A stretch of 64,000 bases of DNA from Piromyces finnis finn (Eukaryota; Fungi; Neocallimastigomycota): the NCBI GenBank assembly GCA_002104945.1, contig MCFH01000060.1:62001-126000 (forward strand), written 5' to 3'. The position numbers were made by a program, and so were the translations under genes. Positions within the stretch are counted from its first letter, which is position 1, and every line of letters starts with the position of its first letter. Under the pieces are notes generated by a model. The model was not told where the DNA came from and made no database searches. It worked only from the letters and a program-made list of their open reading frames with translations. Shown piece by piece: positions 1 to 64,000 of this stretch.

Positions 1-3000
1 GTTAAATTATTATTATTATAAATTATATTTATATTACCTTTAGTGTTATTGACCCAAGTTATATTGTAGTGGTGGTGGTGATGTATGAATGAAAAGGGAA
101 AATGAATAGTAAGATGGATCGATTATGGTAAACTATTTACCAAGTCTTTTAAACTATTTTTGGTTAAACTAATTTATTTTTTATAAAATAGAAAAATTAA
201 TAAAAGTATAATAGTATAACATCCACGAATAAAATATAAAACAATATATAAAGAAAAAGAATACATTATTTATAATAATAATAGTAACATGAATACATGA
301 ATTAAAAGCATAGTACATAGTATAAATTTAAAGATTTAATAAATAATAATATACATTATATCTTATAAAGCAAAGTTGAAATAATAATATATGTATATAA
401 CAGTAATATTTTTTCTAATTCTTAAATCTATAATACTACGTCTAAATATAAACCTAGTTTTTTTTTTTTTTGGCAAGTAAATTAACTAGCTAGGTTTTAT
501 AAAAAAAAAAAAATGGTGCTATTTAAATATTCACTATATCAATTTTTAGGTATTCTGTATATTATAATTATAATATATCATTCAATAGTATTAATGTGGT
601 TTTGATTATTTTTACAAACATATTCAAATGTATTTCATTTGTATTCAATAATATATTAATTATCAAAATAAAAAGTGAAACAATAAACAATCCATAAATT
701 TATGAGTATAATAGAATTTACTATAAATATTACTATAATATATTATCAAAATTGTAATTTATTTATATTAAAATTTATATTAATTAATTGATATATTATA
801 AAAAAAATAATCAATAAAATAAGTTTGTCTCCATCCCTATTATTACTAACCCTTTCATACTATTGAAAGGTAAAAAAAAATTTTAGTAACCAAACAAGAA
901 CAATTATATGACTTTGGAATAAAGGAAAAAGATTATAAAAGATATATCATAGCAATTGCAATTTATTAAATACAATTTACATGATATTAAATGACTAATA
1001 TTTTCATGAAACTCATTTTCAAATAAAGAAACAATTCTACTACAATAACAATAATATTGTATAATAGCTTCTTTCATAAAAAAGAAAGTTTATAAATTTA
1101 ATTATTCGAAATTAAAAATCCCCAGTACCTATAATAATAATAATTGAAACAAAAATCAATAATATTTAAATAGAGTCTCCATCATTATGATCAATACATA
1201 TAATTAATTATTCCCAAGAAAATAAAGTAACCACCTTTTAAATTCATTTCCAGTTGAAAGGTTAATTTACTGGTTAAACGAGTCTATTTTTATAAGCTTT
1301 AAATGATACTCAAACAAAATACCAAAATTAATTTTTATTTACTAATTTTAAATTATTTTATTTATAAAGTTGTAAAATAAATAGATAAAGTTAAATCACC
1401 ACCATAACTCATATAAAAATATATATTATAAGACTTTTTTTTTCTAAAAAAAAAAAATTTGATTATAATATTTAGAGGATGAATCAATCTTGCCTTTACA
1501 AAAATCTCAAGTAAATGAATAATTATTTATAATAGGCAAATAGAAAAGACTAAAAATTAAAAAAAAAAAAAAAAAGATATAAAATATCTTTTTTTTTTTA
1601 TAAAATATTTCATGTTGTTATATTAATATAAAACATTTATAAATAAAATAAAAAAATATATTATTAGCAATGGGATAGTATTATTATTGTATTATTATAT
1701 ATCTTATAATTCAAAATAGTAAACATAGTAAACCACTCATCACTGACTAAAAAATCAAGTGCACTTTACAATAAATAATAAAAAAAAGGAGTTTTTTTGT
1801 AAAAGAATAAAAACATATACAGTAAATAATATAAATATTTTATTCATATAGTATATTTGTAATATATTACACCATAATTGGACAATATAATGGTTCAATA
1901 TTATTATATAGAATTAATCTAGTAAAAATTATTCTTTAAAGTTAAGAAAAAAAATTAAAATTTCAAATTTAAAACAATAGGATTATGCCAATTGAACACA
2001 AAACTTTGAATACAAAATATTAAATCTTGATAAATTAATATATTATAAATCAATTTAATTTATTTATGTAATTAAAATAGATTAAATTATTAAATTTAAT
2101 TCCATTTAAAAAAAACTTTATTAAATTTATTATTGTTACACTAACACTAACATTTCATAACAATATAAAACTTTTTGAAATTTTGGTAACAAGTAATTCA
2201 TTTCAAATAATATTATATATATGTGTTAAATACAATAAAATTTTAATTTTTTAGATATTTAATTATACATTGTGAGTCCTATTATTAATATATTATTATA
2301 AATAAATTTAACTTTATTAATATATGAGAGACTATGGCCTAAAGAAATTTTTTATTGTTGACATCTTATATACTATATTTGTTTTATTATTATAAAGCTT
2401 ATTAAATAATAAACAATTATGTAACAAAAAATAAAGCCCCTTTCTTACCTTACGAAAGATGAAGTAGAAAAAGGAAACAAAATAAAATTTAACTTTTTTT
2501 TAATAAATTAAAAATAATATACAAATAAATATAACTATATTGAAATTTATTACTGCAAGTATAAAGAATAATATATGAATAATATAGGAATAAATATTAA
2601 TTTTTGATGATTAAAAAAATATTTTAACTGCCATCATAAACTCTATTTCAATATAAATGCATATGAAAAAAAAAGAGATGCACTTGAAAAAGTTGATACT
2701 ATTTATTACTAAAGTAAAGGATATTATTGTTGTATTATGAATAACTATCCTATCATCTTTTGGTCTTTACTATTTTTCAATTTTTTGTTTTTATGAATGT
2801 TTTTTTTTTTTAAAAAAGAAAAATAGGTTTCAAACTAATAAAGCAATGGTTCAATACTATTTTCAATAGTTATCAATTCATACTAATTCTATTTTTGTTT
2901 TTTGTTTTTTGTTTTTTTTTTTAATATAATATTATTTCACCAAGCCATAATACTTTTAATAATAATAATAATAATAATAAATATAGTTTAGTTAAATCCT

Positions 3001-6000
3001 ATAGTTGTTTGTTTGTTTGTTTCTAATTCTAAACTTGGTTTACAAGTATTTAATGTATATAATATTGTATACATAGCAAAATGTATATAATTTTTAAATT
3101 TTTTAGATAAAAATATTTATTTAGATCGCAATAAAATTTGTTTGTTTGTTTTTAAAATATTAATCATGTTTTAAAATGTATCATTAGTTGACCGTTGTTT
3201 TACATTTCATTAAAATAAGCTTTTTTAAAAAGAAAATAAAACAGAAAAAAGACGAATAATAATTTAAATTATAATTTCTTACTTTCCCGTTTTGTTTCAT
3301 CTTTCATTTCATCCAAATAAAAATATGTAATACAAATGTATTAATACATTAATGTAATAAGGTGTATTTTGTATTGAATAAATAAAAAAACATAAAAGGA
3401 AAATTGGTTTATCAATAACAACCTTTATACTTTTATATTATTAGTAATGAAAGGCTTTTTATTTTATTTTTTTTTTGAATAGAATAGGAGGCTTTAAAAA
3501 AAATGAAAGGCTTTTTTTTTAAAAAAAAAAAAATATAGTATTGATAATAATAATATAGCATACAAATTATATTAATTAATTTTATCATATTCATAAGTAA
3601 TTATATTAAAAAATATTCATATATATATAATATATATAATATAGGTATGATTATTTATTATTTATTATTTATTATTTAAATATTTATTATTTATTATTTA
3701 AATATTTATTATTTATTATTTATTATTTCTTATTATTATTTATTATTTATTATCTATATATTATATATTATATTCATATATTCATATATTCATATATATC
3801 TATATTTATATCAATATTTATTTATATATGTATATTTATATACATTTATTTATTTATTTCTTAATTCATTTATCTATATTTATTTTATAATTAATTAAAT
3901 TTATGTTTTTATTTTAAATGTTTTTTTAATGATAAAAAAGGAAATATTTAATTCATTTAAATAAATGATATCTTTATTCTATAAAAGTATACTCTATTCA
4001 TATATTAATTATATTAAATTAATTTAATACATTGTTGAAACATTTTCAATATTCTATATATTAAATAACAATAAAAACAATACTATAATTATTAATAAAA
4101 TAGATAATCATTATTATTATTTTAAAGTTATCTAATAATAAAAAAAAATATTAAAATATAGGATAATGAAAGGTTTAAAGTTATTATCTGTTACTGTTAA
4201 AGCATAATTCATACATAATATTTTATTCTTTGTGTTGATTATTCATAAATGAATCAAAATGTCATATTCAACAAAGGTAACTAATTGGTAAAACAATTCA
4301 TAAAGAATTTATTTTAAATTAATTAATTAATTATAGAAATTGGAATGTTTTTGTTTCTTTTAGAGAAATAAATACATTTTAATTTAATATCTGTATTATT
4401 ATTAATGTTATTGATTTACTTTACTTTTTTTTTAATACATAATTAATTTATATCTACTTCATTAAATTAAATTCTTTTTTCCTACTAATTATTTTAATTA
4501 TTTCCCTAAAAAAATTTGCCGTATCTACTAAATAAGGAAGTTATGGAATATTAATTTATTATATAAAAATGAAATTGCGGTCATTTTTATGCTCTATTTC
4601 AAAAATTAGAATATTTTTTTCAATTTACAAAAAAAAAAATATAATTTAAAAAAAAAGGATAAGTAAACAATAATATTATAAAATAATTTAGAATAGGTAA
4701 ACTATTTGATATAAAATATTATTAGACATCTTATTATAAATAAATAAATAATAAATGATAAAAAAGGAAGTAACATTAATGTTAAATATAATAATTACAT
4801 TTTTTGAAGTTTTGGAATATTAATATTATTATTTTTAATATTTAATATAAAATTTAAAATGGATAATTGCCATCAATTTTTTTCTATCTTACCTAAAATT
4901 GGCCATATTACCAATTATTAAGAAAACATGCAATAAATAATGAAAAAAAAAAAGAAAATAAATATTTTGCCGTAAATAGAATACGGCATTTTTTAAAATA
5001 GGCCGTTTTTATGTTTATGTAATTAAATTTAAAAAAAAAAAAATCAATATTTTTATGTATCAAAATTTTTGTATACAAAATTTATATATTTCATAGGGTA
5101 ACATTTGTATAAAAATTTAAAAGTAAAAAAAAAAAAAAAAGAAATTAATACAGTGAATTTTTTATAATAAAATAATAAATAGAAAATATTAAATAAAATG
5201 TATATATTTTTATATTTTACAATTTAAGTACTTTAAAAGAATTACACTGACTTTCCTTTTTTTTACTTTTATTATAGAAGGATCAAAAATATATAGATAT
5301 AATATATAAATTCTCTAATGTTTCAATGAATTAAGCATGATTTAAAAAAATATATATATGTTTTCTTATGAATGATGAAAAATATTTACCGTTCAAAAAA
5401 AATAGCCACACTTTATTCATCATCATGATGAATACAACAAATATTCAAATATTATTTATATGACATTAAACTAATATTATTTGTTGCTTATTAGGTAATC
5501 CTTTTTTTTTTAATTTTATTATTATTTAATGATTTTATCATTTTATTATTTTCTAATTTTTTTTAATAAAAATTTAACTTATAATATCATTATTATTATT
5601 ATTATTAAGATATTTATTTTTCTTTTTTTAAAAAAAAATTAAAAAGAAAAACATTATAAATTATAGAGAGTAATAATAGCACCTAAGCTATTAATCAAGA
5701 TTAAAAATGCAAGTTATCCTCCTTCATTTAATATTACATACATAATTATTACATATGTATATATTGTTTTAAATAAAAAAAAATAAATATACAAAAATTG
5801 TTGTTGTTTGTTTGTTTGTTCCTTTAAATAAATTAAATTCTTTTTTTAATATTTAATTGATAATCAATTTTTTTATATTTTTTTTAGTATTATCTCTGTT
5901 ATATTAAAATGTTTAGAATTAATAAAATGCATTTTCTATTTAATTTATTAAAGTTTAATGAAATTTTCTATTTTACCATAAATGGATATAATGGAAAATG

Positions 6001-6612
6001 GTGACATTTATATTAAATAATGAATCAAAATTAAAAAAGAATAATTTTTTATTAAAAATTATTTTAATATAATGCAAATCATAGATTAAAAATTTTAATT
6101 AATATTTGTTACTTTTAAAGGTAAATAATTTAAATGCATAAAAAATGGATAAATAAAAAAAATAAGGAAAAAAAAAAAAGCCAGATTAAAAAAGATCTTA
6201 CTATGAAATGGTTAAGAAAAGATTGAAAGGGAAAGGAAAAAAAAAAGTGTTGTCATAAAAATAGTAATATTTTTGTTGTATGAAAAAGTCTTTTTTTTTA
6301 TTTGTTTTTGATTTATTTTTATAATTAATGAAACAATTAATGAAAGAAAAGCATCATTAGTAAAAAAAAAGTTAGGATAATTTATTATTATAATATTATT
6401 TAGGTAATGGATAAATATACTTTTTTTTTTTTCTTTATCCTATTATAATAAATAATAATATCATCAAAAGTGTATTTCAAATAAATTCCTTCAATTTTAA
6501 GTTTGTGTTTAATTTATTAAAAAGTAACAAAACACTATTAAACAGCACTTGATTATTAAATTTTCATTATTAATAAATTTGATCTTTATTTAATATTAAT
6601 AAAAATAATATG

Positions 6613-6659
<47 letters not shown>

Positions 6660-6941
6660 GTTTATTATGTTTATTATTATTTAATAAATAGAAATAATTC
6701 AAAAAATATTAATTTATAAATTATAGAATAAAATTAATAGATGCATAATAATTAAATAATATTAAAAAAAAAAAAAAAAAAAAGGAAATAAAATCAAATA
6801 GGTTACGTAACTATTATCAATATAATATAAATAAAAATAGATACATATTATTGAAATAATTTTATATATTTATTTTAACACTAATAAAATTTAAAAGAAA
6901 AAAGGAAAAACTAATAAAAAAATAATCATCGTATAGGCTTT

Positions 6942-7877
6942 TTACTTTTTAGTTTTAATAGATGACTGTTTATATTTATCTATATAATAGTCAGATTGAC
7001 CACAAGAAGTAGTTCTTACATGGTTGATAACATAATCACTTCGAATAAATCTTTTATAACATACTTTACAACTGTATGGATAGATATTAAGATGAATTCT
7101 GTAATGTCGATCACGATCATATTTTCTACTAAAAACTTTACAACAAATATCACAAAAACAATCAATATTAAAAGGTTTATTACAATGTCCTTTTGAATAT
7201 TTAGTGGGCTTATTTCTCTTTGGTTGATAATACATTTTTATCATAGAAGTAGACTTTTTATCAACAATTGATTGAGAATCAAGCAAAGTAGTATGATTAT
7301 CAACTCTCTTATTTTCGATATTTTTAATGTTGTCAGCATCAATGGTAATAGCAGCTGTTGTAGTGGAAGTAGTAGTAGCTCTTTTTGATTCGAAAACATT
7401 TTTGATATCATTCATTTTCTTCTCTAAATTCTGAATAGAATGAATATATTTTTCAATTTCTTTTTTCAAGTTAAAACTGTTTGATACTAATAATGAATCG
7501 TTTACACTCTTAATAATATTATTTTTTAGGGTTAATGACGGAGCATTTATAGTATCATTCCTATTATGATTATTGTTATTTATTGCATTATTATTGTTAT
7601 TACTGATATGATAATCAAGATCATTACTAGCATTTTCACGGCTATTAATTAAATTATTGATATTATTATTACTACTGTTATTATTATACATTTTTAGATT
7701 TTCAATAATGGATAATATTGCTTTAAAACTACCCTTTGAATTTTCATTATTCTGTATTTCGTTTCTTATCAAACTAATTAAAGAATGATCCAAAATTGAT
7801 TCCTCTGTTTTTAATACTTCATTTAATGATAAATTATCATTCATGTCAATAGATTTTGTTTGATTTTGCTTTGTCAT
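6942..7877 (-). CDS. C2H2 zinc-finger transcription factor with Asn-rich low-complexity N-terminus (311 aa)
   Basis: Two tandem fingers at the C-terminus: CDICCKVFSRKYDRDRHYRIH, linker LNIYPYS, then CKVCYKRFIRSDYVINHVRTTSC (C2HC-type). Single open frame from ATG to TAA, more GC-rich than its flanks. Confidence 0.85.
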   Translation of the reverse strand: MTKQNQTKSIDMNDNLSLNEVLKTEESILDHSLISLIRNEIQNNENSKGSFKAILSIIENLKMYNNNSSNNNINNLINSRENASNDLDYHISNNNNNAINNNNHNRNDTINAPSLTLKNNIIKSVNDSLLVSNSFNLKKEIEKYIHSIQNLEKKMNDIKNVFESKRATTTSTTTAAITIDADNIKNIENKRVDNHTTLLDSQSIVDKKSTSMIKMYYQPKRNKPTKYSKGHCNKPFNIDCFCDICCKVFSRKYDRDRHYRIHLNIYPYSCKVCYKRFIRSDYVINHVRTTSCGQSDYYIDKYKQSSIKTKK

Positions 7878-8870
7878 TTTTTTAGATACTCTATTTTCAA
7901 TGGTTTTTTACTTTTAATAAAAATTTTAAACATAAGATATTATATATTATAAAAATTAAGAATAACTAGAATTGTATTGATATATAATCAATTTTTTTTT
8001 TTCTTTTTTTTTTTTCGTATATAAATTTAACTTTATTTTTAAATTTATATAAATTTTTATAAACTTTTAAAAATTTAATTGTTTTGTTTTGTAACAATTA
8101 CAAAAAAAAAAAAAAAAAAAACACTATAAATTTAATTTAAAAAAAACTTTTTCACTCTTTTTATATATTTTTTCCTTACTATTAATGTAAAAAAAAAAAA
8201 AAATTTTGCAAATAATTATTATATTTTATTTATCACTTAACCAAATTAAATTTTTATTTATTAATTTTACCAGATCAATTATTTTCTTAACCATAAAATT
8301 TTAAAATTTTTAATTTATTAAAAATTTAATTTACAGAAAAATGAGCAAATAAAACATTTTTTTTGTATTCAATATTTTCAAAAGTTCAATAAAATAATAA
8401 TATTTAACTTGCTTAAAGAAAAAAATTAACAACATGTAAAAAGCATTATAATAAAAAATTTAAAATAAGAATAATTTTAAAATAATAAATATTATTACAA
8501 AATAGTGTTTGTTTATTTCTTATAAGATGATATATATTATAATATTACAATATTAAATTATTATTTGTAATTATATCTTATATATAAATAAAAATTAAAA
8601 AATATATATATATAAACAATAAAGAACAATCAAATAAACAAAAAAATATATTTAAATTCCTAAAAACTAAATTAACTGGTTAATTAAACATTATTATTTT
8701 TCTTTTATTACATCTTATAAGTTGCTATATTTTTTTTATTATCTTTTCCTTAAGAATTCATGATAGAGATTTATTTTTATATAAACAAAAAAAATAATTT
8801 ATTTATGTTTTTTTGTTTATGAAAATATTAAATAGTTTAAATATTTTATAAATGTAAATAGAAGTTATTT

Positions 8871-8901
8871 AATAATAATAATAATAATAATAATAAGATT
8901 A

Positions 8902-8955
<54 letters not shown>

Positions 8956-8960
8956 GATTA

Positions 8961-9005
<45 letters not shown>

Positions 9006-9010
9006 GATTA

Positions 9011-9046
<36 letters not shown>

Positions 9047-9051
9047 GATTA

Positions 9052-9081
<30 letters not shown>
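8871..9081. repeat. (AAT)n microsatellite with recurring AAGATTAG interruptions
   Basis: Four AAGATTAG interruptions separate AAT runs of variable length. Confidence 0.9.
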
Positions 9082-9083
<2 letters not shown>

Positions 9084-9369
9084 TATATAAAAAATAAGTC
9101 ATTTATTTCTTTTTTTCACTTTTTAAATTTAAAAAAGAAAATTAGAGTTAGTATATTGTTCCCATTGTTAAAAACTTTTTGCTACGTTACACTCCTAAAA
9201 TATACTAAAAACTGGATAGATACAAGGCAACTTCATCCTTCCAATGATTCTTTAAAACTAAATATATAAAACAAAAGTATAAAACCTAATTTTATACTTT
9301 AATATTTCTTATATTTAATTCAACCTAAGTATTAATTATAAAATATATATATATATTTTTTATATTTTA

Positions 9370-9470
9370 TTATTTTTTCAGAAAATTTATATATTTTATT
9401 AATAATTTTATAAAGTATTATGATCTTAACCCTTTATAAAATTATTATAAATACATCTAACCCTTGAGAT
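9370..9470 (+). mobile_element. Possible degenerate remnant of a C-like LTR
   Basis: tatgatcttaaccctttataaaattattataaatacatctaacccttg resembles family C tatgaccttaacccttaataatttttataataaataactttaaccctt (about 38430-38480). No termini found. Confidence 0.3.
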
Positions 9471-9518
9471 TAAATCTTTATTATAAAAACAACCATTTTA
9501 TTTCAACAACAGATGCTA

Positions 9519-9550
<32 letters not shown>

Positions 9551-9953
9551 AGAATTATTTTAGCGTAAATCATATTCATTTAAAAGCTACGGAATAATAG
9601 TAACATGTATTAAAAAAAATTAATATCTCTGATGGTTCATTATATATTAAGGCTTAATTTTTTTTTTTTTTTTTTTTTTAATATAAATGATTGAAAATTC
9701 AAAAAAAAAATTATGATAGATACATCATAAGGTATTGTCTAGAACAATGCTTAAATATTGAAAAAAATGTTAATAGATTTTTTTTAATGTTTAAAACTAC
9801 AAATAAAAGAAATTAAAAATGAAATAAGAGTTAAAAAAAAAAAAAAACTTTTATATAATTTATATGAATATATACTTTTATAAATATTTAATTTTTTTTT
9901 TTATTATTATTATAATACAAATTGGTTAGGATATGTAAAAATGGTACAGAAAA

Positions 9954-10164
9954 AGATTTTGTTGATAAACCATATTTAAAAAAATATAAAATTTAAGGAC
10001 ATAGTATTAAATTTTAAAAGAAGTAATATGTAGGTATTTTAAATTTATTTTTAACAAAAATTAAATGATGTTTAAAAATTAAACACTCACGGCGGGACTC
10101 GAACCCGCAATCTTCAGATTAGAAGTCTGACGCCCTATCCAATTAGGCTACGCGAGCCACTTTC
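9954..10164. repeat. About 210-bp direct repeat (tRNA plus about 130 nt of 3' flank), duplicated at about 38010-38223
   Basis: Near-identical from aagattttgtt..ataaaccatattt through the tRNA to cactttc at both loci. Confidence 0.9.
10084..10157 (-). tRNA. tR(UCU): tRNA-Arg, anticodon TCT (copy 1)
   Basis: Reverse complement folds as a cloverleaf: acceptor GCTCGCG/CGTGAGT plus discriminator G, anticodon arm TCAGA-CTTCTAA-TCTGA, T arm GCGGG-TTCGAGT-CCCGC. A TTTTT terminator follows within about 10 nt. Confidence 0.97.
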
Positions 10165-10171
10165 AATTTAT

Positions 10172-10730
10172 TGATACGAAGAAAAATATTATCTTAATTC
10201 TATAAATGAATATAGAAAGTGATAATATTTGTATCTAAAAAATAATATTTAATAAATAAAATTTAAAGAAAATAAAAATAAATGATTTTTATACTTGTTC
10301 ATTTTCAAGTATTAGTTAGTTTTATAAAATATAGTTTATTTAATTATAAATTTTGATATTTAATAACTCTAGTATTATTAAATATATATTTTATTATTAA
10401 TACATCTCGGTATGTATGTGAATATAATTATAAGTATTATTTTAATAAATTTAATATTATTATCTAATTTTTCTGGATTATTAGGAACATTTTTAAAAAT
10501 AAGTAATTCTATCACTATTTATACAAAATTATTATTTTAAGATATAATTATAAACAAATATAAACTATTTAATTTAAAAAGAAATAAACAATTAAATAAA
10601 CAAAAAGTTTACATTTATAATTTTTAATTTAATAATTTTATACATGTTAAATATTTTAAATTTTTATCTATATTTTAATTATTATTATTATTATTATTAA
10701 TTTATAATTTATAAATTTAATTATTTATCA
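10172..10730 (+). mobile_element. Solo LTR, family A (A1), 14 nt upstream of tRNA copy 1
   Basis: TGATAC...TTTATCA termini, 4-bp TSD TTAT, and at least 6 related copies in the window. Confidence 0.8.
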
Positions 10731-12485
10731 TTATCAAAAGGCGATTTTTTATTAAAGAAAAGTGTGGTAAGCACACTAGTTATATTGTGAAGATATTAAC
10801 TGGATTTAAAACAAATTCAGATAATATCTATAATTAATTAAACATAATAATTATAATTAAATAATTTCAATAATTATTTTAAAACACTTTTAAAAGTCAC
10901 CTTTTAAATTTTGATTCAGTGAAAGGGTTATGATTTCAAAAAATTTAATATCAATACACTATAACCCTTAGCCAAAAATAAACAAATACGAAACTACGCA
11001 TAACTCGCCAAAAACGAGTGCTACGGCTGTAAGTACTACGGCTATGAAACTAGGTTTATTAGAAAGCTTAAGGGAAAAGCTATATTTTGGTATAATCGCG
11101 GTCCTTCTAACTGGTCATTTAAGGAAGATATGATCATTTGAAGATTTTAATAAGTAAATTAAAATTAATATGATATCAAGTATGGATCATAGACATTTCT
11201 TATGACTTGATGAAATTAAAAATATATCAATAGGAATTTTAGTTATATTAATTTAATTAATGATAACGATTGTTACTAAAAATAGAACTAGACCCATTTA
11301 GGTGTAACAGTTAACACCTATAAATTAAATAATCTTAATTATTATAAAATAGGTTAACGGCAAGTTTTATTAGAAATAATTTTGAAAATAATAATTATTT
11401 AATTATAACAAATATGTTATGGTAATATCAATTAATAATGATGAATTATTAATTGAATAGTTTTTATAATTACTAATTAGGATCAACTGTTTAAATGATT
11501 AATCATATGTTTATTTTATTTTATGTCATGACAAACAAACAAACAAACAAACAATCTTATTACTTATTTAATTATATTACTAATATATTACATGTAATAC
11601 TTTATTCTTATTAATATCAATTTAATAATCTGAACAAAGAATATAAAAGAGAATGAATTGAATTCGATTTTAATTCTTTGTAAAGATTATAGTTATAATC
11701 TTAATTATATAGTTACTTATAATATCATTTATATTATTATTATTAAATAAATAAAAAAGTTTATAAAAAGTTATTTTAAAGTAAATATAAATTTTTCATT
11801 TTTCATTTGGGAGTTTAAGGTGTTATTTTATAATTAAATTTAATTTCTTAAAAAACATTTTTACTATATAATTAATAACATTCTGACCTGGCCGCATAAC
11901 CAAACCCAAAAACTTAACATATATTAATTAATAAATATAATACGCTTTCCTATTGAAGGCGTAAAGCTAATAATATTTATATAAAGAAATTTAAATAATA
12001 TTTTTATTTTAGCAATAACTTAATATCAGCATATATTAAGTTATTAAAAATATTAAAATTTTTAAAGTTTTAGGTTTTATAGGAGTTTATAAATTTTATT
12101 AACTTTAGGTTAAAAAATTACTAACGCTAAAGCTTCGTAATTTTTGTCAATTTTTGTTCTTTTTATACATGAACAATTTTAATTATTACATTTTTTAATT
12201 TTAATTAATTATTATCTAATTATAAAATATTTAATTTTTATAAATTAATAATTAATATAATTATAAATAGTTAATAAATTTAAATTAAAATTTTTAATAA
12301 TAAAATTTTAATAATTTTAAAAAATTTAATAATTTCAAATATTAGAAATTTTATACTTTGAAATTTTTTAATAAAAATTTAAAAAATAAATTTTTTCAAA
12401 TTTTCAAATTTTCAAATTTAAAAAAAATTTTTAATTTTTTCCATGTGTCCAAATTTTTTAAATTTTTATATATGTTATTGTGACA
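10731..12485. mobile_element. Solo LTR, family D (D1), interrupted by A1 at its start and by B1
   Basis: Removing A1 and B1 reconstructs tatcaaaaggcg...ttattgtgaca, matching D3 (tgtcaaaaagcg..., 37388). Confidence 0.7.
10786..11919 (+). mobile_element. Solo LTR, family B (B1, 1134 bp)
   Basis: TGTGAAG...CTTAACA termini, 5-bp TSD TATAT, four copies in the window. Confidence 0.85.
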
Positions 12486-12492
12486 CAATTTT

Positions 12493-12988
12493 TGATAAAG
12501 AATGAAATTTATAAATAATGAATTAATAGAATAGCTGATTTTAAGATTATATAAACTTAATATAAATTAAAATAATAGTAAATAATCAAAATAATATAAA
12601 ATATAAATGTTTAATTAAATTTTAAAAATGTAAAATATAAACAACTTTTGTTTATAAACAAACTTAAATGTAATTATTTATTATAAATAGAAATAGAAAA
12701 TATTATTTTTAAAGATTGTTACTAATTAGCCAGGAAAATTAGAATATTTTAAAATTATAATAAATTAATATATTTTTTTTTATAATACATAGCGAGATGT
12801 ATTATACATTTATTTTAAATAAATAAACTAATATTATAAAACAAGATGTGTTTTTTAAAACTTTAAATTATATTTAATAATTATATAAACTTGTAGAATG
12901 AGCAAGTAAAAAATAAATCATTCAATTACACACAAATATACCACTTTCTAAGCTTATTTAGAATTAAGGTATATTTGAACGTGTGTCA
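12493..12988 (-). mobile_element. Solo LTR, family J (J1)
   Basis: TGATAAAG...GTGTGTCA termini with T-run flanks. The inverse copy J4 is at 46052-46543. Confidence 0.8.
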
Positions 12989-13043
12989 TTTTGATAAATA
13001 ATTAAATTTATAAATTATGAATTTATAATAATAATAATAATAA

Positions 13044-14178
13044 TGTGAAGATATTAACTGGATTTAAAACAAATTCAGATAATATCTATAATTAATTAAA
13101 CATAATAATTAGAATTAAAGAATTTCAATGATTATTTTAAAACACCTTTAAAAGTCACCTTTTAAATTTTGGTTCAGTGAAAGGGTTATGATTTCAAAAA
13201 ATTTAATATCAATACACTATAACCCTTAGCCAAAAATAAACAAATACGAAACTACGCATAACTCGCCAAAAACGAGTGCTACGGCTGTAAGTACTACGGC
13301 TATGAAACTAGGTTTATTAGAAAGCTTAAGGGAAAAGCTATATTTTGGTATAATCGCGGTCCTTCTAACTGGTCATTTAAGGAAGATATGATCATTTGAA
13401 GATTTTAATAAGTAAATTAAAATTAATATGATATCAAGTATGGATCATAGACATTTCTTATGACTTGACGAAAATTAAAAAGATATCAATAGAAATTCTA
13501 ATTATATTAATTTAATTAATGATAGTGACTGTTACTAAAAATAGAACTAGACCCATTTAGGTGTAACAGTTAACACCTATAAATTAAATAATCTTAATTA
13601 TTATAAAATAGGTTAACGGCAAGTTTTATTAGAAATAATTTTGAAAATAATAATTATTTAATTATAACAAATATGTTATGGTAATATCAATTAATAATGA
13701 TGAATTATTAATTGAATAGTTTTTATAATTACTAATTAGGATCAACTGTTTAAATGATTAATCATATGTTTATTTTATTTTATGTCATGACAAACAAACA
13801 AACAAACAAACAATCTTATTACTTATTTAATTATATTACTAATATATTACATGTAATACTTTATTCTTATTAATATCAATTTAATAATCTGAACAAAGAA
13901 TATAAAAGAGAATGAATTGAATTCGATTTTAATTCTTTGTAAAGATTATAGTTATAATCTTAATTATATAGTTACTTATAATATCATTTATATTATTATT
14001 ATTAAATAAATAAAAAAGTTTATAAAAAGTTATTTTAAAGTAAATATAAATTTTTCATTTTTCATTTGGGAGTTTAAGGTGTTATTTTATAATTAAATTT
14101 AATTTCTTAAAAAACATTTTTACTATATAATTAATAACATTCTGACCTGGCCGCATAACCAAACCCAAAAACTTAACA
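13044..14178 (+). mobile_element. Solo LTR B2 (chimera of B3 and B1), inserted 52 nt into an inverted A fragment (12992-13043)
   Basis: Same termini as B1. The 5' diagnostic sites match B3 and the 3' diagnostic sites match B1. Confidence 0.85.
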
Positions 14179-14751
14179 TATATTAATTAATAAATATAAT
14201 ACGCTTTCCTATTGAAGGCGTAAAGCTAATAATATTTATATAAAGAAATTTAAATAATATTTTTATTTTAGCAATAACTTAATATCAGCATATATTAAGT
14301 TATTAAAAATATTAAAATTTTTAAAGTTTTAGGTTTTATAGGAGTTTATAAATTTTATTAACTTTAGGTTAAAAAATTACTAACGCTAAAGCTTCGTAAT
14401 TTTTGTCAATTTTTGTTCTTTTTATACATGAACAATTTTAATTATTACATTTTTTAATTTTAATTAATTATTATCTAATTATAAAATATTTAATTTTTAT
14501 AAATTAATAATTAATATAATTATAAATAGTTAATAAATTTAAATTAAAATTTTTAATAATAAAATTTTAATAATTTTAAAAAATTTAATAATTTCAAATA
14601 TTAGAAATTTTATACTTTGAAATTTTTTAATAAAAATTTAAAAAATAAATTTTTTCAAATTTTCAAATTTTCAAATTTAAAAAAAATTTTTAATTTTTTC
14701 CATGTGTCCAAATTTTTTAAATTTTTATATATGTTATTGTGACACAATTTT

Positions 14752-15247
14752 TGATAAAGAATGAAATTTATAAATAATGAATTAATAGAATAGCTGATTT
14801 TAAGATTATATAAACTTAATATAAATTAAAATAATAGTAAATAATCAAAATAATATAAAATATAAATGTTTAATTAAATTTTAAAAATGTAAAATATAAA
14901 CAACTTTTGTTTATAAACAAACTTAAATGTAATTATTTATTATAAATAGAAATAGAAAATATTATTTTTAAAGATTGTTACTAATTAGCCAGGAAAATTA
15001 GAATATTTTAAAATTATAATAAATTAATATATTTTTTTTTATAATACATAGCGAGATGTATTATACATTTATTTTAAATAAATAAACTAATATTATAAAA
15101 CAAGATGTGTTTTTTAAAACTTTAAATTATATTTAATAATTATATAAACTTGTAGAATGAGCAAGTAAAAAATAAATCATTCAATTACACACAAATATAC
15201 CACTTTCTAAGCTTATTTAGAATTAAGGTATATTTGAACGTGTGTCA
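14752..15247 (-). mobile_element. Solo LTR J2 (duplicate of J1)
   Basis: Appears identical to 12493-12988 within the tandem duplication. Confidence 0.8.
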
Positions 15248-15302
15248 TTTTGATAAATAATTAAATTTATAAATTATGAATTTATAATAATAATAATAAT
15301 AA

Positions 15303-16302
15303 TGTGAAGATATTAACTGGATTTAAAACAAATTCAGATAATATCTATAATTAATTAAACATAATAATTAGAATTAAAGAATTTCAATGATTATTTTAAA
15401 ACACCTTTAAAAGTCACCTTTTAAATTTTGGTTCAGTGAAAGGGTTATGATTTCAAAAAATTTAATATCAATACACTATAACCCTTAGCCAAAAATAAAC
15501 AAATACGAAACTACGCATAACTCGCCAAAAACGAGTGCTACGGCTGTAAGTACTACGGCTATGAAACTAGGTTTATTAGAAAGCTTAAGGGAAAAGCTAT
15601 ATTTTGGTATAATCGCGGTCCTTCTAACTGGTCATTTAAGGAAGATATGATCATTTGAAGATTTTAATAAGTAAATTAAAATTAATATGATATCAAGTAT
15701 GGATCATAGACATTTCTTATGACTTGACGAAAATTAAAAAGATATCAATAGAAATTCTAATTATATTAATTTAATTAATGATAGTGACTGTTACTAAAAA
15801 TAGAACTAAACCATTTAGGTGTAACAGTTAACATTTATAAATTAAATAATTTTAATTATTATAAAATAGGTTAATGGATCAAGTGTTTAAATGATTAATC
15901 ATATGTTTATTTTATTTTATGTCATGACAAAACAAACAAACAAACAAACAAACAATCTTATTATATTATTAACATATTACATGTAATACTTTATTTTTAT
16001 CAATTTAATAATCTGAACAAAGAATATAAAATAGAATGAATTGAATTTGATTTTAATTCTTTGTAAAGATTATAGTTATAATCTTAATTATATAGTTATT
16101 AAATATATTATCATTTATATTATTATTAATAAATAAATAAAATTTTATAAAAAAAAAAGTTATTCTAAAGAATAAATATTAATTTTTCATTTGGAAGTTT
16201 AAAGGGTTATTTTATATTTAAATTTAATTTCTTAAAAACATATTTACTATATAATTGATAACATTCTGACCTGGCCGCATAACCAAATCCAAAAACTTAA
16301 CA
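15303..16302 (+). mobile_element. Solo LTR B3 (internally shorter variant)
   Basis: TGTGAAG...CTTAACA termini. Flanks are discordant (aataa / tctaa), so there is no TSD. Confidence 0.8.
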
Positions 16303-17035
16303 TCTAATCCTTTTATAAATTGTATATCAATTACTAGTGTTAATAATAATTAAACTATATTAGTATAAATTATTATGACGCAAATGTTACACATATATTA
16401 GAATAATTAATTACACAAGAAACGAAAAGATATAAAAATAGTGATAAAGAACAATATATAAAAGAAGAAAAAAAACTTTTCATATATAAATAATATTTGA
16501 TATTTTAGTTTTAAGTATAAGTTCTATTTTATTTTATTTTAGTTACAGTTTATTTTAGTTTAGTTTTAGGTCACTAATTACGTATTTAGTATTTATTTAT
16601 TATATTTAATTCAGTTTAAAATATTAATTATAAAAGAAAAGAATAATTATTGTTTATTTTTATTATTTCAAAAAGTTACATTTTATTATTAATAAGAATT
16701 TTATCAACATATTTTTATATTTATATTTTATATTTAAGTATTTATATTCATTAAACAATAACTTTCGATTCTACTAGTATTGAATGTTATTAATGTTATA
16801 ATTATAATCATAATAATAATAATAATAATTAAATAAAGAAACTTTAAACCAAAATCTATTTAATTATATTATTATAAAATTTATTATTTTTATTATTTGT
16901 TTTTATTATTTATTTTTATTATTATAAAATAGAAATAAATACAATATTATCTAATATATTATTCAACTCTCATTCCCTATTGCTAACGTTCACAATTATA
17001 TTTTATTTATGGTGTTTTTGAAATATATTGCATCA
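16303..17035. mobile_element. Probable truncated LTR, family S (single copy)
   Basis: Ends ATTGCATCA (a TGAT-type terminus when inverted), followed by a 3-nt spacer and L1. Left terminus not found. Confidence 0.4.
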
Positions 17036-17038
17036 TTT

Positions 17039-17847
17039 TGATAAAGAATGAAATTTATAAATATAAAATTATTATTATACCTGATTTTTAAGTTAACCCT
17101 AAAAGTAACTTAAAACAAGTTATAGTTTAATTAAGTACTTTACTAAAATTCTTAAATAAAATTAATCCTAAACACTGCATATATTTTGATTATTGAAAGA
17201 AAATAATAAACTTTAATTAATCGAGATCAAAATATATAACTTTTGTTAAATTAATTGTTAAATTAAATATTTAATAACTTCATTAGTAAATTACACTTTA
17301 AAAGTAAACAAATATAATAATTCATGTTATAAAATAATATAATTAAACACCTTTATTAAAACATTAAAAATAATTATTACTTTAATTAATTGTAAAATAA
17401 ACAACTTTTTATATTCTTTAACTTTTAATTATTTCTTTTATTGTTATTTCTAATTACTTTTATTACTTTTATTGTAAATAGTTATTAATTTTATTGTTTT
17501 AATGTAAATAGTTTAAATCTAAAAGAAAATATAAATACATGTAAATATTCTTATTTTAATCATTATTATTATTATTATTAGAAATATTATATAGTTAGAT
17601 TAATATTTTATAATTTTAATAATCACTTTTATACTTAAATAAATAAAATTTTAAATATTTAAATATTAGAAAAACAAGTGTTTCTAATAAAACAATTTAG
17701 TGTTTTAACAAAACAATTTTATTAATTTTTATAAAAACGAGTTTAAATCTTAATCAATATAACTTATATAGTTATACTCAAAGATATAATATAATAATCA
17801 CTTTTTGAAGTAAAATTCAAAATTAAGATTATTATCAAATTATATCA
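17039..17847 (-). mobile_element. Solo LTR, family L (L1, 809 bp)
   Basis: TGATAAAG...TTATATCA termini. It is the inverse of L2 (43375-46048) once I2 and Q are removed. Confidence 0.8.
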
Positions 17848-17849
17848 TT

Positions 17850-18401
17850 TGATACAATAGAAAAATATTATCTTAATTCTATAAATGAATATAGAAAGTG
17901 ATAATATTTGTATCTAAAATTTAATAAATAAAAATAAATAAGAAAATAAAAATAGAATAAATGATTTTTATACTTGTTCATTTGCAAGTATTAGTTAATG
18001 TTTAAAAATATAAAGTTTATTTAATTATAAAATTATATCATTATTTAATAACTCTAGTATTATTAAATAAAAAAAAATGTATGTTTTATATTCTAATTTT
18101 CAGGGATTATTAGTAACCCTTTTAAAAATAAGTTTTATTATAAAATAATTTTTGAATTTAATATTTAAAAATATATATCTAATTTTTCGCTCTGGATTAT
18201 AAGGAACATCTTTTAAAATAAAGTAATTCTATCACTATTTATACAAAATTATTATTTTAAAGTATAATTATAAACAAATATAAACTATTTAATTTAAAAA
18301 TAAGTAAACAATTAAATAAGCAAAAAGTTTACATTTATAATTTTTAATTTAATAATTTTATACAAGTTAATTATTTTAATTTTTAACTATCTGTGTTTTA
18401 A

Positions 18402-18444
<43 letters not shown>

Positions 18445-18476
18445 AATTCATAATTTATAAATTTAATTATTTATCA
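17850..18476 (+). mobile_element. Solo LTR A2
   Basis: TGATAC...TTTATCA termini, homologous to A1, with 2-nt spacers on both sides. Confidence 0.8.
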
Positions 18477-18478
18477 TT

Positions 18479-19281
18479 TGTAAGAATTAATAATTATTTT
18501 TTAATTATTAAATTAATTATTTATTTAAACTATTAGCATACATTCATTTAAATTACTATAAACATTTATCTATATTGATATTAATTATTCATTTACTTAA
18601 TTTAAAATTTATTTAATTACTATATTAATTATTTATTTATTTAATTTAGTAATATATTTAAAATAATAGTAAACATTTATTTATTTTTTAGTTAATAATT
18701 TTTGTATTACATTTTATAAGAAACATTATATATTTTATTTTACGTTTGTATTTTATATTTATGTATCGTATCTTGAAATAACTTATAGAAACAATTAGAA
18801 AATATAAATACATATTAGGACAATCGGATATTAAGGTTTTTCCGAATTTAATCGGTTTTACTTAATATTACGATGATTGATATATTAGTTATCAATCAAA
18901 TATCTTTTTAGGTTTTTCTTCTAGTCTTTTCCTAAAAAGATTATTTGTTAAGATTAGAAATTCTTTATTAAACTTTAAATTATCAAAAAATTATATATAT
19001 AAGAACTCTGGAATTCCACTAAAGAATCCAGAGTTATTATTTTAAGACAATTATTATAAATAACCCTTTCAAAAAACTATATTCATAAAAAATATTTAAA
19101 TTAAAGATAGTCTTAATATTTTGTGTTTTTTTTTATTATAATTCACTTATAATAAACTCTTTAAGATAAGTATTCATTTTTATTTACTATTAAGAAACTT
19201 TTCAATTTAATAATACATATTACGATTTGTATTATTATAATGTAGATAATAATTATTATTAAATATGTAATAATTATTACA
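18479..19281 (+). mobile_element. Solo LTR, family O (O1)
   Basis: TGTAAG...TTACA termini. It shares the block ttaggtttttcttctagtctttt(t)cctaaa with the inverted copies O2 and O3. Confidence 0.7.
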
Positions 19282-19334
19282 TGTAAGAAATATTTGTGGT
19301 CATAAGTTTGCCCACAAATATTTCAATTGAAACC
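19282..19334 (+). mobile_element. Terminal 53-bp fragment of family H LTR
   Basis: Reverse complement of about 55445-55497 (end of H2). Confidence 0.7.
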
Positions 19335-20555
19335 TGTCAAGAATAGAAGACAATTAAAAAATAAATTAAATATTCAAATAAACAATTTAAAAATCAAATT
19401 TATATTTCAAAAATTATAAAACACTTTTAAAAATAATTAAAAAAGATCACTTGGAAAAATTTAATATTGAAAAGGGTTAAGGATCACAAAAATTTAATTT
19501 TCAATTAATTATCCCTTGAGAAGAAAATGCACTATACGAAACTAGTGATAACTTCTGAATCTCGTGTCCTATTTTCCTTTTTTAGAGACTTCAAATCAAT
19601 TTTATTAGAAAGTACTAGTTGAGATCTATATTCTCACAAATTTTCAGCTAATTTAGACCACTAGTTCTTGAGATATAGCTATTTAAAGAATTAATTAGTT
19701 CAAATAAATATATAATAATATATATTAAAATGATTAATATTAATTTATATAATTAAAGTCATTATATTCAAGTCATCCAACTTTCTATAAATATTTCAAT
19801 TTAAAATTCTCCATTATTATTATTAAATAAGGTTAGATAATAAATATTCTTGATTACAAACCTAATCAATTATAAAAATTAATAATTTTTCAAATAATTT
19901 TGATTAATAACCTCAATCATAATCAAACCAAAAAGCCTTTGGATCAAAAATCATTAATTATAATTATTAATTAATTGATCATGAGAATATATAATTAGTA
20001 TCAGTAATTGTTATTCTCAATTTATAATATTAAATATTTACAATTTAAAATGGTTAAAACAATACTTTTATTTTAAAAGTAATTTAAAAGATTAATCTTA
20101 AGATCTATCATATGAATTCATATTATTAATATCAATATCAATTATTAATATTTTAATTTAAAATTATTTTATTTTTATCTTTATTATTAATATTAATATT
20201 AATATCAATGTAATTTTATTATATGTAAGAAAAAAGTATTTAAACAAAGAATTGAAATCAATTTTGAAATTCTTTGTAAGATTATTAATTATTAATTATT
20301 AACTATAATATAACTTAATAAATATTATCTTAATAAATAAATAATTAATAAACAAATTTCATAATTAAATTATATTAAAATTTTTATTTTAAATATAAAA
20401 ACTTATTTAATTTTAAATTAGTATTAATTAAATTCTTTAATAAGTTTTGAAGAAAAGATTTAATAATAAATAAATTTAATATTTTATTAGAAAATTAAGT
20501 TATATTATATGAAACATTCTGACCAAGTTACATATCAACCCTAGCCCACTTTACA
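19335..20555 (+). mobile_element. Solo LTR, family I (I1)
   Basis: TGTCAAG...CTTTACA termini. Inverse copy I2 carries a TSD. Flanks here are discordant (H on the left, A on the right). Confidence 0.8.
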
Positions 20556-21110
20556 AACTCTATATTTTACTATAGAAAGTGATAATATTTGTATCTAAAA
20601 AAATAAAAAAAATAAAATAAATGATTTTTATACTTGTTCATTTGCAAGTATTAGTTAATTTTTAAAAATATAAAGTTTATTTAATTATAAAATTATATCA
20701 TTATTTAATAACTCTAGTATTATTAAATAAAAAAAAATGTATGTTTTATATTCTAATTTTCAGGGATTATTAGTAACCCTTTTAAAAATAAGTTTTATTA
20801 TACAATCATTTTTTTGAATTTAATATTTAAAAGTATATATCTAATTTTACTGGATTATTAGGAACATCTTTTAAAAAGAACATTTTCTATTACTATTTAT
20901 ACAAAATTATTATTTTAAAGTATAATTATAAACAAATATAAACTATTTAATTTAAAAAGAATTAAACAATTAAATAAACAAAAAGTTTACATTTACAATT
21001 TTTAATTTAATAATTTTATACATGTTAAATATTTTAATTTTTATCTGTATTTTAATTATTGTTATTATTATTATTATTAATTTATAATTTATAAATTTAA
21101 TTATTTATCA
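20556..21110 (+). mobile_element. 5'-truncated solo LTR A3
   Basis: Begins about 27 nt into the A consensus and ends TTATTTATCA. Confidence 0.75.
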
Positions 21111-21115
21111 TTTTG

Positions 21116-21722
21116 TGGTACGACTGATTCAGAAAAATGCAAGAACATAGAAATTTCAATTTAACCTTTTAATTTACTAATAATAATTCTACTTTAAATA
21201 TTTTAGGTTTAATAAAAATTTAATATATAAATTAATAAGCTAACAATTATTGATTTAATTAATAATGCTTATAGAAATAACTAAAATAAAAATTATAAAT
21301 AAAATTAATTAAAAAGACTAAAAACCTTAATTACAACAAAGAGTATTTAATAAAAGAGAATTAATAAATATTAAAATAGGGGGGATATAAACAAAGATAA
21401 TAAGAAATAATAATAAAAAATAGGCATAAGTAATAAAACTAGATAGATAAATAATATTATTATTAGATTTAAGTAGGAATTAATAGTGATATTCAGATTA
21501 TTATCTAGTGAATTATACTTATTCATTTTTATTATAAGAGTCTAAATAATTAATAGTACATTATTGATCAATGATAAATAAAAAAGAACAAAAACAATAA
21601 TATATCAAATATAAAAATCATTTTTATTGTTGTGTTATTTCATTATAATATAATAATTGTTTTATTTATTCTAGTTGTATTGATCCATATAAAGGTACAA
21701 ATAAAATAAACAGGTTGTACCA
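21116..21722. mobile_element. Solo LTR, family N (single copy)
   Basis: Perfect TGGTAC/GTACCA terminal inverted repeat and a 4-bp TSD TTTG. Confidence 0.7.
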
Positions 21723-24700
21723 TTTGATACAATAGAGAATATTATCTTAATTCTATATTTTACTATAAAAAGTGATTGTCACGAATATTAGTGGATTCAT
21801 GATTATTTATTTAATTAGTGTTTTATTCGTTTGATTAATTAAAAATATTTTATTATAAAACATAATTAAATAATATTTTAAGAGATATTAATTAATTATA
21901 ATTATTAAGATTTTATATTTATTAAAGTTTGAATTAATATCTCTTTGTTCATTTGATTAAGAAGGAAATTAAAACTAAATTATAAAATAATCATTCCTTC
22001 TACAAATGATTGATAATATGACTTTTATAATTATTAAATTTAACACCAGTGAAAAGTCATATATAATTAATATATAATTAATTTATAGAATAGTTAATTA
22101 ATATAAATAATTAGTCATGTATTAAATTTAAAATGTATTCCTTAATATTAGAGATAGTATAAATACTCGAGAAAATCCCTATCATTAGGAATTTCGAGAG
22201 TTCATTACATTTAATATTTACTCTAATTATAATAATATTTAATAAATAAAAATTTTTCTTTAAATAATAATTTATTAATAAATAAAGTTAATTAATAAAA
22301 TGTTATTTATTTAAAATATTCATTCATTCATTTATTTATTAAATTAATAAACTTAGGGTAAATATGTATATTCCGACCTAACTGTAAAGTCGACACAGAA
22401 AGAATAGATTAGGATATCTATTCTATTACAATAACACTAAATTTAAAATAAAAATAAAAAATTGTTTTATTAAAAATATCTTTTATTATAATAGAATTTT
22501 AATAATAACAATTACATCGATAAAATGATGAAAAATATCTTCTATTTATATTTTTCCTAAATACATTTATATTATATTATAACTATTTATTTCTTATATA
22601 TTATTATTTAAAATCTACACTAAAATCTTAATTATTAATAAATATTTAAACTATAACTATTTTTAGTAAAATACAATTGGCAATTCAAATTAAGTACCAT
22701 TTAATTTGAATATGTGCCCATGTATTATTGATATATTAATCATTTATTATTTATCTATTTCTATAAAAAAACAATACTAAAACTAGGGATTTAAATTGAG
22801 AATATTAATTTACTTGTTAAACATTAAAAATAAATTAATAATTTATTTTGTTTTAAACTTTAATTATTAATAAATAAATTATGTCTCATTTTCTTTTTCT
22901 GAATATAATTTGTGTAACTTAAACAATAATACTTGTGGCTTAAGTTACATTAAAGATATCAGAGGCGTTTGATATCTTTACAATCTCTCTCTCTAAGTCG
23001 AGCTCCTGCGAGATTAATTTATAAGGAATCTTTTCTCGAAGGAATTTCAATTACAAATGGTTGGTATCTGTGCTTGATTAGATTACCAACTTTATTCTTT
23101 CTAATTTTCATGGAGGAGTCGTTCGACTTATATTTTGACTTTTTAGAGTTTCTTTCAAACTCTTGTATTAATTGTTTATCTGGAATCTGATCTTCAGAAA
23201 TCCAAGTGGATTTGTCAAATCCTTTCCATGATAACTTATAAAATGTTTCACCATTAACAGATTTCATCTTTTCAATTTTCTCTGGAATTTTTTCAATTAA
23301 ATCTGTGTTAAGGTGAATGTTCCTCTTCCTACGATTAGACCTGTCGTTAAACTTGTTTTCAAAGTATGGTTCTAACAATGAAACATGAAAGACTGGATGA
23401 CATCTCATTGTCTTTGGAAGTTTCAATTTGAAAGCGAGAGAACTAACTTTTTCAATTATCTCAAATGGGCCAAGCATTTGAGGTGCTAATTTTCTCTTTA
23501 GGTTAGTTCCAGGAGAATCTTTCAATAACCATACCTTCTTTCCCACTTCGAACTCCGGGGGAATCATTCTCTTCATATCGGGCATATTTCTTATATGTTT
23601 CTTTTGCTTTTTCTAAGTTTTCTTTTAATAATTTAAAGTTTTCATTCATATCAATTACTCTTTGTTCAGCTCTACTAGGTCTATCATTAGCTGGAATTTC
23701 TAAGCTGAACTTTGGATGAAAACCATAATTAGCAAAGAATGGGGATTGATTTATAGATTGTTGTAAAGTATTATTATATGCAAATTCAGCAAATGGGATA
23801 AGATCAACCCAGTTATTCTGCTTTTTATTTATAAAACAACGGAAATATTGTTCTAATATGCCGTTCACCCTCTCCGTTTGACCATCTGTCTGCGGATGGT
23901 TGGCAGTTGATAATGAATGATTGATATTAAGAAGGTCACAAAGTCTTGACCAAAAGTCAGAAGTAAATTGCGAGCCTCTATCAGAAATGATGGAATCAGG
24001 AAGACCATGCAAACGGAAGACATTAGCAATAAAAGCATCAGCAGCAATCGAAGCAGTAGGAAGACAACGTAAAGGAATGGCGTGAGCAAATTTAGTAAAT
24101 CTATCGACAACAACCATGAGAGTTGTCATATCTCTGGACTTAGGAAGATCAACAATAAAATCAATAGAAATATCAGACCAGGGCCTACTGGGAGTGTCCA
24201 AAGGGGATAACAATCCATAAGGCTTATGTCTGGGGACTTTGGATTTGCAACAAGTCACGCAAGATTTGATAAAAGATTTAACGTCTGAATGAAACCTTGG
24301 CCACCAAAAGTTTCTGGAGATCAGTTCAGTGGTTTTCTTAATACCGAAATGACCAGCAGCAACAGAATCATGATGAAGTTCCAAAACTCTTGTCCTAAGA
24401 GATTTAGGAACATAAATAAGATTATTATATAACAAAAATCCTTCGTTATCAATAATAACTTTATCAATATTTTTAATAGGTGCATTACATGCAGAACCAT
24501 TCATTTTAAATTGGACAATAGAATTATACAAATCGTCATTTTTAAGTTCTAATAAAATAGAATCGATTAACGGTTTGTTATCGCTATGATGAAACGAAAT
24601 AGTAAGACAAGAAACATCAGAATTAATATTATTCTCTACATGGTCACTTCTACGAGACAGGATATCAGGCTTACCGGATTTCTTTCCAGCTCTATAAATG

Positions 24701-26509
24701 AGTTTAAAATCAAATCTGGATAAGAACAAATTCCATCTAATTTGTCTCTGAGATAACATTTCAGGTTTTCTAGGAAATGTTAAATTCTTGTGATCAGTAT
24801 AAATTATGAACGGATGGCATGCACCTTCTAAATAATGACGCCATTCTTCAAGAGCAACTACAATAGCTAAAAGTTCCTTGTCATATATAGGATAGTTTCT
24901 TTGACAACTCGTCAAATTTTTAGAAAGAAATGCAATAGGATGTAATTTGCCATCAAATTCTTGAGAGAGAATAGCACCGACAGCATAATTACTAGCATCA
25001 GTTTCTACAATAAATTGTTTATTACTATCCGCATGTTTCAGAATAGGAGCTGACGTGAACAGAGATTTTAATAAAATAAAAGCGTCCTGATCTTCTTTCA
25101 CCCAGTTAAAAGCAACATTTTTTCTAGTGAGTTTGTGAAGAGGGTTTGCAATTTTAGCAAAGTCTTTAATAAAAATTCTGTAATAGTTGCATAAACCAAT
25201 AAAAGACTGAACCTCTTTAACATTCTTGGGAACCGGCCAATCGAGAATTGCTTTAACTTTATTTTCATCCATTTGCAATCCATCCTTTGAAATGACATAA
25301 TCAAGAAAAGTGGTTTTCTCAACATCAAACTCACATTTTTCTAATTTAACATAAAGATTATTTTCAAGTAGTTTCTTAAGTACCTTTTTAACATGCTCAT
25401 GATGTTCTTCGATATTATTAGAATAAATAAGAATATCATCAATATATGAGATAACAAAATCGTCTAAATAGTCACTAAGGACATCGTTAATGAAGTGTTG
25501 AAAAGTTGCAGGTGCATTCTTTAATCCAAAAGACATAACCAGATATTCAAAATGTCCATATCTAGTACGAAAAGCCGTTTTGTATTCGTCACCTTCTTTA
25601 ATACGAACAAGATTATAAGCGGATTTAAGGTCTAATTTAGTAAAAATCTTAGCATTTTTCACCCTATCCAAAAGGTCACTAATTAAAGGTAAAGGATATG
25701 AATTACGAATGGTAATATCATTCAACTTTCTATAATCGATACAAAGTCTTAGGGAGCCATCCTTCTTTTTAACAAATAAAATTGGGGCACCAGCAGGAGA
25801 CGATGATTTCCTAATAAAACCTTTATTTAAATTATCATCAATATATTTTTTAAGTTCCTCTCTTTCAACTTCAGTTAATGGATACAAAGGTCCATAAAAT
25901 AAAGTCGAATCATCTTTAAGTTTGATTTCACAATCATAAGGTGTAAAGATATAATATATATCTTTAAATTATTTAATAATTAATTAATAATTATTAAATA
26001 ATAATTTTGATATTTTTAATGAAAAATTATTTATAAAATTTATTATATAAATTTTAAGGAATAATTAAATAAATATTAATTTTAAAATATCAAAATTGGA
26101 AATGAAATTTGGATAAATATTTAAATTAATGGATAATTAAATTTAAATATTTTAAATATTCAAATTAAATCTTAAAAAGTTCTTATTTAATTAAAAATAG
26201 TTTAATAACTTTAGCGTAGTTTTAAATTAGTATTTTTTAATAGTAAATATATAATAAATAGTATTATTAATATTTAATTAATATATAGGTAATACATGGA
26301 CTGTATTCAATTTGTAGTTTACTCAAATTGAATCAAAAGTGTATTTAATTAGTTTTAGTTTAGTTTTATTATTTTATTATTTAATTAAATTAGTATTAAA
26401 TTAGTTTTGTTTATTTTATATTGAATATATGTATAATTAAATAGAATAGTATATTAAAATATAATTTGTAAAAAATATAAATACATGTAAAATTTCATAG
26501 TTAAACGAT

Positions 26510-26676
26510 GTAATTGTTATTGACTATAGTTTAGTTAATAACTAAATAAGAATAAATAAAAGAGGATATAAATAAATTTTGTTTTGTTTTTAATTTTTTA
26601 TTTTTAGTGTTTTTGTTTTATTGTAAAAAATTTTATAATCTGTTTTAAATTTTAAAATTTTTACAATAACAATTAC
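26510..26676 (+). promoter_or_regulatory. Self-priming signal of G: LTR 11-mer GTAATTGTTAT (26510-26520) complementary to PBS ATAACAATTAC (26666-26676)
   Basis: No TGG tRNA-type PBS. Perfect 11-nt complement with TATAAATA about 30 nt upstream, the Tf1-type arrangement. Confidence 0.75.
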
Positions 26677-26741
26677 CTTTTGCATAATAAAACACGTTAT
26701 AAAATTTTTCTAATAAAACATATTTTAAATTTTTTTTTCAT

Positions 26742-26980
26742 ATCTACCGCGTTTCTAGGAAAATCTACCGTGTGTATAGGGAATCTACCGCGTTTCTAGG
26801 AAAATCTACTGTGTGTATAGGGAATCTACCGCGTTTCTAGGAAAATCTACTGTGTGTATAGGGAATCTACCGCGTTTCTAGGAAAATCTACCGTGTGTAT
26901 AGGGAATCTACCGCGTTTCTAGGAAAATCTACTGTGTGTATAGGGAATCTACCGCGTTTTTAGGAAAATCTACCGCGTTT
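26742..26980 (+). repeat. 41-bp tandem repeat x5.5 (two about 20-bp subunits, core AATCTACYG) in the G leader
   Basis: Unit aatctaccgcgtttctaggaa-aatctacygtgtgtataggg, period 41. Confidence 0.95.
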
Positions 26981-27174
26981 CGGAATTTCATCGTACCTTC
27001 TGAGGGCTAGTTAACTTGGTGCTTGTTACTCAAAGGTCTTCCATATATATTGAATATATTTAATTTTGTTATAATATTTTTAAGAGCTCGTCTAACACCG
27101 TTTGACAGGATAGAGTTACGACGACATCTTAACTAAAATATTATAAAAAATTAAATATTTATAACATAATCATA

Positions 27175-30100
27175 TTGGAAGAAATAAACCATCTCTTAGA
27201 TAAATTACACTTAAACGAAAACATGGAACGCCAAGGAGCGTCCTTGAGGATAGTTAATGATCCTCCGGTTTTCACAGGCCGCAGACAAGAACTAGACGGG
27301 TTCTTGACTAGGGTTGAGCTAGCTATTGAAGCTAACCCTGATAGATTCGTTAATGATGAAGCGAGAGTCCGCTTCTTGATATCCTACTTTGTTAATAGAC
27401 CTTTAGAATGGGCCGCCCGTTTAAGACAAAATAACGACGCCGTTCTAAGGAACTATGATCAATTTATTACTGCCCTTCGTACCAATTTCGGGGATCCGAA
27501 TAATGATACGATTGTTGCAAATGGAAGACTTTGCAACATTAAACAAAGAAAATTTGGTAAGGTGTTCGAATACATTAACGAATTTCAACGCGTTAGCCAA
27601 AATTCGAATTTCAATGAAGCAGCAAAAATATACATGTTCACAAAAGGATTACATCCAAAAATGCGTGAACATTTAGCTGTAGTGAATCCAAATCCCTCTC
27701 AATTAGAGCGTCTTTATTCTGATGTCCTTAGTATTGAAAATCTTACTAAGAGAAATGATATCAGTGAATATTACATGACGCATCAAGACCGAAGAAATTA
27801 TAACCAAAATGATCCTATGGATGTGGACTTATATAGGATCAGTTTAGGTCAAAGAAAGGTTAATTACTTCCCTCCTCATAGAAGTAATTATGATGAAAAT
27901 AAAATAAATCGCACTGAGGCTAAGAAGAAGGGAGTTTGCTTTACTTGTGGAAAGTCTGGACACTTTCAATTCAATTGTCCAAACAAAAAGAAACCAAAAA
28001 ATGTAAAAATTATCAAGAGATGCTATTCAGAAGACGAAGCTAGCCCTTCAATCAAGAAAATTAAAAAGGATAATCTTAATTCCAAGGGAACTTCAAACAT
28101 ATTCGAAATTCATAAAGGTGAAAAGAAAAATATCATTGATTTTTATATCAAAACCAATGATATTGATGAAGTCAAGGCTAAGGTACTTATTGATTCTGGT
28201 TCCGATCTTAATTTCATCCACCCCGAGTTCGCCCGAGTCAATAATATTAAACTTTCAAATATTGCTGAATCTTTCAAGGTTTCTGGTTTAGGGCAAGGTA
28301 CATCTACCGTGAAAAAGGAATCCGAAAAGTGCATCCTTCGTTTGAGAAATCATTACGAAATCATTCAATTATATGCACTTAGAATTCCTGAAGTTGATAT
28401 AATTCTTGGAGTACCTTGGATCGAGAAACATTGTCCGGTTTATTATCACGATTCCTCCAAAATTGCCTTTAGCTCCGGATACTGTGCTCGACACTGTAAT
28501 GTAGGTAAAAGGAAAAATAAGGGCACAATCAATAAGAATAGGGAATCTATGACATCATCAAGAAAAGGGAAAGAAGCTGTCTTGGATAGTGAAAACGAAC
28601 AATCCTATTGTAGTGACCTTGGTTCCCCCGAATATGACGAATCCTCTTATTGTGACTCCAGTGATGACGAGGAAACTGTTAATATTAGAGGTCGAAGAAC
28701 CTCTGTTAAAACCATTAGTAAATTAGATAGTTTGGATAAAATTAAATGTAGTAACAGTTTAAATAATAATAATGATAATAATTGTATTTTTAAATGTATA
28801 TGTAATGACATTAATTGTATTGATGAAAATTTAAATAAAGATAATAATTCGGTCACTGGACCAAAACAGTACTCATTTTCAAAAAACGTGTGTAATAATA
28901 ATAATTCTCGTGTATTAAATTCAGTTAGTAACTGTAATGATTTATTTTGTAATATTATTAATAAATGTAAAAGTGAAAGTGATAATTTGAATAAAGATAA
29001 AAAATCTATTGAAATTCCAAAACAATATTTATTATTTAAAGAGGTTTTTAATGAAAAGAATTGTAATATTTTACCTCCACATCGTGAATACGATTGTGAA
29101 ATCCGATTAAAGGATAATGCTAACTTGTTTTATGGTCCTCTTTATCCTTTAACTGAGGCAGAGAGAGATGAATTAAAAAATTATATCAATGAAAATTTAG
29201 AAAAAGGTTTCATTAGGAAATCTTCATCTCCTGCCGGTGCACCAGTTTTATTTGTCAAAAAGAAAGATGGATCATTAAGACTTTGCGTTGATTATAGGAA
29301 ACTTAATGACATGACAATTAGAAATTCATATCCTCTTCCGTTAATTGGTGACTTATTGGATAGAGTGAAAGGTGCAAAATACTTTACTAAGTTGGACTTA
29401 AAGTCTGCTTATAATTTAGTTAGAATCAAAGAGGGTGATGAATACAAAACTGCCTTTAGAACAAGATATGGGCATTTTGAATATCTCGTCATGCCTTTTG
29501 GTTTAAAGAATGCACCAGCTACGTTTCAACATTTCATAAATGATGTCCTTAGTGATTACTTAGATGATTTTGCTATATCATATATTGATGATATTCTAAT
29601 ATATTCAAATAGCCTAGAAGAACATCATGAACATGTTAAAAAAGTATTGAAAAAATTATTAGAAAATAATTTATATGTTAAGTTAGAGAAGTGTGAGTTT
29701 GATGTTTCAGAAACCACTTTCCTTGGTTATGTATTATCCAAAGATGGTCTGAAAATGGATAGAGATAAAGTTAAAGCTATCCTCGACTGGCCTGTTCCTA
29801 CAAACGTTAAAGAAGTTCAATCCTTTATTGGATTATGTAATTATTATAGAATTTTTATTAAAGACTTTGCGAAAATTGCTAGTCCTCTACACAAACTTAC
29901 TAGGAAAAATGTTCCTTTTAATTGGGTTTCTGAGTGTCAAAATGCATTTGTTACACTTAAAAAAGGCTTTTACTTCAGCTCCTATCTTAATGAACCCTGA
30001 TAGCAACAAACCTTTTATTGTTGAGACTGACGCTAGTAACTTTGCTGTCGGTGCAATTCTTTCACAAGAATTTGAAGGGCAATTGCACCCTATTGCTTTT

Positions 30101-32041
30101 ATTTCATCTAGCTTAACCAAGTCTCAAAGAAACTATCAAATTTATGATAAAGAGTTGCTCGCTATCAAAGTGGCTCTTGAAGAATGGAGGCATTATCTGG
30201 AAGGTGCAAAGCATTAGTTCATCATTTATACTGATCATAAGAATTTAACCTTTCCAAGAAAGCCTGAGATGCTCTCACAACGACAGATAAGATGGTATGA
30301 ATTTTTATCAAGATTTGATTTTAAGTTAATTTATAGAGCTGGAAAAAAGTCTGGTAAACCTGATTTGTTATCCAGACGTAGTGATCATATCTGTAATATT
30401 TATAATAATGATAGGATTAATGAAAATATTGAATGTAGTAATTTTAGTTGTAATTTTATTTCATGTAATGTAATTAATTCTTTTAATAAAGATGATTCTT
30501 TAATTAATTCTATTCTATGTTCCTTAAAAAATGATGATTTATATAATAAAGTTTGTGTATTTCTTAATGATAAAAATTCTTCGTCCCCTCCGATTAGGAA
30601 TATTAATAAAGTTAAAATTGATAAAGAAGGATTTTTACTTTATGATAATTTAATTTATGTTCCTTCTTCACTAAGAACTAGGGTCTTAGAATTACATCAT
30701 GATTCTATTTCTGCTGGTCACTTTGGTGTTAATAAAACTATTGAATTAATTAGTAGAAATTTTTGGTGGCCAAAGTTTAGTTATGATGTTAAAAAGTTTA
30801 TAAAGTCTTGTGAAACTTGTTGTAAAGCTAAAGTTCCAAGACATAAACCATATGGTTTGCTTTCTCCTCTTTCCACACCTAATAGAGCTTGGTCGGAATT
30901 GTCAATGGATTTTATTGTCGAGCTTCCTAAATCCAAAGACATGACTACCATTATGGTTATAGTAGATAGGTTAACAAAAATGGCTCATTTTATTCCTTTA
31001 AGATGTTTGCCTACTGCTTCTATAGCAGCTGATGTTTTTGTTAACAATATCTTTAAATTACATGGTTTTCCTGATTCCATCATTTCTGATCGAGGTACTC
31101 AATTTACCTCAGACTTTTGGAATCGTTTATGTAATTTGTTAAATATTAAACTTGCTTTTTCTACTGCAAACCATCCTGAAACTGATGGTCAAACGGAGAG
31201 GGTAAACGGGATATTGGAACAATATCTCCGTTGTTTTATTAACGAAAAACAGAATAATTGGGTTGACTTGTTACCTTTTGCTGAATTTGCTTATAACAAT
31301 ACTTTACAGCAATCAATCAACCAATCTCCGTTTTTCGCTAATTATGGGTTCAATCCAAAATTTAACCCTGAAATCCCTTCAGCGAATAGACCAAATAGAG
31401 TTGAACAAAGAATTTTGGATATTACTGAAAACATTAAATTTTTAAAAGTAAATCTTGATCAAGCAAAAGAAACCTACAAAAAGTATGCTGATCAAAAGAG
31501 AATGGAATCCCCAGATTTCGAAGTTGGTAAAAAAGTTTGGTTATTAAAAGGTATTAATCCTTCAAATAAAAATATCAAAAGAAAACTTGCTGATCAAATG
31601 CTTGGACCTTTTGAAATAATCAAGAAGGTAAGCCCTTTAGCATTTGAATTAAAACTACCAAACAATTTACGTTGCCACCCTGTTTTTCATGTTTCGTTAT
31701 TAGAACCTTATAACGAAAATGAATTTGTAAATAGATCAGTAATGAATAAAAGAAAAAATGTTAAGTTAACTACTGATACTATTGATAGGATTCCTGATAA
31801 GATTATTCAAGAAAGAAATTATCATGGAAAGAAATCTTTCTTGATGACATGGAAAAATCTTGACGAAAATACTTGGATCCCGGAAGATCAAATTACAGAT
31901 GTACAATTGATCCAAGAATTTTATAGAAAAAATAAAAAGTCTAGAAAAGAAAGTCAAGATCAAGTCTATACAAGGAATAACAATGGTATGATCAAACATA
32001 GATATCAACCATTTGTAATTGATATTCCTTCAAAGAAATGA
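27175..32041 (+). pseudogene. gag-pol: Disabled gag-pol of G (Gag CCHC, PR DSG, RT YIDD, RNase H, IN, chromodomain)
   Basis: Three ORF pieces. One extra A in the run at 29959-29964 shifts the frame, and an in-frame TAG at 30215-30217 falls where E2 has Pro (HPFIIY). Confidence 0.9.
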
Positions 32042-34658
32042 TCTCGCAGGAGCTCGACTTTAAAGGGCGAGATTGTAAAGATATAATATATATCTTTAAA
32101 TTATTTAATAATTAATTAATAATTATTAAATAATAATTTTGATATTTTTAATGAAAAATTATTTATAAAATTTATTATATAAATTTTAAGGAATAATTAA
32201 ATAAATATTAATTTTAAAATATCAAAATTGGAAATGAAATTTGGATAAATATTTAAATTAATGGATAATTAAATTTAAATATTTTAAATATTCAAATTAA
32301 ATCTTAAAAAGTTCTTATTTAATTAAAAATAGTTTAATAACTTTAGCGTAGTTTTAAATTAGTATTTTTTAATAGTAAATATATAATAAATAGTATTATT
32401 AATATTTAATTAATATATAGGTAATACATGGACTGTATTCAATTTGTAGTTTACTCAAATTGAATCAAAAGTGTATTTAATTAGTTTTAGTTTAGTTTTA
32501 TTATTTTATTATTTAATTAAATTAGTATTAAATTAGTTTTGTTTATTTTATATTGAATATATGTATAATTAAATAGAATAGTATATTAAAATATAATTTG
32601 TAAAAAATATAAATACATGTAAAATTTCATAGTTAAACGATGTAATTGTTATTGACTATAGTTTAGTTAATAACTAAATAAGAATAAATAAAAGAGGATA
32701 TAAATAAATTTTGTTTTGTTTTTAATTTTTTATTTTTAGTGTTTTTGTTTTATTGTAAAAAATTTTATAATCTGTTTTAAATTTTAAAATTTTTACATAA
32801 GGTCTATGAGGAGGTAACACTTCACAATTTTTTTCATTAAACACTTCACTAAATTCTAAATATTGGGTTGGTACGGCGACCAATTTATCTTTATTAATAT
32901 CTTTTCCATTATTATTATTATTACTACATGATTCGTTATCATTATTACATGTTTCATTAATTTTTGTTACAATACATTTAACTTTTTTATTAAAACTAAT
33001 ATATTCATCATCGCTATCATCTTCATCATTGATGGTTCTAACAAGGCGGCCTTTAACATATTCTTTTTCTTCATTGTTTGGGACAGAGGGATCTACTTTC
33101 GGCTTTTTGGTCAAGCTTCGGTCGAGAACATCATGATCTAACTGATCATTCTTTGACTTCTTTCTTGGTTTTCTCTTTCTTTTGCCTTTATTACAATGTC
33201 TGGCACAATAACCAGAACTAAAAGCGATTTTCTTAGAGTCGTAGAAAGCATTTGGATTATGCTTCTTTATCCACGGCAAACCAAGAATAACATCAACACC
33301 GGGGACTTGTAATCCATAAAGTTGAATTACTTCGAAGTGATTTTTGCAACGGAGCATGCACTTCTCAGTCCTTTCCCAAACACTAACAACTCCATCACTA
33401 ACACCAGATACACGGAATGGTTCTACTTTTTCCAAATTAATACCAAGGTCTTCAGCAAGACTTGGATTAATGAAATTTAATTCAGAACCGGAATCAATTA
33501 AAACCTTAATTTTAACTTCCGAAACTTCATTGGTACTCAAGTAAAAATCCACAAGGTTTAAATCACTTTTCACTCCCTTGACTCCAACTTTGTAAATTTT
33601 TGGATTAACAATTTTTGGAGTCCTTTCTTTAACAATTCTTAACACTTTTCTGGGCTTTACTCTATTAGGACAATTAAATTTTAAATGTCCCGGTTGTTTA
33701 CAAAGAAAACATAACCCTTTTTTCTTTTCTTCTTCAAAGTTATCTATGTTTTCATTGTAATTTTTACTTGATCCTTGGATATTCACATACCTTCTACGCT
33801 TGTTTTCTCTACTAATTCTAAATACATCCACATCCATAGGATCATCAGCCCTTCTACTATTAAAATAAAATTCACTAAGCGAATTCCTTTTCATCATATC
33901 TTCAACTAAAATAGTTGAAGAAATCAATTGTTCAATTGAAGTTGGGTTTGATTCAATGAAAGCCAACTTCTCCCTAAGTGGTGGTAATAAACCTTTCAGA
34001 AACATGTAGATTTTTGCGCTATCATTAAAGCTTGAATTTTGGCTAATACGTTGAAACTCGGTAATGTAATCTAATACCTGACCAAGTTTCCTTTGGCGAA
34101 GATTATCTAATTTTCCGTTAGCTACAACGGTATCGTATCTATAACTGCCAAAGTTAGCCTTCAACCTATCTACAAATTCATCATAATGGTTTAAAACCTC
34201 ACTATTATTCTTCATCAACACTGAAGCCCATTCCAAAGGTTTACCAGAAAAGTATGATATAACGAAGTCGACCTTGACTCGATCTGTATTATACAGTGTC
34301 GGTCGAGTACGAAATACCAACTCCACTCTAGTTAAAAATCCATCCAATTCTCTTTGTTTACCAGAAAATGTCGGTGGAGCATTAATAATGTTCCCCGAGT
34401 TCCCGGAAACACCCACATTCCTATCACCCATTTCTAAATTTAAATTTTCAAACTCACTAATTAAATCCTCCAATTCAAAATATAATATATAATATAAAAT
34501 TAAAATGGTTTCTTACTACTATTTCAAGTAATCTTAAATTTTTTTTTTTTTTTTTTTTAATTACACTACTACAATTTATCCTAATACAAAAGTTATTCAA
34601 ACGCGTTCTGCAAAGCAGTGTCGAACAAGTTTTGTATTACTAATTACTATTGGTTAAT

Positions 34659-34798
34659 TCTTCTTTCTTCTTGCACTCGGTGGTAGTTTCTAATTCTAAC
34701 CAGTAGTCAAAATTTCTTCTTTCTTCTTATTCGGCGGTAGTTTCCAATTCTAACCAGTAGTTAAAGTTCTTTCTTGCTTTTTGTACCCGGCGGTAGAT
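34659..34798 (-). repeat. About 55-bp tandem repeat x2.5 in the E1 leader
   Basis: cggYggtag blocks recur at 34678, 34732 and 34788. Confidence 0.8.
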
Positions 34799-35848
34799 AC
34801 CCTAACGTATTCTCTATCTTCGTTGGGTAATTGTTATTGTAAAGTCGACACAGAAAGAATAGATTAGGATATCTATTCTATTACAATAACACTAAATTTA
34901 AAATAAAAATAAAAAATTGTTTTATTAAAAATATCTTTTATTATAATAGAATTTTAATAATAACAATTACATCGATAAAATGATGAAAAATATCTTCTAT
35001 TTATATTTTTCCTAAATACATTTATATTATATTATAACTATTTATTTCTTATATATTATTATTTAAAATCTACACTAAAATCTTAATTATTAATAAATAT
35101 TTAAACTATAACTATTTTTAGTAAAATACAATTGGCAATTCAAATTAAGTACCATTTAATTTGAATATGTGCCCATGTATTATTGATATATTAATCATTT
35201 ATTATTTATCTATTTCTATAAAAAAACAATACTAAAACTAGGGATTTAAATTGAGAATATTAATTTACTTGTTAAACATTAAAAATAAATTAATAATTTA
35301 TTTTGTTTTAAACTTTAATTATTAATAAATAAATTATGTCTCATTTTCTTTTTCTGAATATAATTTGTGTAACTTAAACAATAATACTTGTGGCTTAAGT
35401 TACATTAAAGATATCAGAGGCGTTTGATATCTTTACACTAACTGAAGTGAAATCCGCAACAGTGATAATATTTGTATCTAAAAAAAATAAGAAAATAAAA
35501 TAAATGATTTTTATACTTGATCATTTTCAAGTATTAGTTTTATAAAATAAAGTTTATTTAATTATAAAATTATATCATTATTTAATAACTCTAGTATTAT
35601 TAAATAATTAAGAATTAATACATCTTGTATGTATCATAGAAGTTATATAAAAAAATATTGTTTTATTAAAATAAACATCTAATTTTTCTCTCTTGGATAA
35701 TTAGTAACCATTTATTAAATTTAATATAATATATCTAATTTTGACGGATTATTAAGAACATCTTTTAAAAAGAACATTTTCTATTACTATTTATACAAAA
35801 TTATTATTTTAAAGTATAATTATAAATAAATATAAACTATTTAATTTA

Positions 35849-35879
<31 letters not shown>

Positions 35880-36009
35880 TTTACATTTATAATTTTTAAT
35901 TTAATAATTTTATACATGTTAAATATTTTAATTTTTATCTGTATTTTAATTATTGTTATTATTATTATTATTAATTTATAATTTATAAATTTAATTATTT
36001 ATCATTTTG

Positions 36010-37385
36010 CGATAAAGATGTAGTAATTTTATTATAATATTTAATATTTATATTAAATAGTATAATACAATTACTTGTCGATAACTCAATATTAAAATTT
36101 AATATTAAATTATATGTATATGGAAAGAAATAATAAAAAATTAAATATGAAATTAAAAAAACTAGAACTTAACGAGTTTATTATAAGGATTTATAATAAA
36201 CAACAAAAAACACAAATGGGAAGAGGGATGAGAATAAAATGTATAATATAAGAATTATGTTTTATTAATAATATGATTTTTTATTAATTAATTTTTATTA
36301 AATAAAATTATTTGTTATTTATTATAATTAATTTTTCTTATAATAATAACTCTTGAATTCTAAAGAATTTCAAGAGTGTTTATTTATATTTTTATTAAAA
36401 AATAAGGTTAAATAAATGAGTTCTAATCTTAACAAATAAAATGTTTAGGAAAAGACTAGAAGAAAAACCTAAACAAGTTTTCAACCAATATTCTAATCAT
36501 ATTGGTTATCGTGTAAATTTTAAGTAAAACCAATTATTTGTAATAATAATCGGAAAAACCTTAAAATACCGATTTCCTAAAGTAAATCTGTGTTTAGATA
36601 TAACAGATAAATTAATTAGTAATATATAATTAAAGGGTAAAATTGCGGATTCTTTTATATAAATATTAATTAAAAATCAAATGAACAAATTATTATTTAA
36701 TTAAATAAATTAAATAAATTATATAAATATATGAAATATATTTAACTAAATAAATTAAATAAAATATCTGAATGTATATATTATATTTAACTAAATAAAT
36801 TAAATAAATAATTTAAGTGTATAAAATATTATTAACTAAATTATTAAACTAATAAGAAATATTAATTATTTAGATTGAAATAATTATTATTTCTTACAAA
36901 AGAATGAAATTTATAAATAATGAATTAATAGAATAGCTGATTTTAAAATTATATAAACTTAATATAAATTAAAATAATAGTAAATAATCAAAATAATATA
37001 AAATATAAATGTTTAATTAAATTTTAAAAATGTAAAATATAAACAACTTTTGTTTATAAACAAACTTAAATGTAATTATTTATTATAAATAGAAATAGAA
37101 AATATTATTTTTAAAGATTGTTACTAATTAGCCAGGAAAATTAGAATATTTTAAAACTATAATAAATTAATATATTTTTTTTATAATACATCGAGATGTA
37201 TTATACATTTATTTTAAATAAATAAACTAATATTATAAAACAAGATGTGTTTTTAAAACTTTAAATTATATTTAATAATTATATAAACTTGTAGAATGAG
37301 CAAGTAAAAATAAATCATTCAATTACACACAAATATACCACTTTCTAAGCTTATTTAAAATTAAGGTATATTTGAACGAGTGTCG
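36010..37385 (-). mobile_element. Solo LTR J3 (CG...CG termini), interrupted by O2
   Basis: Homologous to J1, 4-bp TSD TTTG. Confidence 0.75.
36019..36898 (-). mobile_element. Solo LTR O2
   Basis: TGTAG...CTTACA termini and a 5-bp TSD AAAGA. Confidence 0.8.
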
Positions 37386-37387
37386 TT

Positions 37388-37929
37388 TGTCAAAAAGCGA
37401 TTTTTTATTAAAGAAAAGTGTAGTAAGCACACTAGTTATATTAAATAACAAATATAATACGCTTTCCTATTGAAGGCGTAAAGTTAATAATATTTATATA
37501 AAGAAAATTAAATAATATTTTTATTTTAGCAATAACTTAATATCAGCATATATTAAATTATTAAAAATATTAAAATTTTTAAAGTTTTAGGTTTTATAGG
37601 AGTTTATAAATTTTATTAACTTTAAGTTAAAAAATTACTAACGCTAAAGCTTCGTAATTTTTGTCAATTTTTGTTCTTTTTATACATGAACAATTTTAAT
37701 TATTACATTTTTTAATTTTAATTAATTATTGTTTAATTATAAAATATTTAATTTTTATAAACTAATAATTAATATAATTATTGTAAAGAGTTAATAAATT
37801 TAAAATAAAATTTTTAATAATAAAATTTTAAAAAAAATTTAATAATTTCAAAGATTAGAAATTTTATACTTTGAAATTTTTTAATAAAAATTTAAAAAAT
37901 AAATTTTTTCCATATATGTTATTGTGACT
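37388..37929. mobile_element. Solo LTR D3 (internal deletion near the right end)
   Basis: Homologous to D1 but without the B insertion. Confidence 0.7.
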
Positions 37930-38142
37930 TTCTACTATAAAACTATAATATATATACAAATATATACATATAAACTATTATAAAATAATAATATATAAGA
38001 AGTTATTATAAGATTTTGTTTATAAACCATATTTAAAAAAGTATATAAAATTTAAGGACATAGTATTAAATTTTAAAAGAAGTAATATGTAGGTATTTTA
38101 AATTTATTTTTAACAAAAATTAAATGATGTTTAAAAATTAAA

Positions 38143-38216
38143 CACTCACGGCGGGACTCGAACCCGCAATCTTCAGATTAGAAGTCTGACGCCCTATCCA
38201 ATTAGGCTACGCGAGC
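38143..38216 (-). tRNA. tR(UCU): tRNA-Arg, anticodon TCT (copy 2)
   Basis: Identical to copy 1. Confidence 0.97.
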
Positions 38217-38283
38217 CACTTTCGGTTTTTTGGGTGTAATAATTATATTATATTTATTATATAATAATAATTATTAGCTTTAA

Positions 38284-39558
38284 TGTCACGAATACTAGTG
38301 AAATTACAATTTCAAGATCACTTGGAATTGTGAAATCACTTATGAAAATTCAAAATCAACAAATAGTTTATTTTCAAATAAATTATAAAATTTTATTAAG
38401 AAATATTTAAAAATTTAGGAAAGGTTAAAATATGACCTTAACCCTTAATAATTTTTATAATAAATAACTTTAACCCTTATCGTTAAAATGGAATAAGAAA
38501 AAACACGCGTATCTCCTCAACGAATGACGATTTTTGAATAAAAATGTTTTGGTTATAATTACGTTCGTTAGAAAGCCACGCTCGAGACAAACAACATATC
38601 TTAAAATCAGGTCAATATCTCTGCTGGTTCACGAGATATTCCAATTTAAAGATATTTTGTTAGCAATGATTAATTGTTTATTCAGAGAATGATCACCCCT
38701 GATATATCAAACATAAATCATTCACTCAAAGTATAAAAATTATTGTTTAATTAAATTAAAATTATTTTCCGGAACTAATTAACTTTATTTTATAATAATT
38801 ATTTCAATAACATAATTTATAATCTTTGAACTAGAGGATTATAATTATTAATATTATATTCAATGAATTATATTATAATTAAGAAATAATTAATATTATG
38901 AACATTATAAACAATAGTTATTTTTTAATAATTAGGAATAAGTCTTAAGTTTAGTTTAAGTATTATAAAATATATTATGAATATAATCATGTATTGAAAA
39001 GTTATTTTATTATTAAATGTAAAATTACAAATAGTATAAATAGTTTAGAATAGTTATGAAATTAAAATCTTTGTAAAGATTATTAACTATAAATTATTAA
39101 CTATAAATTGTTAACTATAAATTATTAACTATAAATTGTTAACTATAAATTATTAACTATAAATTGTTAACTATAAATTATTAACTATAAATTGTTAACT
39201 ATAAATTATTAACTATGAATTATTAACTATAAATTATTAACTATGAATTATTAACTATAGATTATTAACTATGAATTATTAACTATAGATTATTAACTAG
39301 AAATTATTAACTATTAATAATAATTAATACTTAATGAGTATTACTACTAAATAATCTTATTATTATATTTTAGCAATATATTATTAAATAAAATAAAAGA
39401 AATTATTTTAACCATAATATATAATTTAATTATTCATTTATAAATCAATTAAGATTATTTTAATAAAACATTTTTTTTTTTCTAACCTAGTTATCTTTTA
39501 ACCTTTTATTTAATTTGATATTTTAATATTAAATTATAAGTTTAGTAAAACTTTTACA
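38284..39558 (+). mobile_element. Solo LTR, family C (C1), 67 nt upstream of tRNA copy 2
   Basis: TGTCACG...TTTTACA termini, TSD TTTAA, inverse copy C2. Confidence 0.85.
39077..39313. repeat. 14-bp tandem repeat (aaattattaactat and variants), about 17 copies, inside C1
   Basis: Direct reading. The array is absent from C2. Confidence 0.9.
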
Positions 39559-40285
39559 TTTAAATTAATAATATAAACTATTATTAAAATGTGAAAATAA
39601 AGGTAAAATTAGAAACTTAACTTAATGAGTTTATTATAAGAAATTATAATAAACAAAACCAAATGTATCAGAATTATTTTGTGTATTTAATAGTTTTTTT
39701 AATATTTATTTTATTACTTATTATTTTGTATAAAGTTATTTATTATAATTAATCTTATAATAATAACTCTTGATTTCTCAAATCGAACTCAAGAGTACTA
39801 TTTATATGTTTTATTCTATTAAATTAAAATTTCTAAGAACATTCTAATCTTAACAAGAATCTTTTTAGGAAAAGACTAGAAGAAAAACCTAAAAAGTTAT
39901 TTGATTGATATTCTAATCATACCAATCATCGTAATATTAAGTAAAACCGTTGATAACGGGTAAAACCTTAATATCCGATTTCCTATTACATACTAATATA
40001 TAGTTGTATAATATTATTAATGTAATTAGTATGTGTTTTATCTTTTATAATACAAGTATATATATAAATGAATGTATAAATACATAATTAAATAAATTAA
40101 TTAATCTAATATAGCGAATGAATAATTATTAACTAAATAAATATTTACAATATTTAACTTAACAAATAACTATAATAATAAATAAATATATTAATATAAT
40201 CTAATGGATTAATGATTATTAACTAAATAAATTATTTGTAATGTTTAATACTAAGAATAAATAATAAGTATTTATTCTTACATTG

Positions 40286-40906
40286 TGATAAATAATAATT
40301 ATAAATATATTATACATTTGATATTAGTAGAAAATTTTATTATAAAATAATTATTAAATAATTTTATATAGTTTATTATAAAAATATAATTTACATAAAA
40401 TCAAATATTTTATAAATTTATATATTTGATTGGGTTAAATTATAAAAATAATTTTTAATATAAAGAATAATAATAATTTTTAGTAGAAAATGAGAAGACT
40501 TAGATTACTAATAATAAGTTAAATTTTAATAATAGTTAATATAATTAATTAGTGAATACATAATAATATTTAAAAGACAAAAATAAGTTTTTATATAATA
40601 AAAATTATTGTTAAAAAGAGCGTAAGAACAATAAATAAAAGAAAATATAAAAACGAAATTAAACTTGTCTAATTTGCAATTATTGTGTTAATAATAAATA
40701 ATATTTTATAGAATAAATCTGGTGTTATTATTCTATATAAATATTATTAAAATAATAAAACTATTAAAACTATAAAATAACTTAAAATAAATTAATAAAA
40801 CTAGTAGATATTGTTAAAGCTCGTACAATAGCTGTCGAGATAAAACAATATAAGATAACAGAAGAAGTAGTTAAAAAGTTATAATATAACTACCAATCCG
40901 TTATCA
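40286..40906. mobile_element. Probable solo LTR, family M (single copy)
   Basis: TGATAA/TTATCA termini with 3-nt and 2-nt spacers to its neighbours. Confidence 0.55.
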
Positions 40907-40908
40907 TT

Positions 40909-41674
<766 letters not shown>

Positions 41675-41679
41675 TTTTT

Positions 41680-43185
41680 TGATACGAAGAGGATATTATC
41701 TTAATTCTATATTTTACTATAGAAAGTGATGTAAAAGTTTTACTAAACTTATAATTTAATATTAAAATATTAAATTAAATAAAAGATTAAAGATAACTAG
41801 GTTAGAAAAAATGTTTTATTAAAATAATCTTAATTGGTTTATAAATGAATAATTAAATTATGTATTATAGTTAAAATAATTTCTTTTTATTTTATTTGAA
41901 GAGTATATATAATAATAAGATTATTTAATAGTAATACTTGTTAAGTATTAATAAGGTAATAATCTTTACAAAGATTTAATTCATAAAACTATTCTAAACT
42001 ATTTATACTATTTGTAATTTTACATTTAATAATAAAATAACTTTTTAATACATGATTATTTTTTATAATATATTTTATAATACTAAGGTTAAACTTAAGA
42101 CTTATTACTAATTATTAAAAATAACTATTGTCTATATATTCATAATATTAATTATTTCTTAATTATAATATAATTCATTGAATATAATATTAATAATTTA
42201 TAATCTTTTAATTCAAAGATTATAAGCTATGTTATTGAAATAATTATTATAAAATAAAGTTAATTAATTCCGGAAAATAATTTTAATTTAATTAAAACAA
42301 TAATTTATATCCTTTTGGGTGAATGATTAATGATTTATGTTCAATACATCAGGGGTGATCATTCTCTGAATAAACAATTAATCATTACTAACAAAATATC
42401 TTTAAATTGGAATATCTCGTGAACCAGCAGAGATATCGACCTGATTTTAAGATATGTTGTTCATCTCGAGCGTGGCTTTCTAACGAACCCACAATCTCCC
42501 AACCATAATTTCCCAAAAATCGCCATTCGTTGAGGAGATACGCGTATTTTCCCTTATTTAATTTTGACGATAAGGGTTAAAGTTATTTGTTATAAAAATA
42601 TTAAGGGTTAAGGTCATATCTTAACCTTTTATATATTTTTTAAATATTTCTTAATATAATTTTATAATTTATTTGAAAATAAAATATTATTGATTTTGAA
42701 ATTTTATAAGTAATTTCACAATTTCAAGTGATCTTGAAATTGCAGATTCCACTAGTATTCGTGACAAGTGATAATATCTGTATCTAAAAATTTATAAATA
42801 AAAATAAGGAAAATAAAAATAGAATAAATGATTTTTATACCATTTGCAAGTGTTAGTTAGTTTTTAATATAAAATGTTATTTTATTTAATTATAAAATTA
42901 TTATATTATCATATTATTTAATAACTCTAGTATTATTAAATAATTAAAATTTAATACATCTAGTATGTATTATAAATGTTGTAAAATAAATATTGTTTTA
43001 TTAAGTATAAATATCTAATTTTTCTCTCTTGGATAATTAGTAACCATAATATATAAATTTAATATAACTATATCTAATTTTTATGGATTATTAGGAACAT
43101 CTTTTAAAAAGAACTTTCTATTACTATTTATACAAAATTATTGTTTTAAAGTATAAATATAAACAAATATAAACTATTTAATTTA

Positions 43186-43216
<31 letters not shown>

Positions 43217-43289
43217 TTTACATTTATAATTTTTAATTTAATAATTTTATACATATTAAATATTTTAATTTTTATCTGTATTTTAATTA

Positions 43290-43342
<53 letters not shown>

Positions 43343-43370
43343 TTATAATTATAAATTTAATTATCTATCA
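41680..43370 (+). mobile_element. Solo LTR A5 interrupted by C2
   Basis: A termini. Flanks are discordant (TTTT / AAAA). Confidence 0.8.
41730..42766 (-). mobile_element. Solo LTR C2
   Basis: Inverse of C1, TSD AGTGA. Confidence 0.85.
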
Positions 43371-44127
43371 AAAATGATATAATTTGATAATAATCTTAAT
43401 TTTGAATTTTACTTCAAAAAGTGATTATTATATTATATCTTTGAGTATAACTATATAAGTTATATTGATTAAGATTTAAGATCGTTTTTATAAAAATTAA
43501 TAAAATTGTTTTGTTAAAACACTAAATTGTTTTATTAGAAACACTTGTTTTTCTAATATTTAAATATTTAAAATTTTATTTATTTAAGTATAAAAGTGAT
43601 TATTAAAATTATAAAATATTAATCTAACTATATAATATTTCTTTATTAATAATAATAATGATGATTAAAATGAGAATATTTACATGTATTTATATTTTTT
43701 TTTGAATTTAAACTACTTACATTAAAACAATAAAATTAATAACTATTTACAATAAAAGTAATAAAAGTAATTAGAAATAACAATAAAAGAAATAATTAAA
43801 AGTTAAAGAATATAAAAAGTTGTTTATTTTACAATTAATTAAAGTAATAATTATTTTTAATGTTTTAATAAAGGTGTTTAATTATATTATTTTATAACAT
43901 GAATTACTATATTTGTTTACTTTTAAAGTGTAATTTACTAATGAAGTTATTAAATATTTAATTTAACAATTAATTTAACAAAAGTTATATATTTTGATCT
44001 CGATTAATTAAAGTTTATTATTTTCTTTCAATAATCAAAACATATGCAGTGTTTAGGATTAATTTTATTTAAGAATTTTGGTAAAGTACTTAATTAAACT
44101 ATAACTTATTTTAAGTTACTTTTAGGG

Positions 44128-45333
44128 TGTAAAGTGGGCTAGGATTGGTATGTAACTTGGTCAGAATGTTTCATATAATATAACTTAATTTTCTAATAAA
44201 ATATTAAATTTATTTATTATTAAATCTTTTCTTCAAAACTTATTAAAGAATTTAATTAATACTAATTTAAAATTAAATAGGTTTTTATATTTAAAATAAA
44301 AATTTTAATATAATTTAATTATGAAATTTGTTTATTAATTATTTATTTATTAAGATAATATTTATTAAGTTATATTATAATTAATAATTAATAATCTTAC
44401 AAAGAATTTCAAAATTGATTTCAATTCTTTGTTTAAATACTTTTTCTTACATATAACAAAATTACATTGATATTAATATTGATATTAATAATAAAGATAA
44501 AATTAAAATAATTTTAAATTAAAATATTAATAATTGATATTGATATTAATAATATGAATTCATATGATCTTAAGATTAATCTTTTAAATTACTTTTAAAA
44601 TAAAAGTATTGTTTTAACCATTTTAAATTGTAAATATTTAATATTATAAATTGAGAATAACAATTACTGATACTAATTATATATTCTCATGATCAATTAA
44701 TTAATAATTATAATTAATGATTTTTGATCCAAAGGCTTTTGGTTTGATTATGATTGAGGTTATTAATCAAAATTATTTGAAAAATTATTAATTAATTTTT
44801 ATAATTGATTAGGTTTGTAATCAAGAATATTTATTATCTAACCTTATTTAATAATAATGGAAAATTTTTAAATTGAAATATTTATAGAAAGTTGGATGAC
44901 TTGAATAATGACTTTAATTATATAAATTAATATTAATCATTTTAATATATATTATTATATATTTATTGGAACTAATTAATTCTTTAAATAGCTATATCTC
45001 AAGAACTAGTGGTCTAAATTAGCTGAAAATTTGTGAGAATATAGATCTCGACTAGTACTTTCTAATAAAATTAATTTGAAGTCTCTAGAAAAGGAAAATA
45101 GGACACGAGATTCAGAAGTTTTCGCTAGTTTCGTATAGTGCATTTCTTCTCAAGGGTTAATTTATTGAAAATTAAATTTTTGTGATCCTTAACCCTTTTC
45201 AATATTAAATTTTTCCAAGTGATCTTTTTAATTATTTTTAAAAGTGTTTTATACTTTTTGAAATATAAATTTGATTTTTAAATTGTTTATTTGAACATTT
45301 AATTTATTTTTTAATCGTCTTCTATTCTTGACA
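44128..45333 (-). mobile_element. Solo LTR I2
   Basis: Inverse of I1, TSD TAGGG. Confidence 0.85.
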
Positions 45334-45346
45334 TAGGGTTAACTTA

Positions 45347-45996
45347 TGTCAAAATCTCAATTCATGAAATTTGATATTTCATGAAATTTCATAATTTTGA
45401 AATTATTAATTAAATTAATTAAAATATTAATTTAATAATATTTTACTAATAATAGTTTATTTAATATAAATATTAATTGGGAAGCTATTTATTATCCGGA
45501 GATAAATAGTGTAACAATTAATTAATATTAAACAAACCAATTAGTAAAATAAGATTCATTTAAACAATTATTAATATTATTTTTAACAACTTATTAATAT
45601 CAATATTTAAAGAAAATTATATTTTTATATTATTATATTATTATATTTTATTAATATTTATATTTATATTATTATAAATGTATAACTTAAAAATATTATT
45701 ATTATTATACTTTATTAATATCAATATTATATTAAAAATGAAAGTATAAATAAGTTGAACAAAGAACGATTTTAAGAAGTTCTTTGTGAGATTATTAATA
45801 CTCATTTTTTATATAGTAAATTCAATATTTAAAAATTAATAATTATTATTTATATATTAATAAAAAGCTGAATAAAATAATTCTTTAAAAACTATATTTA
45901 TTATTTCTTATCTTAACACTTAATTTACTATATAATTAAGCCTATCCTAACCTAGTAGACTTAATTATAAACTTAAATCCACTTAGATTCTTGACA
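45347..45996. mobile_element. Solo LTR, family Q (single copy)
   Basis: TGTCAA/TTGACA terminal inverted repeat and TSD ACTTA. Confidence 0.8.
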
Positions 45997-46051
45997 ACTT
46001 AAAAATCAGGTTTAATAATTTTATATTTATAAATTTCATTCTTTATCAAAA

Positions 46052-46543
46052 TGACACACGTTCAAATATGCCTTAATTCTAAATAAGCTTAGAAAGTGGT
46101 ATATTTGTGTGTAATTGAATGATTTATTTTTACTTGCTCATTCTACAAGTATATATAATTATTAAATATAATTTAAAGTTTTAAAAACATCTTGTTTTAT
46201 AATATTAGTTTATTTATTTAAAATAAATGTATAATACATCTCGCTATGTATTATAAAAAAAAATATATTAATTTATTATAATTTTAAAATATTCTAATTT
46301 TCCTGGCTAATTAGTAACAATCTTTAAAAATAATATTTTCTATTTCTATTTATAATAAATAATTACATTTAAGTTTGTTTATAAACAAAAGTTGTTTATA
46401 TTTTACATTTTTAAAATTTAATTAAACATTTATATTTTATATTATTTTGATTATTTACTATTATTTTAATTTATATTAAGTTTATATAATTTTAAAATCA
46501 GCTATTCTATTAATTCATTATTTATAAATTTCATTCTTTATCA
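46052..46543 (+). mobile_element. Solo LTR J4
   Basis: TGACACAC...CTTTATCA termini, AAAA on both sides. Confidence 0.8.
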
Positions 46544-46547
46544 AAAA

Positions 46548-48688
<2,141 letters not shown>

Positions 48689-49568
48689 AAAAATCGTGTA
48701 AAAGGTTTTTATATATATTAGTTAATAGGTTAAATATAACAAGTTAATTAAGTTAGTTATTACCTCTCTATACGAGTTAATAACTAAATAAAGTTTTATA
48801 AAAAATAATAAAAGAACTAAAATAAATATTATAACACAAAAATAAATATAAAACAAATAAATATTAATATGAAATATTATTTACTTAAATAATTATTATA
48901 ATTATTATCTTTTATTTATTAGTTATTGTAATGTTGAACACTGAAAGAATAGATTAGGATATCTATTCTATTACAATAACACAAGATTTTGAAAAAATAA
49001 AATAAAAAATTGTTTTATAAAATATCTTTTATTATAATAGAATTTTAATAATAACAATTACATCGATAAAATGATGAAAAATATCTTCTATTTATATTTT
49101 TCCTAAATACATTTATATTATATTATAACTATTTATTTCTTATATATTATTATTTAAAATCTACACTAAAATCTTAATTATTAATAAATATTTAAACTAT
49201 AACTATTTTTAGTAAAATACAATTGGCAATTCAAATTAAGTACTATTTAATTTGAATATGTGCCCATGTATTATTGATATATTAATCATTTATTATTTAT
49301 CTATTTCTATAAAAAAACAATACTAAAACTAGGGATTTAAATTGAGAATATTAATTTGCTTGTTAAACATTAAAAATAAATTAATAATTTATTTTGTTTT
49401 AAACTTTAATTATTAATAAATAAATTATGTCTCATTTTCTTTTTCTGAATATAATTTGTGTAACTTAAACAATAATACTTGTGGCTTAAGTTACATTAAA
49501 GATATCAAACAGAGGCGTTTGATATCTTTACAATCTCTCTCTCTAAGTCGAGCTCCTGCGAGATTAAT

Positions 49569-52500
49569 TTATAAGGAATCTTTTCTCGAAGGAATTTCAA
49601 TTACAAATGGTTGGTATCTATGCTTGATTAGATTACCAACTTTATTCTCTCTAATTTTCATGGAGGAGTCGTTCGACTTATATTTTGACTTTTTAGAGTT
49701 TCTTTCAAACTCTTGTATTAATTGTTTATCTGGAATCTGATCTTCAGAAATCCAAGTGGATTTGTCAAATCCTTTCCATGATAACTTATAAAATGTTTCA
49801 CCATTAACAGATTTCATCTTTTCAATTTTCTCTGGAATTTTTTCAATTAAATCTGTGTTAAGGTGAATGTTCCTCTTCCTACGATTAGACCTGTCGTTAA
49901 ACTTGTTTTCAAAATATGGTTCTAACAATGAAACATGAAAGACTGGATGACATCTCATTGTCTTTGGAAGTTTCAATTTGAAAGCGAGAGAACTAACTTT
50001 TTCAATTATCTCAAATGGACCAAGCATTTGAGGTGCTAATTTTCTCTTTAGGTTAGTTCCAGGAGAATCTTTCAATAACCATACCTTCTTTCCTACTTCG
50101 AACTCCGGGGGAATCATTCTCTTCATATCGGCATATTTCTTATATGTTTCTTTTGCTTTTTCTAAGTTTTCTTTTAATAATTTAAAGTTTTCATTCATAT
50201 CAATTACTCTTTGTTCAGCTCTACTAGGTCTATCATTAGCTGGAATTTCTAAGCTGAACTTTGGATGAAAACCATAATTAGCAAAGAATGGGGATTGATT
50301 TATAGATTGTTGTAAAGTATTATTATATGCAAATTCAGCAAATGGGATAAGATCAACCCAGTTATTCTGCTTTTTATTTATAAAACAACGGAAATATTGT
50401 TCTAATATGCCGTTCACCCTCTCCGTTTGACCATCTGTCTGCGGATGGTTGGCAGTCGATAATGAATGATTGATATTAAGAAGGTCACAAAGTCTTGACC
50501 AAAAGTCAGAAGTAAATTGCGAGCCTCTATCAGAAATGATGGAATCAGGAAGACCATGCAAACGGAAGACATTAGCAATAAAAGCATCAGCAGCAATCGA
50601 AGCAGTAGGAAGACAACGTAAAGGAATGGCGTGAGCAAATTTAGTAAATCTATCGACAACAACCATGAGAGTTGTCATATCTCTGGACTTAGGAAGATCA
50701 ACAATAAAATCAATAGAAATATCAGACCAGGGCCTACTGGGAGTGCCCAAGGGGGATAATAGTCCATAAGGCTTATGTCTGGGGACTTTGGATTTGCAAC
50801 AAGTCACGCAAGATTTGATAAAAGATTTAACGTCTGAATGAAACCTTGGCCACCAAAAGTTTCTGGAAATCAGTTCAGTGGTTTTCTTAATACCGAAATG
50901 ACCAGCAGCAACAGAATCATGATGAAGTTCCAAAACTCTTGTCCTAAGAGATTTAGGAACATAAATAAGATTATTATATAACAAAAATCCTTCATTATCA
51001 ATAATAACTTTATCAATATTTTTAATAGGTGCATTACATGCAGAACCATTCATTTTAAATTGGACAATAGAATTATACAAATCGTCATTTTTAAGTTCTA
51101 ATAAAATAGAATCGATTAACGGTTTGTTATCGCTATGATGAAACGAAATAGTAAGACAAGAAACATCAGAATTAATATTATTCTCTAAATGGTCACTTCT
51201 ACGAGACAGGATATCAGGCTTACCGGATTTCTTTCCAGCTCTATAAATGAGTTTAAAATCAAATCTGGATAAGAACAAATTCCATCTAATTTGTCTCTGA
51301 GATAACATTTCAGGTTTTCTAGGAAATGTTAAATTCTTGTGATCAGTATAAATTATGAACGGATGGCGTGCACCTTCTAAATAATGACGCCATTCTTCAA
51401 GAGCAATTACAATAGCTAAAAGTTCCTTGTCATATATAGGATAGTTTCTTTGACAACTCGTCAAACTTTTAGAAAGAAATGCAATAGGATGTAATTTGCC
51501 ATCAAATTCTTGAGAGAGAATAGCACCGACAGCATAATTACTAGCATCAGTTTCTACAATAAATTGTTTATTACTATCCGCATGTTTCAGAATAGGAGCT
51601 GACGTGAACAGAGATTTTAATAAAATAAAAGCGTCCTGATCTTCTTTCACCCAGTTAAAAGCAACATTCTTTCTAGTGAGTTTGTGAAGAGGGTTTGCAA
51701 TTTTAGCAAAGTCTTTAATAAAAATTCTGTAATAGTTGCATAAACCAATAAAAGACTGAACCTCTTTAACATTCTTGGGAACCGGCCAATCGAGAATTGC
51801 TTTAACTTTATTTTCATCCATTTGCAATCCATCCTTTGAAATGACATAACCAAGAAAAGTGGTTTTCTCAACATCAAACTCACATTTTTCTAATTTAACA
51901 TAAAGATTATTTTCAAGTAGTTTCTTAAGTACCTTTTTAACATGCTCATGATGCTCTTCGATATTATTAGAATAAATAAGGATATCATCAATATACGAGA
52001 TAACAAAATCGTCTAAGTAATCACTGAGAACATCGTTAATAAAGTGTTGAAAAGTTGCAGGTGCATTCTTTAATCCAAAAGGCATAACTAGATATTCATA
52101 ATGACCATACCTAGTACGAAAAGCTGTTTTGTATTCGTCACCTTCTTTAATACGAATAAGATTATAAGCAGATTTGAGATCTAATTTAGTGAAAATTTTA
52201 GCATTTTTCACTCTTTCCAGAAGGTCACTAATTAAAGGTAAAGGATATGAATTACGAATGGTAATGTCATTCAACTTTCTATAATCAATACAAAGTCTCA
52301 GGGAGCCATCCTTCTTTTTAACAAACAAAATTGGAGCCCCTGCAGGAGACGATGATTTCCTAATAAAACCCTTATTTAAATTTTCATCTATATATTTTTT
52401 AAGTTCCTCTCTTTCAACTTCAGTTAATGGATACAAGGGTCCATAAAATAAAGTTGAATCATCCTTAAGCTTGATTTCACAATCATAAGGTCTATGAGGA

Positions 52501-54212
52501 GGTAACACTTCACAATTTTTTTCGTTAAACACTTCTAAAAATTCAATATATTCGGATGGTACGGTGACCATTTTTTCTTTATTTAATTCATTATTCTTAA
52601 TCTTTGTTTCTATTAAACTAAGACTATTTTCATTACATTCATAATTACATTTATTATTACTATTACATGTTTCACTAATTTTACTAATTATACATTTAAC
52701 TTTTTTATTATAATTGTCTCCGTCATCTTCGCTGTCTTCTTCATCATTAATAGTTCTTACTAGGCGTCCTCTAACGTACTCCTTGTCTTCATTATTCGAG
52801 GTGTTTGCATTATCCGAGAGACCGATGGATTTAGCCGATTTTTTCATAATACTTTTGTCGAGGACTTCATGGTCTAATTCGTCCTTCTTAGATTTCTTCT
52901 TACTTTTTCTATTTCTTTTCCCATGGTTACAGTGTCTAGCGCAATATCCCGAACTAAAATTGATTTTCTTGGAATCATAAAAAGCCTCAGGATTGTGCTT
53001 TTTAATCCATGGTAGTCCAAGAATTACGTCGACACCAGGAACCTTTAAACTATATAATTGAATAGTTTCAAAATGATTTCTACATCTTAATATGCACTTT
53101 TCACTCCGTTCCATTACACAAGAAATCCCATCGTTAACTCCTGAAACTCGGAAAGGCTCAACAGTTTCAAAATGAATTCCAATTTCTTTAGCAAGTTCAG
53201 GATTAATAAAACTTAATTCGGATCCTGAATCAACTAACACTCTAACTTTAACTTCCGGAATATTGTTTGTACTTAAATAAAAATCGATAATATTTACGTC
53301 TTTTTTGCTATCCATGACTCCCACTTTATAAATCCTTGGATTAGCAATTCTAGGAGTCTTTTCCTTAATAATCCGGAATACTCTTTTTGGTTTAACTCTA
53401 TTAGGACAATTGAATTTCAAATGTCCTGGTTTCTTGCAAAGAAAACAAACACCCTTTTTTCTTTCTTCTTCAAAATTATTTGATCTCTCCTCATAACGAC
53501 CGCTGGATCCTTGAATGTTGATATAACGCTTACGTTTCCTATCCGCACTAATTTTAAAAACATCAACATCCATAGGATCTCCCGCAATCCTATTGTTAAA
53601 ATAGAATTCACTTAAAGAATTTCTTTTCATCATATCTTCAACCAAAATTGTTGAAGATATTAACTGTTCCATTGAATTTGGATTGGTTTCAACAAAAGCC
53701 AACTTTTCTCTTAACTGTGGGTTTAAACCTTTCAGAAACATATAGATCTTTGCACTTTCATTAAAGTTTGAATTTTGGCTTATTCTTTGAAACTCGGTAA
53801 TATAATCAACAACATATCCAAGTTTTTTTTGTCGGATGTTGTCTAATTTACCATTCGCAACAACAGTATCATAACGGTCACATCCGAAATTAGCCCTCAA
53901 ACGATCTATAAATTCATCATAATTGTTTAATATCCCACTATTATTCCGCATTAGTGATGAAGCCCATTCCAACGGTTTCCCAGAGAAGTAGGAAATAACG
54001 AAGTCAACCCGGACGCGATCTGTATTATACAGTGCCGGTCGAGTTCGGAAAACCAATTCCACTCTGGTTAAAAAACCATCTAATTCCCTTTGCCTACCAG
54101 TGAATAATGGTGGAGCATTAATAATGCTTCCATGATTCCCAGCAGCATTCTCCATTCTATCCGTCATTTCCTCCAAATTCCAATTATCAAATATATTTAT
54201 TAATTCCTCCAA
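49569..54212 (-). CDS. gag-pol: Single-ORF Gag-Pol polyprotein of E2 (1547 aa from TTG)
   Basis: CFLCKKPGHLKFNC knuckle, LVDSGS protease, YIDD RT, TDAS RNase H, HHCC plus DDE integrase, GPF module and a chromodomain-like [18 protein letters not shown]. Confidence 0.97.
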   Translation of the reverse strand: MEELINIFDNWNLEEMTDRMENAAGNHGSIINAPPLFTGRQRELDGFLTRVELVFRTRPALYNTDRVRVDFVISYFSGKPLEWASSLMRNNSGILNNYDEFIDRLRANFGCDRYDTVVANGKLDNIRQKKLGYVVDYITEFQRISQNSNFNESAKIYMFLKGLNPQLREKLAFVETNPNSMEQLISSTILVEDMMKRNSLSEFYFNNRIAGDPMDVDVFKISADRKRKRYINIQGSSGRYEERSNNFEEERKKGVCFLCKKPGHLKFNCPNRVKPKRVFRIIKEKTPRIANPRIYKVGVMDSKKDVNIIDFYLSTNNIPEVKVRVLVDSGSELSFINPELAKEIGIHFETVEPFRVSGVNDGISCVMERSEKCILRCRNHFETIQLYSLKVPGVDVILGLPWIKKHNPEAFYDSKKINFSSGYCARHCNHGKRNRKSKKKSKKDELDHEVLDKSIMKKSAKSIGLSDNANTSNNEDKEYVRGRLVRTINDEEDSEDDGDNYNKKVKCIISKISETCNSNNKCNYECNENSLSLIETKIKNNELNKEKMVTVPSEYIEFLEVFNEKNCEVLPPHRPYDCEIKLKDDSTLFYGPLYPLTEVEREELKKYIDENLNKGFIRKSSSPAGAPILFVKKKDGSLRLCIDYRKLNDITIRNSYPLPLISDLLERVKNAKIFTKLDLKSAYNLIRIKEGDEYKTAFRTRYGHYEYLVMPFGLKNAPATFQHFINDVLSDYLDDFVISYIDDILIYSNNIEEHHEHVKKVLKKLLENNLYVKLEKCEFDVEKTTFLGYVISKDGLQMDENKVKAILDWPVPKNVKEVQSFIGLCNYYRIFIKDFAKIANPLHKLTRKNVAFNWVKEDQDAFILLKSLFTSAPILKHADSNKQFIVETDASNYAVGAILSQEFDGKLHPIAFLSKSLTSCQRNYPIYDKELLAIVIALEEWRHYLEGARHPFIIYTDHKNLTFPRKPEMLSQRQIRWNLFLSRFDFKLIYRAGKKSGKPDILSRRSDHLENNINSDVSCLTISFHHSDNKPLIDSILLELKNDDLYNSIVQFKMNGSACNAPIKNIDKVIIDNEGFLLYNNLIYVPKSLRTRVLELHHDSVAAGHFGIKKTTELISRNFWWPRFHSDVKSFIKSCVTCCKSKVPRHKPYGLLSPLGTPSRPWSDISIDFIVDLPKSRDMTTLMVVVDRFTKFAHAIPLRCLPTASIAADAFIANVFRLHGLPDSIISDRGSQFTSDFWSRLCDLLNINHSLSTANHPQTDGQTERVNGILEQYFRCFINKKQNNWVDLIPFAEFAYNNTLQQSINQSPFFANYGFHPKFSLEIPANDRPSRAEQRVIDMNENFKLLKENLEKAKETYKKYADMKRMIPPEFEVGKKVWLLKDSPGTNLKRKLAPQMLGPFEIIEKVSSLAFKLKLPKTMRCHPVFHVSLLEPYFENKFNDRSNRRKRNIHLNTDLIEKIPEKIEKMKSVNGETFYKLSWKGFDKSTWISEDQIPDKQLIQEFERNSKKSKYKSNDSSMKIRENKVGNLIKHRYQPFVIEIPSRKDSL

Positions 54213-54281
54213 TTCACCAACTAGACACTAAATGAAAAAATTAAGATTACCGATTGTTTCCTGCTACTATTACAAGCAAGT

Positions 54282-54332
<51 letters not shown>

Positions 54333-54448
54333 CAAAGTAACTAAAGAAAAATCTATACTAAAACGTTGCTTCAGACTCTCTCTGTATGTTACAGTGTCGA
54401 GCAAGATAATAGAATAAATTTATAAAAATGGTAGCTCACAAAGACACT

Positions 54449-54585
54449 AGTAGTTATCCAAGATATCCGGTAGTTCCAAAAGATATCAGTAGTTATCCAA
54501 AATATCTGGTAGTTTCAAAAGATATCAGTAGTTATCCAAAATACCTGGTAGTTCCCAAAGTTATCAGTAGTTATCCAAGATATCC
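54449..54585 (-). repeat. 39-bp tandem repeat x3.5 (two subunits) in the E2 leader
   Basis: Unit agtagttatccaagatatccggtagttccaaaagatatc on the + strand, period 39. Confidence 0.9.
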
Positions 54586-55550
54586 TAACGTACTCTTATT
54601 TGTATGTTAGGTAATTGTTATTGTAATGTTGAACACTGAAAGAATAGATTAGGATATCTATTCTATTACAATAACACAAGATTTTGAAAAAATAAAATAA
54701 AAAATTGTTTTATAAAATATCTTTTATTATAATAGAATTTTAATAATAACAATTACATCGATAAAATGATGAAAAATATCTTCTATTTATATTTTTCCTA
54801 AATACATTTATATTATATTATAACTATTTATTTCTTATATATTATTATTTAAAATCTACACTAAAATCTTAATTATTAATAAATATTTAAACTATAACTA
54901 TTTTTAGTAAAATACAATTGGCAATTCAAATTAAGTACTATTTAATTTGAATATGTGCCCATGTATTATTGATATATTAATCATTTATTATTTATCTATT
55001 TCTATAAAAAAACAATACTAAAACTAGGGATTTAAATTGAGAATATTAATTTGCTTGTTAAACATTAAAAATAAATTAATAATTTATTTTGTTTTAAACT
55101 TTAATTATTAATAAATAAATTATGTCTCATTTTCTTTTTCTGAATATAATTTGTGTAACTTAAACAATAATACTTGTGGCTTAAGTTACATTAAAGATAT
55201 CAAACAGAGGCGTTTGATATCTTTACAGTTATAATTATATACATTAATTATTATTATAGCTATTAATTTACTTTAATACTAACGCTAAAGTATTTAACGT
55301 TAGTTTTAACTATACTATTTAACTATATTAGTTTATTTTCTTTACCACTTGATTGGGTAAAGCAAATAAACTTCCTATTTAATTAATAACCATTAATATA
55401 TGGTTATACATATATCTGGCCAATAAATGGTGACCAGAATATATGGTTTCAATTGAAATATTTGTGGGCAAACTTATGGCCACAAATATTTCTTACAATG
55501 GTACGTATTATTTAATAATACCATAAATTTAATTATTTATTTTATTTCCA

Positions 55551-55560
55551 GGAGTCGAAC
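55551..55560 (-). promoter_or_regulatory. Pol III B-box-like motif GTTCGACTCC in the F LTR (second copy 62819-62828)
   Basis: Matches the B-box consensus GTTCRANNC(C) in an otherwise very AT-rich LTR. No A box seen. Confidence 0.45.
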
Positions 55561-56157
55561 AAAAGGGATTTATACAAAATAATATATTCTAATAAAAGAA
55601 TAAAAAAAATGATTATTTGTATATTTATTTATATTATAACTAATAATTATTTTTTAGTGTTATTAATTATTTTGCTTTTACTTTTATTATTTTTAACAAT
55701 TTATACACAAAGTATTTGAATATAAGAAAAAAAAGGATTAAACATAAAAAAAAATCTTATTTGTAACTTTCTCTTTTATTTTATTAATAAAAATAATTTT
55801 AAGTACATTTATATATTTAATATAAAAAAATATTTTTAGTTAAAACAGATATAAAAATTCTCAATAATTAATTATATTTATCAAAGAACTCTCTTTTCTT
55901 AATAAAAGTGAATTTTTGTTATTTTTATATAAAATTTTTATAATATTTTATTGGTTATTCAATAATAGATTAAATTATTATTTTTCTTAAATAATTGCTA
56001 ACCCTTAAAAATAACTATATAAATTTAATATTTTTAACTATATAATTTTATCACGTATCAAGATGCCTCCGCCGAAATTAAACTTCGTCTCCTGAAGTCT
56101 TATGGCAAGCATTGATATACGATAAAACAAAGGAAAATTTTAGTATTATCATTATTA

Positions 56158-56196
<39 letters not shown>

Positions 56197-56522
56197 TTAG
56201 ATTTCGAAATTTAAATTTTTTTTTTTTTTTTTTTTATATATATATACTAAATAAAAATTATTATTATAATTATTATTTATAATTATTATATTAAAATTAT
56301 TAATTATTATTTGATCAAATTTACAATTTGAATTTTGAAATTTTGAAATTTTGAAATTTCACAATTACTATTAATTGAAATGTATTTTTCCATCAACTGA
56401 AATTCTTTTAAATTATTTTTGTAAGTATTAAATTTTTATATATATTTGTAATATTGTTTATTTATTATGATTACTACTATCATTTATTAGTATTATTTAT
56501 TATTATTTATTATTTATTTATT

Positions 56523-56579
<57 letters not shown>

Positions 56580-56599
56580 TTATTTTATTTTATTTTATT

Positions 56600-56640
<41 letters not shown>

Positions 56641-56659
56641 TTCCTTAAAATTTCACTTT

Positions 56660-59600
56660 TCATTCTTCATTTACATATCCTACATAAGAGGTATAATACG
56701 GAATTATATTTTTAAGGTGAATATTGCGTTCGGCTATTTCCCCTGTCTGTGGGTCACATACCGTCACAGTGTTGAATTGTCGTTTAATAATTTTTAAAGG
56801 TCCAATAAAGTACGGGTCCAATTTTCGACGATTGAAGTGTTTTATCAAAACAAGGTCTCCGGGTTTAAATTCACTTCTTAATCTCCTTATTTGTTTTCTT
56901 CTATCCCTCCAAACCTCATTTGCAGTCTCAATATTGTTTATTGCTTCCTGAATCCAGTTATGGTGAGTAATAAATTTTCTAAGGTAGTATTCATCATCTG
57001 TTTCTTCAGGTCCTTTTTTATCTAAATTTATTGATAATTCAAATGGTTGCATATCTCTGCGACCATATAATAATTCAAAACTACTAAATTTTGTTACTTC
57101 ATTTTTAGCAGTTCGAAGTGCCCATAAAGCGCTAGGTAATATATCGTCCCATTCTTCATTATTTTTTCCTAACACTCTTAAATATTTTGAAATTTCTTTA
57201 TTTCTGTTTTCAATTTGTCCATTTGAAGCAGGATGGTAAGTTGTAATATATTGTACAAACACATCATTAAGATCTAGGAATGCTTTAGTTCTATCTGAAC
57301 TAAATTGTGGTCCATTATCTGTAACCAAGACTTCTGGAATACCATGCCTACAAAACACTTCCGTTAAAAATCTTATCACATCTTCAGATTCAGTTTTTAT
57401 TAATGGGGAAGCCTCTACCCATTTAGTCATATAGTCCACTAAAGCAATAATATACCTTGAGCCTCTTTTAGTGGTATTTAAAGGTCCTATTAAGTCCAAA
57501 CTAACACGAGTAAAAGGAAGTTCTGGTGGAGTAGCAATATTTTCAGGATATTTATTTAATGGTTGCACTTTACATGTTTGACATTTATGGCAACCTTTGA
57601 TGAATAATTTTATATCTTTAGACATTCCTTTCCAATAATAATCTCTACATAACCTATGATATGTTTTATAAATACCTTCATGTCCTATTGCATGAGCTTG
57701 AGCTATTAATCGGATTTTCTCATTATTATCAGTAATTATTTTCCTAAAATTATCTCCATGTTTATAATATTCTATTCCATCAATTAAAATAATTCTTTTT
57801 TTTATAAAGTCATTGAAAAAATTATTTAACATTACTCTTTGTTCATTACTATCACCTACACGAATATCTCCATTTACGTCTTTATTTTCAACTATCACGT
57901 TTGCTATTTCTTTACTAATATCAACATTTTTACTAACATTTATAATATCGTCATCAAATCTAACTTTCTTTTTTATTTTACTTTTTGTAGTAACTATTTT
58001 ATTTTTATTTCCAACTTCATTAGAATAATCATTAGCATTATTAAATTCAGAAATATTAATTTTACTATTTTTTTTTTCATCATTATTAATAATTACAGGG
58101 GTTTGAGAACTCTCCATTCTAGATAAAGCGTCTGCTAGAACATTCTTCTTCCCCTCCTCAAATTGAACAATCACCCTTAATGCACTAAATTCAGTAATCC
58201 ATTTTATGTGGCGGCTTGTTGTTGGTTCCTTATTTTTGAAAATGCTGACTAAAGGTTTGTGATCTGTAATTAATAAAGTATCAAAATTATTACCTGTAAT
58301 AAATGATTTAAATTTCATAACACAATAATAGGCGGCAGTTCCCTCAAGTTCAGTAATACTATAATGTCTTTCAGTATCAGATAGGGTACGACTCTGGTAG
58401 TATAATGGTTTCTCAAATTTATCTTTGTCCAATTGTATTAAAACACCACCGATACCACTTCTAGAAGCATCCGTTCTTATAATAAAGGGTTTGCTAAAAT
58501 CAGGCGGAGAAAGAATTGGAGCCGAAGCTAACTTTAATTTTAAATTTTCAAAAGAATTAGAACAAGAATCGGACCATTCGTAAGGAATACCTATTTTAGT
58601 GAGCTCGTATAGTGGTTGAGCTACTTGTGCAAAGTTAGAAATAAACTTACGGTAATACCCAACTGCACCTAAAAAGGAACGAAGTTGTTTAATGTTTTTA
58701 GGTGGAATCCAATTTAATATAACATTTATTTTCGAGTCCAAAGGTTTTAAACCATCAACAGAAAGTAGATGACCTAATAATTCAACTTCTTGCTTAAAGA
58801 AATTACATTTATCAATATTTATTTTCAAACCATTATCTTTTAAAATTTGAAATACAGAAGCTAAGTCAGTGACATGTTGTTCTAGAGAATTAGAAAAAAT
58901 AACTAAATCATCAATATAAACGAACACAGACTTTCCAATTAAATCAAAAAATATTCTGTTCATTTCCCTTTGGAAAGTCGCAGGTGCATTACACAAACCG
59001 AAGGGCATAACAACAAAATTATAATTACCAAAAATAGTGGTAAAACAAGTTTTATCTTTATCATCAGGATGCATTGGAATCTGATGGTATCCTGAGAACA
59101 AATCAATAGTACTTAAAACTGCGGCATTATTACCTACATAATACAGAATGTCGTCTATAAGGGGGAGAGCATAGGAGACTTTAATTGTAAAATTATTCAA
59201 CATTCGATAATCTACACACATTCTTACTTGGTTATTCTTTTTCGGAACCAAAACTACAGGTGAAGACCAAGGTGAATGGGATGGTTCAATAAGACCATTC
59301 TCTATGAGCTTAGTAAGTTCTACCTTTAGAGCATCAGCTTTAACTTTCGGTAATCTATAGGCTCTCTGTTTAATCGGTTTAGTATTTGGTAGCAAGTCAA
59401 TATGATGAGGAAGTAATTTAGTCTTACCTAAATCATCTGTTTTAATGGCTATTACCTCCATAAAGTTGTTAAAGACATCCTTCATCTTGTTTTGAATATC
59501 CAAAGGTAATACAGTAATAATATTATTTATTATGTTTCTTTTAATTTCTAAATTATTCAATTTTATATCTAAACCTTGATTATTAGTAGTTGATTCACTA

Positions 59601-61369
59601 GTGACTGTAATTAATGCTGGTAATATCCCATAAGTTGAAAGGTAATAATCATCAAAATTAGTGTGCTTAACATTATCAGTATTATTCTGTTCTTTATCAT
59701 CATTAACTTCAGTTTGATTATTGTCATTTCCATTATTGTATATATTAATATCGTAGCACAAATTGGTAAGTTTAATTGGATTATTACTTAAATCCATAAA
59801 ATATAAAGTATCATCCACTAAGTTAATAACAAATCGATTTCTTTTTAAAGAATCAACCCCAATTAGTATATCAAAAATGTCATCTTTGTCTACTAGTCTA
59901 AAATATTCAGAAAAGGTAAGATCACCGATTTTTATACTTAATTCATAAATACTAGAATTTGAATTATTATTAGAGAAGGCTTGTAGAAAAGTTTCAGTAA
60001 TTGTACCAATACAAGGTTTGTTGATTTGAAATTTCTTTAATGCTGATTTAGTAATTAAATTAACACTAGAGCAGGTATCCAAGAAAATTTCAGCATTATT
60101 ATTTTCAACTTCACCAGGTACTTTAATAATTTTATTTCTACTAAAAAGTGACATAACATTTGATGCTGGGTTTTTAAATGAAGTTAACTTTAAAGATTTT
60201 ATAAATTCACTTCTAAATTTAGGGAACCAGTCTAGCAAATTTACTAACTTAGTTTTGACTTCCGTTGATACAATATCCCGAATCAGATCTTCAATGTACA
60301 TGTTTTCCAACTTTTCAAGTATTTTAATATGCTTTTCATTTTTAGTCAATGATTCATCTGCTTTATTATTATCTTCATTAATTTCACTAACTAGATTTGA
60401 AAGTTCGTTTATTCTATCTAACTTATTTTTCTTCTTTGCATTTGTTATATTAGGTTGATTAATAAATGACAAATCAAGAAACTGCAATTTTTCTGTTTTC
60501 CTTTTCTTATCAGATTGAGCGTCATCATCAGTAGTGTCATTATAGGAATTTTTCCTCTTAGGATTGGTTGGTTTTGTTTTATAACTATTATCAAATGTAG
60601 TAATATTATCTTTCCTCAATTTATTTCCAATTTCATCATCAATATAGTTAGAGTTATTTTCACTAATTTTATCAGCATGTATTCTTTTTCCTGATTTGAC
60701 AGTAGGATTATTTTTCTTTGTTGGTTCACCTTGCTCATCACTACTGCTCTTATCCTTTTCATTATTAAGTTGATCTTCATGATTATCAGTATTATTTACT
60801 TTAGGGTTATTAATATTTACTGGTTCATTCATCTCCATATCTATCTCGCTTGTAAGTGGGACTACTTCGTCGTCATCATTTATATCAGTTTTATTGTGAT
60901 TCATTGCCGCGGTAGATATTGGTACAGGATTATCTTTTAATTTACCCGGTGGTACTTTATATGGGGTAAATGTTTTCTTATCATTATTCTTATTCTTTCT
61001 AGTAGCAACAGCAACAATTTCAGGGTACATATCACTAATTCCATTCTGGTTTGATACATTCATAGAATAATCAGTATTCATCCCATTATTATTTTCAGCT
61101 TTATACTTTTCATTGTTGGAATAATTAAAACTAGTTCCGTAAGAAGTAGTATTCTTATTATTTAAATTAATCTCTTTTTGAGCATAATTAGTATTATTTT
61201 CATATTGATTATTAGAATACTGTATATTATCATTATTATAAAGTGGATTTTTATTATTTGAATAATTGAATAAATTTATATTTTTATTATCTTTATTTTC
61301 ATTATATTTTCCATTAATGACGGTTTGATTATTGGGAGTTATCCTTCTCCCTAATTGGAGTTTAAATGC
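56660..61369 (-). CDS. pol: Pol of F (PR, RT, RNase H, IN with GPY/F module, no chromodomain), probably made as a Gag-Pol fusion
   Basis: The frame stays open upstream of the ATG at 61081 to 61369 and overlaps the gag end in the -1 frame. Motifs: YIDD, TDAS, HHCC, DLIGP/TDNG/ENRN. The protease motif reads DTC. Confidence 0.92.
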   Translation of the reverse strand, partial: AFKLQLGRRITPNNQTVINGKYNENKDNKNINLFNYSNNKNPLYNNDNIQYSNNQYENNTNYAQKEINLNNKNTTSYGTSFNYSNNEKYKAENNNGMNTDYSMNVSNQNGISDMYPEIVAVATRKNKNNDKKTFTPYKVPPGKLKDNPVPISTAAMNHNKTDINDDDEVVPLTSEIDMEMNEPVNINNPKVNNTDNHEDQLNNEKDKSSSDEQGEPTKKNNPTVKSGKRIHADKISENNSNYIDDEIGNKLRKDNITTFDNSYKTKPTNPKRKNSYNDTTDDDAQSDKKRKTEKLQFLDLSFINQPNITNAKKKNKLDRINELSNLVSEINEDNNKADESLTKNEKHIKILEKLENMYIEDLIRDIVSTEVKTKLVNLLDWFPKFRSEFIKSLKLTSFKNPASNVMSLFSRNKIIKVPGEVENNNAEIFLDTCSSVNLITKSALKKFQINKPCIGTITETFLQAFSNNNSNSSIYELSIKIGDLTFSEYFRLVDKDDIFDILIGVDSLKRNRFVINLVDDTLYFMDLSNNPIKLTNLCYDINIYNNGNDNNQTEVNDDKEQNNTDNVKHTNFDDYYLSTYGILPALITVTSESTTNNQGLDIKLNNLEIKRNIINNIITVLPLDIQNKMKDVFNNFMEVIAIKTDDLGKTKLLPHHIDLLPNTKPIKQRAYRLPKVKADALKVELTKLIENGLIEPSHSPWSSPVVLVPKKNNQVRMCVDYRMLNNFTIKVSYALPLIDDILYYVGNNAAVLSTIDLFSGYHQIPMHPDDKDKTCFTTIFGNYNFVVMPFGLCNAPATFQREMNRIFFDLIGKSVFVYIDDLVIFSNSLEQHVTDLASVFQILKDNGLKINIDKCNFFKQEVELLGHLLSVDGLKPLDSKINVILNWIPPKNIKQLRSFLGAVGYYRKFISNFAQVAQPLYELTKIGIPYEWSDSCSNSFENLKLKLASAPILSPPDFSKPFIIRTDASRSGIGGVLIQLDKDKFEKPLYYQSRTLSDTERHYSITELEGTAAYYCVMKFKSFITGNNFDTLLITDHKPLVSIFKNKEPTTSRHIKWITEFSALRVIVQFEEGKKNVLADALSRMESSQTPVIINNDEKKNSKINISEFNNANDYSNEVGNKNKIVTTKSKIKKKVRFDDDIINVSKNVDISKEIANVIVENKDVNGDIRVGDSNEQRVMLNNFFNDFIKKRIILIDGIEYYKHGDNFRKIITDNNEKIRLIAQAHAIGHEGIYKTYHRLCRDYYWKGMSKDIKLFIKGCHKCQTCKVQPLNKYPENIATPPELPFTRVSLDLIGPLNTTKRGSRYIIALVDYMTKWVEASPLIKTESEDVIRFLTEVFCRHGIPEVLVTDNGPQFSSDRTKAFLDLNDVFVQYITTYHPASNGQIENRNKEISKYLRVLGKNNEEWDDILPSALWALRTAKNEVTKFSSFELLYGRRDMQPFELSINLDKKGPEETDDEYYLRKFITHHNWIQEAINNIETANEVWRDRRKQIRRLRSEFKPGDLVLIKHFNRRKLDPYFIGPLKIIKRQFNTVTVCDPQTGEIAERNIHLKNIIPYYTSYVGYVNEE
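61334..61366 (-). promoter_or_regulatory. Putative -1 programmed ribosomal frameshift signal
   Basis: U UUA AAC heptamer (61360-61366), an 8-nt spacer, then a GGGAG-AAGGATAA-CTCCC hairpin (61334-61351). Confidence 0.75.
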
Positions 61370-62598
61370 TTAACATTGTTAATTCCATCTTTATTATTTA
61401 CTTCTTTATTATTAGTACCGTTTTGAAACATCCTAATCTGTTCCATAGAATATGGACAGACACTGGCTTTGTGACCATGCTGTTTACATCTATAGCACTG
61501 AATGGCCCTAAGCTTATTACCATAAGTATTGTTTTGTAAGCCAGGGTTAGAATTATACCCTCCACTAATAGTATTATTTCTATTATAATTAATATTATTA
61601 TATCCTTGGTGGTTATCTGCATTAATATTTCCATTTTCATCTTTATTAAATTCAATATTTCCATTATTAGAGTTATTATTATTGAAATTGCGAAAATTAC
61701 TAAATTTGGTTTGATTAAAATTATTAGCGTTTTTAATATATCCTATTTTGTTAATATTTCCGAATCGATTATTGTTTCTAGGATTGCCACTATTATTGAG
61801 GTTAGGACTATTTTCATAAGTGTTGTAATTACTATACCCTAAGTGATTATTATAATTATTATGATTATTGTAAAAATTTCTAGGTTGATCGTACATATCC
61901 ATATTCTTATAATTTCTTCCATAATTCATATTAGGATAATCATCTGGGTAGCTATGATTAGTAAGGGTACTATATATTGGATGATTCAAAAGAGAGGAAT
62001 ATCCATAGTTTTGGGTTAACATGTTTATGTTAGCAGTATTAGCATTATTATTAGTGTTAATATAACTATTATTCATTGTTTTCTTCTCGGCCTTTTCAGC
62101 TCTTTCAGCCACTTTAAAAGCTTCTGTTAATGTTTCACATTCTGAAATAATAACCTGAGAGTGTGGATATACTCTCGTTTTAATAGCATTTAAATAATCT
62201 TCTACAGATATCAACCTCATATAATCATGATCTAAATGATGGTATAATTTTAAATATCTATAGTTGAAATTTTTTATTGTTTCATTATCCCTAATTTTCA
62301 GAAGTTTTAGGTTAGAACATTTTTCATTAGGAGTTATCTCTAAGTACTCTTCTATGGCTACTTGGATTTCTTTGAATTTTGGGTAATGCATTTCGTTGTT
62401 TCTCCTTTTTACTAAAGAATTTAATACTTCTTTAATATCACAGTCAACAGCCTCCTTAGCCCATATAAAAATTCTTCTAGGCTCAGTTATGTCATAGATT
62501 TCCATTATCCGAGAAAATTCTTCCATCCAACTATCCACATCCTTTCCATATTCATTTAACTGTGGGATAGCCCTTTGTAATTTTGATGCATCCATCAT
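61351..62598 (-). CDS. gag: Gag of F (415 aa) with CCHC zinc knuckle
   Basis: CYRCKQHGHKASVC knuckle. Lies between the 5' LTR/PBS and pol. Confidence 0.9.
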   Translation of the reverse strand: MMDASKLQRAIPQLNEYGKDVDSWMEEFSRIMEIYDITEPRRIFIWAKEAVDCDIKEVLNSLVKRRNNEMHYPKFKEIQVAIEEYLEITPNEKCSNLKLLKIRDNETIKNFNYRYLKLYHHLDHDYMRLISVEDYLNAIKTRVYPHSQVIISECETLTEAFKVAERAEKAEKKTMNNSYINTNNNANTANINMLTQNYGYSSLLNHPIYSTLTNHSYPDDYPNMNYGRNYKNMDMYDQPRNFYNNHNNYNNHLGYSNYNTYENSPNLNNSGNPRNNNRFGNINKIGYIKNANNFNQTKFSNFRNFNNNNSNNGNIEFNKDENGNINADNHQGYNNINYNRNNTISGGYNSNPGLQNNTYGNKLRAIQCYRCKQHGHKASVCPYSMEQIRMFQNGTNNKEVNNKDGINNVKHLNSN

Positions 62599-62742
62599 TT
62601 TTTTTTTTTATTTATTTATTATTTATATATTTATATTTCCTTTTTTTTTTTTTTTTTTTTTTTTTTATATATATATATATATAAGTTCTTCTAAATATTA
62701 TTATTATCTTTTATTGTTTTTCATATTATTTTGTTTTGCTCG

Positions 62743-62758
62743 TCCGGATTCTCCACCA
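62743..62758 (-). promoter_or_regulatory. tRNA primer-binding site of F, probably tRNA-Ala
   Basis: TGGTGGAGAATCCGGA lies 8 nt after the 5' LTR. It is complementary to a tRNA ending ...ATTCTCC-A-CCA, where U70 and A73 fit Ala identity. A 12-bp inverted repeat (62760-62771 / 62787-62798) spans the LTR junction. Confidence 0.7.
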
Positions 62759-63333
62759 AAAATTTATGGTACGTATTATTTAATAATACCATAAATTTAA
62801 TTATTTATTTTATTTCCAGGAGTCGAACAAAAGGGATTTATACAAAATAATATATTCTAATAAAAGAATAAAAAAAATGATTATTTGTATATTTATTTAT
62901 ATTATAACTAATAATTATTTTTTAGTGTTATTAATTATTTTGCTTTTACTTTTATTATTTTTAACAATTTATACACAAAGTATTTGAATATAAGAAAAAA
63001 AAAGGATTAAACATAAAAAAAAATCTTATTTGTAACTTTCTCTTTTATTTTATTAATAAAAATAATTTTAAGTACATTTATATATTTAATATAAAAAAAT
63101 ATTTTTAGTTAAAACAGATATAAAAATTCTCAATAATTAATTATATTTATCAAAGAACTCTCTTTTCTTAATAAAAGTGAATTTTTGTTATTTTTATATA
63201 AAATTTTTATAATATTTTATTGGTTATTCAATAATAGATTAAATTATTATTTTTCTTAAATAATTGCTAACCCTTAAAAATAACTATATAAATTTAATAT
63301 TTTTAACTATATAATTTTATCACGTATCAACAA

Positions 63334-64000
63334 TGCTACGGTTCAAATAAGATATCACAAAACACTTGAATAGTTATAAAAATAAAAATTTATTTAATTT
63401 TAATTTTTATTCATTTAATTTATTTTTGATTTTTCAATTTTTAGAATTTTTCTCAAAAATCCTCGTACTTTTTCCAACTATCCATTATTTGAAATTTAAT
63501 GGTTTTGGATAGCTAAGGATTTAAATTGATTTCATTCATAATATATGGATCATTCACTGTAACATATATTAATTAAATCCTTAATATATATTATGAATAA
63601 TCTCTTAATATTTGAATAGAAAAATTTTTAATTTATAATTAATAAAATTTTAATTTATGATATGTGTAACATTTTTGCATATCATATATTATATATTTAA
63701 TTATGACATATAATAAAATTATATTATTCAATTAATTATGCCCTTTTTTAGACATAAATAATAATTTTTCTGTCGAGGTATCTTCTGTTTTGTGTGTAAC
63801 AGTTGCCTCTTTTAGTAAAAATTATAATTAAATTCTATGTCATAATTTCAAATTATAAAATATTATACAATAAAGTTAATTAATAAAATAAACCTTAAAT
63901 AATAATAAAATACCTATAACTATTTTAATAATAAAATTTTGTAAAATTTATAAGTATAAAATATTATAAGTAATTATACTAATACTAATAATAAAGGTCT
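63334..64000. mobile_element. Possible further LTR (starts TGCTACGGTTCAAATA), running off the window
   Basis: TG start directly after the F TSD. It shares GTTCAAATA near the terminus with family J. The other end is not visible. Confidence 0.35.

Follow-up and report, generated by a model that had tools for sequence, protein, structure and literature searches.

Polar stacks of Ty3/gypsy LTRs and two insertion registers upstream of tRNA genes in the anaerobic gut fungus Piromyces finnis

The window, a stretch of 64,000 nucleotides from Piromyces finnis (contig MCFH01000060.1, positions 62,001 to 126,000), contains between positions 10158 and 64000 three polar stacks of LTRs and full-length Ty3/gypsy elements. 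This region of the anaerobic gut fungus was very probably built by serial Pol III-directed integration of Ty3/gypsy LTR retrotransposons. Two insertion registers, one about 14 and the other about 66 bases upstream and both anchored on the tRNA gene, were found across the genome, and repeated hits at these two exact spots would push old copies outward into ordered stacks.

Architecture of the three stacks

Positions 10158-64000 were an unbroken run of LTRs of the TG...CA type together with four full-length Ty3/gypsy elements (Table 1). The original prediction had described this region as one array of more than 50 kb of abutting LTRs. The short spacers were confirmed (about 22 between stack members, 0-8 nt), and their median of 3 nt was below the 5 nt that repeated insertion at one and the same base should leave. 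About half of the 53.8-kb array, however, is not LTR but internal sequence of the full-length elements E1 (with E2 nested inside), E3 and E4, and the array is made up of three stacks, each with a tRNA-Arg gene of its own. Stacks 1 and 2 begin at the two tRNA-Arg genes of the window, upstream of no. 1 being toward higher coordinates, while stack 3 is anchored outside it at tRNA-Arg no. 3 (window-equivalent position 70382, 6.4 kb past the window end). All junctions that had been listed were found in place: F4-ttt-A stub (12989-12991), unclassified repeat-ttt-P-ttt-A-tt-O-(0)-H (17036-19282), N-tt-A (21723-21724), M-ttt-A-ttttt-A (40907-41679), P-aaa-F4-aaaa-A (46048-46547) and H-a-E4 (55498).

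Table 1. Features of the three stacks, in window coordinates
Feature	Position	Strand	Remarks
tRNA-Arg(UCU) no. 1, stack 1 anchor	10084-10157	-	ARAGORN; Rfam RF00005, 69.9 bits; leader 10158-10171, 14 nt
Solo LTR A1, class I	10172-10730	+	TGATACGAAG...TTATTTATCA; rank 1, 14 nt from tRNA; TTAT on each flank
LTR D, class I	10731-12485	+	proximal terminus mutated; split by F2 into 55-nt stub 10731-10785 (D positions 3-55) and 11920-12485 (D positions 50-523)
Solo LTR F2, class II	10786-11919	+	TGTGAAGAT...ACTTAACA; 1134 bp; inside D; TSD TATAT
Solo LTR F4, class I	12493-12988	+
Inverted A-type LTR stub	12992-13043		about 53 nt, after F4
Second copy of 2258-bp block (F2, D rest, F4, A stub)	13044-15302	+
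Older third F2	15303-16302	+
Unclassified repeat	16303-17035	.	end ...GCATCA; no match in LTR library
Solo LTR P, class I	17039-17847	+	TGATAAAGAATG...AAATTATATCA
Solo LTR A2, A family	17851-18476	+	87-90% identity to A1
Solo LTR O1, class I	18479-19281	+	TGTAAGAATT...AATTATTACA
LTR H stub, class I	19282-19334	-	53 nt, tRNA-facing side of K1; H positions 434-486, 98%
Solo LTR K1, class II	19335-20555	+
A-type LTR A3	20556-21110	+	first 25-40 nt missing
Solo LTR N, class I	21114-21722	+	TGTGGTACG...GGTTGTACCA
A-type LTR A4	21725-36004	+	split by V2 (TSD GTGAT) into 52-nt stub 21725-21776 and 35462-36004
LTR V2, class II	21777-35461	+	TGTCACGAATATT...CCGCAACA; split by E1 into 21777-22382 and 35438-35461
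E1, full-length, chromovirus clade	22383-35437	-	nested in V2; TSD CTAAC
E2, full-length chromovirus	25942-32797	+	nested in E1; TSD TAAGG
Stack 1 distal end	36008-37930	+	O-like LTR 36008-36898, F4 36899-37385, intact D 37388-37930
tRNA-Arg(UCU) no. 2, stack 2 anchor	38143-38216	-	leader 38217-38234, 18 nt
O-type LTR O3	38235-40285	-	split by V1a (TSD TTTAA) into 49-nt stub 38235-38283 and 39559-40285
Solo LTR V1a, class II	38284-39558	-	TGTCACGAATAC...AAAACTTTTACA; 67 nt from tRNA-Arg no. 2
Solo LTR M, class I	40289-40906	+	...AATCCGTTATCA
Solo LTR A5	40910-41674	+	expanded (ATT)n tract
A-type LTR A6	41680-43370	+	split by V1b (TSD AGTGA) into 50-nt stub 41680-41729 and 42767-43370
Solo LTR V1b, class II	41730-42766	+
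Convergence of stacks 2 and 3	43371-43374	.	stubs left-facing before, right-facing after
LTR P2, class I	43375-46049	-	outermost in stack 3; interrupted by K2 and Q; 52-57-nt stub on right side, 45997-46049
Solo LTR K2, class II	44128-45333	-	TSD TAGGG
Solo LTR Q, class II	45347-45996	+	TGTCAAAATCTC...GATTCTTGACA; TSD ACTTA
Solo LTR F4b, class I	46050-46543	-
A-type LTR A7	46548-48688	-	split by F2d into 46548-47509 (long (ATT)n tract) and 51-nt right-side stub 48638-48688
Solo LTR F2d, class II	47510-48637	-
LTR H2, class I	48697-55497	+	TGTAAAAGG...TTTCTTACA; split by E3 into 48697-48926 and 55228-55497
E3, full-length, chromovirus clade	48927-55227	-	nested in H2; TSD GTTAT
E4, full-length, class I	55499-63329	-	rank 2 of stack 3; end ...TATCACGTATCA
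E5 left LTR, class I	63334-64000	-	rank 1 of stack 3; runs off window

The polarity of each stack follows from the stubs that class II insertions leave of the LTRs they split. All eight independent class II insertions in the window had such a stub, 49-57 nt long, on the side facing the tRNA gene of their own stack. Distal members with a stub must therefore once have adjoined a tRNA gene. The direction of the stubs switched only once in the window, which places the convergence of stacks 2 and 3 at that point. Target-site duplications (TSDs) of 5 bp were present at seven of the eight insertions, the exception being K1 with its unlike flanks. Most stack members were bounded by TSDs of their own and belonged to differing families. 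The expected overlap of TSDs with neighbouring LTR ends was also observed, for example at E4, where the flanking ACAA takes in the final three bases of H.

Two tRNA-anchored registers

The tRNA sample comprised the 63 candidates with the best scores among about 2900, mostly Arg, Thr and Gly genes, and terminus statistics were calculated for 48 non-redundant tRNA units from throughout the genome. Class I, with at least 11 LTR families and at least three deep pol clades, ended 11-18 nt upstream of the tRNA (mode 14). Class II, comprising the five LTR families F2, V1, V2, K and Q, ended at -65 to -68, and its copies interrupted the proximal class I LTR, leaving 44-57 nt as a stub on the tRNA side. 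The genome-wide test that had been proposed gave the predicted sharp peaks of LTR termini, at -11 to -18 and -65 to -68 from tRNA 5' ends. Of 35 proximal repeat termini detected automatically, 30 were 11-18 nt from the tRNA (binomial p about 2e-27 for a uniform distribution over 6-99 nt), and 16 class II termini lay at 65-68 nt (p about 1e-18). Repeat coverage was 0 at -5 and 61% at -17; it climbed again from 71% at -61 to 86% at -69, reaching 94% by -81.

Individual families were found at the same distances elsewhere. Repeat termini in ...CA lay 11-17 nt upstream of tRNA-Arg, Ala, Gly, Thr, Ser and Glu genes on many contigs (77 oriented tRNA upstreams). The A1 terminus recurred at -14 of other tRNAs, the E4 end at -14 of a tRNA-Ala and an N-type terminus at -16 of a tRNA-Gly (locus L023). 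For class II, the F2 terminus was found at -66/-67 of four other tRNAs and that of Q at -68 of a tRNA-Met. In stack 1, F2 would lie about 65 nt from tRNA-Arg no. 1 with A1 removed. Among the tRNA-proximal starts originally proposed, those of A1 (14 nt) and the O3 stub (18 nt) stand, while the 11 nt of D1 applies only to a would-be start, its terminus being mutated.

An ordinary retrotransposon nest or insertion into heterochromatin, with tRNA genes nearby by chance or moved to LTR ends, would fit the nesting of E1, E2 and E3, which bears no relation to tRNAs. It has next to no likelihood, as the genome-wide sample contradicts it: the two peaks at exact distances span eight tRNA species on many contigs (p of the order of 1e-27 and 1e-18). 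Downstream of the tRNAs, repeat coverage was 20-40% and no comparable LTR boundary was present in the sample; no LTR lay within 10 kb of tRNA-Arg no. 1 on its 3' side. Moreover, the TSDs surround LTRs and not tRNAs.

The class II register might instead be set by the end of the resident LTR, about 50 bp inside it, for example by a positioned nucleosome or an LTR-bound factor. In this genome, class II copies do nearly all lie within a class I LTR and at 44-57 nt from the LTR end, even where no tRNA adjoins them any longer. This reading is nevertheless highly improbable. The stub length decreased with increasing class I offset (slope -0.92, r = -0.98), stubs of 44-54 nt offsetting the class I position, while the distance of class II to the tRNA stayed constant at 65-67 nt (SD 0.7); the register is therefore measured from the tRNA. 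The two TG...CA ends of an LTR are equivalent, yet only the end facing the tRNA was ever left as a stub. In addition, on a gut-fungal metagenome contig (L044), the start of a class II relative (pol 64% identical) and a tRNA-Val downstream of it were 65 nt apart, and no class I terminus could be recognised in the interval.

Order of insertion and later rearrangement

The predicted chronology, with the youngest members nearest the tRNA, holds broadly. The two members nearest tRNA-Arg no. 3 were both full-length, with LTR identities of 100% for E5 (rank 1) and 99.8% for E4 (rank 2). E5 is about 7.0 kb long and ends 14 nt from the tRNA; its LTR pair was identical over the 668 nt available (668/668), window positions 63333-64000 corresponding to L038 5128-5795 at 100%. 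Full-length O-family elements at -16 (L015) and -14 (L026) likewise had LTR pairs that were 100% identical. The nearest retroelement ORF lay 0.7-1.5 kb from the tRNA in 14 of 18 ORF-bearing loci (p about 6e-8). The terminal-branch lengths of A-family LTRs showed no clean rise with rank. An insertion at -66 goes behind the current proximal LTR and not ahead of it, and the chronology is further blurred by nested chromoviruses, unequal-crossover duplication and tRNA duplication.

The young chromoviruses E1, E2 and E3 lay far from any tRNA and off both registers. E1, itself interrupted by E2, had identical LTRs (600/600) and belongs to the same family as E3 (97.9%). The LTRs of E2 were 99.86% identical and a chromodomain was present (PF00385). 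E3 had a 1547-aa gag-pol ORF, LTRs 99.8% identical and a Chromo match of 25.3 bits.

Not all of stack 1 consists of separate insertions, as had been assumed, since 10786-15302 is a 2258-bp tandem duplication (13044-15302 against 10786-13043, 99.2% identical). The arrangement at 13044-16302 is the expected product of unequal crossover between two F2 copies. K1 lies between the H stub and what remains of an A LTR, and its flanks did not match (AAACC and AACTC), suggesting that two K insertions recombined here. Both the tandem duplication and the unlike K1 flanks show that recombination alters the insertion record. The tRNA-Arg gene with its 3' flank, D and F4 was present three times, once inverted: tRNA-Arg no. 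2 and its 3' flank were 98.6% identical to no. 1, and the F4-D pair and tRNA recurred inverted beside tRNA-Arg no. 3 (L038 6289-6980; D 100%, F4 98%). Several small contigs carried near-identical tRNA loci. All this would also be in keeping with an array that segmental duplication and recombination had largely shaped, in a region rich in repeats and perhaps similar to a centromere, so that the order of elements would hold little insertion history. Such an origin is very unlikely, because most members have their own TSDs and are of different families, the fixed registers repeat across tRNA species and contigs that are unrelated, the stub polarity is uniform in each stack, and duplication accounts for only parts of stack 1.

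Serial Pol III-directed integration would thus proceed as follows. A new class I insertion would part the previous occupant from the tRNA, leaving about one TSD between them, and a class II insertion would split the current proximal LTR, with a stub of about 50 nt staying on the tRNA side. Repetition would give polar stacks with the youngest members beside the tRNA, most members later being reduced to solo LTRs. The chromodomain-bearing relatives E1-E3 would afterwards insert into the repeat-rich stack at any position, and blocks of it would be duplicated or deleted by unequal recombination.

Integrases and comparison with Ty3

All elements were Ty3/gypsy by Pfam, and the best solved relative was Ty3 Gag-Pol. 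The class II elements with sampled pol (F2 and V1 only) were monophyletic (SH-aLRT 100). In a structural model (pLDDT 83), the class II integrase C-terminus is predicted to form an SH3-like domain and then a chromodomain fold, and the best PDB match of the model was 7q5b, the Ty3 integrase in the TFIIIB-tRNA gene complex. The TFIIIB complex at the tRNA promoter may tether the integrases: those of class I would dock on its downstream side, like Ty3, and those of class II on its upstream side.

No paper on such tRNA-targeted stacks was found for the Neocallimastigomycota. The growth of the stacks from the tRNA side, which had been likened to spacer addition in CRISPR arrays, resembles it by analogy only. 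Ty3 contacts Brf1 through a vestigial chromodomain (PMC8632968). In contrast, the O-family integrase stops 11 residues past the SH3 domain and lacks this vestigial chromodomain, so that, to judge from the sequence, the interface must differ from that of Ty3 in some class I lineages at least. The class I register (-11 to -18, mode 14) is the position of Ty3 and is expected to coincide with the Pol III start site or lie slightly upstream of it, and the second spot, about 66 bases upstream, is new for LTR elements.

Organisation of the LTR stacks in the window

The window is part of contig C190 in an assembly of 56.5 Mb in 232 contigs. It is very AT-rich (G+C content, 11-33%), and every long ORF in it is a Ty3/gypsy gag-pol gene. 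A map of the region 10158-64000 was built from a self-comparison and a library of reference copies drawn from the window. The region consisted, without gaps, of LTRs with TG...CA ends and four full-length elements, and the spacers between neighbouring elements were 0-8 nt long (median, 3 nt; about 22 junctions). All LTR junctions listed in the original prediction were recovered in the map. The prediction had also described an LTR array of more than 50 kb; the series is indeed continuous, but about half of its 53.8 kb is internal sequence of full-length elements, and three stacks were found instead of a single array.

Coordinates of tRNA genes, stacks and other features (positions in the window unless a fetched locus, L, is named)
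Feature	Coordinates	Strand	Remark
tRNA-Arg(UCU) no. 1	10084-10157	minus	ARAGORN and Rfam
tRNA-Arg(UCU) no. 2	38143-38216	minus	ARAGORN and Rfam
Stack 1	10158-38009		tRNA-proximal side left
Stack 2	38217-43370		tRNA-proximal side left
Stack 3	43375 onward		tRNA-proximal side right; passes the window end to tRNA-Arg no. 3 at window-equivalent 70382 (L038)
tRNA-Arg with 3' flank, three copies on the contig	36899-38223; L038 6001-6980; 9953-10164
Tandem duplication	10786-15302
311-aa ORF	6942-7877	minus	weak zinc-finger match
(ATT)n microsatellites in A-type LTRs	41403-41641; 46581-47080		grown to 240-500 bp in some copies
Ser-Met tRNA pair	L019 6770-6934
Tandem LTR-internal-LTR-internal array	L044 6348-17536		two units 100% identical over 5.5 kb

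The LTR copy A1 lies 14 nt from tRNA-Arg no. 1, and the remaining piece of copy O3 lies 18 nt from tRNA-Arg no. 2. The D copy, which has a mutated end, would have begun 11 nt from tRNA-Arg no. 1 prior to the arrival of A1. No LTR was found at 1-10083, 3' of this gene, and the stack begins exactly at the tRNA. These 10 kb contain simple repeats and the 311-aa ORF. Microsatellite growth was seen within some A-type LTRs (table).

Two registers of LTR termini upstream of tRNA genes

For a test across the genome, 7.5 kb around each of 40 other tRNA genes was sampled, which with neighbouring genes gave 71 unique tRNA genes in 48 non-redundant transcription units. Nearly every unit had a repeat terminus (...CA) 11-17 nt upstream of the tRNA 5' end, and these termini belonged to many LTR families. 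Repeat coverage upstream of the tRNAs was 0 at -5, rose to 61% at -17, stayed flat until -60, and reached 86% at -69 and 94% at -81. Downstream of the tRNAs the coverage was 20-40%, and no TG/CA boundary was found there.

Termini were also called automatically as 20-mers ending in CA that recur elsewhere with a different continuation. Applied to the 48 non-redundant units, this test called an inner terminus in 35, of which 30 had it at 11-18 nt (mode, 14 nt; p about 2e-27); in 16 units it called an outer terminus, at 65-68 nt (p about 2e-18). Where no call was made (13 units), mutated ends can in several cases be seen by eye, e.g. ...CCGTTATCG. The plot of LTR termini against tRNA 5' ends proposed in the original prediction thus has its peaks, in the sampled units, at 11-18 and 65-68 nt. 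The inner insertions are confined to a few bp near the expected Pol III start site, as judged from the mature 5' end, and nearly all sampled tRNA genes are occupied by LTRs. The targeted genes encode tRNA-Arg, -Ala, -Gly, -Thr, -Ser, -Glu and -Met, and their leaders are unrelated. This is as expected if the target is the transcription complex and not a DNA sequence. Of the other Pol III genes, U6 and 5S were located in the genome.

The two registers are used by different LTR families. At least 11 families end at the inner register (class I): A, F4/P, H, O, D, M, N, the family of the full-length element E4, two ...TTCCTTAACA families and one ending in ...CTTGTATCA. The families F2, V1, V2, K and Q (class II) end at the outer register, which is about 52 bp farther upstream. 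Their LTRs interrupt the class I LTR adjoining the tRNA, of which a short stub remains on the tRNA side. This stub is 44-54 nt long and is shorter where the class I offset is larger (slope, -0.92; r = -0.98), while the distance from the class II LTR to the tRNA is constant at 65-67 nt. Since the stub compensates for the class I offset, the outer register is measured from the tRNA and not from the LTR.

Metagenomes from rumen and gut, as well as a gene set from Orpinomyces, contained relatives of class II pol with 62-86% identity. On a 17.5-kb gut-fungal metagenome contig (L044) a tRNA-Val is preceded by the LTR of such a relative, which begins 65 nt upstream, and the interval contains no class I terminus. 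The outer register therefore also exists outside this genome and does not require a resident LTR. The same contig carries a tandem array of LTRs and internal sequences (table). A tRNA was missing from two of the three contigs with class II relatives that were checked. Relatives of the class I family O in other assemblies were limited to contigs that lack flanks and do not exceed 5.9 kb.

Many of the tRNA genes form dicistronic pairs with spacers of 5-10 nt, namely Glu-Arg (L003, L005, L007), Gly-Thr (L022-L034) and Ser-Met (L019), and in these pairs only the first gene is an LTR target. A Ser-Met pair is known in fission yeast too. The tRNA-Glu 'introns' of 880-890 nt reported by ARAGORN in L008-L010 were rejected as artefacts of a pseudo-tRNA with a 10-nt deletion in the D-arm. 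In these three near-identical small contigs, the pseudo-tRNA-Glu lies upstream of a tRNA-Arg and has an H LTR 11 nt upstream. The tRNA genes are bunched on a few repeat-rich contigs: among the best 63 of about 2900 candidates, 12 hits fell on C176 and 5 each on C190, C184 and C156. This bunching recalls the clusters of tRNA genes and retrotransposons at S. japonicus centromeres.

Displacement and order within the stacks

In the window, the stub lay on the tRNA-facing side in all eight independent class II insertions. It is on the left in the composites D/F2, inverted A/F2, H/K1, A4/V2, O3/V1a and A6/V1b, and on the right in Q/P2 and F2d/A7; K2 in P2 is to be added to these. Clean 5-bp TSDs were present at seven of the eight insertions (TATAT, GTGAT, TTTAA, AGTGA, TAGGG, ACTTA). 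The stub lengths in the window, 49-57 nt, equal 66 less the offset that is usual for the host family, and each composite was therefore formed while its host LTR adjoined a tRNA. Composites with stubs are now found up to 11 kb from a tRNA. The stubs are thus direct evidence of outward displacement, and the same pattern was found again in other loci of the genome. Stubs of about 50 nt are a built-in mark of past tRNA adjacency, from which the history of transposition, recombination and tRNA gene turnover can be read in the sequence alone.

The original prediction had taken the stacks as a chronological record, and this is broadly borne out, with caveats. It is supported by the geometry at tRNA-Arg no. 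1, where F2 lies about 65 nt from the gene once A1 is removed, which gives the order D, then F2, then A1. It is further supported by the age order at tRNA-Arg no. 3, which matches the rank counted outward from the tRNA. Rank 1 is the full-length element E5, whose LTRs are identical across the available 668 nt; rank 2 is E4, inserted at the same site with only ACAA between the two and with LTRs that are 99.8% identical; the members from rank 3 outward are solo LTRs. In L015 and L026, too, full-length elements with LTR pairs of 100% identity were found near tRNAs, at 16 and 14 nt, respectively. In 14 of the 18 loci that hold retroelement ORFs the nearest one is 0.7-1.5 kb from the tRNA, i.e. behind one LTR (p about 6e-8).

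Nesting, duplications and the flanks of K1 count against a clean record. Young chromoviruses are nested far from tRNAs, with E1 in V2, E2 in E1 and E3 in H2, and the two flanks of K1 are unlike each other. A 2258-bp block consisting of F2, the rest of D, F4 and an A stub is repeated, which is the outcome expected of unequal crossover between two F2 copies. This tandem duplication spans 10786-15302 and is not a set of separate insertions. Because tRNA-Arg occurs with its flank in three copies (table), tRNA genes must also have been duplicated within the repeat region. Two of the tRNA-Arg copies share D (100%) and F4 (98%) behind the gene, in inverted orientation.

Divergence against rank, the proposed means of dating stack members, gave only a weak trend in the A-family LTRs. 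A first dating tree of this family was swamped by spurious AT-rich alignments and was discarded. In a tree of 18 copies the terminal branches were, with rising rank, 0.028, 0.011, 0.065 and 0.053 in stack 1 and 0.007 and 0.029 in stack 2.

If a spacer equals the TSD plus the difference in offset, 5 nt are predicted at equal registers, against the observed median of 3 nt. Spacers of 3 nt might result from 4-bp duplications in some lineages, from slippage in A/T runs or from TSDs that extend over the CA of the older LTR. Leaders of 14 nt often start with CA(A), e.g. in L019, L022, L025, L026 and L029, as expected if the occupant's TSD duplicated the final bases of an older LTR that had been located 2-3 nt closer. 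Such copying may explain spacers below 5 nt.

Integrases, proposed tethering and comparison with known systems

The Pfam domains Gag, protease, RT, RNase H and integrase were found in Ty3/gypsy order in E3, E4 and the elements of L015, L026, L033, L024, L020 and L038, and the best PDB relative was Ty3 Gag-Pol (7q5b, E 3e-137). LTR pairs were 97.8-100% identical with TG...CA ends. TSDs of 5 bp were seen for F2, V1, V2, K2, Q, E1, E2 and E3, and 4-bp flanks (ACAA, TTAT) for E4, E5 and A1. About 16 of 19 full-length copies are oriented divergently from the tRNA, and solo V1 LTRs are biased likewise. In a pol tree of 16 elements, in which class II was represented by F2 and V1 only, these two formed one clade (SH-aLRT 100). 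Class I pol fell into three deep clades, one with E4 and the TTCCTTAACA families, one with D and H, and one with O; E2 and E3, which are not at tRNAs, together form one clade that is sister to O. In class II (L024, L025, L034, L020) gag and pol are two overlapping ORFs, which implies a frameshift; the class I families O, D and H (L015, L026, L033) have a single long gag-pol ORF. The sequence past the 5' LTR of V1 (ATAATCTTTACCGCG...) is unlike the usual tRNA primer-binding site.

The Pfam chromodomain PF00385 was detected in E2 (27.7 bits) and E3 (25.3 bits), the latter being 97.9% identical to E1 at the DNA level; none was detected in class I or class II elements. The tail of the class II (V1) integrase was modelled as an SH3 domain followed by a chromodomain fold (pLDDT 83). 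The model matched the MPP8 chromodomain with a TM score of 0.83, and its best PDB match was the Ty3 integrase in the TFIIIB complex (7q5b). By our reading of its sequence, the usual methyl-lysine cage positions appear to be changed. The O-family integrase stops 11 residues past the SH3 domain and therefore has no room for a vestigial chromodomain of the Ty3 type.

Safe-haven integration has its textbook example in the targeting of Pol III genes. For LTR elements, this targeting is understood in Ty3 and Ty1, and it is on record for DGLT-A and Tj1 as well. The finding is real as a case of Pol III-directed LTR integration in a new lineage, unusually dense and by many lineages at once, and the second register has not previously been described for LTR elements. 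This genome adds an independent and very rich targeting system, in which many lineages share one register and integrase-bearing elements use a second, exact one. Both target classes, and chromodomain-bearing relatives that are not targeted, are available for comparison within one genome, which allows a direct test of which parts of the integrase recognise which face of the Pol III initiation complex. Much of the repeat structure in genomes of anaerobic gut fungi is explained by tRNA-directed stacking, which probably also accounts for the fragmented assembly of these genomes. A literature search retrieved no paper tying retrotransposons of Neocallimastigomycota or Piromyces to tRNA genes; a survey of tRNA-targeting elements spans amoebae and yeasts (PMC5006619).

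The inner register matches those of Ty3, DGLT-A (PMC5006619) and Tj1 (PMC4600332). Ty3 insertions are limited to a few bp at the Pol III start site, and about 12-17 nt separate the LTR from the mature end of the tRNA (PMC8632968, PMC5006619). TFIIIB holds the Ty3 integrase immediately upstream of this site, and the vestigial chromodomain after the integrase CTD contacts Brf1 (PMC8632968). Class I, at 11-18 nt, belongs to the same element class, and the class II tail would, if the model is right, resemble that of Ty3 in its CTD and chromodomain-like fold. By position, class I integrases may be tethered by TFIIIB in the same way. The tether would then run at least partly via another interface, since the O-family integrase, in contrast to that of Ty3, cannot hold such a chromodomain. 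Further differences are that yeast has one family, whereas at least 11 LTR families and at least three deep pol clades share the register here, that LTRs occupy almost every tRNA gene sampled and form stacks up to tens of kb long, that the divergent orientation bias is strong, and that the fungal lineage is distant.

DGLT-A of dictyostelids, an LTR element without a canonical chromodomain, inserts 13-33 bp (mean, 15 bp) upstream of tRNA genes and coexists with chromodomain-bearing Skipper elements that cluster elsewhere (PMC5006619). Similarly, the tRNA-targeting elements described here lack a Pfam-detectable chromodomain and the chromoviruses E1-E3 nest elsewhere. The host of DGLT-A is amoebozoan, however, its origin is independent, no LTR register at -66 is described for it, and the insertion window is tighter here. 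Tj1 of Schizosaccharomyces japonicus, like class I a fungal Ty3/gypsy element upstream of tRNAs, inserts 5-11 bp from mature tRNA ends and, jointly with clusters of tRNA genes, forms (centromeric) regions rich in retrotransposons (PMC4600332). It differs in its single register, its ascomycete host and an orientation bias opposite to the divergent one found here, and ordered stacks are not described for it.

The nearest analogue of the outer register is that of the dictyostelid non-LTR elements TRE5-A and Pp_NLTR-B, a discrete position about 50 bp upstream of tRNA genes and thus farther out than that of Ty3 (PMC5006619, PMC5391098). These elements use target-primed reverse transcription, whereas class II has LTRs, an integrase and 5-bp TSDs and ends at -65 to -68; the resemblance is in position only. 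The outer register lies beyond the expected position of TFIIIB, and class II could plausibly dock on that face of the complex which points upstream. A joint reading, which we hold tentatively and rate as just short of evenly balanced, is that this early-diverging fungal lineage has two mechanistically distinct Pol III-anchored registers: a Ty3-like start site used by several deep clades, at least one of them without a chromodomain, and, about 52 bp farther upstream, a mirror-image site of a single clade with a degenerate chromodomain, maybe docking on the upstream face of TFIIIB. Together they would fill almost every tRNA gene and build self-ordering archives tens of kb long, perhaps seeding heterochromatin or centromere-like regions as Tj1 does. 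If this is true, class II would be the first LTR-element counterpart of the TRE5 register.

The stacks also resemble leader-end acquisition in CRISPR arrays, in that units join at one fixed end and their order reflects time. They have neither a dedicated acquisition machinery nor a record function, however, their units are whole transposons, and the record is edited by nesting, the second register and recombination. The likeness is one of analogy and not of kinship.
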